A DNA stretch of 64,000 nt from IMG/VR virus record IMGVR_UViG_3300029998_000015; one strand, given 5' to 3'. A model generated the notes under the pieces. That model ran no database searches. It had not been told where the DNA came from and saw nothing but the letters and a program-made list of their open reading frames with translations. Numbering within the stretch: position 1 is the stretch's first letter; the number at the start of each line of letters is the position of its first letter. This DNA is from an uncultured virus (IMG/VR IMGVR_UViG_3300029998_000015). Its lineage: Duplodnaviria > Heunggongvirae > Uroviricota > Caudoviricetes. A program made the position numbers and the translations under genes. Shown here piece after piece: positions 1 through 64,000 of this stretch.

Positions 1-1
1 T

Positions 2-2659
2 CCAGGGTTATGGATTGAAAATTGTTCAGGAATGATAGATGGGGGTAATATTTTAACGTATCCAGATACTAATTTATCTGGAACTTTTAAAGATATAAAT
101 TTAGTTAATGGTAATGGATTTGGTTATATACAAGAAGCATCTGGATATTTTGAAAATATATATCATAAAGGTGGAAATTTATTTTATGATACTAAAATTA
201 TATCTGGTATATTCAAAAATTGTAATGCTGCAAACGGATTTGGTGTAGGAGGAGCTGTCATATCATCTGGTGCGACATTTGAAAATTGTACATGTGATGA
301 TGCTGGATTTGGAGGAGGAGGAGGTTGTATTATATCATCTGGAACTACTTTTATTAATTGCAATTCTGGTGATAATTCATTTGGTAATAGTGGAATAGAA
401 GTGTCTGGTACATTTATTAATTGTAATGCTGGAAATTCTTCATTTGGTGCTCATTGTATGACATCTGGAACATTTGTGAATTGTACAGCAAAAGGTAATA
501 CTGGATCTTTTGGTGATTCTAAACAAGGTGGAACATTAACAGGTAGTTTATATAATTGTAGATTGACTACGCCAGGTACATTTGGACTTCCTTCAAGTGG
601 AGGTACTATTCTGTTATGTATTGACGGTTATGGAGCAGTAATAGGAGCAGGAGATTTTGCTCCATCAGATGGAAATCAATATTTAACAGTTAAAGGAATC
701 AGTAGTGATCCTGGAACAAATGGAGCTGAGTTACAGAATGTTTATAATATAGCTAAGGCTTTAAATCCAACAATAATTAGTCCAATTAATATAATTATTT
801 ATCCTGGTTATTATGGAATGACATCATTAATTAGTTTAGATACTCCTTATATAAATTTAATTTCTTCAACAGGGGAATTAGATATTGAAATTGGTTATAG
901 TGGTATATTAATTATCACAGATAATATTAAATTAATTGGTATAAATTTTACAGGTATGGGATTAGAAATAAGAGGAAATTTTCCTGGATTAAGGATTGAA
1001 AATTGTTCAGGACAAATTAAAGGTAGCACAATTGATAATAGTACTATTTTATCTGGAACATTTAAAAATTTAAAATTAACAAATAACACATTTGGATCAG
1101 GTGTTTCTGACTTTCCTGGTCATTTTGAAAATATAACATCAGACGGTGCGTTGTTTAATGGAGAGAATGGAGATTTATCTGGAAGATTTATAAATTGTAC
1201 TGCTGAAACTGGATTTTCTTCAACATCTTTATCTGGTACATTTATTAATTGTAATTCTGGAGATTTCTCATTTGGAACAAATGAAGTTGGAGCAAATGTA
1301 TCTGGAACATTTATAAATTGTACTGCTGGAAATACTTCATTTGGAATTGATGGTATTGCATCTGGAACATTTATAAATTGTACAGCAAAAAGTAAATCTT
1401 TTGGTGACTCTACACGAGGTGGAGCATTAACAGGAAGTTTATATAATTGTAGATTGACTACTCCAGGTACATTTGAAATACCTTCAAGTGGAGGTACAAT
1501 TATATTATGTATTGACGGTTATGGAAAAATAATTGGGGGAGGTGATTTTGCTCCAACAATAGGAACTCAATTTTTAACAGTAAAAGGTGGAAATAGTAAT
1601 CCTGGAATAAATGGAAATGAATTGCAAAATGTGTATAATATAGCGAAAGCTATAGTACCAGCACCAGATAGTCCAGTTAATATTATTATATATCCTGGAT
1701 ATTATAGTTTTCTAACTGATAGTCTTAATTTAGATACTCAAAATATAAATTTAGTTTCATCTACTGGAAATATCGATGTAAATATTGGTGGTTCTGGTGT
1801 TATAATTACTAATAATAAAATAAAAATAAATGGTATTAACTTTATTGACGGTGGCTTAAAACTAACAGGAAATTTTCCAGAATTATATATTGAAAATTGC
1901 TCTGGACAAATTCAAGCTGATACTACTAATGGTGATGTTACTGCATCTGGAACATTTAAGAATATAAATATTACAATGGGATCTGGGTTTTCAGGTATTT
2001 TTAATTGCTCAGGTATTTTCAAAAACATATTCAGTTCTAATAATTTGCCATTATTTTCAAGTTCAATTGATACATTATCTGGAACATTTACAGATGTAAA
2101 TTCTGTATTAATTTTTCAAGTAAATAATTTAACTGGTACATTTTTAAATTGTAAAGGGAATAACGGTAGTTTTAATGGAATTTGCTCTGGTACTTTTACT
2201 AATTGTGAAGGATTATCTTCTTCATTTACTACGATAAATGGAGGTACTTATAATAATTGTGTAGGACAGTTTGTTGAAATATCAGGAGGAAAATTATATT
2301 ATTGTAAGAAAAATGATGGTTCTTACCCTACTCCTATTAATGGTGGTGAAATTCATCTTTGTATTGACGGAAATGGAATTACTGTTGATTCATCAATTAT
2401 ACCTCAAAGTTTATCTTTAAGTAAAATTGGAGCAAATAGCACACCAAGTCCTCAAAGATTTCAATGGATAACAGATAAAACAATATCAAGAGTATTATTA
2501 ACAACTAACTGTTCAGGAGTAACTGTTTCAATTAGTGATATTACTTACGATGAAATAACATTAGTTGGAGTAACTTTACCTGCTTTAACTGACTTAGTTA
2601 TTTTAGATATTGCAATACAAACTGGATATGACAATGCTAATGCGATTATAATTTTCTAA
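2..2659 (+). CDS. Repetitive beta-helix tail/virion protein (5'-truncated by window edge)
   Basis: Frame is open from position 2 (PGLWIENCSG, matching later FPGLRIENCSG repeats); many SGTFxNC repeats; ~300-aa module repeated about 3 times. Confidence 0.6.
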   Translation, partial: PGLWIENCSGMIDGGNILTYPDTNLSGTFKDINLVNGNGFGYIQEASGYFENIYHKGGNLFYDTKIISGIFKNCNAANGFGVGGAVISSGATFENCTCDDAGFGGGGGCIISSGTTFINCNSGDNSFGNSGIEVSGTFINCNAGNSSFGAHCMTSGTFVNCTAKGNTGSFGDSKQGGTLTGSLYNCRLTTPGTFGLPSSGGTILLCIDGYGAVIGAGDFAPSDGNQYLTVKGISSDPGTNGAELQNVYNIAKALNPTIISPINIIIYPGYYGMTSLISLDTPYINLISSTGELDIEIGYSGILIITDNIKLIGINFTGMGLEIRGNFPGLRIENCSGQIKGSTIDNSTILSGTFKNLKLTNNTFGSGVSDFPGHFENITSDGALFNGENGDLSGRFINCTAETGFSSTSLSGTFINCNSGDFSFGTNEVGANVSGTFINCTAGNTSFGIDGIASGTFINCTAKSKSFGDSTRGGALTGSLYNCRLTTPGTFEIPSSGGTIILCIDGYGKIIGGGDFAPTIGTQFLTVKGGNSNPGINGNELQNVYNIAKAIVPAPDSPVNIIIYPGYYSFLTDSLNLDTQNINLVSSTGNIDVNIGGSGVIITNNKIKINGINFIDGGLKLTGNFPELYIENCSGQIQADTTNGDVTASGTFKNINITMGSGFSGIFNCSGIFKNIFSSNNLPLFSSSIDTLSGTFTDVNSVLIFQVNNLTGTFLNCKGNNGSFNGICSGTFTNCEGLSSSFTTINGGTYNNCVGQFVEISGGKLYYCKKNDGSYPTPINGGEIHLCIDGNGITVDSSIIPQSLSLSKIGANSTPSPQRFQWITDKTISRVLLTTNCSGVTVSISDITYDEITLVGVTLPALTDLVILDIAIQTGYDNANAIIIF
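463..1660 (+). repeat. Diverged direct repeat within the beta-helix gene (~463-760 vs ~1361-1660)
   Basis: Shared DNA e.g. agtttatataattgtagattgactac(g/t)ccaggtacattt and ttatgtattgacggttatgga. Confidence 0.85.
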
Positions 2660-2673
2660 AAAACAAATAAAAT

Positions 2674-2940
2674 ATGATACAAATAACAGACACAATAGAG
2701 TTTGATGAATCTAAAGATTTAGAATTTCAATCATCTGGATTTACGATATGGTTTCAAACTGAATGCTTAAGTAAAATAAATTTTAAGAATGATGAATCAA
2801 AAACTTGTTCAACATTTGATAAATTTGGAAGACCATCGACTTGGATATTTGGTAATATAACAGTAGAGGCTGAATATTATCCAATTGTTGGAAATCAAGA
2901 TTTTAATTTTAAAAAATATCTAGTTTATGGGAATATTTAA
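2674..2940 (+). CDS. Small tail-cassette protein A (paralog of 6450..6716)
   Basis: MIQITxTxEFDExKxLxxQSSxFxxW shared with 6450 ORF. Confidence 0.65.
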   Translation: MIQITDTIEFDESKDLEFQSSGFTIWFQTECLSKINFKNDESKTCSTFDKFGRPSTWIFGNITVEAEYYPIVGNQDFNFKKYLVYGNI

Positions 2941-4504
2941 AAGATACTATAATCCAGTTACAAATACTGTTCTCACTGATGCAAACACCACATTTGTATG
3001 TTCAATAACTGGCAACAACAATAATCCAGGAACAAGAGAATTTCCAATTGCGACATTGACAAAATTTACATCATTATATGATGATAATGCTCGTAATATA
3101 TTATATAGAGGAGAAACTATTGAAAATCCAGCATCATTTTTTCATGGATATTTAATAGGAGATGGAGAAGATGCATATTTAAATGGTAGTTGGACATGTA
3201 ATTATTATGGATCAAGCATTTTTTATGGTATAAAAATATTACAATTCACTGGACTTGGAGGTATAATAAATTCAAGTATAAACACAATGTTAATGAGTTC
3301 ATCAATAGTTGAGAGTAACTTTATTAACAATTACAATAGCTTAGTAGAAGGAGGTTCAAATAATGGAATAAGTAATGGATTGAATATTAAAAATAATACA
3401 GTATTAAATTTTAAAAATTATTGTAAAATATCAGGTGTCAATTTATTAAATTTCATATTTGTTATTGAAGTAGATTTATATAATTATACATCAGTATCAA
3501 ATATATCAAATTTTCAAATTTTCAAATATTGTTTATTTAGAAAAACAATAATTTGGAAATGGAAAGGTATTATAGTTCCTATTAACTATGGTACTTATGG
3601 TAATATATTGAATGATTATATGACAGATGTAATTTCAGCATGGTATATTTTTTCTAATACCATTGTAGATGCAACGGAAAAAGCATACTGTCAGACTATG
3701 TTTCCAAATGAAATTACGTCTCCTTTATTTTACATAGATATTAATGGACAAACATGTAAGGTAGTTGAGGATAGACCATCTATTGAAGGAAGCAAAAAAA
3801 TATTTAATAGATACACAAATGACAATCCTATTGATTATTCTTTGTTTTTGAATTCTGAAAACATTGCTTTAACTATGAGCGATCAAAAAAACTATGTTGG
3901 ATGTTACAAAGCAAATGCTGATGTGATAACATTTAACAATGTATTAAATGTGAATTCTGATGGTTCTGACGACTTAGTTACAATTCCTGATATGCTAGTT
4001 TTTAATGGCAATAGTAATTTTACTGTTAGTTCCGCTGATTCAGTTCAGATAAGAAATAGAATTCGTTCTAATGTATTTACTTTTAAACGTGGTTTTTCTT
4101 TAGCTGGAATGCAAGGACAAGTTAAATCTGGATTAGAAAGTAGATTCTCTTTTGGTAAATTTCAAGCATATAATGTGACAGATTCTCCATCTTTACCTCA
4201 AGAATCATTAGAGATTATTCCATATGACAGTATGACAGAACCTTCATCATTTCCGAGATTTTCAGTTATGTTTAATGGTGTGTGTCAAATGTGGTATAAC
4301 TCAACAACAAATTTACCTATTTTATTTAATGATCTTTTATCATTTGGAATAGTGACTGATAAAAATTTAACTGAGTACGGAAATTGGGCTGTTACAAATG
4401 CTGATTATGAAAGTTTTTTATTAAGCTCATTACCTGGTATAAAACTAAATAACATAAAAATCTATTATGCTAAAGTAGAAATAAATCTTAATTATTATTT
4501 ATAA
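2927..4504 (+). CDS. Putative tail/receptor-binding protein B1
   Basis: N-terminal GxxxxPGTRExP beta-helix-type start; NVNSDGSDD, EIIPYD, TNAD motifs shared with B2/B3. Confidence 0.55.
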   Translation: MGIFKRYYNPVTNTVLTDANTTFVCSITGNNNNPGTREFPIATLTKFTSLYDDNARNILYRGETIENPASFFHGYLIGDGEDAYLNGSWTCNYYGSSIFYGIKILQFTGLGGIINSSINTMLMSSSIVESNFINNYNSLVEGGSNNGISNGLNIKNNTVLNFKNYCKISGVNLLNFIFVIEVDLYNYTSVSNISNFQIFKYCLFRKTIIWKWKGIIVPINYGTYGNILNDYMTDVISAWYIFSNTIVDATEKAYCQTMFPNEITSPLFYIDINGQTCKVVEDRPSIEGSKKIFNRYTNDNPIDYSLFLNSENIALTMSDQKNYVGCYKANADVITFNNVLNVNSDGSDDLVTIPDMLVFNGNSNFTVSSADSVQIRNRIRSNVFTFKRGFSLAGMQGQVKSGLESRFSFGKFQAYNVTDSPSLPQESLEIIPYDSMTEPSSFPRFSVMFNGVCQMWYNSTTNLPILFNDLLSFGIVTDKNLTEYGNWAVTNADYESFLLSSLPGIKLNNIKIYYAKVEINLNYYL

Positions 4505-4686
4505 TGGAACGTATTAATAACATATCAATAGATTTTATTTCTTGCACTCAATTTGTTAGCGGTATGCCTGCAGAAATATCACTTATCAACATAACAGTTG
4601 AAACATTAGTACCAGGTGATATAACATTTTTTGGTATAAGTACAGATCCTGCATTACCAAGTATAATAGAATATCAATTTAATTAA
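4504..4686 (+). CDS. Small cassette protein C1 (ends SIIEYQFN)
   Basis: TAATG-coupled to B1; C-terminus shared with 6211 and 8455 ORFs. Confidence 0.65.
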   Translation: MERINNISIDFISCTQFVSGMPAEISLINITVETLVPGDITFFGISTDPALPSIIEYQFN

Positions 4687-4709
4687 AAATAATAAAAAAT
4701 ATATAATTT

Positions 4710-6221
4710 ATGGGAATATTTAGAATATACTATCATCCAAAAAGTAACATTGTACTAACAAATACAAACACTAAATTTGTTAGTACAATAGTTGGATTAA
4801 ACACTAATCCAGGAACAAGAGAGTTGCCATATGCCACTTTAACCAAGGCTATATCCGCTATGGGTACAGCATCATCAATTGTTTTAAGCGGTCCTACAAT
4901 AGAAAATATATCATCATATGTTGATATAATAGGTGATAATGTATCTGCTGATATTAATGGAATATGTAATGGAAGTTATACCGCAAATTTATATAATCTT
5001 AGAGTATTAGAAGTTACAGGCAATTATGGAGAAGTAAAAAATTGTTTCGTTACTAGAAAAGGATTAGGTTCATATGGACAAAATAGTTTTAATTTTGTAG
5101 AATCATCATCACGAGCTGCATCTTATTCTAATGGTGATTCTAATACAACATTTTTAAATTTTGATAATTGGACAGATTCAACTGGTATGATACAGGATTC
5201 TAATATATATGTATCAATGATTGATTTATTTCCAAGAGTAGCATTAAGTTGTTATCCAATATTCAAATATTGTTTATTTAGAAAAACAACTGTTTGGAAA
5301 TGGAATGGAGAAATAATTCCAGATACTGATAATATAAATTCAATACCTGAGTTGTTATCATCATTAACTAATTATGCTACTAATACATTATCTGGCACAT
5401 CTCAAACTTATATGAGGTTATTAATAGACACATCATTTTATTCAGATATATCTATAGGACAAACTAATAAGATTGTAGATGATTCTATATATCCAATATT
5501 TAATAGGTATAATGTTGATGGATCTATATCTGATTATACTCTTAATGTTAATGGAAATAATATTGCTCTTTATATGGCTAATCCTACATTACTTGATCAT
5601 CAGTATGTTGGTTGTTACAAACCTAATATATCTGGTGAGTTTAGTAGTAATCCATTAGTGTTTGGTGATATAAACAATGTTAATTCAGATGGTAGTGACG
5701 ATTTAGTAACAACACCAGATTTATTGATTAGCAACGGAAAAGTTGGATTCTACGCTTCACAAGATTCTATTCAAACTAGAAATAGAACAAGAAGTAACGT
5801 ATTATCATATGCAAGAGGTATGAAACCTGGAGGTGGTCAAGCTCAACTAAAAAGTGGGTTAATAGATAGATTTTATTTTGGAAAGAATAGAACATTTACA
5901 ACATCATCAGTTCCTTGTGAAAGTGTTGAAATTATACCTTATGATTCTTTAACACAAATTAGTTCTTATCCAAGATATTCAACACCATTTAATGATATCT
6001 GTCAAATTTGGTATCACATAGATGCGAATGTTCCTGTTCTATTTAATGAATTGTCTGAATTAGGTGTAATTTCAGATATAAATTTAACTGAATATGGAAA
6101 TTGGGCAGTAACAAATGCTGATAATGAATCATTTGATTTAAATTTTATAACAGGAGTTACATTAAGACCCCAAGTTATAGTTTATATTAAAATAGAATTA
6201 AATTTAAATTATGCGGAATAA
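4710..6221 (+). CDS. Putative tail/receptor-binding protein B2
   Basis: Paralog of B1 (IFKYCLFRKTxxWKW, NLTEYGNWAVTNAD). Confidence 0.55.
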   Translation: MGIFRIYYHPKSNIVLTNTNTKFVSTIVGLNTNPGTRELPYATLTKAISAMGTASSIVLSGPTIENISSYVDIIGDNVSADINGICNGSYTANLYNLRVLEVTGNYGEVKNCFVTRKGLGSYGQNSFNFVESSSRAASYSNGDSNTTFLNFDNWTDSTGMIQDSNIYVSMIDLFPRVALSCYPIFKYCLFRKTTVWKWNGEIIPDTDNINSIPELLSSLTNYATNTLSGTSQTYMRLLIDTSFYSDISIGQTNKIVDDSIYPIFNRYNVDGSISDYTLNVNGNNIALYMANPTLLDHQYVGCYKPNISGEFSSNPLVFGDINNVNSDGSDDLVTTPDLLISNGKVGFYASQDSIQTRNRTRSNVLSYARGMKPGGGQAQLKSGLIDRFYFGKNRTFTTSSVPCESVEIIPYDSLTQISSYPRYSTPFNDICQIWYHIDANVPVLFNELSELGVISDINLTEYGNWAVTNADNESFDLNFITGVTLRPQVIVYIKIELNLNYAE

Positions 6222-6432
6222 TAACCTTTCATTGAATTTTTTAGGATTATCAACTAATGCTGCACATGATCATGAATTGGGTTTTTTAGGATTATCAACT
6301 AGTATTATACATAAACCTGAAATGATGTTTTTAGGTATAAGTGTAGATAAACCTATTATTTGTACTCTTAGTACATTTGGACCTAGTTGTGATGTGGCTC
6401 CACCAAGTATAATAGAATATCAATTTAATTAA
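6211..6432 (+). CDS. Small cassette protein C2 (ends SIIEYQFN)
   Basis: Overlaps B2 stop; internal FLGLST repeats. Confidence 0.65.
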   Translation: MRNNNLSLNFLGLSTNAAHDHELGFLGLSTSIIHKPEMMFLGISVDKPIICTLSTFGPSCDVAPPSIIEYQFN

Positions 6433-6449
6433 AAAAAATATAAAAAAAA

Positions 6450-6716
6450 ATGATACAAATAACAGGCACAACAGAGTTTGATGAAACCAAACTACTATCT
6501 ATGCAAAGTTCAGAATTTAAAGAATGGTATAATAAGAATGTTAATATTTTAATTAATGATAAACTAATTCCAGATTCTTTAGATATATTTAATAGACCAA
6601 TTTCTTATACCGTTATATTTGATAAATTTACAATAACAATTTATCCTCAATATATTTATAGTGATCAAAGTAGTTGGGCTTGCTCAGATTTACAAATAAA
6701 AATAAAAATTAATTAA
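6450..6716 (+). CDS. Small tail-cassette protein A (paralog of 2674..2940)
   Basis: Shared N-terminus MIQITGTTEFDE. Confidence 0.65.
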   Translation: MIQITGTTEFDETKLLSMQSSEFKEWYNKNVNILINDKLIPDSLDIFNRPISYTVIFDKFTITIYPQYIYSDQSSWACSDLQIKIKIN

Positions 6717-6718
6717 TT

Positions 6719-8431
6719 ATGACAAATTTATTTAAAACACGTTTCGTTCCAAATGATGATGGTACAGATTCAGTCACACAAATAACTAATATAAATACTG
6801 TATTTGTACATACTTATATTGGAGATGATTTTTCAGGAGATGGTACTCGTGAATATCCATATAAATCTATATTTAAGGCTAATCAAAAAATTGGAGTAAC
6901 ATATATAATTTTTAGAGGTGTAATAAATGAATATTTTCAATTAAATAATAAAAATTTAATTGGAGATGATATTAATCAACAATTATTATTCTTAAATTAT
7001 AATCCAGTTATATATGAAGGACCATTTTGCAATAATATGACAGTAGATTCCGTGAGTGGATCAGTTAATAGTAGAGCTTGGTCTCATTCAATAATAAAAT
7101 CATATAATGTTTCATCATTAAATAATTTTAGTTATTTATTAGTTGAGAATATCGCTCGTGGTTCTTCTAATGATGGTAGAAGAGACAGGAATATATTACA
7201 ATCTACTTTTTTAGGAAACGAAATAGGTAGTTGTACAATAAAAAATTGTATTCAAGTATCTGAATATAATTGGATTAATACAAGTAATGGAACAAATAAA
7301 TATGTTGTATTCCCATCAACTTGTATATTTAAATATAATAATATTCCATTAATACAGCCTGAATGGACTAATGATTCAAAAACAAATATACAGATAATTA
7401 GAAATCTATATTTAGAATCTGGAATGAGCCAGCAAAACTTAGATTCTCTTTTTATGATAGATTCTTTTGGAAATGAAACTTGTAGAATTATAAAAGAATC
7501 AAGAAATGGCGGAACATCAGGCAACATTTTCAATATGTATAATACTGATGGTAGTATATTAGATTATTCTTTAAATCCGCAGTCGAATAATGAAGCGTTA
7601 TATGCATCTGACTTAGGTGGATATGTAGGATGTTTTGGTCCTGCTAATCCTATATTACCTACAGATTTAGATGTTCAAATTAATGTTAATTCTGATGGTT
7701 CTGATGATGTAGTTAATGCAGCTACTTTACTCAGAGGTAATGTTGATAATACTTTTGATTTTAATACAGCATCTGATCAAATATGGAATAGAATGAGAAG
7801 TCATACCACAATATCTATACCTAACGGTGTTAAATTTAAAGGTAGTCAATCAATGGAAGATGATGGTAGTGCATTTGGTTATTACTTCGGTAAAAAACAA
7901 AATCTATTGGATATTACTATATTAACAACTGGAAGTACTTTAGAAGCCGATACATTATACAAAGTGTGTAATACAATTAAGGACGTATTTTCAGCAGTAT
8001 TATATAATGGTACTCAATATTTACCAGATTATTTTTTCAAAACAGGAACTGATGTTCTAAACTATTCATTGTTAAATGAAGGATCTGGTACAATAGTACG
8101 TAAAGTGTTGAGCATTCCATTTGAATCAGAAGAAATTATACCTTATGACGACATTAATACTCCTTCTGTTAGCTTTCCTAAATTTAGCTGTCCTTTTTTC
8201 GGAATTGTGTTAATGTTATTTCATAAAATAGGAGATAGAATAGATTTACCTGTGTTATTTAGTGAAATAACAAGTGATAAAATATCGTATTATAGTGATT
8301 ATGCAATTACAACTGCAGACAATGAATTTGTTATTTTATCTGCTGATTCTGTTAATTATTATTATAAAATTCCAGCTATTAAATTTTTTAGAATTGAACT
8401 AAATGCTCATTTTGATGAAGATTACGCTTAA
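6719..8431 (+). CDS. Putative tail/receptor-binding protein B3
   Basis: GDDFSGDGTREYPYKSIFKA start; NVNSDGSDD, EIIPYD, TADNE motifs. Confidence 0.55.
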   Translation: MTNLFKTRFVPNDDGTDSVTQITNINTVFVHTYIGDDFSGDGTREYPYKSIFKANQKIGVTYIIFRGVINEYFQLNNKNLIGDDINQQLLFLNYNPVIYEGPFCNNMTVDSVSGSVNSRAWSHSIIKSYNVSSLNNFSYLLVENIARGSSNDGRRDRNILQSTFLGNEIGSCTIKNCIQVSEYNWINTSNGTNKYVVFPSTCIFKYNNIPLIQPEWTNDSKTNIQIIRNLYLESGMSQQNLDSLFMIDSFGNETCRIIKESRNGGTSGNIFNMYNTDGSILDYSLNPQSNNEALYASDLGGYVGCFGPANPILPTDLDVQINVNSDGSDDVVNAATLLRGNVDNTFDFNTASDQIWNRMRSHTTISIPNGVKFKGSQSMEDDGSAFGYYFGKKQNLLDITILTTGSTLEADTLYKVCNTIKDVFSAVLYNGTQYLPDYFFKTGTDVLNYSLLNEGSGTIVRKVLSIPFESEEIIPYDDINTPSVSFPKFSCPFFGIVLMLFHKIGDRIDLPVLFSEITSDKISYYSDYAITTADNEFVILSADSVNYYYKIPAIKFFRIELNAHFDEDYA

Positions 8432-8454
8432 TAAAAATAAAATAAAATAAAATA

Positions 8455-8661
8455 ATGACTAAAATAAACAATTTGAATATATCGTTAGACATGGGTGTTA
8501 TTCAACCATTAAATAAAGTAGTTGGTAAATTACATACGATGAGTATTAAGTTAGATTATGGTGTTATACCACCTAAGAATTTTTATAGAGGAAGAATTAA
8601 TATATTAGGAATTGGATTAACTAATGCAGAACAGAGTGTAATAGAATATCAATTCAATTAA
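8455..8661 (+). CDS. Small cassette protein C3 (ends SVIEYQFN)
   Basis: Conserved C-terminus; LDxGVI repeat. Confidence 0.65.
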   Translation: MTKINNLNISLDMGVIQPLNKVVGKLHTMSIKLDYGVIPPKNFYRGRINILGIGLTNAEQSVIEYQFN

Positions 8662-8664
8662 CAT

Positions 8665-8696
8665 AAAAAGAGTAGATTTAAAATCTACTCTTTTTT
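8665..8696 (+). terminator. Intrinsic terminator
   Basis: aaaaagagtagatt-taa-aatctactcttttt hairpin directly after 8661 stop. Confidence 0.85.
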
Positions 8697-8729
8697 ATTT
8701 TTAATATAAAAAATTAATATATATAATAT

Positions 8730-9017
8730 ATGATTACAAAATTTAAAATATATGAATCAATAAATGAAGGAGAGCCAGAGAAAGGTGACTTTGTAATTGT
8801 TGATATCGAAGATGATACATATTATCAAAAAGGAACAATTGACTTAGTGAATAATGGTATTCATAGATTAATTGATATACTATATGAAGCTAACTCTACT
8901 TCATATGTTATTGATTTTTCAGGTACTTGGTTCGTAAATAGAAAAAATATAATATATTGGGCAAAAAATTCAAAAGAATTAGAACCTTTACTACAATCAA
9001 ACAAATTTAATATATGA
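8730..9017 (+). CDS. SH3/KOW-like small protein with N-leader and NKFNI C-tag
   Basis: MITKFKIYESINE...KGDFVIV...QSNKFNI. Confidence 0.7.
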   Translation: MITKFKIYESINEGEPEKGDFVIVDIEDDTYYQKGTIDLVNNGIHRLIDILYEANSTSYVIDFSGTWFVNRKNIIYWAKNSKELEPLLQSNKFNI

Positions 9018-9340
9018 AATACATAAAACAATTTGAAAGGTTATCTAAATATAAAGTTGGAGATTATATAGTAATTGAATATAATTGGAATAGTGGAAAT
9101 GATATACTATATAATTTGAAAGGATTTATTGATAGCACAATAGGAGTTTTATATGGTGAAGAATACGATAAAAAAAACTTAGTTATAAGATATGATAATG
9201 TACCAGAAGAATTAGTTCAGTTTTTCACAAAGATTGATAGTGGATATATAAAACCATTTTATCATTCTCAAATGGTTGGTTATTCTGAAAAAAAAGAAGA
9301 TTTAGAATATTTAATAAATGCAAATAAATTTAATATATGA
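9014..9340 (+). CDS. SH3/KOW-like small protein with N-leader and NKFNI C-tag
   Basis: MKYIKQFE...KVGDYIVI...NANKFNI. Confidence 0.7.
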   Translation: MKYIKQFERLSKYKVGDYIVIEYNWNSGNDILYNLKGFIDSTIGVLYGEEYDKKNLVIRYDNVPEELVQFFTKIDSGYIKPFYHSQMVGYSEKKEDLEYLINANKFNI

Positions 9341-9669
9341 TAACAGGATTTAAACTATACGAATCTTTTAATGAAGGAGAACCAGAAGTTGGTGATTATG
9401 TAATTTGTAATACCAAATATAGTCCTGATTTGAATTTATATCTTAGTAATCAAATAGGAAAAATAATAGGAATTGATAATGAAGATAATAGAGTAGAACC
9501 TTATCAAGTACATTTCATTAACGTTCCAGATTCTTTAAGAAAATATAAAAATGTTAGAGATTATAAATATTCAAATACAATACCATTTTCAAGATTTGAA
9601 ATAATCAATTGGTCCAAGAACAAAGAAGAATTAAAGAATATATTTGATACTAACAAATTCAACATTTAA
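9337..9669 (+). CDS. SH3/KOW-like small protein with N-leader and NKFNI C-tag
   Basis: MITGFKLYESFNE...EVGDYVIC...DTNKFNI. Confidence 0.7.
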   Translation: MITGFKLYESFNEGEPEVGDYVICNTKYSPDLNLYLSNQIGKIIGIDNEDNRVEPYQVHFINVPDSLRKYKNVRDYKYSNTIPFSRFEIINWSKNKEELKNIFDTNKFNI

Positions 9670-9700
9670 TTAAACTTTTAAATAAAATAGAGATATAAAT

Positions 9701-9786
9701 TAATGTAGTTAATTTGTGATGATATAAAACATCACGAACTTTGACAAAGCCAAGAAAGCATAGTTGTTCATAAGAAACAACAAATT
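9701..9786 (+). ncRNA. Candidate small structured RNA or 3' UTR element
   Basis: Hairpins 9713-9738 (tttgtgatg/catcacgaa) and 9763-9781 (gttgtt/aacaac) in an intergenic gap before a terminator. Confidence 0.3.
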
Positions 9787-9818
9787 AAAGAGAGATAATA
9801 ATTTATCTCTCTTTTTTT
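9787..9818 (+). terminator. Intrinsic terminator
   Basis: aaagagagataa/ttatctctcttt stem plus U-tract. Confidence 0.85.
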
Positions 9819-9851
9819 ATAAATATGTTTTCATATTTGAAATTTAATTAG

Positions 9852-9859
9852 TATATTTG
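9852..9859 (+). promoter_or_regulatory. Bacteroidota sigma-A -7 element (TATATTTG)
   Basis: Matches TAnnTTTG ~15 nt before ATG at 9875. Confidence 0.6.
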
Positions 9860-9874
9860 CACAAAATATATATT

Positions 9875-10228
9875 ATGAAGAATTTTTTATTAGTTATGAA
9901 GAAAATTTTAGTATTTGTTAAGAAGCAACCAGTTTATGTTTTAATGACTTGGGTTTGTTGTTTAATATCAATTATATTAAATATAATTGCAACATTCACA
10001 AATAATAATACAATAAGATTAATTGCATGGCTATTTATCATTATTCAGTTTTCTTTTATATTGATTCAGTTGAAAGTTTATAAATTTGACAGGGACATAA
10101 TGAGTGAAGAAAACACTCTTAATATATATAATATTGGAGATATGAATAAATATAAATCAGAATATAATAATAAGTTAAATTTACTTCAGAGAATAAAAGT
10201 TAAGTTTTCTAATAAAAAAATTAAATGA
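9875..10228 (+). CDS. Membrane protein, 2 predicted TM helices
   Basis: Two hydrophobic stretches; start moved from TTG 9857 (overlaps promoter) to ATG 9875. Confidence 0.6.
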   Translation: MKNFLLVMKKILVFVKKQPVYVLMTWVCCLISIILNIIATFTNNNTIRLIAWLFIIIQFSFILIQLKVYKFDRDIMSEENTLNIYNIGDMNKYKSEYNNKLNLLQRIKVKFSNKKIK

Positions 10229-10836
10229 TGAAACAAATTGAAGAATATACTGATATAGTTATATTACCTACTATTGGTAAGTCTTATGTGCATACTGACA
10301 TAAATAATAATTATTTTGCATCAAAGAGATATCTTGATGTTAAAAATAATAATTTTAATATGTATGTTTTAGATGATGAATCTGATGTAGTACCAGGTGA
10401 TTGGATTTATTCATATTATCCAAGCACAGCCAATATAATAGCAAAGGTTCTAAGATTAGATATAATAGGAAATCATGTCGAATATATAGTAGATATTAGA
10501 GGTAAAGAGTTTTATTGGGGTAAAGATGATTCAAGTAAAATTATTGGTAGTAGTGATAAAAATATTATAACTAAAAATAGTATAGTTGAATTAAATCATT
10601 TATTTATGTCTGTTTATTTTTTAAGTATTAAAGAAAATAAGAAGAAAGAAGAAGAAAAAATAAAAAAAGAAATTGACATAAAAATTTCAAATAAAAATAT
10701 TGATATCGAATCTGAAAATAATATTCTTAAATATTCTACTACTGATGTATATTATATCATAAAAGATTTGATTAATTCATCTCATTACAAGCAAGTAGAA
10801 TATTTAAGTAAATTTAAAACTGACAATAATATTTGA
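10225..10836 (+). CDS. Hypothetical phage protein
   Basis: 203-aa ORF, ATGA-coupled. Confidence 0.65.
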   Translation: MMKQIEEYTDIVILPTIGKSYVHTDINNNYFASKRYLDVKNNNFNMYVLDDESDVVPGDWIYSYYPSTANIIAKVLRLDIIGNHVEYIVDIRGKEFYWGKDDSSKIIGSSDKNIITKNSIVELNHLFMSVYFLSIKENKKKEEEKIKKEIDIKISNKNIDIESENNILKYSTTDVYYIIKDLINSSHYKQVEYLSKFKTDNNI

Positions 10837-10837
10837 T

Positions 10838-11269
10838 ATGTCAACAGATGATTTAAGAAATTGGTTATTAGACAAATTGTTGTCATGTTATCCAGTGGTT
10901 AGTGAAAATTTATATCATCAAATTTATTGGTATTATGATGAATCTTATATAAGGAAAAATAAATTATTAAAATTGAATAATATTTCTAATGATGATTTAT
11001 TAAATCATAAAATAAATGGAGAATGTTTATTCATTCAAGATACAGACAATAAATTCATTTGGTGTGATCATAAATATATTTGGAATTTTTTAGAATCGAA
11101 TTATAATGAAAATGAGTATAAGATAAATATATTAATTGAGAAAATATTAATCAATAAGAAGGAATTTAATGATTATAATTATTTTGGTTATTATGATCAT
11201 GAGATGAATAAAATTCTATTATTAAAATCATTCAAAGAATTAAAAATAATTGATTATTCAATTAGATAA
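10838..11269 (+). CDS. Hypothetical protein (paralog of 30993..31490)
   Basis: KLxSCYPV...IxWxYDExxIRKNKxxKLNN shared. Confidence 0.7.
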   Translation: MSTDDLRNWLLDKLLSCYPVVSENLYHQIYWYYDESYIRKNKLLKLNNISNDDLLNHKINGECLFIQDTDNKFIWCDHKYIWNFLESNYNENEYKINILIEKILINKKEFNDYNYFGYYDHEMNKILLLKSFKELKIIDYSIR

Positions 11270-11301
11270 AAAAGAGAGCAAATAATTTGCTCTCTTTTTT
11301 T
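11268..11301 (+). terminator. Intrinsic terminator
   Basis: aaagagagcaaat-a-atttgctctcttt. Confidence 0.85.
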
Positions 11302-11352
11302 ATTCATTTTTTCAATTTTATTATTTAATATATACAATAAAAATAATAATAA

Positions 11353-13248
<1,896 letters not shown>

Positions 13249-13249
13249 C

Positions 13250-13287
13250 AAAAAAAAAGAGAGCAAATTAATTTGCTCTCTTTTTTT
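13250..13287. terminator. Bidirectional intrinsic terminator at convergent junction
   Basis: A-tract-gagagcaaat/atttgctctc-T-tract. Confidence 0.85.
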
Positions 13288-13444
13288 AATCATTTTTATT
13301 TCGAAAAAAAGTCAATATCCTTCTTCTTCTTCATTATGATTATTTTTATTATTGTGATCCTCTTTTGTAAGGGACCACAAATAAATAAACATTACAATAC
13401 TACTTACTTCTTGTAATTTTTTTAAATTAAATTCATTGTTCATT

Positions 13445-13744
13445 TTATTGTTCTATTAGTTTATCCATTAATTCATATGATTTATTAAAGTCTTCAAATA
13501 TATCATCTATGTCTTCACCAGTTGAAATTCCATCAAGGAAGAACTCAGTTTCAATATTATACTTATAAGATAAATGTTTAACAGTTGATACAAAGTCTGG
13601 ACTATTTGAATATGCAATACCATCTGATTTATCTTTCAAATTTCTAACTAAAAATTCAGCATTTATTACTTCAGTTAAAGGATGACGTTGTTTATCACAC
13701 AAATCTTCGATTGTTACTCCACAATATATTTTTAGTTTTTTCAT
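13445..13744 (-). CDS. Hypothetical protein
   Basis: 99-aa ORF in coupled operon. Confidence 0.65.
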   Translation of the reverse strand: MKKLKIYCGVTIEDLCDKQRHPLTEVINAEFLVRNLKDKSDGIAYSNSPDFVSTVKHLSYKYNIETEFFLDGISTGEDIDDIFEDFNKSYELMDKLIEQ

Positions 13745-14259
13745 ACTTTTTCTGTTCGTTTAATTTTAAATTTCTTTAAAAAGTTTCTTCTTTCAAAGTA
13801 CTCCATGTTTGAAACTTCAGTGTAACATTTCTTTTGTACTTCTTCTGTTAATGTTTTAATATTAATTTTCTTTATTTCTTCTGATTTTTCAATTGATTTA
13901 TTAAACAATTTTTCAGAAAAACTAGAAAGTATTCTATTGATTTGTCTATGTAAAGGTTGATCTAATTTTATATTAACTGGGTCAATATAATTATAAGGAG
14001 TAGTACGATCATTATAATTACGTTCACGATTATAATCCTCAAAAATAATTTTAATTTTCATTGGATCAATAGAAGGAGGATTATTTTTTATTTTCATTTT
14101 TAACTCGTAAATTTCATTACGTAGTTTTGTTTCTTCCTCCTGATATAATTTTTTTTGTTCTTTTAGTGATAAATCAAATTCTTTTTTAGCAACATAATAA
14201 GGTTCTTTTAGTGCTTCTAAATCTTTGTTTTTTATTAAAACACAATCGTTTTCATTCAT
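13741..14259 (-). CDS. Hypothetical coiled-coil protein
   Basis: 172-aa ORF, charged helical. Confidence 0.65.
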   Translation of the reverse strand: MNENDCVLIKNKDLEALKEPYYVAKKEFDLSLKEQKKLYQEEETKLRNEIYELKMKIKNNPPSIDPMKIKIIFEDYNRERNYNDRTTPYNYIDPVNIKLDQPLHRQINRILSSFSEKLFNKSIEKSEEIKKINIKTLTEEVQKKCYTEVSNMEYFERRNFLKKFKIKRTEKV

Positions 14260-14262
14260 AAT

Positions 14263-14679
14263 TTATATAATTTTAAGTGCTTCTTTAAGTCCATATTCAA
14301 AGGCTTCTTCATATTTTCTATAAAGTGAAAATTCAAAATCTTTGTGATGATACCAGCACCATTCTTTTTCAGTTAAGTCCAATGGATTACCAATAAATTT
14401 ATCGATACTAAAGCAAAATTTAGGAGCTGTTGTACAATCAGTATCAATCTCTAAAAAAATCTGTTTTTGTTTTCTTAGCCAAGATTGTAGTTCTGATTGT
14501 GTAGGTCTTGCATATATATTTGGATGTTCAAATCTACTTTCAAATATTGAGTCTTCTTTGTTTTCTTCGCTGAAAATGCAATCAGTAAGGTCTTCGAAAT
14601 AATATTTACTTGGTATGTTATAGCCTTTTTTCTTTGCTAAATTTGCGGTCTCAAATGTTATTAATTCTTCTTTTTCCAT
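14263..14679 (-). CDS. Conserved-type Bacteroidota phage protein
   Basis: ITFETAxLAKxKG...PTQSELQSWLR...YEEAFEYGL pattern. Confidence 0.6.
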   Translation of the reverse strand: MEKEELITFETANLAKKKGYNIPSKYYFEDLTDCIFSEENKEDSIFESRFEHPNIYARPTQSELQSWLRKQKQIFLEIDTDCTTAPKFCFSIDKFIGNPLDLTEKEWCWYHHKDFEFSLYRKYEEAFEYGLKEALKII

Positions 14680-14684
14680 TATTT

Positions 14685-14915
14685 TTATATTAAATCTTTT
14701 TCGTGTATTGTATATATACTATATCCAGTTTCATCATCATATGGAATATAATATTCTTTTTCATAAGTAGGTAATTTTATCAATTCTTTTTCATCAAAAT
14801 ATATTATATTATTTTTGATGTGATAATTGACAGTTATGATATCAAGTCTATTTTTTACTTTTTCAAAAACTCCATTTTTAACCATTTCAGATGTAAAAAT
14901 TTTTCCTTTCCGCAT
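14685..14915 (-). CDS. Hypothetical protein
   Basis: 76-aa ORF in operon. Confidence 0.55.
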   Translation of the reverse strand: MRKGKIFTSEMVKNGVFEKVKNRLDIITVNYHIKNNIIYFDEKELIKLPTYEKEYYIPYDDETGYSIYTIHEKDLI

Positions 14916-15072
14916 ATTTATTTTAAATTGTATGTATGATTTCCAGAATTAATTAATCTAACAACTTGAATTAATGAATAACTCATAAATCTCATAAAAG
15001 GTATCACATAACCTCTATCGTCTTTTAAATCAACTTTATTATTAATAATATAATTGATGTCTAACAAACTTG

Positions 15073-15321
15073 TTATTTTTTGCATATATTTTCTATTTCT
15101 TTAATTTTACTTAAAAATGCTTGTTCAGCGTTCAATCCAGAATTTTTCATGAAAATAAATAAATCTTTATTTTCATCTGTGATATATTTATCTGGAATTT
15201 TATATTTGTTTTTGAATTTAATCCAATCACTATTAGATTTAATATAATTATCAAATGCATCAACTGATTTTTTATAATTGAAATTTATAGGGAAAACAGA
15301 ATTTACTTTTTTTGCTTTCAT
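15073..15321 (-). CDS. Hypothetical protein
   Basis: 82-aa ORF downstream of a near-consensus -7 element (15374-15381). Confidence 0.55.
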   Translation of the reverse strand: MKAKKVNSVFPINFNYKKSVDAFDNYIKSNSDWIKFKNKYKIPDKYITDENKDLFIFMKNSGLNAEQAFLSKIKEIENICKK

Positions 15322-15449
15322 ATTATAAAGATTTGATAATTTATACTAGATAAAAAACGATTTTGATATATTACGAAGATAGTAAATAGTTATCATATAA
15401 AGAAAAATAAATAGTTAAATATTTCTATTTATCTATTTATTTAATATTT

Positions 15450-15653
15450 TTATAACTCATAAACTAATCCATCAATAACCTCAACTCGAACCTTACAGTT
15501 CATCCCTCTCACTCCATTGATAGTTGGAATGATTGCTAATATATCATCTGACACATCTTCATTTGATAATATTTCTAACTCATATCCACTCCAAAGAGCA
15601 TTGTACTCTCCATTTTTAATATCTACATTTCTTTTTGATAAACTGTTTTTCAT
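15450..15653 (-). CDS. Small protein (paralog of 15663..15860)
   Basis: GxYNAxW...ILSN...VExIxGxV shared. Confidence 0.65.
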   Translation of the reverse strand: MKNSLSKRNVDIKNGEYNALWSGYELEILSNEDVSDDILAIIPTINGVRGMNCKVRVEVIDGLVYEL

Positions 15654-15662
15654 ATTTATTTT

Positions 15663-15860
15663 TTATTTATAGTAAAAACTCACAATACCTTTTATTATCT
15701 CAACTTTTTCTTTTTGAAGATTATCACCAATTATTCTCATAATAGATTTAATTGTAACTAATTCTTTATTATCATTAGATAATATAGTTAAATTATCTGA
15801 TATCCAAATAGCATTATAAATACCATCGTCTATTTTAACTTTTGTTTTTGATGCTGCCAT
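15663..15860 (-). CDS. Small protein (paralog of 15450..15653)
   Basis: GIYNAIW motif. Confidence 0.65.
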   Translation of the reverse strand: MAASKTKVKIDDGIYNAIWISDNLTILSNDNKELVTIKSIMRIIGDNLQKEKVEIIKGIVSFYYK

Positions 15861-15862
15861 TA

Positions 15863-16045
15863 TTATTTTATTTTAGAAAACACATTTCTATTATAACCAA
15901 TACATAAATTCATATATTCGCCAAACCACCAAAATTCAAAATTGTGCTCAAAATGTTTATCTTCTACGTTTAGATGTTTTAGCCAAATCAATTCATTATC
16001 TTCTGTCAATAATGGAAACCATGCAAATGTTTTATCTTTTTTCAT
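15863..16045 (-). CDS. Small hypothetical protein
   Basis: FAWFP...IWL pattern typical of small phage ORFs. Confidence 0.55.
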   Translation of the reverse strand: MKKDKTFAWFPLLTEDNELIWLKHLNVEDKHFEHNFEFWWFGEYMNLCIGYNRNVFSKIK

Positions 16046-16169
16046 TTAATTTATTTAATTTTTCTTTCCTATCTTTATTACGGAAATGTTTATTCATTTT
16101 CCTTGTAAATTCTTCTAAGATTTTTTTATCAATATCTGGAACTCCATTTATTTTTTTACTAATCAGCAT
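16032..16169 (-). CDS. 45-aa mini-ORF with RKxKL C-tag (not in ORF track)
   Basis: Hand translation MLISKK...DRKEKLNKLNEKR*. Confidence 0.6.
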   Translation of the reverse strand: MLISKKINGVPDIDKKILEEFTRKMNKHFRNKDRKEKLNKLNEKR

Positions 16170-16282
16170 AACTTATCATTTAGTTTTTGTAATTTATTTT
16201 TTCTGATATTATTGACAAATTTCTTGTGAAGTTTAATTGCCAATTCTCTTAATAATTTTATTTGATCTGTAGTTTCTGACAT
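16163..16282 (-). CDS. 39-aa mini-ORF with RKxKL C-tag (not in ORF track)
   Basis: Hand translation MSETTDQ...IRKNKLQKLNDKLC*. Confidence 0.6.
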   Translation of the reverse strand: MSETTDQIKLLRELAIKLHKKFVNNIRKNKLQKLNDKLC

Positions 16283-16284
16283 TA

Positions 16285-16533
16285 TTATATGTTATTCAAA
16301 GTTTCTATTTTTTGTTTTATTAATTCTCTATAATGATATTTATTTGCTTTTTTATACATTTTAATTCCATAATCACTTCTCTTATACCATTTAATAAATT
16401 GATTTTGTGTTGGTATTTTCTCTTCATAATAATTTTCAGAATGAAAATCTTGAATACAGAAGAAATATGCTAAATCATCTAATAAAGTTGAAACATTATA
16501 ATCCCATATTCCAAATTGTTTATCAATTACCAT
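16285..16533 (-). CDS. DxIAY-family small protein
   Basis: IDKxxGxW...LDDLAY...YKKA; variant C-tag IKQKIETL. Confidence 0.65.
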   Translation of the reverse strand: MVIDKQFGIWDYNVSTLLDDLAYFFCIQDFHSENYYEEKIPTQNQFIKWYKRSDYGIKMYKKANKYHYRELIKQKIETLNNI

Positions 16534-16534
16534 A

Positions 16535-16831
16535 TTATTTCATATATGAAAACCTAAACAATCCTTTTTCATTAATGGTAAATGATTCAATTATTTTCAT
16601 ATCTTCATCTGATTTTTTAGTTTCATATGACCATTTACCGCCATCATCAAATACAAATTCATTTTCTGTTGTTGAATCTAATCTTTCAGTTAGACGATCA
16701 TTTTCTTTGCTAATTTTAAGAAGTTCTTTAAAATACTCATCTCTAACTTCTGGTGTTGTGAAGATCGTTTCATCTGGGGTTTGTTCATCTCCATATCTAT
16801 ATGATATTTCGTAAATTTTATATACTTTCAT
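16535..16831 (-). CDS. Hypothetical protein
   Basis: 98-aa ORF in coupled array. Confidence 0.6.
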   Translation of the reverse strand: MKVYKIYEISYRYGDEQTPDETIFTTPEVRDEYFKELLKISKENDRLTERLDSTTENEFVFDDGGKWSYETKKSDEDMKIIESFTINEKGLFRFSYMK

Positions 16832-18623
16832 ATTCTTTAAGTTTATCTATTTTTTGTTTTCTTTCAGTTTTAATATCTAATTTGAATCGTTTAATTTTAT
16901 ATCTCAAATCGGAATTTCCTACTAATGATAAGTAATATTTATTAAATTTTACACTGAAATGAATTTGTTTAATTTTATATTTTTTACCAAATTCTAATAT
17001 TGTATTGTTATTATTAATTACAACTACATCATCACCAATTTTCAAATATTCAATTTTTATTTTTGACATAAGATTTCAATTTTTTTCTTTCTTGATGTTT
17101 TTAAATCAAAATCAAATCTATAACTGAAATATTTTTGTTCACCAGACTCTATGAATGTTAAATAATGATTATGTTCAGGAATATTATCTAATGATTCTCT
17201 ATGAAAAACTCCACTAATTGTATATTTTTTAGTCAGAATTAAATTGTTATTACTATCATCAATAACAATAACTTTATCTCCAATTTTAAAAGATTTTATT
17301 TTTTGCATAGTTGTTTAAGTTTTTTATTTCTTGATGTTTTCAAATCATATTTAAATCTATACGGAAAATATATAATTAATGCAGTTTCTTTAAGTCTTAC
17401 ACAAAAATTATAGTCATCAAAATCAGAGTTATTATAAATAATTTCACTAATTGTATATTTTTTATTTAATGTCAATAAAGAATGAGTGACATCAGTAGCA
17501 ATTACTTTATCACCAATTTTTGATGTTTTGAGGTTAATCATTTGATATTTTATTTAATTTTTCCTTTCGGATGTAGTTTAAATCAATATCAAATCTAAAA
17601 TCATAATATAACTTATTACCAGTCTCAATCAATCTAATTCGGTCATTACATGAATTATCACAAACATCAATATAACTAATTGTGTATTTTTTATTTAATA
17701 TTAATTCAGAAAAATTAACATTGACTGCAATTACTTTATTTCCTATTTTTAATTTTTTAATGTCAATCATGATTTGATATTTTATTTAATTTTTCCATCC
17801 TGATTGATTTAATATCAGAATTAAATCTATCTATTAAATATCTAGTATCTCTCATTTTGAAAAGTTTAAATTGATATACATTAAATTCTTCTATGTGAAC
17901 AATTTCTTTGATTTTATATATTTTACCAATTTCTAAATTGCTCATATCAGTAGAAACTGCAACAACTTCAGAATTGACTTGTATATTTTTAATATCAATT
18001 GGTTTTAGCATTTATTTATTTTTTCTAATTTATTTTTTCTAATATCATTCAAATCAATATCAAATCTACTAATTAAAAATCCTTCATCTCCCATATGATA
18101 TAATTTAAAATAGTATTGCTCTATACTATGAAAATAATCAATTTCTTTAATATAATATTTTTTATTTAATTCTAAACTAGTGTTACCTATATTAACTGCA
18201 ATAACAGTATCATTAATATGAATATTTTTAATGTCTATATTTTGTATCATTTATTTAGTTTTTCTAATTTATGCTTTCTAATTTCAGATGCTGTTATAAA
18301 ATTAGGAATATAATTAAACATACCTGGAATTTCTTGAGTGAAAAAGAAATTAGGATCATCAAGTACATAAGAATCAAATGTAACAATCTTATTATCGTCA
18401 TATCTGTACCTTAATACATCTCCTTTTCTTAACATTTACTCAGTTTTTTAAGTTTCTGTTTTCTAAATTCTGATAATGTAATGCAATTATCTACATAATG
18501 AAAATATTCATCTTCATATATAAAAAAATAATGGGATAATATATTATTAGCACTATATTTTTTAAATGTAAAAACTTCATTGCTAAATGACTTATCAATA
18601 ATTTTATCTCCTAAATTGAACAT
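16818..18623 (-). other. Tandem array of 8 paralogous SH3/KOW-like small ORFs with RKxKL C-tag (16818-17069, 17057-17308, 17296-17541, 17534-17770, 17763-18011, 18005-18250, 18247-18435, 18429-18623)
   Basis: KIGDxV...LxxxKxYxI...RF.xD.xxxRKxK[LI] pattern; overlapping start/stop codons. Confidence 0.85.
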
Positions 18624-18729
18624 TACTCAGTTTTTTAAGTTTCTGTTTTCTTTTTTTATTCTTCAGCATTAAACAGTAATATTTTAAAGTCTGTACTGCA
18701 TTCAGAACAATTTTACTTTCAGTTTTCAT
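18604..18729 (-). CDS. 41-aa mini-ORF with RKQKLKKL tag (not in ORF track)
   Basis: Hand translation MKTESK...KRKQKLKKLSNVQFRR*. Confidence 0.55.
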   Translation of the reverse strand: MKTESKIVLNAVQTLKYYCLMLKNKKRKQKLKKLSNVQFRR

Positions 18730-18856
18730 TACAGTTTTTAATATTTAAAAGCTTCTGTTTTCTTAACATCATATTAATCTTAAATTTTATTTCAGATTCT
18801 GTAGATTTAGATAGTTGCCTAATATGAACATATGGTTTATTATAGTTTATAATCAT
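18719..18856 (-). CDS. 45-aa mini-ORF with RKQKLLNI tag (not in ORF track)
   Basis: Hand translation MIINYNKP...LRKQKLLNIKNCNEN*; ATGA-coupled to 18853 stop. Confidence 0.6.
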   Translation of the reverse strand: MIINYNKPYVHIRQLSKSTESEIKFKINMMLRKQKLLNIKNCNEN

Positions 18857-19224
18857 AATATTATATTTAGTTCAGATAAAATTTGCTCTTTTGTTGCCCA
18901 TTTTTTCAATCCTAAAATAGTGCAAATATCTTCTTTTGTAGCCAAATCTAATGATGGATATTCATTTTTGTTAAATACCTTATAACCCCTTATTTTCAAT
19001 TCATTTAACATTTCATCATCAGTCAAGTCATATAATATCTCTGAATCATAATCACTCAATTCTAAATCTATTTCTGTATATAAAATACTTCTATCTTTAA
19101 CGTAAATATCAGATTCTTTGCGTTTTTTCAATTCATATTCTATATCATCAGTGCCTAATGATTTTAAAATTTTTTGCTTATGATTAAATAAATCAAGTTC
19201 AAATCTAATCCAACAATAATTCAT
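18853..19224 (-). CDS. Hypothetical protein
   Basis: 123-aa ORF with repeated LxxDxxxxELKxR helices. Confidence 0.6.
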   Translation of the reverse strand: MNYCWIRFELDLFNHKQKILKSLGTDDIEYELKKRKESDIYVKDRSILYTEIDLELSDYDSEILYDLTDDEMLNELKIRGYKVFNKNEYPSLDLATKEDICTILGLKKWATKEQILSELNIIL

Positions 19225-19238
19225 ATTTTTAATATTTT

Positions 19239-19448
19239 TTATGGTTCATAAATACCATAACCATTAATATAACACTTCTTTTTAATAGTTGTTAATTTTA
19301 CCTTTATTGCATCATCATTTAAAGGCTTAATTGATATTATAATTAAGCCGTCATCAAATGATGATGCTGATGAAATTGTTTCTTTATTATGTACAACACT
19401 GTGCATATAAACATATTCAGGAATATTTAAACTATTAGTTGTTATCAT
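19239..19448 (-). CDS. Small protein (paralog of the C-terminal part of 19452..19838)
   Basis: NIPEYVY...IKxKCxINGYGxYxP. Confidence 0.65.
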   Translation of the reverse strand: MITTNSLNIPEYVYMHSVVHNKETISSASSFDDGLIIISIKPLNDDAIKVKLTTIKKKCYINGYGIYEP

Positions 19449-19451
19449 ATA

Positions 19452-19838
19452 TTAAGAGTTATTAGGATCATAATATCCATAACCATTTATATTACATTTT
19501 TCCTTTATGTTGGTTATTTTTATTTTTTCAGACTTATCTGATAAAGGCTCTGTTGAATAATATTCATTTTTATAAACATATTCAGGAATATTTTTTCTGA
19601 ATTCTTCATATTTATTATCATAATGATGTTTTAAAAAATAAAAAACCAAACAAGATAATACAGGAATAATAAGCATTGACAATTGAATAATAATTGAATC
19701 TGTGATATAATTCATTGAATTTAATTGAATATGTTTAAAATCAAGAATATATGTGACAATAATCGCAAACAATGACATCAATTGAAAAGTTTCAATAACT
19801 TTTAAATACATCTTTAAATCTTCTTTTTTGATTTTCAT
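19452..19838 (-). CDS. Membrane protein, 2 TM plus NIPEYVY domain
   Basis: Hydrophobic segments; shares C-domain with 19239 ORF. Confidence 0.65.
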   Translation of the reverse strand: MKIKKEDLKMYLKVIETFQLMSLFAIIVTYILDFKHIQLNSMNYITDSIIIQLSMLIIPVLSCLVFYFLKHHYDNKYEEFRKNIPEYVYKNEYYSTEPLSDKSEKIKITNIKEKCNINGYGYYDPNNS

Positions 19839-19843
19839 AATTT

Positions 19844-20203
19844 TTATTTTAACAATTTCAATTTTAATAATCTTGAATATTTACTAATTTCTTTATTGTA
19901 TTCTTTTTTCTCACGTAGAGTAATATAATCTTTATATAATAAATCTTTATAATAAGATATTTTATTCTTATATAAATCTATACGTCTTAATGTTTTTATT
20001 TTTTTATAAAACAAAAAACATATTATATTAAAAATAAGAAATATAAAAATCCATTTTTCAGATAAATTATTATCATATAACATATCACCTAATACAAATT
20101 TAGATGGATTAGTTAAGGCAGACAATATAGCAACAATAAAAAAAAGAATCATTATACCAGAACCTATTACAGAAAAAATAGTACAAAGATGAAATATTGT
20201 CAT
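19844..20203 (-). CDS. Membrane protein with RLLKLKLL C-tag variant
   Basis: Two hydrophobic helices. Confidence 0.6.
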   Translation of the reverse strand: MTIFHLCTIFSVIGSGIMILFFIVAILSALTNPSKFVLGDMLYDNNLSEKWIFIFLIFNIICFLFYKKIKTLRRIDLYKNKISYYKDLLYKDYITLREKKEYNKEISKYSRLLKLKLLK

Positions 20204-20206
20204 AAA

Positions 20207-20548
20207 TTAAGCATTCATAACTTTCATAATATCTCTTAATACTGCAGCTTCTTCGTAATTTTCAATTTTAACTGCATCTAACATTTCTTTCTCAATGTGA
20301 TTAACTTTAGAGAACTCAGTAGAATTAGTCCAAGATTTACCACGACTATCTTGAACATCTCCACATCCACATTTTACCTGACGATATTTTGCAACACCTC
20401 CAATATTAATACACTGTGCTCCACATGTTGGACAATACATAGCATCCATAACAATGTATTTTTTACCTTCAATCCGTAATTGACTTTTAATGTTAGTTGT
20501 ATTTGATAAAGATACTACTTCATCACCAATGTTAAATTCTTTTTTCAT
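20207..20548 (-). CDS. KOW-like + Zn-ribbon + UVR (UvrB/C coiled-coil) protein
   Basis: IGDEVV; CPTC...CGC; EMLDAVKIENYEEAAVLRD matches the UVR consensus. Confidence 0.75.
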   Translation of the reverse strand: MKKEFNIGDEVVSLSNTTNIKSQLRIEGKKYIVMDAMYCPTCGAQCINIGGVAKYRQVKCGCGDVQDSRGKSWTNSTEFSKVNHIEKEMLDAVKIENYEEAAVLRDIMKVMNA

Positions 20549-20562
20549 ATTTTAAATTTTTT

Positions 20563-20898
20563 TTAAATTATATTAATGTCTCTTAATAATGATGATAATT
20601 CGTAATTTTCTGTTTTTATTGATTCTGATAGTGCTTCTTTAATATTATCAACGTTCGCAAAATGAAAAGAATCTGTCCAATATTTACCTTTACTCAATGA
20701 AATATTTCCACAACTACATTCAGATTTTTCAAGAGTTGTAAATACTCCAATATTAATTGATTGAATTCCACACTTAGAACAATATGTATAATCAAGAACA
20801 GTATACACTGTTCCTTTCACTCTATTTTGACACAAATTATTTAATGGATTTGTTAATGCAACAACTTTATCTCCTATGCTATGTCTAACTATATTCAT
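20563..20898 (-). CDS. KOW-like + Zn-ribbon + UVR protein (paralog)
   Basis: IGDKVV; CSKC...CSC; LSESIKTENYELSSLLRD. Confidence 0.7.
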   Translation of the reverse strand: MNIVRHSIGDKVVALTNPLNNLCQNRVKGTVYTVLDYTYCSKCGIQSINIGVFTTLEKSECSCGNISLSKGKYWTDSFHFANVDNIKEALSESIKTENYELSSLLRDINII

Positions 20899-20909
20899 AT
20901 TAATTAATA

Positions 20910-21746
20910 TTAATTAATATTAGATATATTCAATCTTTGATCCAAAGATTCAATTCCCCATTTAGATAAAATTTGTATTCCTCCAACAACGTATCTAAAA
21001 ACAATAGGATCCTTTGGTTCTACTGCATTTCTTGAGTCATAATATCCTTTAGTATTATCAAAAACCAAATTTTCAAGAATGAAATGAGATTTAGGAGCAG
21101 CAATAAATAGTTCATTACTACCAATTTTAACTATTTTTAACCCTCCTGTATCATATACATATGATTTTATTTTTATCGGACACATTTTTGCGATATCAAA
21201 TTCACTATAATCTGGACTATCAAACATATTATTATTTATCCAATTTTTTGCTTCTTCAGGTACTCCACGCCAATATGATGATATGACATACTTATAATAA
21301 TTTTCATATGAATCAGATTTCTTTAATGATTTTGCTGATTCAATTTCAATTAAATTCTGTTCTGGAACATCATTTTTATAATTTGAAACTGGTGCATAAA
21401 TCAAATTATATTTATCACAAATTTTATCAAATTCTTCAATTGGTAAGAATTTTAGATCTATATAAGTTTGTTTATAATGCTGAATAATTTTTGCTTCTTT
21501 TTCAGTCATATCAATAAATGCAATTTTTTTATCAGTTTCAACAACTTCAGTAGTATTGACAAAGCCTAATCTTTTAAGCCTCAGTACTTTATCTAAAAGT
21601 GAAGTTTTTATAGTATTCTCACTTAATATAGTTCTTGCTCTTTCTAATAATCTATCTTGAGCGGTGTCTATGGCTTCATGAATTTGTAATACAATTTTAT
21701 TTTGTTCTGCAATTTCATGCTGTAATGTAATTTCTTGTTCATTCAT
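20910..21746 (-). CDS. Hypothetical phage protein
   Basis: 278 aa; C-terminal KDPIV...GG...KWG.E pattern. Confidence 0.65.
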   Translation of the reverse strand: MNEQEITLQHEIAEQNKIVLQIHEAIDTAQDRLLERARTILSENTIKTSLLDKVLRLKRLGFVNTTEVVETDKKIAFIDMTEKEAKIIQHYKQTYIDLKFLPIEEFDKICDKYNLIYAPVSNYKNDVPEQNLIEIESAKSLKKSDSYENYYKYVISSYWRGVPEEAKNWINNNMFDSPDYSEFDIAKMCPIKIKSYVYDTGGLKIVKIGSNELFIAAPKSHFILENLVFDNTKGYYDSRNAVEPKDPIVFRYVVGGIQILSKWGIESLDQRLNISNIN

Positions 21747-21771
21747 ATTTTTAAATTTATTTTTAATTTTT

Positions 21772-22683
21772 TCAAAATATCAAACTGGATGGTGTATTCC
21801 AAAGAAAATACAGTTTTGCATTCTCTCTTAAAATGAGATATTTGTATGTATCTTTTTTCATTAAATTCATACAATCAGAATCAATAGAAACAGACATATC
21901 ATTAACATCATAAATTTTAGGACCAAAAGGAAGAGTGCCTAAAAATTTATTAGCGTTACGATTTTCATATACATTCATATATGAAATCAATCTATCATAA
22001 AAAATCTTACTTGCATTATTTTCTATCCATTTATCAATACCATTATTTAATTCAGATTTGTACAATTTTCTGAAAGTTATTTGATCTGCACCAAGTTCTT
22101 TACATCTCAATAGAACCTCATCTACTGTGTGTTCATCATAATCATTAACCATATTTAATGATAATCTCAAATTGAAGTCATGATTTTTAACTAATTTAAT
22201 AGTATCAAAAACATCAAATTTTAATTTTTCATTACAACCTATAATTTTCAAATTTTTATCATTATCAAAAATATTAGAGATTGAAAAGGAAATAGTTGTA
22301 ATTCCAATTTCTCTCAAATGTCCAAGATATTCATCTGTCAATAGAACACCAGTTGTTTGAACTTCTATACTTTTAAAAGGAGTATGAAGTTTAGAATTCA
22401 TCTCTGAAAAAAAGTCTAAGAAATCTCTATTTTGAACTGGCTCACCTGTTCCAGTAAGAACTACAACATTACATCCATTGTCTCTGGCAAACTGTAAACG
22501 ATTGAAATAATCTTTATATTCAATTGAATTTTCAATGATGTCACTTCCTTCAATGTACTCATTGACAACATAATTTATCTTATCAACATACGGATTGGTG
22601 TGAGTTCTACTCACACAAAATTGACAATGATTTACACACTTGTTATTCGTTGGTACTACAATACTTAAACTTTGAATATTCAT
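21772..22683 (-). CDS. Radical SAM protein
   Basis: CVNHCQFC (CxxxCxxC), TGTGEP, VQTTG motifs. Confidence 0.88.
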   Translation of the reverse strand: MNIQSLSIVVPTNNKCVNHCQFCVSRTHTNPYVDKINYVVNEYIEGSDIIENSIEYKDYFNRLQFARDNGCNVVVLTGTGEPVQNRDFLDFFSEMNSKLHTPFKSIEVQTTGVLLTDEYLGHLREIGITTISFSISNIFDNDKNLKIIGCNEKLKFDVFDTIKLVKNHDFNLRLSLNMVNDYDEHTVDEVLLRCKELGADQITFRKLYKSELNNGIDKWIENNASKIFYDRLISYMNVYENRNANKFLGTLPFGPKIYDVNDMSVSIDSDCMNLMKKDTYKYLILRENAKLYFLWNTPSSLIF

Positions 22684-22867
22684 AACATTATTATTTTTTA
22701 TAAGATTCTACTATTTGAAAAATATCTAAAATAGGAAATTTATACACTAATTCATCAATTGTATATACACAATATAAACCATCTTTTGTATATGTATTTA
22801 TAACATCTATAAATTTGATAGGTTGTGATTGTGATTTTAAATGTACGGATGATGTCATATTATTATT

Positions 22868-23059
22868 TTATTTTATTTTATTTTCTAATTCTTCAATTTC
22901 TTCTTCTGTAAGTGGCCTAATAAAAGTATCTATTTTACATTTTTTACAATAACACCAGCCTTCTTCTTCATCTGTATTTATATTTAGTATTTCTGTTATA
23001 TCACATGGATTTCCGCATATCATACAATTTGCTGGACCATATTGATTTTCTTTTTTCAT
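22868..23059 (-). CDS. Small Zn-ribbon protein
   Basis: CMIC...CxCKKC. Confidence 0.6.
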   Translation of the reverse strand: MKKENQYGPANCMICGNPCDITEILNINTDEEEGWCYCKKCKIDTFIRPLTEEEIEELENKIK

Positions 23060-23060
23060 A

Positions 23061-23258
23061 TTAATTATATGGTTTTATATCTAATATGTTTGATTGCATA
23101 TGATGTTTTGGATAAAAAAAGAATTTTTGAAATGTGATATTTTCTATATTAGTACCAAATTTAACATGAACAGCTTCATCAGTAATTTTCCAAATAATAC
23201 CTATTTGTTCTTTTGAATATTTATCATCACTAATTATTTTATTTCCTACCTCCCACAT
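23061..23258 (-). CDS. Small SH3-like protein
   Basis: VGNKI...GII...VHVKF. Confidence 0.55.
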   Translation of the reverse strand: MWEVGNKIISDDKYSKEQIGIIWKITDEAVHVKFGTNIENITFQKFFFYPKHHMQSNILDIKPYN

Positions 23259-23276
23259 TTCAATATTTTATTTATA

Positions 23277-23284
23277 CAAAGATA
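23277..23284 (-). promoter_or_regulatory. Bacteroidota -7 element TATCTTTG
   Basis: caaagata on + strand, ~18 nt upstream of ATG 23258. Confidence 0.75.
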
Positions 23285-23285
23285 C

Positions 23286-23316
23286 AAAAAAAATTCTACA
23301 TAAGTAGAATTTTTTG
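23286..23316 (-). terminator. Intrinsic terminator abutting next promoter
   Basis: aaaaattctac-ataa-gtagaattttt. Confidence 0.7.
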
Positions 23317-23329
23317 TGGTTAAATATAT

Positions 23330-23578
23330 TTAAATTTGTTTATTAAATAATCTTTTAGAAATTTCTCTTGTAATAACATCATATGTACCAAACATTCTAT
23401 TTTCTTCAAGCCAAGCAAAATACATATCATAAATAACATCTAATTCTGTGTGATCAAATTTTCTTTCTCCTGTTTTTTGCCAATATAAATAATCTTCAAC
23501 GCATAACAACAAATCATCATTGCTAATCTGACTGATATAATCATTGATGTTTATATTATTAGGATTATTATTTTTCAT
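23330..23578 (-). CDS. Hypothetical protein
   Basis: 82-aa ORF. Confidence 0.6.
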   Translation of the reverse strand: MKNNNPNNININDYISQISNDDLLLCVEDYLYWQKTGERKFDHTELDVIYDMYFAWLEENRMFGTYDVITREISKRLFNKQI

Positions 23579-23588
23579 TTTGTAATTT

Positions 23589-24041
23589 TTAATTATTTAC
23601 AATTTTTGATATAGCCTTTAATATTCTAATGTTTTTTGATTTAGCAATTTCAGTAGCTTCTTCATAAGAATAATATTTTGACTCTTTTTTGATTTCTTTT
23701 GAACTATTAAGGAATATAAAATCACTATCTGCTGATGATACTTTTTTAGCATACCATTCTAATACATCACATTCATTATCATCCAAAATACTATAATATG
23801 TACTTCTTCTAACAACTTCATACAAACCCTTTACATAGTTTTCTTCAAACGGTGACCATATAAAACAATCATCATGAAAAGTAGTATTATTTTTTATGAA
23901 TTCAATAAAAGAGTTAGCTTGATTAAAAGTGAATGATTTTGCAGTTCTTATGCTTTTAGTCCAAACGCATTCAGAATTTTTATCCCCTTTTACATCTTCT
24001 AAAAAACCTTTACCACTTATTATATATTTATTAACAGCCAT
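23589..24041 (-). CDS. Hypothetical protein
   Basis: 150-aa ORF. Confidence 0.65.
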   Translation of the reverse strand: MAVNKYIISGKGFLEDVKGDKNSECVWTKSIRTAKSFTFNQANSFIEFIKNNTTFHDDCFIWSPFEENYVKGLYEVVRRSTYYSILDDNECDVLEWYAKKVSSADSDFIFLNSSKEIKKESKYYSYEEATEIAKSKNIRILKAISKIVNN

Positions 24042-24047
24042 AAATTA

Positions 24048-24392
24048 TTATTTTTTGAAGTTCTTTGTTACCCATTCATTAATAGATTCTTTATCTGATA
24101 ACGTATGTGATTCTGATAAGTAGTTGTCAATAAAACTTGTTATTTTATCAATCTCAACTTTATCTCTACTATCTTGAAGTGAATCAACTGTGCTATATTT
24201 TTTGAGTAATATTAATACTATTGATATTATTGAAACTGCAATACAAAAAATAGTAAATATAATACGTGCTGTAACTGTTGTGAACCATTCAGTAGATTGA
24301 ACATTACTAAATTGAGGATCAATTAGTGTCCACAACATTCCTAATCCTGGAAGAATACAAAATGAGAATAATAATAAAGTTTTTTTGTCCAT
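24048..24392 (-). CDS. Membrane protein, 2 TM
   Basis: Hydrophobic segments. Confidence 0.65.
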   Translation of the reverse strand: MDKKTLLLFSFCILPGLGMLWTLIDPQFSNVQSTEWFTTVTARIIFTIFCIAVSIISIVLILLKKYSTVDSLQDSRDKVEIDKITSFIDNYLSESHTLSDKESINEWVTKNFKK

Positions 24393-24422
24393 GACTTTTT
24401 AAATTATAAGTTAAAAAAAATA

Positions 24423-24726
24423 AAAAACAAATGGTATGAAGGATAGGCGTAGCTAAATTTTGTTTTCTTAAACATTTGCAACTGCTCAATAAACTAGATA
24501 TTCAACGCCTCGTTTTAGGTTGGTTCTGGATTTTCACCCATGCCTCCACCGCTGTCAGTAGCGGGCTTGTTTAAAAATACATCCTTTCTTATGTATTAAT
24601 ATCATCCCCCCAACTTTACTTGCCACAATGGACTCTCCATTCACTGATTATATCTACAAATCATAACATCAAAAATTAATCTAATAATTACAATCTTTAC
24701 TGTAGTTTCACTAACCATTTATTTTT
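24423..24726 (-). ncRNA. Candidate ~300-nt structured ncRNA of unknown class
   Basis: ORF-free, locally GC-richer; 13-bp terminal helix, UGGGU-GAAA-AUCCA tetraloop, several further helices. Confidence 0.6.
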
Positions 24727-24739
24727 ATATTGAAAAAAT

Positions 24740-25345
24740 TTATCTAATCAATTTAGATACTAAACTAGAACCTAATCCGTCATTTTTGAAACCATTTTTA
24801 TATGTTAAATATGAATCAAGAGCGATTGAAAATATTTTTTCATTGCCAACAATAACAATATCTATTCCATCTATAAGACGTAGATATTTATTACACAATT
24901 CATAAATATCAATATATGTATTTATTTCAAAATCTGATGCAATTAGAACAATTTTAAATTCATCCTTATTTGAAATTTGCTTATATCTATTTAAAATCGA
25001 GCTTAATGTTTTTACTGCATTAATAGAGCAAGATACATTTTTTAAATTAATACTCATCAAATATTCTGGATCCTGAAAGTCATTACAATCAATTGTTCTT
25101 AATTTTTTCTTATCAAAATAATCTGAATCCATTGATATTCCTTTTGATATTGATTCTTTATATGATTCAAACTCAAATTTGATTTGATAACTATTATCTT
25201 TCATACCACAAATTCTACTAACATCGGAAAAAACAATACTTAAAATTGCCATCAAAGAATTTCCTTTATCTAAGATATATTCAACATCAATTACCATATC
25301 TGAATTAGATGGTTCATAACTATTAACTAACTTTATTTTTCCCAT
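24740..25345 (-). CDS. Hypothetical protein
   Basis: 201-aa ORF directly upstream of the candidate ncRNA. Confidence 0.65.
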   Translation of the reverse strand: MGKIKLVNSYEPSNSDMVIDVEYILDKGNSLMAILSIVFSDVSRICGMKDNSYQIKFEFESYKESISKGISMDSDYFDKKKLRTIDCNDFQDPEYLMSINLKNVSCSINAVKTLSSILNRYKQISNKDEFKIVLIASDFEINTYIDIYELCNKYLRLIDGIDIVIVGNEKIFSIALDSYLTYKNGFKNDGLGSSLVSKLIR

Positions 25346-25403
25346 TTATTTTAATTTTTAATTTTTAAAATATATCATAATTTTTATGTATAGAATAACA
25401 TAA

Positions 25404-25592
25404 TTAGATGTTAGCATATAATTGTATGTTATTTAAATCTCCGCCAGTTCTATATTTGTTGTATTTATTGTCAAATTTACCAGAATCTACAAAATCTTCA
25501 TTCTGTCCATCTTTATCAAAATCTTCTACTACTTCATTTGGTAACACATACCAATGTCCGTTTTCGTCTTGAGTTGCTTTAACTTTTATCAT
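25404..25592 (-). CDS. Small phage protein (DxxGHWY motif)
   Basis: QDENGHWYVLP. Confidence 0.6.
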   Translation of the reverse strand: MIKVKATQDENGHWYVLPNEVVEDFDKDGQNEDFVDSGKFDNKYNKYRTGGDLNNIQLYANI

Positions 25593-25801
25593 ATTAATTT
25601 TTTAATTATTCATAGATTCAAACACACCTTTATCATCTCAGAATCACCTGATACTTTGTCGGTGTGTTCTTCATCTATTATTCTTAGCTATTATGTAAAC
25701 CAGGACCTAACAATTAATTTATTAGTATCTATTCAAATTACTTCATCTAATTGATTAGATTGAATTTTTCATTTGAATAACTAAGACTAGCCTCTTTAAA
25801 T

Positions 25802-26014
25802 TTATACACATCTGTCAATCGTCCTTGATGCACCAAATGAATTATTATCATTTATGCACACTCCTGATAATCTACTAAAAACTCTACATTCATTGTCACT
25901 ATTATAATCATCAATAGATACCCTATTTTCTGTGAATTCTACAACTTCACAAACTTCTTCTGAAGTAACACCTGCAGCATGAAAAAACATTGTTATTTTA
26001 TCTCCTATTTTCAT
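25802..26014 (-). CDS. Small SH3-like protein
   Basis: MKIGDKI start. Confidence 0.6.
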   Translation of the reverse strand: MKIGDKITMFFHAAGVTSEEVCEVVEFTENRVSIDDYNSDNECRVFSRLSGVCINDNNSFGASRTIDRCV

Positions 26015-26019
26015 TATAT

Positions 26020-26226
26020 TTAGATTTTAGATTTATTCCATTTTAAGTGTCCTATTATATTTAATACAGCAAAAGAGAAATACATAATAACAAGAGAAAC
26101 ACTAGAATTTAAAAAATATATTATTCCTATTATACTTCCTATTAAGCCAACTATAAACCCAATTTTCTTTTTAACACAAATCAAGTAATACGAAGATAAA
26201 CTTAATATCATTATTAACCAATCCAT
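26020..26226 (-). CDS. Small 3-TM membrane protein (PnuC half-like)
   Basis: DW...KKKIGF...NIIGxxKW pattern. Confidence 0.5.
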   Translation of the reverse strand: MDWLIMILSLSSYYLICVKKKIGFIVGLIGSIIGIIYFLNSSVSLVIMYFSFAVLNIIGHLKWNKSKI

Positions 26227-26253
26227 AAATATTTGTTGTTTTATTATTATTCA

Positions 26254-26285
26254 CAAAGATAATATAATTTTAAATACAAACCAAA
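26254..26285 (-). promoter_or_regulatory. Bacteroidota sigma-A promoter (-33 TTTG / -7 TATCTTTG)
   Basis: -7 at 26254-26261, TTTG at 26282-26285, 20-nt spacer. Confidence 0.8.
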
Positions 26286-26298
26286 TTTATTATGAATT

Positions 26299-26541
26299 TT
26301 AAGCATCTTTTTTTAGTTCAATGCTAAATTTTAAAGTTGATAAATCATATCCTCTTTTTTCTAATTCTTCTTTTAAATTAAAATTATCAAAATTATAAGG
26401 ATAATCTTTGCTGATATTATATTTAAGAACATCACCACAAATATGATTTAATATTAATGCACCATCACAACGTAGTGGATATTTAACTACAAAATCTTTT
26501 TGTCTTTTATCATATATTAATGATAGTTTTTTATCATTCAT
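26299..26541 (-). CDS. Hypothetical phage protein
   Basis: ELEKRGYDLSTLKFSI C-terminal pattern. Confidence 0.65.
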   Translation of the reverse strand: MNDKKLSLIYDKRQKDFVVKYPLRCDGALILNHICGDVLKYNISKDYPYNFDNFNLKEELEKRGYDLSTLKFSIELKKDA

Positions 26542-26547
26542 ATTAAA

Positions 26548-27012
26548 TTACTGTTTATGATTATTAACTTTTTGAATTAAGTCAGTTTTATTTTTTGCTC
26601 TGATTGTATCATTTCGATGTCTACGATTATTAAGAATTACGTAATGCCAAAAAAATGAATTGTGCTGATAGAAAGGAATATAATTATTTTTGTACCTAAT
26701 ATAACTTGGGTTATTACTGTAGAATTTAATAGTATTTGGTGTCATCTTATTAATAGGTTCAGATGAATGAAATGGACTAACTGAATTTATATGAGTGAAT
26801 GTTCTTACTGCTCTGTTACCTTCACTATTATTCCTACTTGTTGAACTTGGATGATATGAATGTGATTCAGATGTAAATGAATGTGATGGACTTACATGTG
26901 ATGAACTTACATGTGAGGTAGAAATTGATGAATGGGAAGAGCATGACACGCCACCTCTTGCAGATAGCATAAATGGTAGAATAATAAGAATAGAGAACAA
27001 AAATTTTTTCAT
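26548..27012 (-). CDS. Secreted/membrane Ser/His-rich low-complexity protein
   Basis: N-terminal signal peptide, then SSH repeats. Confidence 0.6.
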   Translation of the reverse strand: MKKFLFSILIILPFMLSARGGVSCSSHSSISTSHVSSSHVSPSHSFTSESHSYHPSSTSRNNSEGNRAVRTFTHINSVSPFHSSEPINKMTPNTIKFYSNNPSYIRYKNNYIPFYQHNSFFWHYVILNNRRHRNDTIRAKNKTDLIQKVNNHKQ

Positions 27013-27046
27013 AAATTTATTTTTTAAATTGTTTATATTTAACTCA

Positions 27047-27077
27047 CAAAAGTAATAAATTATAAATAACTATCAAA
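27047..27077 (-). promoter_or_regulatory. Bacteroidota sigma-A promoter (-7 TACTTTTG)
   Basis: -7 at 27047-27054, TTTG at 27074-27077. Confidence 0.7.
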
Positions 27078-27246
27078 ACAAATTATAGTTATTTAACGTT
27101 GATTATCCATACAATAATTTACTGTAATATCATTTCTAAGATTATTATTTTGAGATTTTATAAAATCATAATCATTTTTCAATTGTTCATATTTTATTTT
27201 CAGTTCAGATAGTTCTGATTTAATAATTTCTAATTCTTCATTTTCA

Positions 27247-27438
27247 TTAATCATTATTTAAATTGTTATTTTTTATGTATTCTAATTTCTTTTTTCTTAA
27301 ATATTTTAATATGACATCAAAATCAATTGAATCAAGTGGATCTGGATATAAATATTTTTTTGGAATACCAGACGCTAAACTTAATTTTTGATTAAAATAT
27401 TCAACTAACATATCGTAATTCTCAATATCATTGTTCAT
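27247..27438 (-). CDS. Small protein with RKKKL tag
   Basis: YFNQKLSLASGIPKKYL...LRKKKLEYI. Confidence 0.6.
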   Translation of the reverse strand: MNNDIENYDMLVEYFNQKLSLASGIPKKYLYPDPLDSIDFDVILKYLRKKKLEYIKNNNLNND

Positions 27439-28128
27439 TTAATTCTTCTATTTTAATTTTTCTTATTAATCTAATATCATTGCTAAATAATTTACTTTGA
27501 TATATACGTTCTTCAAATCCTACTAACTTAATATGATTAACATATTCATGAATATATTCAACTATGTAAATTTTATTCATTTTTAATTCCGAATTACCAA
27601 TAGTATCTTTAATTATAACAATTTGTTCTCCTATTTTTAAATTACATTTAATTTTTTCAATTTTCATGATTAGGTATTTTTTTCAATTTATCCTTTCTCA
27701 TTGTTTTAATATCGAATTCAAATCTAGTATAAACATAAGGAAATTTGGATTCTTCATCAACTAAAAAAATAAAAATAGTTTTTATATGAGATATTGTGTA
27801 TGATTTTATATAAGGTATTAATTCAAAAGCATTTGTATTATCTATACATATAACTTTATCTCCTGATTTAAATTTATTAATCATTATTTAATATTTCTTT
27901 TAATTTTATTTTTCTTTCATATTTTATATCTTTTTTAAATCTTCTGGAATCCAAATAACACAATTCTTCTGATTCAGATATATTTTCATTAAATGCTATT
28001 TTTGTATATTTGTTATAATCATCATATTTTATGCTAATGATAGTATATTGTTTATTCAACTCTGCAGTAAAACAATTTCTTGCATCACATAAAAATACCT
28101 TATCTCCTATTTTAAAATCACTATTCAT
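27428..28128 (-). other. Three SH3/KOW-like ORFs with RKxKL tag (27428-27667, 27657-27884, 27877-28128)
   Basis: KxGD/ExV...Y.I...DIxxxRKxK[LI]. Confidence 0.8.
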
Positions 28129-29394
28129 TTTTCAATTTTTCTAATTTTATTTTTCGTAATATGTGAGTTGCTTTATTATAATAATCATCATAAGAATGGT
28201 GATTCTTAGTTTCTTTAATAGTATTCATATAAGACATGAAATATGTTTGAGACAATAAAGGATTTTCAGAATCATTTTCAATAATATATTCATTATAATA
28301 CCAATGAACGTATATCTGATAAAACACATCTTCAAGTTCAGAATAAAGAATATCTTTAGACCATCTTCCTATTGATTTATCTATGTGAATATTTGAATAT
28401 TCAATTTCATGCACTGATTTCATATTTCAACTTTTTCAATTTTTCTTTTCTTATTAAATTTTTTGAAATTTTAAATGCTTTTTCATAAAAACCAGATAAA
28501 TAGTAAATAGAATGATAATATCTTAAACACATAAAGTCATTTTGGTCAGAAGTAGAGACTGAACCATATATATCAAAATGACAATTTAGATATAATTGAA
28601 AAGCAATATCATCTACACAATCAGACTCATTGTTTTGACACCAATATCCTATTGTTTTATCTATTAACATTTTCTAATTTTTTTAATTTTTCAATTCTTA
28701 AATTTTTAAATGATTTAATATAAAATGAATACCACGGGCTATTATGAGTATATCTTACTGTTTTAAAATTATTCTGAGGAGAATCATCATTAAAATCTCC
28801 ATATTCTTTATAATAATAATTTAGATATAATTGAAAAGCTATGTCATCTATATAATCAGATTCACCTTCTTTGCACCAATTACCTTTTGTCTTATCTATT
28901 ATCATTTTCTAATTTTTCTAATTTCATTTTTCTTAAAATTATATTAGCTTTATTATAGTTATCGACTATTATTTTTTTATCATATTCAGAAGTATAATTT
29001 TTCATCTGTGATTTGATATATACATAATCCTCAAATATAAATGTTGGACCCCAATTTTGGTTTTTTTTACAATATATCAAATATAATCCATATGCAATTT
29101 TATCAATATCATATTCTAATTGAATTGTCATATTAAGTTATTTATAATATTTAATTTTTCTTTTCTTATTAATGATTTTGCGATTTTTAAAAATTTATTA
29201 CAATAAGGATCACCAATTTCAATCATGTTAATAAATATATTTTGATCATAAGATATATTCACATAATTCTCATTTCCGTCAGAAAATAAATATAGCTGAT
29301 ATGATATATTATATAAATCATTATCTTCTAAATTCCATACTCCTATAGTATAGTCATAATTTCCATAACCTTTATATCCTTTATAATTAGTCAT
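28121..29394 (-). other. Five DxIAY-family ORFs with RKxKL tag (28121-28423, 28407-28670, 28657-28905, 28892-29131, 29128-29394)
   Basis: IDKTxGxW...DDIAFQLY...KA...RKxKL. Confidence 0.8.
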
Positions 29395-29990
29395 TTAATA
29401 ATTTATTTAACTTCTTGTTTCTTAAATATTTTTCAATGTCCTTAATATCAAATTTATCTAAAGAATTATTAATTTCTTCTTTTGATAAATTTTCAATAAG
29501 TACTCCAATTTTATCTGAGACTTCATGAACATTCAGATAATCTCTAATTGAATCTCTAATTGAATTTGTAATTCCAAATGACATAAATGACATAATTATT
29601 TATTTAAATTTTTCAATTTCTTAGTTCTTAAAAATTTCTCAATATCTTTAATTTCAAATTTTTCTAAAGAATCATTTATATCTTCTTTTGATGCATATTT
29701 AATAAGATTATCAATTCTAATTGGTATTTCTCCAACAATGTCATAATTAATGGCTCTTGATATAGTTGAATATAATTCTGATTCTGACATAGAAACTCTT
29801 GATATTTCTCTCATTTTAATTTTTTTAATTTTTTATTTCTTAAAAATTTCTCTATATCTTTAATATCAAACATATTCAAAACTTCTACTATTTCTTCATT
29901 TGAAGAATTTTTTATTATTTCATATACTTCAGTCGCTTTATTATTACCATTACTCCAATAATCAGGCAAATATTTACTTTTTGATGGCAT
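29387..29990 (-). other. Three DIEKxLR-family ORFs (29387-29593, 29596-29814, and unlisted 59-aa 29811-29990)
   Basis: SxEE/DI...LxxFxIKDIEK[FY]LRxKKL shared. Confidence 0.8.
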
Positions 29991-30219
29991 ATTTATTTAT
30001 TTTTTCTAATTTATATTTTCTGACTACTTTGATATCAGAAAACCTACTTATAAATAAAGTTAAATCAGGAAATTCTTTTATTCTTATTAATCCAATTCTT
30101 CTGTGATAAGGCTCAATTATTGTACAAGATTGACCATAAATTAAACTTGTTCCTTCTATATTTAAAATGATTATTTTATCACCTATTTTTAAATTATCAC
30201 TAACTTTTAAATGTTCCAT
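29974..30219 (-). CDS. SH3/KOW-like ORF with RKYKL tag
   Basis: LKIGDKII...RFSDIKVVRKYKLEKI. Confidence 0.7.
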   Translation of the reverse strand: MEHLKVSDNLKIGDKIIILNIEGTSLIYGQSCTIIEPYHRRIGLIRIKEFPDLTLFISRFSDIKVVRKYKLEKINKYAIKK

Positions 30220-30223
30220 TATT

Positions 30224-30493
30224 TTAGATTAGCCAAATTATAGAATTAATTGAGCTTAAATATCTATCATATTCATCTACTCTAATTAAGCATTTTTTTT
30301 TATATATTTCAGTTTCAATTTCATTATCATTACCTATGAAATAGTTATCACTTTGAGTTGTACAATCAACAACATAATGCTCTCCTATACAGCCATATTC
30401 ATCATCTGTATCTTTTAATACTACACTTGATATTTCTTTAATATTAAGTCCTGTCTTTTTTTCTATAAATTTGGTCAATAATTCTTTGTTCAT
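30224..30493 (-). CDS. Hypothetical protein
   Basis: 89-aa ORF. Confidence 0.6.
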   Translation of the reverse strand: MNKELLTKFIEKKTGLNIKEISSVVLKDTDDEYGCIGEHYVVDCTTQSDNYFIGNDNEIETEIYKKKCLIRVDEYDRYLSSINSIIWLI

Positions 30494-30759
30494 AATATTT
30501 TATTTAAATTTTCTAATTTTGTTTTTCTTTGATATTTCTTAAATTCTATTGATAAATCAATAAAATCAACTTTATATCCATAATAGAATCTTATTAATCC
30601 TTCAGTTTCTATATCATAATACATTGAATAATAGAGATTATAATCTACCTGTATTCTTTCATCCGTTGAATTTGTAGTACTATAATATTTTATTTTACAA
30701 TAACTTCTAATATAATTTAATATTTCAGTTTCTTTATAAATTAATTTTTCATCCTTCAT
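30490..30759 (-). CDS. Hypothetical protein with RKTKL tag
   Basis: ...YQRKTKLENLNKIL. Confidence 0.65.
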   Translation of the reverse strand: MKDEKLIYKETEILNYIRSYCKIKYYSTTNSTDERIQVDYNLYYSMYYDIETEGLIRFYYGYKVDFIDLSIEFKKYQRKTKLENLNKIL

Positions 30760-30785
30760 TTATAGATATATTATTATAAAGTTTA

Positions 30786-30980
30786 TTAAAATATATTACT
30801 AAATGTACCACAAAAGTAAAGTATAATAATGAGTATTGTTGCTGATATTAATTTTGAATTTCTTTCTGATTTGAATTGTGATATGGATTCTTTTGAATAT
30901 CCGTCACAAAAGTTTATAGAACTAAAAATCATATATAATATGATTAATACTAATAATATTATCTGTAGTACAGTTTTCAT
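30786..30980 (-). CDS. Small 2-TM membrane protein
   Basis: Hydrophobic segments. Confidence 0.55.
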   Translation of the reverse strand: MKTVLQIILLVLIILYMIFSSINFCDGYSKESISQFKSERNSKLISATILIIILYFCGTFSNIF

Positions 30981-30992
30981 CTTTTAATATAA

Positions 30993-31490
<498 letters not shown>

Positions 31491-31703
31491 TTAATGACTC
31501 TCAAATTGAATAATTCCTCTTTTATTTGTTACATCATTAACTACACATTCTTCATTGTAATCTGTTTCATACTCATAACAAATTTTATTTCCAATTTCTT
31601 TGAATGAGTCATCTTCTTCTTTTAATATATTTATTAAACTTTCGTTGTCATCAATAATTACTGTTATTATTGATGTATCAAACGATACTTGCATCACTTT
31701 CAT
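31491..31703 (-). CDS. Small acidic protein
   Basis: 70-aa ORF. Confidence 0.55.
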   Translation of the reverse strand: MKVMQVSFDTSIITVIIDDNESLINILKEEDDSFKEIGNKICYEYETDYNEECVVNDVTNKRGIIQFESH

Positions 31704-32139
31704 ATTTATCTATTTTATTTATATTTTTTAATTTTCTTCTTCTATTGAATGTATCAGCAAACTTTGATATTTCTTTTTGCTTAGATAATTGTTTATTCAT
31801 TGTAGTAATAGATTTTAACAGTTCTTCATTTATTTCAGCTATCATTTTTTCTGATGCATCATAAAACATTTCAAATATCTTAATTTCTAATTCTTTTAAA
31901 TACTTTTCATCAAAATTTCTAGTTATAATAGAAACCCAATTTATATAATGATAACCTTTACAAATCCACCAATCATCCCAACATTCACTATCATTAAATC
32001 CAGACTTAAAATATTCTTTTATTAAAAATAATTCATCACCTGATATCACAAGCTTTAATCTATAAGATAAAGGAGCATTAAAGTCATTACCATTACAATA
32101 CAATGGCATATATTCAATTGTATATTTTGTAAGTTTCAT
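31678..32139 (-). CDS. Hypothetical protein with RRRKL tag
   Basis: ...FNRRRKLKNI. Confidence 0.65.
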   Translation of the reverse strand: MKLTKYTIEYMPLYCNGNDFNAPLSYRLKLVISGDELFLIKEYFKSGFNDSECWDDWWICKGYHYINWVSIITRNFDEKYLKELEIKIFEMFYDASEKMIAEINEELLKSITTMNKQLSKQKEISKFADTFNRRRKLKNINKIDKYESDASIV

Positions 32140-32321
32140 AAATCAATTTTTTTTGATGTATCTAATAATTCTGTCAATAATGAGTGCATTTTAGATAATG
32201 CATATGAATATACACTATCGGGTTTAAATACCTCTATCTGACTTTCTATTTGAGCCATTCTATCTTTAATTTCTCTTATTGGTATAATTATATGTGACTC
32301 CATTTATATTTTATATTTATA

Positions 32322-32353
32322 CAAATATATGAAAAATAAATGAAAAAACCAAA
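32322..32353 (-). promoter_or_regulatory. Bacteroidota sigma-A promoter (-7 TATATTTG, -33 TTTG)
   Basis: 20-nt spacer; -33 lies inside the upstream terminator stem. Confidence 0.75.
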
Positions 32354-32380
32354 TGATTATACAATCATTTGGTTTGTTTT
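32343..32380 (-). terminator. Intrinsic terminator
   Basis: aaaccaaatgatt/aatcatttggttt stem after 32399 stop. Confidence 0.8.
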
Positions 32381-32398
32381 ATAGTTAAATATTCAATT

Positions 32399-33181
32399 TT
32401 AATTTTTCATAAATATATCAAATTCATTCATAATATCGCTAGAATGATTTTTTAAAATAAAAATTCTAAGATTAGTATTAAATTTATTTGAAATATATTC
32501 TTTAAATTTTGTCATTTTGTTTCCTAACTCTTTACCTTTTAATTCTGGATAGTTATTCATTATTATATTTCCATTGAACTTTTTAGAAATTTCTTTATTC
32601 TCAAGTTCAATTTCATCATATTCTTTTATTTCTATTCTGATATTAGACAAATCTCGAACAGACTTACAATTCAAGTCTGTTCCGCCAAAATCTGCTGTGT
32701 CAAATTTCATCAAGTCATTAAAATATTTATGATTTAGAATATCAATTTTATTTTGTATTCTAAAGTTATCTAAATATTTAATTTTCATATGATTCTCAAC
32801 TATATAATAAATTAATTTATAATCTCCTCCCATTTCTTTAACAAAATTTGATTGATCATCTAACATTTCACAAGAAACATATTCATGTCCAGGTGAAATC
32901 CACGAATTTTTTTCCTCACTCCACTCAGTAGTACTAGCTTTTCCTAAATCATGATATAATCCTGCTAAATCTAAATTTATATCATGATACTTATCATGTA
33001 AGCGATTAACAACTAATCTGATATGAGTGTATGCGTCACCTTCACTGTGCCACAATTCACTTTGATTAACTCCTTTTGTTGCATCAATTAAATCTTTCAA
33101 TTCTTTTGGAGCAAGTTCATATAGATATGTAAAATAATCTAAATATGAATTATCATTAAATTTATCAAATTTTTTTATCAT
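32399..33181 (-). CDS. HD-domain phosphohydrolase (CCA-enzyme/poly(A) polymerase C-terminal-like)
   Basis: WHSEGDAYTH, AGLYHDLGK, GHE, NHM, LKGKELG motifs. Confidence 0.8.
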   Translation of the reverse strand: MIKKFDKFNDNSYLDYFTYLYELAPKELKDLIDATKGVNQSELWHSEGDAYTHIRLVVNRLHDKYHDINLDLAGLYHDLGKASTTEWSEEKNSWISPGHEYVSCEMLDDQSNFVKEMGGDYKLIYYIVENHMKIKYLDNFRIQNKIDILNHKYFNDLMKFDTADFGGTDLNCKSVRDLSNIRIEIKEYDEIELENKEISKKFNGNIIMNNYPELKGKELGNKMTKFKEYISNKFNTNLRIFILKNHSSDIMNEFDIFMKN

Positions 33182-33198
33182 TAAGAATAATATTTAAA

Positions 33199-33687
33199 TT
33201 AGTTATTTTGTATTTTCGCTCTAATATCTTGTATAATATCAGAAGTAGCTTTTCTTGCGTCTAATGCTCTATTTTCAGCACTTTCATAATTTGGATAACT
33301 ATTCAATCTATTAAGAAGAACATTCAAAAATAGAGCATTTAAATGACTATAATAGTCTTCTTTAAATTTTTCTTTGATGTTAAGATTTGGTTTTAATATT
33401 TCTTCTTTTAAATTTATAACCACTGAATTAACATAAGGTAGCTCCATTATTCTATCAACTTCTATATTTCCTAAATCATAATAATCAAATTTATCATTAA
33501 TTATCACAGGTTCTTTATATGGATTCAATATTGTCAATTCATTAATAAGTCTATCAGCAAGTTTAACTGAAAATACTACATAATCATCAATAACCTCATT
33601 CGTTGAATTTATTGATATTTTACCTGATGACACATATGAGTTCAATATAGTTAAAGACGTGTCTAATCTTTTTTCAAATTTTGTCAT
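33199..33687 (-). CDS. Hypothetical protein
   Basis: 162 aa; SVKLADRLINEL helix; TATATA motif upstream. Confidence 0.65.
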   Translation of the reverse strand: MTKFEKRLDTSLTILNSYVSSGKISINSTNEVIDDYVVFSVKLADRLINELTILNPYKEPVIINDKFDYYDLGNIEVDRIMELPYVNSVVINLKEEILKPNLNIKEKFKEDYYSHLNALFLNVLLNRLNSYPNYESAENRALDARKATSDIIQDIRAKIQNN

Positions 33688-33734
33688 GTATATTTTATTT
33701 GTTTAGATTTATATATAAAATATAACAATGAAGT

Positions 33735-34466
33735 TTATTTTAAATTTAAAATAAAATTAATTTCTTTCTTATAAAAAATGTTTATAATAAACGATGATAT
33801 CTTAGCATAATTTCTTTCATCTGGTTGTCCCCAATGATTATTACCTTTAATTTTATTTATAACTTCATCAATATCAGATTTCATATTAAGTGGGTTTTCA
33901 CTTTTCTTTAATCTTTTTATTGCATTTTTAAAAGTACTGATATCGTGCTTTACCATTGTGTGTATTGGAACAATACAACTATAGCTATAATCTCCAGTTT
34001 TCTTCCAAAATTCAAATTTCCAACCAATTAATCTTGGCATTTCACGTTTATTATTTGGATATTTATATCCATATCTTTTTGGAATAATATCAATTTTATA
34101 TTTAAAAATATTAATTATAATAGTTCTCTTTTTTACAGCATCACAGCCTTTTTTGTAATAGTAATTCCATGAATTTTTTGCAAATGTATTACCATTTTCG
34201 CACAATTCTTTTATTCTTGAATTAACCATTGAATAAGTAACATCAGGTGGAAAAAAATCTCTGTTAGTATATAAATCACCATCTTGAATCCAAGTCAAAC
34301 CATATTCAGATGCTAAACATTTTTTATTTACACATTGATAACCATCTTTTAGAGATGGAGTTCCGCCATCACATGATACATGATCTTGAATATCTTCATA
34401 ATTATCACGATGAGTAACTTTTAACTCAGAACCACAAACAGGACAGTAAATTTTGTTATCTTCCAT
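33735..34466 (-). CDS. Zn-ribbon-containing phage protein
   Basis: CPVC...CxxxxC; start moved to ATG 34466 because TTG 34496 overlaps the -7 element. Confidence 0.65.
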   Translation of the reverse strand: MEDNKIYCPVCGSELKVTHRDNYEDIQDHVSCDGGTPSLKDGYQCVNKKCLASEYGLTWIQDGDLYTNRDFFPPDVTYSMVNSRIKELCENGNTFAKNSWNYYYKKGCDAVKKRTIIINIFKYKIDIIPKRYGYKYPNNKREMPRLIGWKFEFWKKTGDYSYSCIVPIHTMVKHDISTFKNAIKRLKKSENPLNMKSDIDEVINKIKGNNHWGQPDERNYAKISSFIINIFYKKEINFILNLK

Positions 34467-34493
34467 AATATTTGAATGTTTAATTATCAAGTG

Positions 34494-34501
34494 CAAAGGT
34501 A
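34494..34501 (-). promoter_or_regulatory. Bacteroidota -7 element TACCTTTG
   Basis: caaaggta on + strand. Confidence 0.7.
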
Positions 34502-34503
34502 AT

Positions 34504-34541
34504 AAAAATAGCTGATTTATATATAAATAAATCAGCTATTT
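34504..34541 (-). terminator. Intrinsic terminator abutting next promoter
   Basis: aaatagctgattta/taaatcagctattt stem. Confidence 0.75.
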
Positions 34542-34714
34542 AACTTTTTTTACAATTTATTAAAGTAAATTTTTCCAAGATTTATCTTTCCTGTTGTATT
34601 CATTTTTTTCGGTATAAGTCTTAGTCATCATTTTACGTCTGACAATTTGTGCAGCATGTCTAAATGATAAACCATTTACGGTTTCTGTGTTTTGCTTATT
34701 TGTTTTCATGATTA

Positions 34715-34909
34715 CTATATAATTTCTATATTTATAATATCTTTCATTGGATATTTAATTCTTATTGTGTTGTCTTGTTCTAAATGTCCAACAACAATTA
34801 AGAATTTTTTATTTACATAACAACCCTTTGCGTTATACTCATATCCATAAGGAGTTGGATAACTTGTGGTTTCTGATATTTTTATTTTTATTCCTTTAAA
34901 GATTGTCAT
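34715..34909 (-). CDS. Hypothetical protein
   Basis: 64-aa coupled ORF. Confidence 0.55.
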   Translation of the reverse strand: MTIFKGIKIKISETTSYPTPYGYEYNAKGCYVNKKFLIVVGHLEQDNTIRIKYPMKDIINIEII

Positions 34910-35620
34910 GATTTTATTTTTTTGAGTTTTTCTTTTCTTATTTGAGATATTATATCTGATAATTTAATTTTAATAATTTTAATATAACAAACTTCACCGC
35001 CGTATTGTTTTTTATTTAAATGTAAATACACTGAAACTTCAGTATTTTCTTCTATGTGAAAATCATAATCATAAATATGTTTATAATCAGATACAATATC
35101 TAAACGAACTTTATTATGTTTGACATAATGTATAACATCATCAAGATATATCATTTTATATTTTTTGATATTTCTATAAGTTTTTCTTTTCTTAAAATAA
35201 TATTAGCTTTATAATAAAAACTTTTTATAACAGTTCTTTCTCTGTTATAATAATCAATGTCAAATTTTTTATCATAAAGAATATTTTTAAATTCATTTTT
35301 ACTCATTGAATTATATACGCAATCAAAATCAATTCTATTCATATATAATTTATATGCAATATCGTCTAATTTATTTGATGTTATCATAATTTAATATTTT
35401 CTATTTCAATTAATTTTAATTTTCTTATTGTAATTTTTGCGTTATCATAAATTTTTTTAACATCGTCATAAGATGTTCCTCCCCAACTACATTTCTTATA
35501 ATAAATATAATGAAACGAAAATAATGATAAAGGATCATATGTTTTAGAAATATAATTATCAGTATATAATTCATATGCAATATTATCCAATTTAGTTAGA
35601 TTGGTTAGAGATGTTATCAT
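34906..35620 (-). other. Three RKxKL-tagged ORFs (34906-35154; DxIAY family 35151-35387 and 35384-35620)
   Basis: IRKEKLKKI, LRKEKLIEI, IRKLKLIEI. Confidence 0.8.
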
Positions 35621-35868
35621 AAATTAATAGTTTTTGTTTTATATTTAATACTACCATTTTTATATGTGTATTTATATGTATTGATATACTTTTTTCCTAT
35701 TACATCACCTTTATCATTTGTGATTGATAATTCATCTTTACTAATTTCTTCAATTGATTCTGCTGAATAGTCTCCATGTATATATTTAATAACAATAAGT
35801 AATAATACCATCATCACAAACATAAATATCATTTCAATATAATCGCTTGTATTATAAATTGCTTCCAT
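35617..35868 (-). CDS. Single-TM membrane protein
   Basis: N-terminal hydrophobic helix. Confidence 0.55.
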   Translation of the reverse strand: MEAIYNTSDYIEMIFMFVMMVLLLIVIKYIHGDYSAESIEEISKDELSITNDKGDVIGKKYINTYKYTYKNGSIKYKTKTINL

Positions 35869-35897
35869 ATCATATAAATTTATAATTATTATAAATA

Positions 35898-35905
35898 CAA
35901 AGATA
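35898..35905 (-). promoter_or_regulatory. Bacteroidota -7 element TATCTTTG
   Basis: caaagata ~30 nt upstream of ATG 35868. Confidence 0.7.
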
Positions 35906-35955
35906 ACGCTATTTATTTAATTATACACAAAAAAAGAAAGTAATTAAATTACTTT

Positions 35956-36150
35956 CTATTTTTTTACATAAAGATTACAATAGCACTTATCATATAATCT
36001 AAAATTTTTACAAGGACATATTGTATCATGTAATGAAACATCAGGTTGAGAAAATGTACAATATCCAAAATTTCTTTCTAAATTGGTTCTTATTAAGATT
36101 ACTAATTTTTCATTTTGATTTAAAATCATTCCTTTTTTTTCTAAATCCAT
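35956..36150 (-). CDS. Ferredoxin-thioredoxin reductase catalytic-subunit-like small protein
   Basis: GYC...ICPC...CYCNLY pattern (first CPC motif altered to CTF). Confidence 0.65.
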   Translation of the reverse strand: MDLEKKGMILNQNEKLVILIRTNLERNFGYCTFSQPDVSLHDTICPCKNFRLYDKCYCNLYVKK

Positions 36151-36181
36151 TTTATATAAGTCATTATTTTCGACTTATATA

Positions 36182-36613
36182 TTATAAATTTTTTATCATA
36201 TTTTTCTTAACTTCTTCTGATACAAATTTACCGTCAGATGTAGGATATTTCAATTTGACTTCTTTTATATAAGAGCCCATATTGCCACCTCCCTTAGAAA
36301 TAACTTCAATTACATATGCTAAAATATCTTCTTTTGATGATTCTTTTGGTAAAAATTTACTCAAAAAATTAATTTCTTCTTGCTCTTTAATAGCTAAATC
36401 ATTACGATTTGCTTCATTATATTTTTCAACTGAATCTTTACGTTGTTTTATCATTTTTATGATAATTTTTGTTTCATCTGAATCTGTTAGTTTAGTAGCA
36501 TTTACTGAATTTTCAAAATTAACTATTTCAGTTTTCATCAATCTTAATACACCTAATTCAAATGTATTTCTTGCGAGCATTGCCTTTTTTATTAGGCATA
36601 ATAAGTCTATCAT
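36182..36613 (-). CDS. yqeY: GatB/YqeY domain protein
   Basis: KKAMLAR...LRLMK...KMIKQRKDSVEKY...RNDLAxKEQEEI...FLP; MG...DGK. Confidence 0.9.
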   Translation of the reverse strand: MIDLLCLIKKAMLARNTFELGVLRLMKTEIVNFENSVNATKLTDSDETKIIIKMIKQRKDSVEKYNEANRNDLAIKEQEEINFLSKFLPKESSKEDILAYVIEVISKGGGNMGSYIKEVKLKYPTSDGKFVSEEVKKNMIKNL

Positions 36614-36619
36614 ATTTAT

Positions 36620-36868
36620 TTATTTTTTTACAGTTTCAATTAACTGAACTTCTTTATTTTTAATTTTTTTTTCATCTTTAATTTTCATCAATGCAAATTT
36701 GCTACTGCATGAAATATTACCTGTAGTTACAATTTGAAAAAATTCATAATCTGGATTTTCTGTTTCTAATATTTCAATTACTTTTAAGCACATATCAGGT
36801 ACCCACCAAGCAATACGGTGTCCACTATTATCTTTTTCTGGAATTTCTAATGCAATATATTTATCCAT
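36620..36868 (-). CDS. Hypothetical protein
   Basis: 82-aa ORF. Confidence 0.55.
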   Translation of the reverse strand: MDKYIALEIPEKDNSGHRIAWWVPDMCLKVIEILETENPDYEFFQIVTTGNISCSSKFALMKIKDEKKIKNKEVQLIETVKK

Positions 36869-36901
36869 ACAAATAGTTATTTAAATTGATTATAAAAAAT
36901 A

Positions 36902-37288
36902 TTAAACTGCTTTTTCTGACTGGTTTAAATTCCAAACTCTAACTAATTCATTATATTTATCATCAGGTAAAAATCCTTTTAAATACGTGTGATGACCTAC
37001 ACATGATGCTTCATATATTTTACTATTCATCATGCCTACCCACTCATCATATACCCAATAATAATCTTCTACTCCATCAACAACATCAACAAGTCTAACA
37101 ACTTTAGATAAGTCAATAACTAATTCGTTTTTGTGTAATTCAATTTCATTATTAAATCTATTAACTTTATCAATTGAGTCTTGAGCTAATTCAGAACGGG
37201 TTTCATGAATCCATTGATTAAAAGGTAATCCTGTTTCATTTAATAAGCACTCTCTTAGAGAACTTTCATATTTTTCTAATTCTATCAT
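36902..37288 (-). CDS. Hypothetical phage protein
   Basis: DYYWVY...SCVG...VWNLN pattern. Confidence 0.65.
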   Translation of the reverse strand: MIELEKYESSLRECLLNETGLPFNQWIHETRSELAQDSIDKVNRFNNEIELHKNELVIDLSKVVRLVDVVDGVEDYYWVYDEWVGMMNSKIYEASCVGHHTYLKGFLPDDKYNELVRVWNLNQSEKAV

Positions 37289-37289
37289 C

Positions 37290-37673
37290 TTATTTTATTT
37301 TACTTATATCAAAAGTTTTCATTTTGTTTCTTTTATTTCCAATTTCAGGATAATACACTCCTACCCAATTACTATTATGATATTCATCATAATCAGATAA
37401 TATTCTATTAAATTCTGAACAGTCATCATATAAATCTGTTTTCATTTTAAATGGAATAGAATCATGAGATGTTGTGTAATTATACAACTCAAGTAATTCG
37501 TTATATTTTTTAACTTCAGGATTGCTACTAGATCTAATAGCACCTAATCCAATTGTCAAATTAAATATCAATAATATTATACTAAATAAAGTCAAATACC
37601 AAGTATCTTCAATGAAGAATGGAATACAAAACAACAAGATTGAAATGAACAATAGAATATAAAATATTAGCAT
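37290..37673 (-). CDS. Membrane protein, 2 TM
   Basis: Hydrophobic N-terminus. Confidence 0.65.
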   Translation of the reverse strand: MLIFYILLFISILLFCIPFFIEDTWYLTLFSIILLIFNLTIGLGAIRSSSNPEVKKYNELLELYNYTTSHDSIPFKMKTDLYDDCSEFNRILSDYDEYHNSNWVGVYYPEIGNKRNKMKTFDISKIK

Positions 37674-37696
37674 TTTTATTTTTTTAAAGATTTATA

Positions 37697-37966
37697 TTAA
37701 TCTACACTTTTCATAATATCAAAAAGTTCAAGATAACTAAGTTCATTTACAATAACTCCATTATAATAGATATCAAACTCATAAAAAGGACAAGCATCTG
37801 ATTCTCCATCAACAATAGAATCACCCTTAAATAATCCTACTGTGTTCATAACCGTGTCGTTAATTTTAATTTCGCAATAAGTTTCAACACACTTAACTTC
37901 AGTTCCTTTTGTAAACCATTCACCTTTAGAAATGAATATAAATTTATTCCAATCAACTTTTCTCAT
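37697..37966 (-). CDS. Hypothetical phage protein
   Basis: EWFTKGTEV...DGESDACPFYEF. Confidence 0.6.
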   Translation of the reverse strand: MRKVDWNKFIFISKGEWFTKGTEVKCVETYCEIKINDTVMNTVGLFKGDSIVDGESDACPFYEFDIYYNGVIVNELSYLELFDIMKSVD

Positions 37967-37996
37967 ATAGTATTTGTTTTAATAAGTATTTATATA

Positions 37997-38004
37997 CAAA
38001 GATA
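37997..38004 (-). promoter_or_regulatory. Bacteroidota -7 element TATCTTTG
   Basis: caaagata ~30 nt upstream of ATG 37966. Confidence 0.7.
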
Positions 38005-38056
38005 ATAATAATATTTGAAATAAAAAAATATTTCAGAATAAATATATAAAAATAAA

Positions 38057-38773
38057 ATGAGATTCCAAAAACTAATTACAATTTTAATATTTTCAATATT
38101 TATTGTTAATATTTCATATTCACAAATTAACATAACAACTGATGTTGTAAGTAGATATATTTACAGAGGAAATAATTCTGGCGGAAATAGTGCTCACATA
38201 GAACCAACAATAAATTATAATATAAATAAATCATTTCAAATTAGCGCGTTTTCTACATATGGTATTAGTAATAATTATGAAGAAATAGATTTATCAGTTA
38301 AATATACAATAAAAAAATTATCGATATCATTGAGTGATAATTACAATCCAATAAGTAGTGATGGTAAGGAAACATCATCTAATATTAATATTTTAAATTA
38401 TAATACAAATTCAACTACTCACCAAATAGAAGTCATATTGAATTACACTATAAGTGATAAAGTTCCATTGTCATTTACAGTAGAAAGTTATTTTTATGGT
38501 AATGATAAAAATTCTAATAATTCAAATTATTATTCTACTTATTTAGAAGTTGCATACTCAACTAATATAAATGATTATACAATAAATACATTTGCTGGAA
38601 TGACACCGAAACAGGGTATGTTTGGGTATAAGACTGGATTTATGAATATTGGAATGAAAGTAAATAAATCAATAAAAATCACAAACAATTATAAGATACC
38701 TGTTTATGAAGTTTTATATTTAAATACTATATCGCAAAAATTATATTTTGTAATTGGAGTAACAATATATTAA
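38057..38773 (+). CDS. Outer-membrane beta-barrel protein (Bacteroidota conserved-hypothetical/TorF-like)
   Basis: Signal peptide ending SYSQ; DVVSRYIYRG...P; EIDL; amphipathic strands; aromatic C-terminus YFVIGVTIY. Confidence 0.7.
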   Translation: MRFQKLITILIFSIFIVNISYSQINITTDVVSRYIYRGNNSGGNSAHIEPTINYNINKSFQISAFSTYGISNNYEEIDLSVKYTIKKLSISLSDNYNPISSDGKETSSNINILNYNTNSTTHQIEVILNYTISDKVPLSFTVESYFYGNDKNSNNSNYYSTYLEVAYSTNINDYTINTFAGMTPKQGMFGYKTGFMNIGMKVNKSIKITNNYKIPVYEVLYLNTISQKLYFVIGVTIY

Positions 38774-39225
38774 TTATTCAAATCGATAGTATTATATGCT
38801 TTTGAATACCACTTAATAAATTCAGTCACAACCATATAAACAGCTTCTAATTTTGATTCTACTTTTATTTTTTCTGGTGATTCTAAAAAGCAGCCTACAA
38901 TTATTCTAAATTCACATTCATAGTGGTCATTATAATGTGAATATATAACGTGTCTTGATGTTATATCAACTGATTCTTTATTTTTTTCAGTTTCAAATAC
39001 ACTTTCAATATTTTCAACAACAGGCATTATATTTTTCCAAGATTTATAATTTAACCAATTTATACCAGAATGAGTATAATCTATTGAACCTTCATTATCT
39101 TCTGCAATATACATTCCTAAAAAACCATCTCTATTAATATATGAAAACACATTTTCAACTTTCATGAAATCAGATATCCTTTTTTCATTTTCAATTATTT
39201 CATCTTGATTATCTAAGCCTACCAT
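38770..39225 (-). CDS. Hypothetical phage protein
   Basis: SWxxIMPVVExIE...AVYxxVxEFIKWY pattern. Confidence 0.65.
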   Translation of the reverse strand: MVGLDNQDEIIENEKRISDFMKVENVFSYINRDGFLGMYIAEDNEGSIDYTHSGINWLNYKSWKNIMPVVENIESVFETEKNKESVDITSRHVIYSHYNDHYECEFRIIVGCFLESPEKIKVESKLEAVYMVVTEFIKWYSKAYNTIDLNN

Positions 39226-39244
39226 TATTTTATTTTATTTTATT

Positions 39245-39550
39245 TTATTTTATTTTATTAAAGTCTAATTCTATTAATTCTCCATTATCCATATAATTTT
39301 TAAATTCTTTACTGCTATAATATTCTTTACATGTCATTCCTAATTGAGATTTGCATAATATAACAAAAACATTATCTCTGAAGACAGTATCATTGAATCC
39401 CCATTCAATTGCTAATGATTTTTCATGAGAAGGTAGATTTGTAAATAATTCAAACATAATATCTTGGTTTGAACTAATTGGAAAATCATCAATGTAAAAA
39501 TTACCATCATCTTCACATATTTCATCATATTGTTCTCTATTTATTTTCAT
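39245..39550 (-). CDS. Hypothetical phage protein
   Basis: WGFNDTVFRD motif. Confidence 0.65.
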   Translation of the reverse strand: MKINREQYDEICEDDGNFYIDDFPISSNQDIMFELFTNLPSHEKSLAIEWGFNDTVFRDNVFVILCKSQLGMTCKEYYSSKEFKNYMDNGELIELDFNKIK

Positions 39551-41403
39551 AATCTTTTAATTTTTTTAATTTTTTATTTCGTAATCTATCGTTAGCTTTT
39601 TTATAATATTCATTATAAATATCAAATACATCATGACAAACAACAAATAATTTTATACTTAAATATTTTTCATTATTTAAAAATAATTCATATGCAGTAT
39701 TTTCTATTTCGGTGTATTTATTTCCAACTTCTTGCATTGTTTATTTCTTCAATTTTTTCTTTTCTTAGTATATTTAAAGCTATCTTATATGCTCTAGTTA
39801 TTTTATCAATTTTATATTTAGAATGAATATTAATAAGAATTTTTTGATCTGTAGGATTTTTTCTTGATTCATCATCTTCCATTTCATTTAAATATAATTG
39901 ATAAACTATATCATCTAATATAGTAGAATAATCAGACCATTTTCCTATATCTTTAGTAAATTTCATTTAATTTTATAATTTTTCTTTTTCTAATAATTGA
40001 GATAGCTTTTATATAATATTTTTCGTAATATTTTTCGTAGTTTTCTTCAAGTACACTATCAATAAGGAAAGAATTAAAGCATAGATACACAGTATCATTG
40101 CCAAAAGAAAGCTTAATATCAGAAATATAATACTTATATGCAATGTCATCTATATTTTCAATTTTTTTCTTAATTTTGAACATTTATTAATTTTTCTAAT
40201 TTTAGTTTTCTTATATATTTTTCTAACTTATAATAATACTCATAAAAAGTTTCTTTATTATTTATAAAATATGATTTATTTAAAATATAAACATACTCTC
40301 CATATGTATCATATTGATAATTTTCATATTCTGTATATGCTAAATTATCAATATCACTAATATTATTAATTATCATAATATATTAAGGTTTTCTAATTTC
40401 TTTTTTCTTAGATGTTTTTCTACATTATTGTAATATTCAGGAAAACAATCTTTGTGAAATATAAAAAAATTTTTAGTGAAAACTGATGCGCCTTTTTCAT
40501 ACTTTTCATAATATTCTTTTTCATATATTTCATATGCTAAATTATCAATCTCACTATTATTTATTGTCATAAAATGTTAAGTTTTTCTAATTTATTTTTT
40601 CTTAAATGATTTTTTGCTTTATCATAATATTCACTAAAACTACCTTTATAATATATAAAAAATTCAATAGATATAAAAGATGAACTTATGTAAAATTTTT
40701 TAATTTGTTCTTTGTCACAGCATTCTTCTATATACAATTCATAAGCAGAATTGTCAATATCACTAATATCATCAATATCAATAGTATAATCAATTTTCAT
40801 AAAATATTAAGTTTTTCTAATTTTTGTTTTCTTAAAATATTTTTTGCTGTTTTATAAAAAGAAGTCTCATGATTTTTTCCAGCTATAAATTCAGACTTAG
40901 AAGGAGGAGTAAGATATTCATACAATTTTAATGTATTAAATTCTTCTATGAATATACCATAAGCAATTTCATCAATTGTCATCTAATTTATCTAATTTTT
41001 GTTTTCTTAAATTTTTAATTGCTCTCTCATAATAATCATCTATTACATCGTGTTCATGATATGAATTAAATTTCTGTCCATAATAATGATCCATAATATA
41101 AAGTTGAGATGCAGGACACTTATCATGCCACCTGTACATATCTTTATAATCTAATAGATAATATTGATATGCTAAATTATCAGATTCAGTAATATTACTT
41201 TCAGGAGATTTATAAGGTTCCTCACTCTTTAATATTTCACCTGTAAGTAAAATTGAAAAATCATCTAGAATACTCTCTTCTTCTGATTCATCAGAATTTT
41301 CAACATCAACTTTGACTTCATTTTCTAATTCAACATCAACTTCAGTATTATTTGAAGTTTTTTTTAATTTAAATATTCCTTTTATTAATTTTTTAATCCC
41401 CAT
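39537..41403 (-). other. Tandem array of 8 DxIAY-family ORFs with RKxKL tag (39537-39737, 39718-39966, 39953-40183, 40170-40376, 40373-40570, 40567-40800, 40797-40982, 40972-41403)
   Basis: [IS]D[DNE]xAY...YYxKA...LRKxKL; overlapping genes. Confidence 0.85.
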
Positions 41404-41708
41404 AATATTTGTGTTGTTTCTTCTTCTCCATATTTTGAAGTTAAAAGTATCATAATTTTTTCATAAAATGTTTCGTAATATAATATATTTTTATGATGAA
41501 TCATAGAAGTTAAAATTCCTATTAAAATAGTATCATCATATTTTTCAATATCAATATTCTTTAATATATCATTAACAATATTTGTAGCATCTTTTAAACA
41601 CAGAAATCTAGATATGTAGCAAAAGATATAATCTAGTACATCATCAACACTTTTTATTTTTATAATAGTATCTAATTCTATTATAAATTCATATGATACA
41701 TTAATCAT
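41385..41708 (-). CDS. Hypothetical helical protein
   Basis: 107-aa ORF. Confidence 0.6.
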   Translation of the reverse strand: MINVSYEFIIELDTIIKIKSVDDVLDYIFCYISRFLCLKDATNIVNDILKNIDIEKYDDTILIGILTSMIHHKNILYYETFYEKIMILLTSKYGEEETTQILWGLKN

Positions 41709-42036
41709 ATGATTTTATTTTTAATAACTTATATTTTCTTAATAAATTTAAATCAAAATCTTCTTTAATAACAGAAAAAAATAAAATGTTATTATTATAT
41801 TCATTGAAATTTTTTCTTTTATCTAAATCACTTTTAATATCACCAATCAAATTATTTGGTAAATTTGAAATATATATTGGAAATTTAGGTGGTGAATACA
41901 TATTTACAAATGTAATATCTACATTAGGACCATCTAGCCATTTATATCCTTTAGAAAATAACTCAATTTGAATTTTTTCTAATTCTGATACATTATCTAT
42001 AGAATATAAAATATATGGTTTAGTTTTATTAATCAT
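41701..42036 (-). CDS. Hypothetical protein with RKYKL tag
   Basis: IQIELFSKGYKW...LLRKYKLLKI. Confidence 0.65.
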   Translation of the reverse strand: MINKTKPYILYSIDNVSELEKIQIELFSKGYKWLDGPNVDITFVNMYSPPKFPIYISNLPNNLIGDIKSDLDKRKNFNEYNNNILFFSVIKEDFDLNLLRKYKLLKIKSYD

Positions 42037-42052
42037 TATATTATTTTAAAAA

Positions 42053-42060
42053 CAAAGATA
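42053..42060 (-). promoter_or_regulatory. Bacteroidota -7 element TATCTTTG
   Basis: caaagata 16 nt upstream of ATG 42036. Confidence 0.7.
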
Positions 42061-42095
42061 CATAAAAAAATCAAATACTAAAAATTTAGTAGATA

Positions 42096-42284
42096 TTATT
42101 TTATACTATCTTTGACATAAACACTTATTTCATTATAATCATAATCAATTATTATTTCATACACCTTATATCTTTTATTTTTAAAGTAAATGATGTCGTC
42201 TATTCTTGGAATAATAGTTTGATACAAAATTTCATCTAATGGTGATTCAACATCATTCAACCCACCACATATTTTGATTTGCAT
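42096..42284 (-). CDS. Small beta-rich protein
   Basis: IPRIDDII...YKV. Confidence 0.55.
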   Translation of the reverse strand: MQIKICGGLNDVESPLDEILYQTIIPRIDDIIYFKNKRYKVYEIIIDYDYNEISVYVKDSIK

Positions 42285-42601
42285 AATTTATCTATTTTAT
42301 TGATTTTTTCTTTTCTAATTGTTTTTATATCATAAAACCATTTTGGAATAAATTCGGAATCAAAATAATCATTTTTAATATTATATGTAATATGAATATC
42401 TGGACTACAATTATTTGTGGTACCAGAAGTATATGAACTTATATTCACATCCACAAAAATGATATTATCTATTTTGTATTTTTCGTTTTTTATAAAAAAT
42501 GGTTTTCTAAAAAAATTATTAACAATCTTAACACCAGATTTTTTTGATACATTATCCAGATAATAATCATCTTTACATATTAAATAATCGCCTATTTGCA
42601 T
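42257..42601 (-). CDS. SH3/KOW-like ORF with RKEKI tag
   Basis: MQIGDYLICK...FYDIKTIRKEKINKI; paralog of 46781. Confidence 0.7.
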   Translation of the reverse strand: MQIGDYLICKDDYYLDNVSKKSGVKIVNNFFRKPFFIKNEKYKIDNIIFVDVNISSYTSGTTNNCSPDIHITYNIKNDYFDSEFIPKWFYDIKTIRKEKINKIDKLCKSKYVVG

Positions 42602-42807
42602 ATTTCTTCTAATTTCAATTTCCTTGTAGTTTTAATATCATATACAGGAGTTAATTTTTCATAACACGTTTCTCCTGTCATAGAGTTATTAAGATAAAAC
42701 ACGAAATCTCCATATTCATATTTAATATCAACTCTATAAGAATCAGTAGAATATTTAACGTTATATTCATTCAACAAATACAATATTTTATCTTTTCTCA
42801 TCATCAA
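42592..42807 (-). CDS. Small protein with RKLKL tag
   Basis: YDIKTTRKLKLEEI. Confidence 0.6.
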   Translation of the reverse strand: MMMRKDKILYLLNEYNVKYSTDSYRVDIKYEYGDFVFYLNNSMTGETCYEKLTPVYDIKTTRKLKLEEICK

Positions 42808-43264
42808 AAAATTCTTTGCTTATTTCATTCAGCATTTTACCTAATAGATTTTGTCCCCAATCATCAATGTTACTTAATGCATCATAATCAGAAAACCCAA
42901 TACCCCATATTCTATCTTTTGGATTTGCTTCAACTAAAATATAATCTTTATATTTATACATTAGATTTTTAAAATTAGGATTTTGTGAAAATTTTTCTCG
43001 TAATCCTTTTTTTACTACATCATATCTAACATTATTCCAAACATCATCAATGTAGTTTTTAACTTTACGACCAAGCTTTTTTTGGTCAGAAGGAGAACTA
43101 GAGTTCATTATTTTTCTAGCTGTTTCAATATCATTAAACCAAATAGCTTTCTGATGCATCATATACTGTTCTCCGCAATTATATGTCACATCATCTACTG
43201 TAAAAATAGAAGGAAACCAATTGCTGAATTCACCTTTAAGGAAAAATTTATAATTCTTTTTCAT
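42788..43264 (-). CDS. ybiA: NADAR family protein (YbiA-like)
   Basis: FSNWFPS, EQYMMHQKA, KKLGRKV, KFSQN, LVEANPKDRIWGIG, GQNLLGKML. Confidence 0.93.
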   Translation of the reverse strand: MKKNYKFFLKGEFSNWFPSIFTVDDVTYNCGEQYMMHQKAIWFNDIETARKIMNSSSPSDQKKLGRKVKNYIDDVWNNVRYDVVKKGLREKFSQNPNFKNLMYKYKDYILVEANPKDRIWGIGFSDYDALSNIDDWGQNLLGKMLNEISKEFFDDEKR

Positions 43265-43641
43265 TATTTATTTTTTTTAATTTATATTTTCTTGTTTCTT
43301 TATTTAATTGTTTTCCTAATTCAATAACATCATCATAACTAAAATTATTAAATATTCCTATATCATAATATTCTTGACAAACATTTAATTTTTTAAAAAT
43401 AAATGTTTCTCTAGCAATTTTTTTTGCTAATCCTTTTATATCAATGAGTTTTTCCATTAATTTTAATTAATTTTTTACTTCTTTGAGCAATGTTTATATA
43501 CTTTCTCAATTCTATCATATCTAAATCTTGGCAAAAACTCAATCCTTCTACAACACAAATTATATTATCAACATTAGTATTTTTAAATACTGAATCATTA
43601 ACTAAATCTTTTGCTAATTCTTTAATATCAAATTTTTTCAT
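43248..43641 (-). other. Two paralogous DIKxLAK ORFs with RxxKL tag (43248-43457, 43441-43641)
   Basis: DIKxLAK...FK...IEL...RKYKL / RSKKL. Confidence 0.7.
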
Positions 43642-43819
43642 AAATATTATAAATTAAATGTGATGTATAATATAAAATATAGAATAAAACAACGTTTATA
43701 ATTGACGAAACAAATACAGTTGAGCTTAATGTTATATTTAATGAATATACACAAGATGATATAATAATCATAACTGATACGATAGAAAACAAAATAACAA
43801 TAAAATAGTTATTTTTCAT
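43628..43819 (-). CDS. Small 2-TM membrane protein
   Basis: Hydrophobic. Confidence 0.5.
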   Translation of the reverse strand: MKNNYFIVILFSIVSVMIIISSCVYSLNITLSSTVFVSSIINVVLFYILYYTSHLIYNIYEKI

Positions 43820-44841
43820 TTTGAAAATAATCTTTGTATAAAATTCTTTTTATTTATTTTATCAAGTTTTTCTTTTCTTTCTTGTTTTATATCATTTTCA
43901 CTTACCAGCCATTCAATATCAGAGGTATTTTTAATTGATATAAATTTTGATTTGGTCGCTCTTTTAACATAATCAAATTGTGATGGATCAAAACCTGAAA
44001 TGATTTCTAAACTCACTAAATTTATTTTAGATATTCCTCCATTATATTTATCTACTTCTTCAACATAAACCATCACTTTATATTCATATGACTCTGAACT
44101 ACCTATACTTTTACTAAGATTTGTTTTATGAATGTAATATCCTTGAGGTAATTTTGGTTTTTTACTCATGATTATTTTTTATTTATCTCTAAAATTTTAT
44201 CTCTTCTATCATTTTTTAATGTAGGCATCAACCATTCTACTTTATCAGTTTTGACTATTGATACAAATTTATTTTTTGCACATGTCTTCATCCAATCATA
44301 TTTATCAGGATCATCCCCTTTCTCAATTTCTACCTTTTCTAATATTACTCTGGAATAATTATTTTCATACCTTTCTACTTCTATAACATGTAAAAAAACT
44401 GTATATTTATCATATCCTTGTTTTGTCGAAATAGTTTCAAGATAAAAACCTCTTGGTCCTTTTATTGGTTGTTTTTTATTAAACATTTTATTTTGATTTT
44501 TTAATTTGTTTAAGCTTTTCAGCTCTTTCATCATTTAAGGTAGAAATATTTTCTAACCATTGTATTTTATTTGTTTCATAAATTGATACAAATTGTTCTC
44601 TTACACAAGTTTTTATCCAATTAAATTGGTTTATATTCATTCCAGATTTAATTTCTACATTTTCTAGTTTTATTTTTGATAAATTATCTTTATACCTTTC
44701 TAATTCTGATACATGAACTACATAATCATAATCATTACTAGAATTTGATTCATTTTCATTTAATTGAATAGTGCCAGTATAATATCCTTTTAGAATAATT
44801 GGCTCCTTTTTTTTGCCAAAAATTTTATTTAATAATTTCAT
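43816..44841 (-). other. Three paralogous ~117-aa ORFs with RxxK[LI] tag (43816-44169, 44172-44534, 44488-44841)
   Basis: GxY...VxExxxY...SxxxL..xEI..G...FxSI..T..xxWL shared. Confidence 0.8.
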
Positions 44842-44843
44842 AT

Positions 44844-45461
44844 TTAATTATTTTTTAATTTGTTACTCAATTCAATAAACATATCATACCAATCCTTTGG
44901 CTTGCAAATGTTTTCATCATCATATATTTTTGATTTAATTATATTCATTGAGCCAAAATCATATATTTTTCCAGTTTCTTTAATTTGAATACCAAAATTT
45001 AATATTCTCAATGCATGATAAATATTTTTAGATGCATATTCAAAATTATCATCTTTATATGACAGTATAGCATTATGCCAACTTGATGATGCTAATGTTA
45101 TAACTTTTTTAGAAAATTCTTTTTTATCAAATTTGGAAATTTTAAAATCAAAAGTTTTTTTAACTATCATATCTTCAGGTAAAAATAAACATTCTAATAC
45201 TGACATTTGATAATTATTTATTGCATCTATAAATCCTCCTCTTGAATAACAAGTTCCTTGAATTTCTCTATCAGATGATGATATTGCATTATCTTTAAAT
45301 GATCCACTTGGTAATATTGATCTCTTATAAACTATGATATAATCAAAATCAGAATACTCATCTGCAGTCCCATATATTTGTGATCCGTATGGAAATATGT
45401 TCAATATCTCATTTATGTCTAAATGTAATTCATTACAAATTTCTTCTGCTGTATAGTTCAT
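44844..45461 (-). CDS. Nucleotidyltransferase (pol-beta superfamily)
   Basis: YGSQIYGT...SDFDY (GS + DxD); KNIYHALRIL helix. Confidence 0.85.
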   Translation of the reverse strand: MNYTAEEICNELHLDINEILNIFPYGSQIYGTADEYSDFDYIIVYKRSILPSGSFKDNAISSSDREIQGTCYSRGGFIDAINNYQMSVLECLFLPEDMIVKKTFDFKISKFDKKEFSKKVITLASSSWHNAILSYKDDNFEYASKNIYHALRILNFGIQIKETGKIYDFGSMNIIKSKIYDDENICKPKDWYDMFIELSNKLKNN

Positions 45462-45817
45462 TCTTTTAATATAAATTTTTTAAATATCATCTCTATAATC
45501 TCATCATCACTAGCGCCATATTGTTTATTTTCAGAATCAATTATTGTATATCCTACTTCATCAGAAACATATTTTTTTATGTCTTCTAATTTAGAGTTAT
45601 CTATTTCTTTCCAACCTTCTAAAATTTCATCTTGAATATCTTTGGTACTTTCACCACCTAATTCTACAATTAGTTTATCTGCATTATCATGATATGCACC
45701 ATATGATTTAACTTTCCATCCAATACCAGCAACTTTAGCGTCTAACATTACATGAGACATTGCACTTCTTAACCATTCAAGTTCAATAATTATTTTTTTG
45801 CGATTCATTCTTTTCAT
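45458..45817 (-). CDS. Hypothetical protein
   Basis: 119-aa ORF. Confidence 0.6.
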   Translation of the reverse strand: MKRMNRKKIIIELEWLRSAMSHVMLDAKVAGIGWKVKSYGAYHDNADKLIVELGGESTKDIQDEILEGWKEIDNSKLEDIKKYVSDEVGYTIIDSENKQYGASDDEIIEMIFKKFILKE

Positions 45818-45819
45818 AA

Positions 45820-46083
45820 CTAATATACTATACTTTGTGAAATTTTTTTACCACATCTTTTACAAATATAAATAGGTAAAGTATATCCAGTTGAGTTATG
45901 ATATGGAAATCCATCAACAGGATCAGTATAACCTATTATTTCATCATTTTCAAAATCTACGTCAGGTTCTAATTCAGATAATTCTTCGCAATAACACCAT
46001 TCGGGATTTTCTTTAATTTCCTTTTCTAATGCTATTTTACTACGAATTTCTTTATTTTTTTCTTTCGTTATTTTATTTGACAT
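45820..46083 (-). CDS. Small Cys/His-containing protein
   Basis: WCYC...H...CKRC. Confidence 0.55.
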   Translation of the reverse strand: MSNKITKEKNKEIRSKIALEKEIKENPEWCYCEELSELEPDVDFENDEIIGYTDPVDGFPYHNSTGYTLPIYICKRCGKKISQSIVY

Positions 46084-46306
46084 GATTATTTGGTATTACA
46101 ACATCAGTATTAGTATCAAATGAATTCATGATAACTTGTAATGAAACGCCTAACTTAATTGTAGCGTCATAAAACATATGAACATCATCTATTTCTTCAA
46201 GCCAATTATCATGTCCATTTATACAATGTCCATTGTTTTTGTTTTCCTTTGTAGTTCCACAAGTAATACAGATTGCTTCTGCAGAATGATAGTTATTTTC
46301 TATCAT
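46073..46306 (-). CDS. Small Zn-finger-like protein
   Basis: CITC...CINGH. Confidence 0.55.
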   Translation of the reverse strand: MIENNYHSAEAICITCGTTKENKNNGHCINGHDNWLEEIDDVHMFYDATIKLGVSLQVIMNSFDTNTDVVIPNNHVK

Positions 46307-46812
46307 ATAGTTTCAAGTTTTAATGTTTTTGTAATAGGGTCTAAAAGTACTATATTATACTTATCATCAGATAATATTGTATAATTTGATATTTGAGGAT
46401 TTTTTACATTATCTTTTACTGTATAGCCATCAACATATACAACATTAGATTCTCTAATTTTCAATAAAATTAAGGAATGAATTTTTGTTTGTTTATTTGT
46501 ATATTTAGGATAACATTCTCTCCACTTTTGATTTTTTACTATTATTTTTTTGAAAACTTCTTCAATTGAAAATTTGCCTATTTCACAAACATTTAAATAT
46601 ACTGAGAATTGATTTTGAATGGCATCAGCCATTTCTTCAATCAAATGATCCTCATCGTATGGTTTTTGTGTTATTCCAATAAGTTTACAAACTTCTGCGG
46701 AAAACTCACCATATTCTTCGTTATATTTAAGAAATCTTTCAAGAAATTTTTTACCATCAAGGTGATTTAATTCTGAAATTTCATTCAGAATTTTTTCTAA
46801 TTCTATATTCAT
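46303..46812 (-). CDS. MazG-like nucleotide pyrophosphohydrolase
   Basis: KYNEEYGEFSAEV...EEMADAI...KNQKW (EExxE/ExxD). Confidence 0.8.
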   Translation of the reverse strand: MNIELEKILNEISELNHLDGKKFLERFLKYNEEYGEFSAEVCKLIGITQKPYDEDHLIEEMADAIQNQFSVYLNVCEIGKFSIEEVFKKIIVKNQKWRECYPKYTNKQTKIHSLILLKIRESNVVYVDGYTVKDNVKNPQISNYTILSDDKYNIVLLDPITKTLKLETI

Positions 46813-47056
46813 TTATTTTTTCTAATTTTAATTTTCTAATATCTTGTTCTGAATAAAAATGAGCATTTACAAAATATTCTGAATAATAATGCTCATTAAT
46901 TATATATGATATACTTGTAGTATATGAATTATTGTAAATTACTTTATTGTATATTATATCTTGTATCTTGTATCTTGTATTTTTTTTGAATACTCCAGCA
47001 GATGTGATTTTATAAATGGATTTACATTTACATAATAATTCATCTCCTATTTTCAT
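46781..47056 (-). CDS. SH3/KOW-like ORF with RKLKL tag
   Basis: MKIGDELLCK...DIRKLKLEKI. Confidence 0.7.
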   Translation of the reverse strand: MKIGDELLCKCKSIYKITSAGVFKKNTRYKIQDIIYNKVIYNNSYTTSISYIINEHYYSEYFVNAHFYSEQDIRKLKLEKINEYRIRKNSE

Positions 47057-47059
47057 ATT

Positions 47060-47293
47060 TTAATCATTTATATTCTTACATAAATCACAACCACCTTCAC
47101 AACCACAATGACTACACCATTCATCTCTTTCTTTTTTTGATAAATTTTTAAATTCTGTGCGACGTTTAATTGTATTATAAATTATACCTTTTTCCCTATT
47201 TATTCTAAGTTCACAGTTATCAAAATTACAATCAGGGCCATCTGCTTTACAGCAATCATCATATACATACACTACACATTGTTTATATTTCAT
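47060..47293 (-). CDS. Small Cys-rich protein
   Basis: Multiple Cys; CSHCGCEGGCDLC. Confidence 0.55.
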   Translation of the reverse strand: MKYKQCVVYVYDDCCKADGPDCNFDNCELRINREKGIIYNTIKRRTEFKNLSKKERDEWCSHCGCEGGCDLCKNIND

Positions 47294-48156
47294 ATTTTAA
47301 ATAATTTATTGTGCTCATTTGTTGATAATTCATTGACAGCTTTTACTACCTTATCATAATCATTTCCATACATTGACGCGCAATTAAATGAATTTAGTTC
47401 AAGTAATTTATACTCATCATCAATTGTTTTACATACATCAATAGTATATGCTAAATCAGGTTGATATATTTTTGACATTTTAATTGCAAAATCTGTAGCT
47501 TTTTGATCTTGACAAATTCTATCATAATAAGGATCAAATGTTCCAATATTTTCTTCATCAAAATATTGTGAGCCAGATACTACTATTCCATCTACCACAA
47601 TAAAACGATATTCTTCTTTCAATTGTTGTCTATCAGATATTAATACTAAAGTGTTCATATCTAATCCGCAATATGATTTTGTTAATAAGCTAAATTCAGA
47701 TTCAAAATTATTGAATGATAACATTTGTCCTGGAAATGATTTAAATCCATTAGAAGGCCTTATAAACACATGGGTATTAATAAAAGTACTAAAGATTTTA
47801 TCTTTATTTCTTAATACATCATTTAGACCCATCATCAGATAATCTTCATTAAGAAGATAATCACCAAAATATCCATAATAATTATAACATTCATAATTAT
47901 CAATAGTCAAAAAAACTCCTGGATAAATTGGTAGATGTGTTAATTGTCTGCCATGTCCAAGTGAGCCATGAAATATATTAATATTATTATTAGATGAAAA
48001 TTCGCTAGTAATAAATTTTTTAAATGATGAATTTTTTATCTCATCATAAAAACATACATTCGCTCCTGATTTTTTTATGGAATCAATTAAACGTTCTTCA
48101 TATTCATCCCACAAATTTGTGTCAATTATCCAGTTTATCATTTTTTCCTTTCTCAT
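47290..48156 (-). CDS. ATP-grasp protein (DUF4343/R2K-like)
   Basis: FIRPSNGFKSFPG, EEYRFIVVDG..VSGSQY, YTIDVC, LLELNSFNCASMY. Confidence 0.82.
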   Translation of the reverse strand: MRKEKMINWIIDTNLWDEYEERLIDSIKKSGANVCFYDEIKNSSFKKFITSEFSSNNNINIFHGSLGHGRQLTHLPIYPGVFLTIDNYECYNYYGYFGDYLLNEDYLMMGLNDVLRNKDKIFSTFINTHVFIRPSNGFKSFPGQMLSFNNFESEFSLLTKSYCGLDMNTLVLISDRQQLKEEYRFIVVDGIVVSGSQYFDEENIGTFDPYYDRICQDQKATDFAIKMSKIYQPDLAYTIDVCKTIDDEYKLLELNSFNCASMYGNDYDKVVKAVNELSTNEHNKLFKI

Positions 48157-48213
48157 ATACAGTTTTTTACACTATATATTTTTTTAAATTATTAATTTTT
48201 AATTATATTAATT

Positions 48214-48765
48214 TTATATATTTACTCTGAAAAAACTATAAAAAATTTTATAACAGGATTGATATAATTCACCTAATTTGAATTTTTTTCTGCAAAGATT
48301 TTTTATTACATCATCATGTTCAAATGCCCAATGATAGTTATCAATATCAAATATATTAATCCATTTTACATTATTAACTTCATTTAATTCCCCTTCATTT
48401 CCTATGCCAATATTATTAGTATCATCTTTTTTACCTAATAGTGAGTAAAATCTATGAGTCACATTTTGTAAATATGCTGATGGCGAATCATTAATATCAA
48501 AACATACTAATTTATTATAATCAATTACAAATTTACATTCTTCTTTTGTTTCTCTTGAACATGCCATTTTAAGTGTTTCACCATAATCTAAATGACCACA
48601 AGGGCAATTCCATAAGTATTTATGATTTGATGTACCAGAACCTCTCTGATTAGCTAACACCTGCAAATTTCCTTTATAATATCTAAATATAAAGCCAGCT
48701 ACTCCAATATTTCTATGTACATAATATTCTTTTCCATCAATACCTATTATTTTATGATTTTTCAT
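48214..48765 (-). CDS. Nudix hydrolase
   Basis: PCGHLDYGETLKMACSRETKEEC Nudix box; WAFEH. Confidence 0.9.
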   Translation of the reverse strand: MKNHKIIGIDGKEYYVHRNIGVAGFIFRYYKGNLQVLANQRGSGTSNHKYLWNCPCGHLDYGETLKMACSRETKEECKFVIDYNKLVCFDINDSPSAYLQNVTHRFYSLLGKKDDTNNIGIGNEGELNEVNNVKWINIFDIDNYHWAFEHDDVIKNLCRKKFKLGELYQSCYKIFYSFFRVNI

Positions 48766-48779
48766 TTATTGAATATTTT

Positions 48780-48965
48780 TTATTGCTCAATCCAATGTTC
48801 ATCTACAAATTTATATTCTATAAATTCTTTTTTTAAAAATGGAAATTTCCTACAAAATCGAATTTCATGTCGATAATAATAACGATCGCATTCAATTAAT
48901 TCTGATGATTTATTATCTTCAGATAAAAAACCAAATTTACTCTTATTATAAATGTTTTTGCTCAT
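48780..48965 (-). CDS. Small hypothetical protein
   Basis: 61-aa ORF. Confidence 0.5.
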   Translation of the reverse strand: MSKNIYNKSKFGFLSEDNKSSELIECDRYYYRHEIRFCRKFPFLKKEFIEYKFVDEHWIEQ

Positions 48966-49125
48966 TTTTTAATTTAGTTAATTTAACATAATGTTCATGA
49001 ATCTCTTCCCATGTATAAGTTTTAAATGATTTAATATGAAACCATGCATCTTCTCTCAAATCATAAATATATTTATGATTTGTAAAGCACCATTTTGTAA
49101 ATTCTATATCTTCTTTCATAATTTA

Positions 49126-50547
49126 TTATATTTTTTCGCATTTATCTTGATAACCATAATGAAAAACTGACATAATATATAAATCAAGCATAGATTCATC
49201 TCTATCTTTAAAATAATCTAATGAAGATTGTTCAAATCTATCTTTGATGTTTGGTACACATTTAAGTATATCATTTGTTGTTATATCAACACCATTCCAA
49301 ATAACTTCATTCATTGGTGAATCTTGAATTTGTTCATAATTATATTCACAAAATAGAATTTCTAATAATTCTTTTGCAGCATTCTGATAATCGTTATAAT
49401 CTATAGATTCATCATTGTTAATAGAATTAATTTTAGATTGATAACCATAATTTAAAATAGAAGTGATATATAAATCCAGCATAGAGTAATTTCTATCATT
49501 AAAAAAATCTTTTTTAAATCTATCTTTTATACTTGGTATAATTGATAGAATTTCGTTCGACTTTATTTCAACACCTTTCCAATCAATTTCTTTTAACTGA
49601 GTATTTTCAAATTTTTCATAAATCTCATCACCAAATACTTTTTGAAATAATTGTTTTGATGCTTTTTGATATTTTGTATAAGTTTCTTTCTTTTTATTTT
49701 TATTAATATAATCATTTTTAAAATCTTCTTCAGAGAATCCTTTATCAAATTTTTTTAAAAAATTATTTAAAAAATCTATTTGTCTATTATGAAATTCAGT
49801 CCATGATTCCCATTTTCTATTAGTAATTTCCTCTATGTCAGGACATATTTCAGAATCTTTATATCCCCAAGTTTTACGTAAATCTTTTATAGCTTTTGGA
49901 CCTTTTTTATCATATTCAAGAAAATGATTCAAATCTGATTTAATATTATTATCAGTTGGATAATATGTATTGTCTTTATATAATTCTTCATTAAAAAAGT
50001 ATTTCAATGTTTCTTTACATAATATAATTGATTCTTCTGTCCAATCTAGTTGCATAAATTCATTATTATAATACATATCACAAATAAGTGAAAACCCTTT
50101 ACTAAATGGATATGGGCTAAATGAACGATCGTTAATAACTTCAACTAAACTTGGCTTATAAAAAAAATCACATTCTTTTATTTTTTTATCAAATCTATAA
50201 TATACATAATCATGATTATTATGAATTACCTCAATAGGAGTTTCAATTCCACTAACATAATACATGACTGATTCAAAATAGTCTTTTGGTAATTCTTTGT
50301 ATTTATCTTTACCATATGGTTTATCTTTAATTCTATCCCAGTCATCAGTTTCTTTATTTCTCTTATATTTTGGCTCTACTACATAGCCACCTTCTTCTGG
50401 TGTATTAGTTTCTGCTACTTCATAACCATTACCAATTGAGAAAAAAATATGACTCAACACTTTAAGTTTTGAATTAAAATAATTATCACTTTTGTATAAT
50501 GTTGGATAATTTTGAATGCTTCTTGATATAAAATCTTTTATTTTCAT
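49126..50547 (-). CDS. Hypothetical protein with duplicated C-terminal domain
   Basis: Start moved to ATG 50547 (promoter lies within the track's TTG extension); two WxGVxI...IKDRF...SMLDLYIxSxxxYGYQ repeats. Confidence 0.7.
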   Translation of the reverse strand: MKIKDFISRSIQNYPTLYKSDNYFNSKLKVLSHIFFSIGNGYEVAETNTPEEGGYVVEPKYKRNKETDDWDRIKDKPYGKDKYKELPKDYFESVMYYVSGIETPIEVIHNNHDYVYYRFDKKIKECDFFYKPSLVEVINDRSFSPYPFSKGFSLICDMYYNNEFMQLDWTEESIILCKETLKYFFNEELYKDNTYYPTDNNIKSDLNHFLEYDKKGPKAIKDLRKTWGYKDSEICPDIEEITNRKWESWTEFHNRQIDFLNNFLKKFDKGFSEEDFKNDYINKNKKKETYTKYQKASKQLFQKVFGDEIYEKFENTQLKEIDWKGVEIKSNEILSIIPSIKDRFKKDFFNDRNYSMLDLYITSILNYGYQSKINSINNDESIDYNDYQNAAKELLEILFCEYNYEQIQDSPMNEVIWNGVDITTNDILKCVPNIKDRFEQSSLDYFKDRDESMLDLYIMSVFHYGYQDKCEKI

Positions 50548-50570
50548 TTGTATATTATAAATAATTTTAT

Positions 50571-50602
50571 CAAAGATAATAATAATTTTTGATATAAACA
50601 AA
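50571..50602 (-). promoter_or_regulatory. Bacteroidota sigma-A promoter
   Basis: -7 TATCTTTG 50571-50578; TTTG 50599-50602; 20-nt spacer. Confidence 0.8.
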
Positions 50603-50676
50603 AAAAATCACTTATTTTTCAATAAATGATTTAAAAAGATGCAAGATCATGATATATACTATAAATATATATATTC

Positions 50677-51294
50677 TTAATAATCATAAGAGTCTTTATA
50701 TCCATATTTATTTTTAATTTCCTCTTTGCTTTTGTCCATTAATTCATATTCTTCTTCGGTAAATCTACCACTTATTCCTGGATATTGTATGCTTTTTTCT
50801 TTTATTGCGACTTTATATTTATTAGAAAAATCTAAAATAGATTTTCTTAAATATTTCCATCCTTCTACGGAATAGCCAGAAAATGCTAAAACATCATTTG
50901 AATAGGTTTTCGAAAAATAATCAAACATTTTTTCAAGTAATTTTTTTGAAACTCCTATTTCAAAAAAATCTTTATTTGTAGATAAGTAACTAATTGAATA
51001 TGAATTACTAGAATCCCAATGTGCAAATTTACATATTCCTAATATATCAGTATCACTATGAGCTATTATTAATCTACATGTATCATTATATTTCTTTGAT
51101 CCTCCATAAGATTGCATATCAATATAATCGAAATATTGTATTTTTTTCTTTAAATTATACCTTTCATATCCAAATTCATAATTATGATAGTCATTTTTGT
51201 TAATAAATTTACTATAAAAATCACTAGCTTCTTTAATAGTAAAGATATCAATTTTATAATCAACATCTTTTTTACATGAAATAATATTGTTCAT
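50677..51294 (-). CDS. GNAT-family acetyltransferase-like protein
   Basis: ISYLSTNKDFFEIGVSKKLL resembles GNAT motif A; downstream SVEG. Confidence 0.6.
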   Translation of the reverse strand: MNNIISCKKDVDYKIDIFTIKEASDFYSKFINKNDYHNYEFGYERYNLKKKIQYFDYIDMQSYGGSKKYNDTCRLIIAHSDTDILGICKFAHWDSSNSYSISYLSTNKDFFEIGVSKKLLEKMFDYFSKTYSNDVLAFSGYSVEGWKYLRKSILDFSNKYKVAIKEKSIQYPGISGRFTEEEYELMDKSKEEIKNKYGYKDSYDY

Positions 51295-51326
51295 ATGTTT
51301 ATGTATTAATTAGAGTGTAAAGATAC

Positions 51327-51356
51327 AAAAAAAAAGATTGTATAAAACAATCTTTT
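51327..51356 (-). terminator. Intrinsic terminator abutting -7-like element (51318-51325)
   Basis: aaaagattg/caatctttt stem. Confidence 0.65.
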
Positions 51357-51384
51357 AACTTTTTTTTAATTATTATAATAAATA

Positions 51385-51720
51385 TTACAAATTGCTATTT
51401 ATTTGTTCAATTAATTTATTTTTTTGAGTCATTCCAGTAAAAGTTACTTTTTCTCCTTTAGTATTTATGATAATAGTAGTTGGTATACTCTTTATTGAAA
51501 ATATTTCTGAAATTTCAATTTCATCTTCTACGTCTACTGAATAAAATGTCATATCTTTAATTTCATTTGAAACATTTTCAAATATTGGAGTATAAGACTT
51601 ACATGGACCGCACCATAAGGCACTGAATTTCAACGCAATAGGTTTATCATTTTTGAATTTTTGAGTTTCAAAATCCATAATTTTTTCCTTGAATGTTTCT
51701 AATGTTAAATGTTCTATCAT
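51385..51720 (-). CDS. trxA: Thioredoxin
   Basis: WCGPC active site; IKSIPT cis-Pro motif. Confidence 0.95.
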   Translation of the reverse strand: MIEHLTLETFKEKIMDFETQKFKNDKPIALKFSALWCGPCKSYTPIFENVSNEIKDMTFYSVDVEDEIEISEIFSIKSIPTTIIINTKGEKVTFTGMTQKNKLIEQINSNL

Positions 51721-51842
51721 GAGTTATTTTTATTTTTTTGTATTAAAAACTGTTTAAATAGTTTAAAATATATTGAGACATTATATATTAAAAAAACTTA
51801 TTGTAAAACATTTTTTATAAGGAAATCCGTGTTACAAAGATG

Positions 51843-52454
51843 TTAAATTTTTAAAAATGTAATATCATCGGGGTTAAATCCTTCAGGAATATAATCTTCT
51901 ATAATATCTTCTTCAATGAAATCATCATCTTCTTCTTCATCTTCTTGAATAAATATTATTCTTACTGCATTTATTTTATCATCTTTAGTAGAGTATAAGC
52001 ATACATATGAACCATCTCCAAATCCTGTTCTTGAAACTACTCCAAAAACTAAATTACCTCCTAATTCATTAGTATCAGTAATATCACAACAATTACCATA
52101 AAAAGATGATTTATCACCCCATTCACCAATTTCATCCTTAGTTTTTGGATATTTAGAATCATCAAAAATTCCGCATTGACCTGAATCAACTCCAACATCA
52201 ATACCTGAATCTTTCCAGCTATTGTTATTTATTATATCTAAAACATTTTCAATTGATTCATCTCCAAATATTGCAATATTTTCAGATACTCTATTACCAA
52301 ATTTTTTTTCATCACTATATTTTATAAATGATGTCCATTTTCCTATATTACAATTTTGTAGAATTCCACTACACCAAACAGTTTTATCATAGCATGGATC
52401 AGTAATTCTTAATATATCACTTTCAGTATTAAATTTTCCAATTTTTTTAATCAT
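51843..52454 (-). CDS. DUF4241-like protein with acidic tail
   Basis: ITDPCY, VGVDSGQCGIFD, SRTGFGDGSY. Confidence 0.7.
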   Translation of the reverse strand: MIKKIGKFNTESDILRITDPCYDKTVWCSGILQNCNIGKWTSFIKYSDEKKFGNRVSENIAIFGDESIENVLDIINNNSWKDSGIDVGVDSGQCGIFDDSKYPKTKDEIGEWGDKSSFYGNCCDITDTNELGGNLVFGVVSRTGFGDGSYVCLYSTKDDKINAVRIIFIQEDEEEDDDFIEEDIIEDYIPEGFNPDDITFLKI

Positions 52455-52474
52455 ATAATTTGTTTTTTATTTAT

Positions 52475-52482
52475 CAAAGATA
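52475..52482 (-). promoter_or_regulatory. Bacteroidota -7 element TATCTTTG (start of the long leftward early region)
   Basis: caaagata 20 nt upstream of ATG 52454. Confidence 0.75.
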
Positions 52483-52518
52483 ATAATAATATTCCATATA
52501 AAAAAATATTTTATAAAA

Positions 52519-52528
52519 TTATATATAG
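52519..52528 (+). promoter_or_regulatory. Putative late-promoter motif TTATATATA
   Basis: Same motif precedes 8730, 11356, 33687(-), 38057, 48156(-), 53495, 58576(-), 58643 and 59586. Confidence 0.45.
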
Positions 52529-52547
52529 GAAAAACAAAATATTTATC

Positions 52548-52763
52548 ATGTGGAAATATACCAATGTTACTTTTATTTATTCAAATCCAGTTGATTCAAA
52601 ACATGGTGAAAAAGGTGTAGCTCCTGTTATATATACGTACGTAAAAAGTAAGTATGCAGTTTTACAGGCATTAACATTTTTTGTTCAAGAATATTATCCA
52701 TGTGGTGTTTATACAAGTTTTGATCCAAGAACAGTTAAATATAACAAACCAGTTAAAGTATAA
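52548..52763 (+). CDS. Hypothetical protein
   Basis: 71-aa ORF at strand switch. Confidence 0.6.
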   Translation: MWKYTNVTFIYSNPVDSKHGEKGVAPVIYTYVKSKYAVLQALTFFVQEYYPCGVYTSFDPRTVKYNKPVKV

Positions 52764-52777
52764 AATAAAAAACAATT

Positions 52778-53434
52778 ATGATTAAAAAATTTTCAAATTT
52801 TAAATTATTGAAAGAAAATCCAAGTTATATACGTGATGAAAATGGTGATAAGCTATGTGATATGGATGATTTAGATTCTAAACCTTTTTATTGCGATGTA
52901 AATGATAAACACACAAATGTATTAAATGTGTATTTTGGTGAGTTTAAAGATTCTCATTTTAATGCAGGTTCTGAAATAGATAATCCAAGTTATCCTGGAA
53001 GATTATGGACAAAAAGTAAAATAATTTCTTTTTGGACATATCCTAATGTGGAATTGTTTAAATCTATAATTAAAAAAATAGAGAGTGAATTAAAAATTAA
53101 AATTTTTAATAATGGTTGGAGAATAGAAGTAGTTAGAATGAATGGTGAAATAGTAAATACTGAGTACAGTGAAGATAACGATGATTATTATAATTCTGAT
53201 GTAGATTTTGATATGGAAGATTTAATTTCTATTGATAATTATTCAGGTTCAGAAAATGTACCAGAAAGAGAAAAATTGTGGCATTTAATGAATGCAAAGG
53301 AAAAATCAGATAAAATAGCATCAGGTAATCGTCCTCAAATATATGGTGGTTCTTATAAAACAGCTTGGGGTACAATGAATGACATTAGATGGAGACAAGC
53401 AAAATATTCATCTGAGGGAAAACATTATAAATAA
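52778..53434 (+). CDS. Hypothetical protein with N-leader (putative head-internal protein)
   Basis: MIKKFSNFKLLKE; GRLW...ISFW.YP. Confidence 0.65.
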   Translation: MIKKFSNFKLLKENPSYIRDENGDKLCDMDDLDSKPFYCDVNDKHTNVLNVYFGEFKDSHFNAGSEIDNPSYPGRLWTKSKIISFWTYPNVELFKSIIKKIESELKIKIFNNGWRIEVVRMNGEIVNTEYSEDNDDYYNSDVDFDMEDLISIDNYSGSENVPEREKLWHLMNAKEKSDKIASGNRPQIYGGSYKTAWGTMNDIRWRQAKYSSEGKHYK

Positions 53435-53494
53435 TTTATTATTAAAAAAGGAAATCTAAAATTTTATATATAAAAACAAAAATAATTTCGTAGA

Positions 53495-54931
53495 ATGAAA
53501 ACATTAAAAAATTATGATCATTTTTCTAAAGAATATAGAGAAAATGAAAGTGTAAAAATAAATGAAAATGTATTTTCTGATATTTTAAACAAGGTTGTTG
53601 GATTCTTCAAACAACATTTTGGGAAACATGCTTGGGTATATTATGCTTTGTATTTACAGAAAAAGGGAAAATTACCAAGAGGCATAGAATTTATATGTCC
53701 AACAGCGTATGCGAGTACATCAGATTTACCTTCTGATAAAGAAATTGAAGAGTCAGGAGTAGAAACAGAATTAGAAACAGTAGAAGATGAGAAAACAGAA
53801 GAAATTCCTGGACTTAAAGGATCTGATGAAACTCCTGGAAATAATGATGAAGAGGAAAAAGTAGTTAATGATGAAATTGAAGAATTGGAAAAAGTCAAAG
53901 AAAGCTTAAAAAATTTATATTTAAATGAAGGAGTTCTTGATGATAATGAAGATTTTGTTGGATTAGATCATCCAGATCCAACTGTACGTAATGAAGATGT
54001 TGCTGAATTAAAACATGAAGTAATTAAACTTTATAATATGAATTCACTTAGGGCAGGAAGACATCAAGCAGAAGGTGATAAAGGAACAGAATATGTAAGA
54101 AGAAAGACTAATGCAATATTTATTTGGGGTGCTCCTGGAATTGGTAAAACTGAAATTTTGCATCAAGTTGCGAGAGAACTAGAAATTGCGGTAATTGAAT
54201 GGCATCTATCACAAATTGAACCAACTGACTTTAGAGGTATTCCTAGAATTGAAAATGTAATGGGAACTGATGATCCAAAAGATGAAAGAACAGTTTGGAA
54301 GTTACCAACAATATTTCCTACAAGTGATGGAAAAAATGGAAAAGGTGGTATTATGTTTTTTGACGAAATGAATAGAGCACCACAAATGGTTCTTGATGCT
54401 TCATTGTCATTAGCATTAAGTGGTAAACATGGTAGTTATGAATTACCTCCACATTGGATAGTTATTGCAGCAGGTAATAGAGGTTCTGATTTGAGTTCAG
54501 GTGATTTAACAGAAGATAAAATTTTATGGAATAGATTTCAACATATCAATTTTTCTCCAAAACCTTCAGATTGGATTGGATATGCAAAAAACATAAAATC
54601 AATTAATCCTAAACTTATACAATTTATTAAAGAAAATCCAGAATATTATCACAGATTAAAAACTGTTGATCAAGCTCCTAATTGGACATCACCAAGAACT
54701 TGGGAAATGGCATCAGAAGAAGATTATTTTGAAAGAGGATTTGATTGGAAAAATAGATTATCATATGAAGAAGTAAAAGATATATATGAAGATTTTGTTG
54801 GATACGCTAGTGCAGTTGCATTTGTAAATTTTCTTAAAAAATTAGATGAAAAAGAACGTGAGGAAGAAAGAAAGAAAAATCCAGAAGGTAAATCAAAAAG
54901 AGGAGATGCTCGTGAAAACGATATGTTATAA
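53495..54931 (+). CDS. MoxR-like AAA+ ATPase 1 with acidic N-terminal extension
   Basis: WGAPGIGKT (Walker A), MFFDEMNRA (Walker B), AAGNR, NRF, SPRTWE. Confidence 0.9.
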   Translation: MKTLKNYDHFSKEYRENESVKINENVFSDILNKVVGFFKQHFGKHAWVYYALYLQKKGKLPRGIEFICPTAYASTSDLPSDKEIEESGVETELETVEDEKTEEIPGLKGSDETPGNNDEEEKVVNDEIEELEKVKESLKNLYLNEGVLDDNEDFVGLDHPDPTVRNEDVAELKHEVIKLYNMNSLRAGRHQAEGDKGTEYVRRKTNAIFIWGAPGIGKTEILHQVARELEIAVIEWHLSQIEPTDFRGIPRIENVMGTDDPKDERTVWKLPTIFPTSDGKNGKGGIMFFDEMNRAPQMVLDASLSLALSGKHGSYELPPHWIVIAAGNRGSDLSSGDLTEDKILWNRFQHINFSPKPSDWIGYAKNIKSINPKLIQFIKENPEYYHRLKTVDQAPNWTSPRTWEMASEEDYFERGFDWKNRLSYEEVKDIYEDFVGYASAVAFVNFLKKLDEKEREEERKKNPEGKSKRGDARENDML

Positions 54932-54951
54932 AAAAATAAAAATATAATAAA

Positions 54952-56487
54952 ATGATAAAGAAATACGATAGTTATTCTGAAGAATATAAATTAAATGAGA
55001 ATATATTAACAAATGCGTGGAACAAGTTAAATAGTTATTTCAAATCCAAATTTGGTAAAAATGCATGGTTGTATTATTCAAAATATTTAAAAGATAAAGG
55101 TGAAATTCCAACCTATGTAGATGAGGATGGAAAAACTAGAGATGTTGTTGAAATAATTATTCCTGACAATTATCTTAATAATTTAAAAGGTGATAAATCT
55201 CCAACAGCAGAAGAAATTGAATCTGAAATACGTTCAAGATTCAATGATAAAGGTGAAAAAATTGAAAAAGGAAATAGTGTAGATGAAGCAATGGTAACTT
55301 TGAATTATCCAAGTGGTGATGAAGAAGTGATGAGAAATGTTAATGTAGAGAAGCTTAGAGAAAGGGTTAAAAGAGTTTATAATATGAATTTACATAGAGC
55401 AGGAAAACATGAGCAAGAGAATTATGATAAAGGATCAGAATTTGCTAGAAAAAAAACTCATGCATTGTTTATTTGGGGTGCTCCTGGAATTGGTAAAACT
55501 GAGATTTTACATCAAGTTGCTAAAGATTTAGATATTGTTGTTCAAGAATGGCATTTATCACAAATTGAGCCTACTGACTTTAGAGGTGTTCCTAAAATAG
55601 AAAATGATAAAACAGTATCTAAATTACCTGCTATATTTCCTACAAGTGATGGAAATGGAAAAGGTGGTATAATGTTTTTTGATGAAATGAATAGAGCACC
55701 ACAAATGGTTCTTAGTGCATCATTGGCATTGGCATTGAGTGGTAGTCATGGTGATTATGATTTACCTCCAAGGTGGATTATTATTGCAGCAGGTAATAGA
55801 AAAGATGATATCGATACTACTGATTTGACTGATGATCCAATTTTATGGAATCGTTTTGCTCATGTTAATTATTCTCCATCTGTTGATGATTGGGTTAAAT
55901 ATGCATTATCAAGAAAAGATATAAATCCGTTTCTTATTTCATATTTACAATATCATCCTAATTACTTTCATAGATTGGATAAGGAATCTAAAAGTCCAGG
56001 TTGGGCATCTCCAAGAACATGGGAAATGGCATCACAAGATGAATTTAATGAAAGAAGTGAAGATTGGGCTAATAAATTATCATATCCAGAAATTCAAAAT
56101 ATTTATACTAAATATGTAGGATTAGAAGCAGCTATGGATTTTGTTAATTATATGAAATTACAGGAATTCTTCAGTGAAAAAGATATTCAAGATATATATG
56201 ATGGTAATGAAAGATCTAAAAATGTTAAATGGCCAACTAGACAAGATCAAATTAGAGCTTGCTCTATTGCAATTGCCACATTTAAACAAGGTAAACATAT
56301 TTCAAAAGAAGAAGTTAAAAATGTATATGAATTTGCTACAAGAGGAAAAGAAAATGAAGCAATTGTTGCAATAGCATCTTATTTTGTAAAAGCTCATCCA
56401 TATATTAAAACTGAATATCAAGACGTGTGGTTAGATTTTGCTAAAAGATGGCATGTAGTACTACAAAAAACTATGGCAGGAGAATAA
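54952..56487 (+). CDS. MoxR-like AAA+ ATPase 2
   Basis: Same motifs; extra C-terminal helical domain. Confidence 0.9.
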   Translation: MIKKYDSYSEEYKLNENILTNAWNKLNSYFKSKFGKNAWLYYSKYLKDKGEIPTYVDEDGKTRDVVEIIIPDNYLNNLKGDKSPTAEEIESEIRSRFNDKGEKIEKGNSVDEAMVTLNYPSGDEEVMRNVNVEKLRERVKRVYNMNLHRAGKHEQENYDKGSEFARKKTHALFIWGAPGIGKTEILHQVAKDLDIVVQEWHLSQIEPTDFRGVPKIENDKTVSKLPAIFPTSDGNGKGGIMFFDEMNRAPQMVLSASLALALSGSHGDYDLPPRWIIIAAGNRKDDIDTTDLTDDPILWNRFAHVNYSPSVDDWVKYALSRKDINPFLISYLQYHPNYFHRLDKESKSPGWASPRTWEMASQDEFNERSEDWANKLSYPEIQNIYTKYVGLEAAMDFVNYMKLQEFFSEKDIQDIYDGNERSKNVKWPTRQDQIRACSIAIATFKQGKHISKEEVKNVYEFATRGKENEAIVAIASYFVKAHPYIKTEYQDVWLDFAKRWHVVLQKTMAGE

Positions 56488-56508
56488 TTAAAAAAATAAA
56501 ATTTTAAA

Positions 56509-58017
56509 ATGATAAAAAAATTCAATGCATTTAATTTTTTGAGTATAAATGAAGATTTTACTGATCCAAAATTAAATAAATTAGCTAAAGGTAAAGTCAG
56601 AGCAGCATTAACATCTGTGATGGCTTACTATAATTTCTTTGCAGATTTGTTTTTTCAATTGAATATTGCGGAAGCTGCACCTGGAAGTGGAATAGACACT
56701 ATGGCAACTGATGGTAAAAATATTTTATATAATACGAATTTTGTTAATAATGTATTAAAAAATACTGAAGAAGTAGCATTTGTGTTGATACACGAAGTTA
56801 TGCACAATGCGAATCTTCACTTTATAAGACAAGGGGATAGAAATCATGATTTGTGGAATCAAGCTGCTGATTATGCTATTAATCTTCAAATATCTGATAT
56901 GAGTAAAGAAACACCAGATAATGCAACCAGTAAGCCTGATATATTGAGAGTACCATCTAATATTTTATTGGATGAAAAATATCGTGATATGAGTGCTGAA
57001 CAAATTTATGTAGTTCTTGAAAAAGAAGAAAATGCAAAACCAAAAAAACCAGGAAAACCTGGACAGGGACAACCTGGACAGGGACAGCCTGGACAAGGAC
57101 AGCCTGGACAAGGACAGCCTGGACAAGGACAACCTGGACAAGGACAACCTGGACAAGGACAGCCTGGACAAGGACAACCAGACAATTCAGTTCCAGGAGT
57201 AGGAGATTTAAGAGCGCCAGGTAGTTTAGATGACAAAAAAGGTGCAACGTTATTTGAAGGTAGTGATGAACTTTCAGATATTAAAGATCCAGGGGATTTG
57301 GCTAAAAAGTGGGGACAAATATTAAATAATGCAAAAAGTAATAATCAAGGAACTGGATCACAATCATTAAATAGATGGTTTAATAAAATTGGAAAACCAA
57401 AAGTTAATTGGAGATCAGCATTGGTTAAATTTATGAATAAATGTTTTTCAAGTAATCCTAAATATGGTTATTTTAATAAAAGATTTATTGGACAAGATGA
57501 CCCATTGTATTTACCAGGATTAAAATATCCTAAAGATAGTGGATTTAGAACTGTCGTATTATGTATTGATACATCAGGTTCTATTGGTGATGAGACACTT
57601 GGTAGATTTGCAACTGAAATTTATGGTATTTTCGGTACAAAGAAAATAGAAGAAGCTATAATTATTTGGTGTGATGACGCAGTGGCAGGAATTGAAAGGA
57701 TTAATCTTAAAACAAAGAGTGGTGATTCAATGAATGAAAGTAAATTTAAAGAAATTCTTGGTAAACACTTTAAAGCAAAAGGTGGTGGTGGTACAAGTTT
57801 TATCCCACCGTTTCAATGGATAGAGAAAAATTTAATATCTAAAGGAACTGTTCCATCATTTGTTATATATTTTACTGATGCTATGGGTACTGCTCCAGAC
57901 AAATTTAAATTTAGTATTCCTAAGTATTTTGATAAAATATTATGGGTGATTACTGATACTCAAGAAGCACCACATATAAAATGGCCTCCTGATAATAAAT
58001 TATTTATTGATAAATAA
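56509..58017 (+). CDS. DUF2201-type metallopeptidase-vWA protein
   Basis: TMATDG, HEVMH (HExxH), WNQAADYAIN; vWA DTSGS MIDAS, GGGGTSF, YFTD. Confidence 0.9.
   Translation: MIKKFNAFNFLSINEDFTDPKLNKLAKGKVRAALTSVMAYYNFFADLFFQLNIAEAAPGSGIDTMATDGKNILYNTNFVNNVLKNTEEVAFVLIHEVMHNANLHFIRQGDRNHDLWNQAADYAINLQISDMSKETPDNATSKPDILRVPSNILLDEKYRDMSAEQIYVVLEKEENAKPKKPGKPGQGQPGQGQPGQGQPGQGQPGQGQPGQGQPGQGQPGQGQPDNSVPGVGDLRAPGSLDDKKGATLFEGSDELSDIKDPGDLAKKWGQILNNAKSNNQGTGSQSLNRWFNKIGKPKVNWRSALVKFMNKCFSSNPKYGYFNKRFIGQDDPLYLPGLKYPKDSGFRTVVLCIDTSGSIGDETLGRFATEIYGIFGTKKIEEAIIIWCDDAVAGIERINLKTKSGDSMNESKFKEILGKHFKAKGGGGTSFIPPFQWIEKNLISKGTVPSFVIYFTDAMGTAPDKFKFSIPKYFDKILWVITDTQEAPHIKWPPDNKLFIDK
57058..57177 (+). repeat. 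15-bp tandem repeat x8 encoding PGQGQ
   Basis: cctggaca(a/g)ggaca(a/g) units read directly. Confidence 0.95.
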
Positions 58018-58047
58018 AAAAAAATCCTGAGAAATCAGGATTTTTTT
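58016..58047. terminator. Bidirectional terminator
   Basis: A-tract-tcctga-gaaa-tcagga-T-tract between convergent genes. Confidence 0.85.
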
Positions 58048-58576
58048 ATATGTTAAATTTAGATGAATTGTCTTTAATTTCTTTATCAGTAATATATTTA
58101 TTATATTCATTTGGTAATTCATATTGTATCATTTTATATAATTCCTTTCTAAATTTATCTGATATTCTATCATTATCATCTATTACATCAAATATATTTT
58201 CATTTCTACCATATTCATAAAATAAATTTGCTCCTGATTTTATGCATATTCTTGATGATTCTAATAAATTTAGTTTATCTGTTTTTTTATTATACCAATT
58301 TATACTATTATATAAAAATGATGTTATTATATCAACAGTTAGTCCAAATTCAATGAATAAATTTAATATATTTATATTTATGTTTTCTATCTTATTTATA
58401 AGATTCATTACTATTGGTTCTCTTCCTTGCTTTGTGTTTGGATCGAATTCTTTAATAAATAATTTTTTTATCTTATCTGAATCATTATTGTTAATATATT
58501 CTAGCATTAAAAATAATTGATCATCATCATCTAAAAACATCTCTATGTATGTTTCATATTGTTTTAAATATTTCAT
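58046..58576 (-). CDS. Degenerate ankyrin-like protein with N-leader and KFNI C-tag
   Basis: MKYLKQYE; FDPN, FIEFG, IKSGAN; NSSKFNI. Confidence 0.6.
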   Translation of the reverse strand: MKYLKQYETYIEMFLDDDDQLFLMLEYINNNDSDKIKKLFIKEFDPNTKQGREPIVMNLINKIENININILNLFIEFGLTVDIITSFLYNSINWYNKKTDKLNLLESSRICIKSGANLFYEYGRNENIFDVIDDNDRISDKFRKELYKMIQYELPNEYNKYITDKEIKDNSSKFNI

Positions 58577-58642
58577 ATGATTATATATAATTTTATATTT
58601 ATGAAAATTATATATAGTTATAATAAAAATTTAAAATTTAAA

Positions 58643-59227
58643 ATGAAATATTTAAGATTATTTGAAAGATTGGTAAAAGAACCACCATTTATATCATCAG
58701 CAAGAAAAGGAAGTACTAATGCAGTAAAACAAGCATTAAAAGATGGTGAAGATGTTAATATGAAAGATTCAGATGAAAAAACAGCATTGATGCACGCTGT
58801 AAAATTTCCATTTGTTGTTGATGCATTGATTGAAGGTAAAGCAGATGTTAATGAGAAAGATAGAAATGGTATTACTGCATTGATGATGGCTTCTACCCCA
58901 ACAGTTATAAATAAATTATTAAATGCTAAAGCAGATGTAAATATGCAAGATATAAATGGTGAAACTGCAATAATGAGATATTTGTCTTGCTTTTATGATT
59001 CTGGTACATTTATTTCAATATTAGAAAAATTTTTAAAATCTGGATTAAATCTTGATATTAAGAATAATGAAGGTGAGAATTTTTATGATTTAATGATGGG
59101 ATTTAAGGAATATAATAGTCATAAACAAGATTATATAAATGATATTGAAATATACATAAACAATAAATTTCCAAAATATAAAAAAGATTTTGATTTAAAA
59201 ACTGATATAAATAAATTCAATGTTTAA
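58643..59227 (+). CDS. Ankyrin-repeat protein with N-leader and KFNV C-tag
   Basis: DVNxxDxxGxTALM repeats; likely start MKYLRLFE at 58643; DINKFNV. Confidence 0.88.
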   Translation: MKYLRLFERLVKEPPFISSARKGSTNAVKQALKDGEDVNMKDSDEKTALMHAVKFPFVVDALIEGKADVNEKDRNGITALMMASTPTVINKLLNAKADVNMQDINGETAIMRYLSCFYDSGTFISILEKFLKSGLNLDIKNNEGENFYDLMMGFKEYNSHKQDYINDIEIYINNKFPKYKKDFDLKTDINKFNV

Positions 59228-59259
59228 TTATTAAATAAAGCCTGTAAAAAATACAGGTT

Positions 59260-59505
59260 TTATTCGTTTATAATAATCATATTAGTTTGAGAAATAGGTA
59301 ATCTAGCAACAGGAACAACTGAATATCTACCACTTGTTGCAGTGTTTATTTCCTTTTTTTGCATAAATTCATAATAACCTTCTCTTACAGAAACTGTACT
59401 AATATCAATAAAAGAATATTCTGATATTATAAGTTCTTTATCAATTGATAATCCGTTATATAAAGTTGTTGTTTTTTCCGATGTATTGAATATTAATGTT
59501 TGCAT
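59260..59505 (-). CDS. Hypothetical protein
   Basis: 81 aa; GYYE...PVARLP. Confidence 0.6.
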   Translation of the reverse strand: MQTLIFNTSEKTTTLYNGLSIDKELIISEYSFIDISTVSVREGYYEFMQKKEINTATSGRYSVVPVARLPISQTNMIIINE

Positions 59506-59585
59506 TTTTTATTTTTTATATAAAAATAAAAAATAAAAGTTTTGTAATTATTTTTTTTTATATATATTGAAAATTCATCATATAA

Positions 59586-59927
59586 ATGAAATATATTAAA
59601 AAATTTGAAATTAACATTGAAGATTCAATAAAAAAAATTCATGAAGATATGGCTAGAAAGATATTAGATTATAAAAAATATTATGATAAGTATGTTATAT
59701 TTGAATATCAGAAGGATTTTTATCTTGCTAAATTTATTTTAATTGATGTGTTTGATCGTGTTGTTCTTGAAATTTATGAATATGATTTCACTAATTTTAT
59801 TTTTAGCACAAAAAGGACTGATATATTAACAATTAATGAAATTAATGTGGTATCATCATATGATAGATTAGAAAATGCTAAAAATTCGTATGTATTATTA
59901 TTAGACACAAAAAAATTCAATGTATGA
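59586..59927 (+). CDS. Dual-tagged hypothetical protein
   Basis: MKYIKKFE...DTKKFNV. Confidence 0.7.
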   Translation: MKYIKKFEINIEDSIKKIHEDMARKILDYKKYYDKYVIFEYQKDFYLAKFILIDVFDRVVLEIYEYDFTNFIFSTKRTDILTINEINVVSSYDRLENAKNSYVLLLDTKKFNV

Positions 59928-60259
59928 TAACTATATTTGAAAAATATAATACACCAGATTTAAGAAGAGTTGATGATATTTTGATGTGCATAAAAAATTA
60001 TAAAGGTAAAGTTATAAATTTTGAAAAAGACAAAAGTTATAAAGTTTGCGGTTTTTATGGTAGTCCACAAGATGCAATAGAAAAATATAATATTTTAGAT
60101 TATTTACCAATTGAATGCATTGATAAAGTCGTTATGTTTGATGATAAAAAAAATAAAATAGAGTTTAATGTGAATAGTTATTATAATCACTTACCAGATT
60201 TTTTAGATTATTTTTATGTTCCAGAATTTACAAATGATACACACAAATATAATATATAA
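59924..60259 (+). CDS. Dual-tagged SH3-like protein
   Basis: MITIFE...DDILMCIK...FEKDKSYKV...DTHKYNI. Confidence 0.7.
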   Translation: MITIFEKYNTPDLRRVDDILMCIKNYKGKVINFEKDKSYKVCGFYGSPQDAIEKYNILDYLPIECIDKVVMFDDKKNKIEFNVNSYYNHLPDFLDYFYVPEFTNDTHKYNI

Positions 60260-60262
60260 TTA

Positions 60263-61081
60263 ATGAGAAAAATATTTGAATTTAAAGTTTTTGATATACT
60301 ACAAGACAAAGAAAATGTTAAGTTTTTAGATAAAGTAAAAAAAGAAAATTTTGAATTATATACAAAATTTTTAAATTTAATTGGTAATAAAGGACTTGAT
60401 GTAGCTAAGCAAAAATATGAAGAATTTGATCCTGAATACAAAAAAAGGATGAATGAAATAGAGAAAGAAATAAATAAAAATCTTAAAAAAATAGATAATA
60501 AGAAATATAAAGAAAAAGAGAATGAAAGAATATTAAATGAATATAAATCTGAAATTGAAGAAATTGAAGAAATTATTTATTCATCTGAATTATATAATGT
60601 TGATTCTTATATTTATAATGATAAAAATATATCAAAATACTTTAATGATTCTAATATAAAAACTAAGAATTCTAATGATTTTGATAAGTTGTTAAAATCT
60701 CCAAGTAATTTAGGCTATGAATTATGGGAATTTTTTCACACTGATACTATATTATATGAACTAAATAAAATAAATATTTATAATAAAAATACTTGGATAT
60801 TGAAAATTCATCAGTATTACAATTTAAGTACAAAAGAATTAAAATATTCAATACATTTTGATACTGATATAATTGATGAGTATTATACACCAAATATAGA
60901 TAAATCTAAAAATCCAAAATTTATAAATTATAGAAATTCAAATATCAATAAACTAAGTAAATACACTAGAATTGATATTGATATGGTTTATGAAACACTA
61001 GGTAAATATTCAAATATGCTAAGTGATAAATATTATAATGATTGGAAAGTTATAAATGATACTAGCAAATATAATATATAA
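60263..61081 (+). CDS. Dual-tagged hypothetical protein
   Basis: MRKIFE...DTSKYNI. Confidence 0.7.
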   Translation: MRKIFEFKVFDILQDKENVKFLDKVKKENFELYTKFLNLIGNKGLDVAKQKYEEFDPEYKKRMNEIEKEINKNLKKIDNKKYKEKENERILNEYKSEIEEIEEIIYSSELYNVDSYIYNDKNISKYFNDSNIKTKNSNDFDKLLKSPSNLGYELWEFFHTDTILYELNKINIYNKNTWILKIHQYYNLSTKELKYSIHFDTDIIDEYYTPNIDKSKNPKFINYRNSNINKLSKYTRIDIDMVYETLGKYSNMLSDKYYNDWKVINDTSKYNI

Positions 61082-61184
61082 AGAGATTTAAGAGACTTAA
61101 CAATTAAAATGACTAACTCATTATGAATTATAATTAAATTGAATGGTCATCATTAAAAATAGTAAATAAAATAAAGAAAAGAGT

Positions 61185-62342
61185 ATGATAACAAAGTTTG
61201 AAAAATTTAAATTATTTGAAAGCTCAGATAGTGCAAAATATGATTTGATTCATGATTTTTTAGATGATAGCTATATATATGATTATTATGATGAACATTA
61301 TTTGAGTGATTATGATCAAAGTGATGTCGTAGATATAATAGAATCTAATCCAAATATAATATCAGGTGTTTTTGATAATGATAAATATATAAAAAGTATT
61401 ATTAGAGATAGTATGAATAATCAAAATATTGGAGATTTCGATGCATATGAATATAAAGAATATATTAATAATCATTTAACAAGAGAAAAAGAAAACAAAA
61501 TAATTGAGTTATATTATGATAATAATGATGATGAAAATATGATTATTAAAACAGAATATGATGGTATAGTATCGATTTCAGACGAAGACGGAGTAAAAAC
61601 GGTTATGATTACTGAAGATGATACTACTGAGGAATATGAAATTCCTGATAATTTTAATATAGTAGTTGAAGAAGGTGATGAAATTAATTATAATACTATT
61701 ATTGCAAGAAATGATGATATTGAATATGATTCTGATATGATAGATGACTTAGATTCTGATCAATTAAAAGATATAATAACAGATGAAAATGAAGAAGGTG
61801 AGTTTTTAGAAGAAACTATTACAAAAAGATATGAGGATAAAACTTTCATAGAAATAATGGAAGAAGAGAAAAGTGTAGATTCTTATGAAGAATTAATTGA
61901 TAATATGACTCCTAAAAAATTTTATGAATATTATAGCTCTTTTATTGATATTGATAAACTTGTAAAAAATTATAAAAAATATGAAGATTCTGATAGTAAA
62001 TATGATTGGGTGGAGTCTAAAATTCCAGATAGTATAGAAATTCAACATTATCTGATGGACAATTCTAAGGATTCAAATAATCTTACTTTGCTGCTATTTG
62101 AAATATTTGAAGATAAAGGTGATCACTCAGATGATATATCAGATGAGTATGAATTTCAAAAAAGATATATAGAAGAATATATAAAGGAAAATGGATATGA
62201 TGATAGTACAGAAGATGAAAAAGGAGATTTGATAGCTGAAGCTTTAAAAGATTTGAACTCCAATTTTGTATTAGATTCTCAAATAAAAACAGAATTTAAT
62301 AAATATATGTTTATTGTAGATTCTGATAAATTTAATATGTAA
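61185..62342 (+). CDS. Dual-tagged highly acidic protein with RpoC-like sandwich-barrel hybrid insert
   Basis: MITKFEKFKLFE...IIKTEYDGIV...EYEIP...VVEEGDEI...DSDKFNM. Confidence 0.65.
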   Translation: MITKFEKFKLFESSDSAKYDLIHDFLDDSYIYDYYDEHYLSDYDQSDVVDIIESNPNIISGVFDNDKYIKSIIRDSMNNQNIGDFDAYEYKEYINNHLTREKENKIIELYYDNNDDENMIIKTEYDGIVSISDEDGVKTVMITEDDTTEEYEIPDNFNIVVEEGDEINYNTIIARNDDIEYDSDMIDDLDSDQLKDIITDENEEGEFLEETITKRYEDKTFIEIMEEEKSVDSYEELIDNMTPKKFYEYYSSFIDIDKLVKNYKKYEDSDSKYDWVESKIPDSIEIQHYLMDNSKDSNNLTLLLFEIFEDKGDHSDDISDEYEFQKRYIEEYIKENGYDDSTEDEKGDLIAEALKDLNSNFVLDSQIKTEFNKYMFIVDSDKFNM

Positions 62343-62344
62343 AT

Positions 62345-62923
62345 ATGATAACAAATTTTAATATTTTTGAAAAAATTGATTATTATGATAATAATGGTAA
62401 CCTTATATATTCGAATAATAATGGTGATGTTATTAGATCTAATAAACCGAATGTTAATAATTATAGTGATGAATTTTGGAAATTTATAACTGTCGCTAAT
62501 TGGAATAAAATAATTAAAACTAAGGATGAATTTGAAAATAAAGATAAAGAAGAAGAATTAAAATTGAAAATAAGAGTATTCAAAAATTTTGAATACGATA
62601 CCATTATAAATTTTAGAAAGGAATATGATAAGTTAACAGAAGAACTTTATTTATATTTTAAACCTACTTGGTTAGATAATAAATATTCAACCTTTATGCC
62701 ATCAGATGACGGATATTTTGACTTAATAAGTTCTGTTATAGGAAAAGGAGAATTTTTTATTAAGAGATGTATAAATAATCACAAACTATTTGCTGATATG
62801 GCTAAAAATAATGAATATGTAGAAAACTTTGGATATATTTTTCAAACCACTTGGAAAGAATATGATGAAATTAATACTAAATATTATCCTTTATATAGAG
62901 ATTCTAAAAAATTTAATTTATAA
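62345..62923 (+). CDS. Dual-tagged protein (DUF4240-like)
   Basis: MITNFNIFE; DEFWKFI...SDDGYFDL..SVIGKG...ENFGY; DSKKFNL. Confidence 0.6.
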   Translation: MITNFNIFEKIDYYDNNGNLIYSNNNGDVIRSNKPNVNNYSDEFWKFITVANWNKIIKTKDEFENKDKEEELKLKIRVFKNFEYDTIINFRKEYDKLTEELYLYFKPTWLDNKYSTFMPSDDGYFDLISSVIGKGEFFIKRCINNHKLFADMAKNNEYVENFGYIFQTTWKEYDEINTKYYPLYRDSKKFNL

Positions 62924-62954
62924 AAAAAGAGTAGATTTTAATCTACTCTTTTTT
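62922..62954. terminator. Bidirectional terminator, near-identical to 8665-8696
   Basis: aaaaagagtagatt-tt-aatctactcttttt. Confidence 0.85.
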
Positions 62955-62955
62955 A

Positions 62956-64000
<1,045 letters not shown>

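Follow-up and report, generated by a model that had tools for sequence, protein, structure and literature searches.

Two families of SH3-like barrels and portable short terminal tails in a megaphage of about 710 kb

In phage T4, capsid-targeting sequences (CTSs) are propeptides of 10-20 residues through which a variety of proteins are loaded into the head; they are carried by the internal proteins IPI-III and by Alt and are removed by gp21 (PMC9026906, PMC5694885). In McsA and the plastid ClpF, EXE and UVR proteins, a UVR coiled coil comes after a Cys-rich zinc module, and a trap for ClpC1 in plastids enriched UVR proteins (PMC8889267). The SPO1 protein Gp53 is a phage adaptor of ClpC (PMC6873191). 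PsaE, KOW/uL24/NusG and Tudor domains are small β-barrels with a five-stranded SH3-like fold (10.1101/140376), and the phage protein Nip has two predicted SH3-like domains (PMC11984713).

The window analysed here, a whole stretch of 64,000 nucleotides from an uncultured virus of the Caudoviricetes, belongs to a megaphage of ~710 kb. Its closest named relatives, identified via a RecA-like protein (59.6%), are records of 634-735 kb, and the sizes listed for Mahaphage-clade huge phages cover this range (PMC7162821), from which we infer a link to that clade. T4-like genes (gp32, UvsX-like and gp5-like) are present in this phage, which also encodes ClpC-type and ClpP proteins. A gp23-family capsid is present in three related complete records. 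Head genes (prohead protease and capsid) were not found in this phage's own fragments, which at 15-33% completeness is not evidence of absence.

The proteins of this phage that start with GDxV fall into two families of SH3-like barrels, type A and type B. All the ORFs on which an earlier note had built its case are present where it placed them, with the tails that it described, and the one starting at 46781 runs to 47056, beyond that note's limit. Its first group (group i) comprises the type A barrels on the plus strand at 8730..9017 (95 aa), 9014..9340 (108 aa) and 9337..9669 (110 aa, with a PsaE-like model), each with an N-terminal leader and a terminal NKFNI. A AATATATA motif on the same strand (8716..8723), 6 nt upstream of the ATG of the first of these genes, is a candidate late short-leader promoter. 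Group ii comprises minus-strand ORFs with a C-terminal R-x-x-K-[LI]-x-x-[LI] helix, referred to here as RKxKL. These are six tandem type B barrels at 16818..18250 (starting at 16818, 17057, 17296, 17534, 17763 and 18005; 17534 was modelled), three at 27428..28128 (27428, 27657 and 27877), one at 29974..30219, one at 46781..47056 (E 5e-9) and a divergent barrel at 42257..42601, recovered only weakly by the type-B profile (E 0.034). Two short minus-strand ORFs at 18247..18623 (18247 and 18429) have a GD start and an RKxKL tail; both were missed by this profile at E<=0.05, and no barrel family is given for them. Group iii consists of a type B barrel at 20207..20548 (minus strand, 113 aa) with a four-Cys zinc-ribbon insert (CxxC...CxC) and a UVR tail, and its paralogue at 20563..20898 (minus strand, 111 aa, 41% identity) with a zinc ribbon and a UVR-like tail. 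On the plus strand, the ORF at 59924..60259 is a possible type B barrel with a leader and a KYNI tail, the sole candidate in the window for that pairing; the match is weak (E 0.0016 against an iterated type-B profile, E 0.023 against a profile from RKxKL-tailed barrels only).

AlphaFold models of 9337 (pLDDT 82) and 17534 (pLDDT 85) show a five-stranded SH3-like barrel, in which a short helical turn joins strands 4 and 5, followed by a C-terminal helix, a fold shared with the small barrels named above and with Nip. The best structural match of 9337 was PsaE (Z 7.0, rmsd 2.3, 63 aligned), and those of 17534 were ribosomal/NusG KOW-type barrels (Z 6.9 and 6.1). Since all Z scores are below 8, the likeness is at the level of the fold only. 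The nearest named neighbours of the Atlas model of 20207 were uL24/KOW, DUF4926 and SH3 clusters (TM 0.44-0.49 by query). Pfam gave no match to KOW (PF00467; 27 residues, invariant Gly 11; searched at E<=0.1) or SH3 in 22 proteins, and in these models type B is KOW-like by fold only. Neither barrel family is named in Pfam, PHROGs or NCBIfam, and tblastn of 20207, 9337 and 17534 against 50,697 phage records returned no match. We found no description of these barrels or tails in the literature; the text of two huge-phage preprints does not mention SH3, KOW, UVR or paralog, and their supplements may list these families. Small barrels of a similar kind are frequent among phage proteins. Unlike the known small barrels, those of this phage form two separate sequence families, each expanded to tens of copies.

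The earlier note had read all three groups as one domain type, that is, one ancestral barrel including 8730-9669 that had diversified as a binder and freely exchanged three tails. All three groups are SH3-like with a GDxV start, and their sequences leave room for types A and B to have diverged from a very ancient common ancestor. However, when the tails were removed, profile comparison of group i gave 8% against group ii and 1% against group iii. With deeper profiles, the score of type A versus type B (21.0) was no better than those of 40 controls in which nothing but the start motif was retained (mean 21.1, max 23.4). Group i therefore shares only the GDxV start with groups ii and iii. The nearest structures also differ (PsaE versus KOW-type), and helical inserts present in the type A model are absent from the type B model. 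An A-B match of 74% was due to two type-A rows in the type-B alignment and fell on cleaning to 44%, equal to the controls; pairwise scores between the tail-trimmed groups were near noise.

In contrast, the part of the claim that joins groups ii and iii stood, as these barrels are homologous beyond the start motif. Their first profile match (92%) was weak evidence, because start-motif-only controls reach 92-95%, and the case thus rests on the deeper profiles, whose score of 47.7 exceeds those of all 40 start-motif controls (maximum 36.1) in an alignment that spans strands 1-2 only (34 columns). When the group-iii profile was run over the 252 genes of record G000, eight group-ii genes ranked right after the two self matches, and the HMM matches were reciprocal. 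A GDxV start in common is thus not evidence for one family, since alone it yields profile probabilities above 90%.

The two families also differ in the tails they carry. Type A, with 22-26 copies in G000, always has the leader and a KFN[IL] tail, and RKxKL was found on 0/61 type A proteins. Type B mostly carries the RKxKL helix, with one conserved subfamily carrying the zinc ribbon and UVR tail and a few members carrying the leader and KFN[IL]. The latter include a conserved gene of the same phage (L038:13073-13339), whose family aligns with RKxKL-tailed barrels across 55 columns (97.5%), and two genes of a relative (L028:15485-15754 and L028:1554-1886). Three tails on one barrel are therefore found for type B, through examples beyond those first cited, and not for group i. 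To call the tails interchangeable was too strong. Orthologues in the relative G004 keep their tail in 12/12 cases, and a true RKxKL or KFNI tail occurs in 0/150 group-iii homologues, so to judge from these sequences tail swaps are old and rare. The single regular-expression match to RKxKL among the 150 (P0098) is the end of a UVR helix and was not counted. A leader was added in 3/150 of these homologues, and K[YF]N[LIM]-type ends were kept in 31/31 homologues of the L038 gene. In a tree of domain versus tail, the four type-B barrels with KFNI-type tails are placed apart from one another, in four positions, giving at least 5 tail changes, and the UVR group forms a single clade, a point against interchangeable tails. 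The tree is weak: it is built on 57 columns, leaves 32/76 inner branches open and has bootstraps that had not settled, and a 45-aa fragment was excluded from it. The stability of orthologue tails, the conservation of group iii and the absence of RKxKL from type A already largely refute free exchange, and one ancestral barrel that freely exchanges three tails is an improbable explanation.

Both short tails extend far beyond the barrels. In G000, 59/252 ORFs end in a KFN[IL]-type pattern and 45/252 in an RKxKL pattern (loose patterns), so that about two in five ORFs in the covered part of the genome end in one of the two. Among the 1055 ORFs of a 735-kb relative, an imperfect control at 32% GC, the numbers were 4 for the KFN[IL]-type pattern and 2 for a stricter RKxKL pattern; on these counts the tails are evidently not chance occurrences. 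In a set of 546 proteins from the same phage, 67/99 KFN[IL]-type and 79/108 RKxKL-type proteins contain neither barrel, and the carriers include LRR, ankyrin, helical and other folds. As the earlier note had proposed, the tails are portable, and their presence chiefly on unrelated folds makes them genome-wide tags. That spread also argues better for docking than the UVR module to which the note had appealed, as a UVR tail on one subfamily is insufficient support for the other two. It also weighs against the tails being plain structural C-terminal helices, inherited by duplication and without shared function. The tail is a helix after strand 5 in both models and tails are stable within families, but the same tails occur on unrelated folds and confidence drops to about 70 pLDDT over the final 8-10 residues in both models, which leaves this a very improbable account.

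The short tails are most likely address labels, whose partners are predicted only. We favour, at a probability of about 0.5, the reading that this megaphage clade sorts many small proteins by short terminal tags, with the two SH3-like barrels among the cargo folds. Under this reading, the leader and KFN[IL] would mark late proteins for loading into a T4-type head; the leader would act like a T4 capsid-targeting sequence, with the free C-terminal hydrophobic-x-hydrophobic end as a putative second docking point. The RKxKL helix, basic and amphipathic in pattern, may dock early proteins to one common partner. Rare recombination would have given barrels new or altered tags, with tandem duplication then multiplying the barrels inside a given tag class. 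Should the tags be addresses, many hypothetical proteins fall into testable classes (virion cargo, early effectors and Clp adaptors), and there are two peptide-receptor pairs to seek.

The comparison with T4 was extended to 132 leaders extracted from KFN[ILMV] genes, whose carriers differ in fold. The consensus of gp21-type cleavage sites is hydrophobic-x-Glu, and such a site lies within the first 16 residues of 72/132 leaders compared to 49/231 in the control; at P3, two positions ahead of the first Glu, Thr and Lys are the most frequent residues. As with the T4 CTS, a short N-terminal peptide is common to unrelated small proteins, here in a phage with T4-like genes (PMC9026906, PMC5694885). 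Unlike in T4, the cleavage-type site is found in only about half of the leaders, there are about 100 carriers in a partial genome, and loading and cleavage are predicted only. The leader is also paired here with a fixed C-terminal KFN[IL], an end that the T4 internal proteins are not described as carrying. Because head genes were not found in this phage's fragments, the CTS reading leans on a relative that has the leader without either short tail. This complete 735-kb record has similar leaders, including on type-B barrels, but among its 1055 ORFs neither the KFN[IL] nor the RKxKL tail is expanded, and type A paralogues and the Zn-UVR barrel are missing. The C-terminus of its protease/scaffold-like protein is, by eye, unlike KFN[IL].

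The two tag classes differ in their upstream motifs, as a AATATATA-like motif lies ahead of 24/49 first-in-run KFNI genes and of 1/43 first-in-run RKxKL genes. DNA encoding K-F-N-I-stop can itself spell AATATATA, as might be expected if the short tails were not protein addresses and arose as a side effect of DNA or RNA signals where genes meet, such as a promoter, translational coupling or an array-building recombination cassette. The tail codons are likewise biased (AAC 86/180, AAA 179/183, ATA 95/105), and AAC is commoner with a close downstream gene (71/128 vs 15/47). The frequency of AAC at the Asn codon of KFNI compares with 10% elsewhere, a point against the address reading, as it suggests some constraint at the DNA level or else a common origin. 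However, AAC peaks exactly where AAT would form the motif (32/44 before ATA TAA vs 8/29 before TTA TAA), as expected if the Asn is kept and the promoter avoided. The residue class of the KFN[IL] end is kept across differing codons, and the tails keep a constant position with respect to the stop codon and are still present when no gene follows closely (47/175 KFN[ILMV] and 40/231 RKxKL carriers). Junction signals would also leave the pairing of leader and KFNI unexplained, and in 18 proteins from a different family RKxKL lies within the chain. We regard this origin of the tails as unlikely.

The internal RKxKL motifs, together with the varying number of residues after RKxKL at protein ends, also bear on whether the tails are turnover signals, that is, degrons or protease-docking ends for the phage ClpCP or a host tail-specific protease, which would time the early and late proteins and not place them. 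Both observations speak against it, as does the nearly constant pairing of KFN[IL] with a leader. In its favour, the phage encodes ClpC-type, ClpP and UVR-tailed proteins, and the hydrophobic KFN[IL] end occurs strictly at the terminus; non-polar C-termini are among the known types of degron. We consider turnover signals an improbable explanation compared to address labels.

A link to Clp is more specific for group iii. 20207 matches Pfam UVR (PF02151) at 25.8 bits (cut-off 21.5); 20563 has no Pfam match and scores 25 bits against a profile built from homologue tails. A second UVR-tailed protein of the same phage has a different N-domain (L039:7322-7768). The zinc module precedes the UVR coiled coil as in McsA and the plastid proteins, and ClpC-type and ClpP genes lie in the same genome, as fits Clp-linked UVR systems; unlike in McsA/ClpF-type proteins, the four-Cys ribbon is here inserted into an SH3-like barrel that forms the N-domain. 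One group-iii homologue is named McsA by its source, and NCBIfam assigned neither McsA nor any other family to 20207 and 20563 at E<=0.001. Of the 150 homologues, 80 were included in the Pfam scan. In the middle domain of the phage ClpC the UVR motif is worn, with no Pfam UVR match and 0.6 bits against the UVR-tail profile. The UVR tail would pair with the UVR-type middle domain of ClpC, the host's or the phage's own; UVR also pairs in UvrB/UvrC. From their co-occurrence with ClpC and ClpP, 20207 and 20563 are predicted to be ClpC adaptors of the McsA/MecA/Gp53 kind, or regulators. The earlier description of a diversified binding domain fails for this group, a conserved family without a name that comprises at least 254 clusters at 50% identity, has fixed surface residues and offers a specific, testable ClpC hypothesis. 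A broader scheme, which we hold to be doubtful, would give the ~700 kb phage clade a three-address sorting code (head cargo marked at both ends, early hub docking and coupling to the ClpCP that the phage itself encodes) for hundreds of small proteins, one barrel family having moved among all three to act at injection, in early infection and as a degradation adaptor.

All of the cited ORFs and their tails were found in the window: a leader (a shared short N-terminal peptide) with NKFNI at 8730-9669 (group i), the RKxKL-tailed ORFs (group ii), and a Zn ribbon with a UVR tail at 20207 and 20563 (group iii). Among the 22 proteins scanned against Pfam, UVR was assigned to 20207 and the 21 others had no credible match; PHROGs gave weak matches only. 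The predicted structures of 9337 (group i) and 17534 (group ii) were SH3-like barrels with a C-terminal helix, and the group iii fold was taken from an Atlas model. The best solved structures differed between groups i and ii. For 9337 the best was PsaE (Z 7.0, rmsd 2.3, 63 aligned). Those for 17534 were SH3 domains, NusG (Z 6.1, rmsd 1.9, 51 aligned) and ribosomal chains of uL24 (Z 6.9, rmsd 3.1, 57 aligned). Since all had Z < 8, these matches are evidence for fold and none for function. Tail-trimmed profile alignment gave 92% over 33 columns for ii-iii, 8% for i-ii and 1% for i-iii. Deeper profiles drew on 1034 proteins of the record containing the window (G000) and four related records (G001-G004), plus 140 group iii homologue rows; because the common GDxV start inflates profile scores, the columns after it were shuffled in 40 controls. 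The ii-iii score of 47.7 exceeded all 40 (mean 32.1, maximum 36.1), whereas the score of group i (type A) against groups ii and iii together (type B) was 21.0, at the level of controls (mean 21.1, maximum 23.4). When the group iii profile was run against 252 G000 genes, eight group ii genes ranked next (E 0.003-0.22) and the best group i gene reached E 0.87. Type B is marked by a second strand L...K.Y.I and a terminal RF; type A has helical inserts after strands 1 and 3 in the 9337 model. At the sequence level there are two barrel families, A and B, rather than one, and a very old shared ancestry, below detection, is conceivable. The single barrel type claimed in the earlier note thus holds for groups ii and iii, which are homologous, but not for group i, which is also SH3-like in its model yet has no detectable homology past the GDxV start.

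Three tails do occur on type B, through examples other than those cited, but not on the type A barrel of group i. The 80 cleaned type B rows comprised 69 with RKxKL, 4 with UVR, 4 with leader and a KFN[IL]-type end, and 3 with none; type A rows had a KFN[IL]-type end in 60/61 and RKxKL in 0/61. Against 1033 tail-trimmed proteins, a profile of RKxKL-tailed barrels only matched L028:15485 (E 5e-8), L038:13073 of the same phage (E 7e-7) and L028:1554 (E 7e-6), and also one type A protein (E 2e-6), so single profile scores are to be treated with care. L038:13073-13339 lies in G002, which like G003 overlaps the window at 99.9-100% nucleotide identity, and encodes a type B barrel with leader and KFNL. 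This barrel aligned with the RKxKL-tailed profile over 55 columns (97.5%) compared to 13 columns with type A, and all 31 of its homologues (64-99% identity) end in K[YF]N[LIM] or NFNL. The gene is much more conserved than the array paralogues and may have a core role. The sole in-window candidate of this kind, at 59924-60259, is weak. In the tree, the KFNI-type rows (n=4) fell in four places and the UVR rows formed one clade; at least five tail changes were required, on a poorly resolved backbone. Two-barrel proteins were seen at L029:11322-11981 (G001) and L044:4255-4725 (G003); one looks like a fusion of a type B with a type A barrel, with leader and KFNL, and the other has two type B barrels followed by a single RKxKL tail.

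Tail exchange between barrels is rare, and to call the tails interchangeable goes too far. The best match in the window's phage had the same tail for 12/12 barrels in L006 of G004 (a syntenic relative, ~79% nucleotide identity). In G001, an additional relative, 53/68 barrels were matched, with the same tag in 45/53 and KFNI and RKxKL exchanged in 4/53, mostly at low scores.

A barrel-only search with group iii returned 254 clusters (E<=0.001). A UVR-like tail (>=12 bits) was present in 102 of the best 150, and several others look like worn UVRs; among these 150, no true RKxKL or KFNI tail was found and 3 had gained the leader. The four Cys (90-99%) and Q23, R25, G28, Y31, W73, T74 and F79 (86-98%) are conserved: group iii has one conserved function and is not the diversified binding domain proposed. 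The UVR tail would dock to a partner that is most plausibly ClpC: plastid ClpC1 traps UVR proteins (PMC8889267), and a ClpC adaptor is already known from a phage (PMC6873191). The same phage (G002) encodes a ClpC-type AAA+ ATPase of 844 aa with an IGF loop (L040:16277-18811), ClpP (L042:13390-14145) and DnaJ (L039:5454-6461). Against such docking, the middle domain of the phage ClpC bears only a worn UVR motif. UVR tails also occur on unrelated N-domains, at L039:7322-7768 (G002) and, in the 735-kb relative LR756501.1, at L083:6246-6914 and L074:1898-2425.

The tails are a feature of the genome rather than of the barrel. Neither barrel was present in 36/59 KFN[IL]-type and 34/45 RKxKL-type proteins of G000; these carriers include an ankyrin protein at 58577 and, as judged by eye, LRR-like arrays and helical families. 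The finding as first written is half right, and its corrected form is a single barrel family under three tags, part of a genome-wide tagging scheme. RKxKL behaves as a protein motif: its spacing is amphipathic, 40/231 carriers are not closely followed by another gene, and another family has it internally (18 copies counted). That large paralogue family, starting M.KEELS.WF (window 10838-11269 and 30993-31490; G000 31105-53929), has RKxKL at residue 31-33, not at the end. KFN[IL] occurs only at the very C-terminus, and almost all of its carriers also have the leader. LRR-like arrays at G000 2416-3610, 12688-15581 and 21999-28901 have leader and KFN[IL] tail on every member.

Codons of the KFN[IL] tail are biased, with AAC for Asn in 86/180 tails compared to 10% in gene bodies. 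Its DNA can spell AATATATA, a motif found upstream of 24/49 first-in-run KFNI genes versus 1/43 first-in-run RKxKL genes. AAC peaks where AAT would make AATATATA (32/44 versus 8/29), which fits an Asn retained and a promoter avoided; AAC remains high before TGA, and avoidance explains the bias only partly. At window 53495-58017, two AAA ATPases and, after them, a DUF2201 metallopeptidase/vWA gene have leader-like N-termini (3/3) and no KFNI tail. Small paralogue pairs or triplets at 18853-19838 and 43816-44841 have other common ends, KCYINGYG and, on three related proteins, ERKEKL-type tails.

G000 is a 126.5-kb virus record (GC 20-31%). CheckV rates 222 kb as 31% complete and 235 kb as 33%, which implies a genome near 710 kb; a 711-kb contig carries homologues, and the nearest matches of the RecA-like protein (59.6%) are unannotated phage records of 634-735 kb. 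The largest Mahaphage genomes have Bacteroidetes as predicted hosts (PMC7162821). The leader may be the counterpart of the T4 capsid-targeting sequence, which it resembles in size and spread (PMC9026906, PMC5694885). A hydrophobic-x-Glu site, the candidate cleavage site, lay in the first 16 residues of 72/132 leaders, compared to 49/231 controls, and no head genes were found in the available fragments of the window's phage (15-33% complete). By analogy with Nip, a phage counter-defence protein with SH3-like domains (PMC11984713), a counter-defence role of the variable barrels is possible. Small barrels in phages, cargo tags at the N-terminus and docking through UVR are each of a kind already known; neither barrel family nor the two short tails were found described in the literature searched. 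Similar leaders, some of them borne by type B barrels, also occur in the complete 735-kb relative, which has a T4-like block of head genes. The KFN[IL] and RKxKL tails are absent from it, so both are specific to the lineage of the window's phage. Its leader-bearing proteins at L081:6919-7215 and L068:8178-8810 share another recurring motif, DPYGEEDW, perhaps that lineage's own tag.

Follow-up and report, generated by a model that had tools for sequence, protein, structure and literature searches.

The question raised by this locus is why dozens of small phage proteins that otherwise look different should share the same short peptide close to their ends. The window, i.e., the whole stretch of 64,000 nucleotides analysed here, comes from an uncultured virus, and an earlier note on it had claimed about 49 leftward ORFs with such a motif. 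Our recount gave 48 ORFs, every one of them leftward as claimed, that carry R-x-x-K-[LI]-x-x-[LI] near the C-terminus between positions 16032 and 47056, 36 in the strict form RK.K[LI]..[LI] and 12 in the loose form R..K[LI]..[LI]. The distance from the motif to the stop is 1–13 residues in these ORFs, and the core of the motif, referred to here as the tag, reads [IL]-R-K-x-K-L-x-K-[LI]-N. The enrichment at C-termini stood up against shuffled sequences. Within 13–53 kb, 46 of the 113 leftward ORFs of a non-overlapping set are tagged, compared with a mean of 0.28 (maximum 3) after shuffling the residues of whole ORFs (n = 2000) and of 0.72 (maximum 7) after shuffling the last 25 aa only. Copies outside the C-terminus are only four among 152 selected window ORFs, and the exact DNA pattern AGAAAANNNAAATTANAAAAANTA has seven copies in the window versus none in 100 shuffles. 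No Pfam match at or above the curated cut-off was obtained for the 11 window representatives scanned, and a full-text literature search found no description of this motif.

Tagged proteins of the window

The division into families given in the earlier note was confirmed. Family A (SH3/KOW-like) has ten core members, all leftward like the rest of the tagged ORFs: six in tandem at 16818–18250 (16818–17069, 17057–17308, 17296–17541, 17534–17770, 17763–18011 and 18005–18250), three at 27428–28128 (27428–27667, 27657–27884 and 27877–28128) and one at 29974–30219. Four divergent members join them, two short ones at 18247–18623 (18247–18435 and 18429–18623), one at 42257–42601 and one at 46781–47056 (RKLKLEKI). 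The 15 members of family B (DxIAY helical) lie in a run of five at 28121–29394 (28121–28423, 28407–28670, 28657–28905, 28892–29131 and 29128–29394), a pair at 35151–35620 (35151–35387 and 35384–35620) and a run of eight at 39537–41403 (39537–39737, 39718–39966, 39953–40183, 40170–40376, 40373–40570, 40567–40800, 40797–40982 and 40972–41403). Family C (DIKDIEKFL) comprises three ORFs at 29387–29990 (29387–29593, 29596–29814 and 29811–29990) plus a C-like one at 27247–27438 (RKKKLEYI), family D (DIKxLAK) two at 43248–43641 (43248–43457 and 43441–43641) and family E three at 43816–44841 (43816–44169, 44172–44534 and 44488–44841). The remaining ten are singletons. Four are mini-ORFs, at 16032–16169 (45 aa, RKEKLNKL), 16163–16282 (39 aa, RKNKLQKL) and, as a pair within 18604–18856, 18604–18729 and 18719–18856. 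Longer singletons are found at 30490–30759 (RKTKLENL), 31678–32139 (153 aa, RRRKLKNI, 13 aa before the stop), 34906–35154 (RKEKLKKI), 41701–42036 (111 aa) and 42592–42807, which has a second motif copy at residue 4. The last is a membrane protein at 19844–20203 with a degenerate copy (RLLKLKLL) 1 aa before the stop, which belongs to an 11-member cluster in relatives.

The bodies of the tagged families are unrelated to one another. A phmmer comparison split 422 tagged bodies into 197 clusters, and all 91 profile–profile pairs among the 14 largest body groups had a probability of 3% or less. AlphaFold2 models gave two different folds, for family A an SH3-like barrel of four strands plus a terminal helix (pLDDT 87) and for family B an all-helical domain (pLDDT 82). 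Together with the low pair scores, this bears out the claim that the tag is a separable module placed on unrelated bodies. The family A model conforms to the five-stranded small barrel of the SH3/KOW-like fold and was matched by uL24, NusG-KOW and SH3 chains (Z 6.8–6.1, rmsd 1.9–2.5 Å, 51–57 residues aligned); Foldseek returned PsaE, YorP and PetP at E 0.06–0.1. The best structural match of family B was the HMG box of SSRP1 (Z 5.3, rmsd 3.5 Å, 61 aligned), and other HMG boxes scored Z 3.4–4.2, within the noise range for helical models; Foldseek against pdb and BFVD gave no match for this family at E ≤0.001. Homologue searches with single A and B proteins retrieved only the query itself or a 96%-identical near-copy, the ESM Atlas had no usable match to either of the two proteins queried, one of family B and one of family F (family F is described below), and tblastn of a typical family A protein against cultured-phage records found no match. 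The terminal helix has a high pLDDT in both models, and it may pack on its own body instead of projecting from it.

These resemblances bear on the possibility, which we consider unlikely, that the helix is a nucleic-acid anchor by which the bodies are held on DNA or RNA, be it that of the phage or of the host. The tails have a median net charge of +3, the family A matches to KOW, uL24 and Tudor-type barrels reach Z 6.8 (rmsd 2.3–2.5 Å, 56–57 aligned), family B has its weak likeness to HMG boxes, and gp32-like and GIY-YIG proteins are tagged in relatives. However, the fold matches fall in the range of common arrangements, and binding to the backbone would allow swaps between Arg and Lys, of which none were seen. 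Body charge, tried as a sign of DNA binding, gave no support: the bodies range from neutral to acidic, with a median net charge of 0 and a value of −3.6 per 100 aa in family B.

Selection on the peptide

Comparison of 36 independent close pairs showed that the conserved tag positions and the bodies have similar synonymous divergence (pS 0.252 and 0.271, respectively) and very different nonsynonymous divergence (pN 0.076 and 0.232), i.e., a pN/pS of 0.30 for the tag versus 0.86 for the bodies. For the two x positions of the tag, pN/pS is 0.93. From these comparisons, selection is seen to act on the peptide and not on the DNA or its base composition. The codons vary while the residues stay fixed: Leu and Ile of the tag are encoded by TTA, CTT, TTG, CTA, CTG, ATT, ATA and ATC, the equally AT-rich codons of Phe, Tyr, Asn and Lys never appear at those positions, and Arg is encoded by AGA, CGA and AGG. 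The earlier note was right in holding that AT bias does not explain the motif, and the nearly neutral evolution of the bodies fits the variable library that it expected. When the nearest record was searched with an HMM and without the regular expression, R0 and K3 were kept in all but one of the matches of at least 8 bits. Arg and Lys are thus not interchangeable in the tag, which favours specific recognition.

The same invariance weighs on the idea of an amphipathic helix that targets membranes, which we regard as highly improbable. The helix is C-terminal, basic and amphipathic, and membrane proteins already make up one of the tagged families, but the helix has a narrow hydrophobic face, its x positions are often Glu (20–24%), and conservation holds at the level of single residues. 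To our knowledge, membrane anchors conserve only the pattern and not a strict sequence.

Gene packing is what speaks for conservation of the DNA or RNA, with the peptide as a by-product of a start region for the next gene, a recombination linker or a cassette site. Most motifs end between −1 and +19 nt before the next start, and 59 of 74 tagged genes overlap the start codon of the next gene versus 47 of 205 untagged ones. By these counts tight packing accompanies the tag throughout, and array growth could account for part of its retention, a point against the docking helix proposed below. However, synonymous change is not reduced in the tag and pN is threefold lower than in the bodies, the residues remain constant over varying codons, and the tag is retained at operon ends (e.g., 73931–74263 in the nearest record) and inside proteins. 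A promoter, ribosome binding site or recombination site acting as a boundary element was rejected on the synonymous rates, and explanations at the DNA or RNA level are, judging from the sequence comparisons, largely refuted, with only a marginal chance of being correct.

Distribution in related viruses

The tag is spread over a whole clade: 123 viral loci together contain 426 distinct tagged ORFs, a set in which the motif lies 0–15 aa from the C-terminus by construction; the residues that follow it vary in sequence and length (mode 4–5). The nearest record (G001), which stands in for the whole genome of the window, has 79 tagged ORFs out of 413 and was judged 33% complete, which gives a genome of about 700 kb. 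In relatives the tag also terminates gp32-like, DUF6794, DUF7448, GIY-YIG and Tad3-domain proteins. The C-terminal location claimed before holds for the 48 window ORFs and is not strict. In family F, all 18 members have the motif internally, as seen in the window at 30993–31490 (leftward; residues ~32–48 of 165, between two conserved halves) and, on the opposite strand, at 10838–11269 (rightward; residues ~32–49 of 143). A further internal copy was found in a 193-aa fusion. A free C-terminus is therefore not required.

Cellular genomes gave little. A pattern scan of genome contigs found 120 loci, none with more than one match; most of the matches fall in very short frames, and there were no arrays and no clue to the host. 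The tag profile (A5) had six weak matches (at most 16.1 bits) in five Bacteroidota genomes that came from chance pattern hits and may not be those of the host; all six sit in open frames of 25–34 codons, so that no cellular protein ending in the motif was found there.

The fusions in relatives also concern the proposal that the tagged genes all have a single common ancestor and no shared partner, the helix being a structural cap kept while the bodies diverged or were replaced. Paralogues in tandem arrays, the confident helix within each model and the pN/pS of the bodies are in keeping with it. Even so we think it very unlikely, given that two different folds carry the tag, that it is fused to known domains, and that an exposed Arg and Lys would not remain invariant. 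SH3 repeats also fold without the tag, and such untagged repeats, ending in RFELVE, exist in long proteins from elsewhere.

Promoter boxes and timing

The tagged arrays lie downstream of Bacteroidota-type promoter boxes, TATCTTTG. One such -7-type box at 42053–42060 (leftward) is 24 nt upstream of the singleton at 41701–42036, the first gene after it, and similar boxes at 52475–52482, 37997–38004, 35898–35905, 26254–26261 and 23277–23284 are each 26–38 nt upstream of a leftward gene. The tail-fibre genes are preceded by TATATATAG instead. Over the window as a whole TATCTTTG is not enriched (10 observed versus 6.9 expected). The early timing assumed in the earlier note is thus suggested by the host-type boxes before the arrays and not by any excess of the box over the window; from these promoter-like boxes, the tagged proteins are probably expressed early from host-type promoters.

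This arrangement weighs against a packaging or assembly signal that would load the proteins into the virion for injection, as a C-terminal counterpart of the capsid targeting sequence of T4. A short signal common to many small, polymorphic proteins would fit it, and 63 of the 426 tags have [LI]xE at −4 to −2 (79 of 426 within the 8 aa upstream), the kind of site cut by the T4-type prohead protease. However, 85% of the tags have no such site, the arrays follow the host-type box and not that of the tail-fibre genes, and the motif is C-terminal or internal and not N-terminal. We rate this reading as rather remote.

A proposed docking helix and its candidate readers

The reading that we prefer, and whose chance of being correct we would put at about even, is that the motif is a portable docking helix, acting as a peptide, with one conserved macromolecular reader common to all tagged proteins. 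It builds on the positional enrichment, the purifying selection on the peptide, the unrelated bodies and folds and the clade-wide spread shown above. From these we infer that the helix binds a partner and, as a separate step, that the partner is the same for all. In the proposed mechanism, an amphipathic helix with R0, K3, L4 and L7 on one face would be joined to ~200 unrelated, fast-evolving small bodies, each contributing a different activity or target-binding surface, and the constant helix would tether them all to one specific reader. The docking tag of the earlier note thus stands as a separable module under peptide selection on variable bodies and has to be relaxed as regards a strictly C-terminal position.

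An amphipathic helix could also mediate self- or hetero-association, with the tagged proteins pairing or bundling with each other. Small phage proteins are often oligomers, Leu/Ile occupy positions i and i+3 and, in part, −4, −1 and +10, and Tad3, which is among the tagged bodies of relatives, works as a homodimer. However, as far as so short a segment allows a judgement, its hydrophobic residues (−4, −1, +4, +7 and +10) do not seem to form a regular heptad, and an invariant Arg and Lys are placed centrally on the same face. Moreover, at least 100 co-expressed proteins sharing one pairing helix would mix at random. We consider association improbable, to the same degree as the nucleic-acid anchor.

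For the docking helix, our best single guess at the reader, and a doubtful one, is the phage's own ClpS-ClpA-ClpP machine, in which case the tagged proteins would be adaptors delivering bound host proteins, or timed substrates. The nearest record does encode an unfoldase-protease to which adaptors could dock: ClpS (PF02617, E 4e-16), an 844-aa ClpA/C-like protein with one continuous ClpA match over residues 4–809 and a GIGFG (IGF) loop, and ClpP (PRK14514, 249 bits), from genes that share the promoter box type of the arrays. ClpA-like and ClpP proteins were found in one of five other tag-bearing records, which is uninformative and not negative because these records are fragments (18–46% complete). 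Two other candidates are about as likely as Clp, namely a conserved hub of the host and the late operon of MoxR-type AAA/vWA-metallopeptidase genes adjoining the tagged arrays of the window (53495–58017, encoding two AAA proteins plus one DUF2201 metallopeptidase-vWA protein), which sits behind a late-type box. This gene content is like that of group 2.2 jumbo phages, for whose MoxR AAA+/vWA-metallopeptidase pair a role in virion assembly is proposed (PMC7824862).

A bolder version, which we think distinctly unlikely, is targeted proteolysis by the megaphage. Here the helix would send more than 100 early binders, including fusions to the ThsB-binding Tad3 domain, to ClpS-ClpA-ClpP or to the AAA/vWA-metallopeptidase, and the bound host defence or housekeeping proteins would be destroyed. 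The suggested anti-defence role is linked to the tag only in relatives, where three Tad3 domains are fused to a C-terminal module like the body of window ORF 42257–42601 plus the tag; Tad3 is a Thoeris inhibitor that binds ThsB. If true, targeted proteolysis would be to bacterial viruses what the F-box/PRANC adaptor families are to viruses of eukaryotes.

Comparison with known systems

The nearest parallel in phages is the capsid targeting sequence of the T-even internal proteins, also a short constant peptide on unrelated, hypervariable small proteins. That of T4 is N-terminal, cleaved and acts late, whereas the tag is C-terminal or internal, on genes behind early-type boxes. Viral substrate adaptors, such as the ankyrin-PRANC/F-box proteins of poxviruses and NblA of cyanobacteria and cyanophages, an adaptor of ClpC, likewise join a variable binding domain to a short constant docking helix; as with them, the same genome encodes a proteolytic machine (ClpS, ClpA-like and ClpP) and one tagged body in relatives (Tad3) binds a host immune protein. 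There is no sequence likeness to PRANC/F-box or NblA, and the scale here is much larger (79 of 413 ORFs). Short terminal motifs on many proteins, with a single hub as proposed here, are familiar from the SSB tip, the clamp-binding ends of T4 gp43, gp33 and gp55 and the ssrA- and MuA-type Clp signals. All of these lie at the extreme C-terminus, with a free carboxylate in the ssrA/MuA type, whereas 0–15 variable residues trail the tag and internal copies exist. Finally, in T4-type hyperplastic regions mobile promoter/stem-loop cassettes between genes shuffle small genes at the DNA level. Both systems have tandem arrays of small early genes with conserved sequence at the borders, but here it is the peptide that is conserved and synonymous sites are free.

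Significance

In this uncultured megaphage from peat, roughly every fifth gene codes for a tagged protein that is small, quick to change and probably early. In a kind of phage genome that is among the largest known, a fifth of the genes thus share a peptide handle, and thousands of metagenome protein clusters also bear it, family A (SH3) alone having 6,505 representative hits. Given this breadth, a single reader could bring order to a large part of the "dark matter" among early phage genes. The identity of the reader would provide function by association for hundreds of orphan families and would also yield a portable tag of natural origin for use in Bacteroidota. If the reader were a protease, this would be the first phage-encoded targeted-degradation system.

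Tagged ORFs in the Window

We translated all leftward ORFs and found R-x-x-K-[LI]-x-x-[LI] in 48 of them, from 16032 to 47056, always with 1–13 residues between the motif and the stop, and in 36 of the 48 in the strict RKxK form. The C-terminal tag that the earlier note had described on many small leftward ORFs is therefore real, and so is its claim that composition does not account for it. Among the 113 leftward ORFs of a set without overlaps, 46 were tagged, against 0.28 expected from whole-ORF shuffles (maximum 3 in 2000) and 0.72 (maximum 7) when only the last 25 residues were shuffled. Copies of the motif elsewhere in a protein numbered only four among all 152 selected ORFs of the window. 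The tagged ORFs of G001, the record nearest to the window, were also recovered by an HMM made from the window tags with no regular expression applied, and the key Arg and Lys (R0 and K3) were kept in all but one of its matches of at least 8 bits.

All sampled words were common to G001 and the window (100%), which corresponds in reverse complement to G001:144,750-208,749. The window is very AT-rich (GC 0.20–0.31) and its leftward genes form a block of 39 kb, from about 13.7 to 52.5 kb. In G001 79 of 413 ORFs were tagged, all but 5 on one strand, in three regions. This record has 235,318 bases and a CheckV completeness of 33%, and relatives of one tagged family sit on contigs as long as 711,471 bases, which together point to a full genome near 700 kb, among the largest of phages. 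It carries 16 tRNA genes in two clusters, one of 11 genes (L124:2118-3597) and one of five tRNA-Leu genes (L130:17519-17971). DNA of the window was found again in peat metagenome runs, and cultured phages gave distant matches only; the DUF2201 protein, e.g., had one in Bacillus phage G.

Unrelated Bodies under One Tag

When the tag was removed and the remaining bodies were clustered by BLASTP and phmmer, 422 bodies fell into 197 clusters, many of them small and the largest with 95 members. Compared profile to profile, the 14 largest groups gave a probability of ≤3% in 91 of 91 pairs, in agreement with the proposal that unrelated bodies share the tag. A single common fold containing the helix, the alternative raised in the earlier note, was not borne out either, since AF2 with family alignments predicted two folds. 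Family A was modeled as a small barrel (strands 12–15, 28–36, 46–50, and 63–65) followed by a helix at 67–80 (pLDDT 87), and family B as all-helical, with its last helix at 52–76 (pLDDT 82). The family A model resembled uL24, NusG-KOW and SH3 chains (Z 6.8–6.1), with Foldseek matches to PsaE, YorP and PetP, and that of family B was weakly like HMG boxes (Z 5.3). No window family had a Pfam match at the curated cut-off, and matches to PHROGs were marginal only. The leftward block also holds tandem paralogues that have no tag, in three pairs (20207-20898, 19239-19838, and 15450-15860, all leftward), so duplication alone does not bring it. Also untagged among the arrays are enzyme-like leftward genes, namely an R2K ATP-grasp (47290-48156), a nucleotidyltransferase (44844-45461), an HD phosphohydrolase (32399-33181) and a radical SAM protein (21772-22683).

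At least 125 IMG/VR stretches contained the exact DNA pattern of the tag, many of them several times over; in cellular genomes it was found at 120 loci with one copy each, mostly in short non-coding frames. We counted 426 distinct tagged ORFs across 123 viral loci, with up to 48 in 20 kb. The family A profile matched 6,505 representatives at E ≤0.001 among 1.84 billion (537 at ≤1e-10). Among the best 150 matches the tag was on 109 of 109 short proteins, a count biased upward as the profile itself includes the tag, and on only 4 of 41 long multi-repeat proteins, whose repeats end without it. P0003, P0004, P0006, and P0060, long proteins of less AT-rich sources, have 3–6 tandem family A SH3-like domains and no tag; the N-terminal part of P0003 is large and unrelated.

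A Pfam search of cluster representatives, covering the 100 longest of 197, placed the tag after gp32-like, DUF6794, DUF7448, and GIY-YIG domains, with a weaker form of it after Tad3 and MazG; for the other 92 of these 100 there was no match. In three proteins of related phages (L033:2014-2595, L028:6164-6733, and L065:8948-9595) a Tad3 domain (E 1e-32 to 3e-37) is followed by a module whose homologue in the window is the body of the tagged, family A-like ORF 42257-42601 (leftward), and then by a terminal tag. Tad3 is described in PMC13728456 as binding and blocking the Thoeris sensor ThsB.

Selection on the Peptide

From the end of the motif to the start of the gene after it there are only −1 to +19 nt, and in G001 59 of 74 tagged genes overlapped the next gene vs. 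47 of 205 untagged ones, so a role at the DNA or RNA level needed testing. The Leu/Ile positions used eight different codons and never the equally AT-rich codons of Phe, Tyr, Asn, or Lys; the Arg was coded by AGA, CGA, and AGG, and the third residue varied freely. Among the 426 tagged ORFs there were 46 pairs of close homologues (55–97% identity), 36 of them independent. In these 36 the conserved tag positions had a pS of 0.252 and a pN of 0.076, and the bodies 0.271 and 0.232, while pN/pS at the two x positions was 0.93 (a crude counting that puts multi-change codons wholly into one class). Synonymous change is thus no more restricted in the tag than outside it, which disfavors a DNA element. 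Varied codons with fixed residues, and the persistence of the tag where no gene follows and inside proteins, likewise count against an element of DNA or RNA. What selection preserves is the tag peptide, and evolution of the bodies is close to neutral.

Internal Copies of the Motif

The position of the tag at the C-terminus held for the 48 window ORFs and failed in family F and in one 193-aa protein, ordered as an SH3-like part, the tag and a Cys-rich extension. Family F came to light in the tag-HMM search, with 18 paralogues in G001 (116–218 aa, four conserved Cys), mostly at 216–222 and 232–234 kb, and two members in the window (10838-11269, rightward, and 30993-31490, leftward). Its motif is internal, at residues about 31–49, between two conserved halves never found apart, and the family had no Pfam or PHROG match. 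An extreme-C-terminal degron would be read from the end of the protein, and function at internal positions argues against it. Most family F copies adjoin tail-fiber paralogues, yet follow an early-type box. Several tail-fiber-like paralogues have a common N-terminus, collagen-like Gly-X-Y stretches and Asn-rich repeats (window 11356-13248, rightward; G001 222–232 kb).

Promoter-like Words

In 120 upstream gaps of G001, TATCTTTG occurred 18 times where 0.9 was expected. The word agrees with the −7 consensus of Bacteroides, TAnnTTTG (PMC4747536). Eighteen of its 34 sites lie 24–74 nt upstream of a gene start, and at this distance they precede the tagged arrays, the ClpP operon, the operon of ClpS and the ClpA-like protein, and the family F array. 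The second upstream word in G001 was the family TATATATA(G). TATATATAG had 11 of 17 sites 12–101 nt upstream of a gene, and precedes four tail-fiber-like genes at a fixed 23–24 nt and also the AAA/DUF2201 operon, where the word is at window 52520-52528. Over the whole window neither word was enriched, the signal being positional. Promoter-like words occur within window 23277-52482 and in the upstream gaps of G001. From sequence we infer that the arrays are probably transcribed early by the host polymerase and that the host is probably a member of the Bacteroidota; TATCTTTG and TATATATAG may mark an early/late switch.

Candidate Readers and the Role of the Tag

Among single candidates for a common partner, or reader, of the tag, a phage Clp machine leads, and is in itself improbable. 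Outside the window, G001 encodes ClpS (L128:13694-13984), a ClpA/C-like unfoldase (L128:14277-16808) and a bona fide ClpP (L130:10390-11142). The unfoldase (844 aa) has a short middle domain, as its match to ClpA is continuous and that to ClpB split, and a GIGFG loop of a ClpP-docking type. Directly after ClpP come two genes (172 and 190 aa) whose products each carry the tag at the C-terminus. A ClpA-like protein with ClpP was found in one of five other tag-bearing records, all of them fragments. G001 also has DnaJ, a rhomboid protease, a sigma factor, NusG, and an S1 protein.

Another candidate is the rightward operon at 52548-58017, which diverges from the tagged block and encodes small ORFs, two AAA proteins (53495-54931 and 54952-56487) and a DUF2201 metallopeptidase-vWA protein (56509-58017). 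A second DUF2201 protein of G001 (L125:3210-4835) adjoins a rhomboid protease and a sigma factor. Iyer and colleagues (PMC7824862) report that some jumbo phages have ClpP or ClpS, and describe a MoxR-vWA-metallopeptidase pair, assigned to virion assembly, to which the set at 53495-58017 is similar.

Searches of the main text of papers gave nothing on the motif or on a common C-terminal helix of small phage proteins. The helix could act at a membrane, bind a nucleic-acid backbone or pack against itself, and against all three stand the Arg and Lys, strictly kept within the Leu face, which argue for a specific reader. The reading we favor, at about even odds, is that the tag is a portable helix by which many variable early bodies would dock onto a putative reader.
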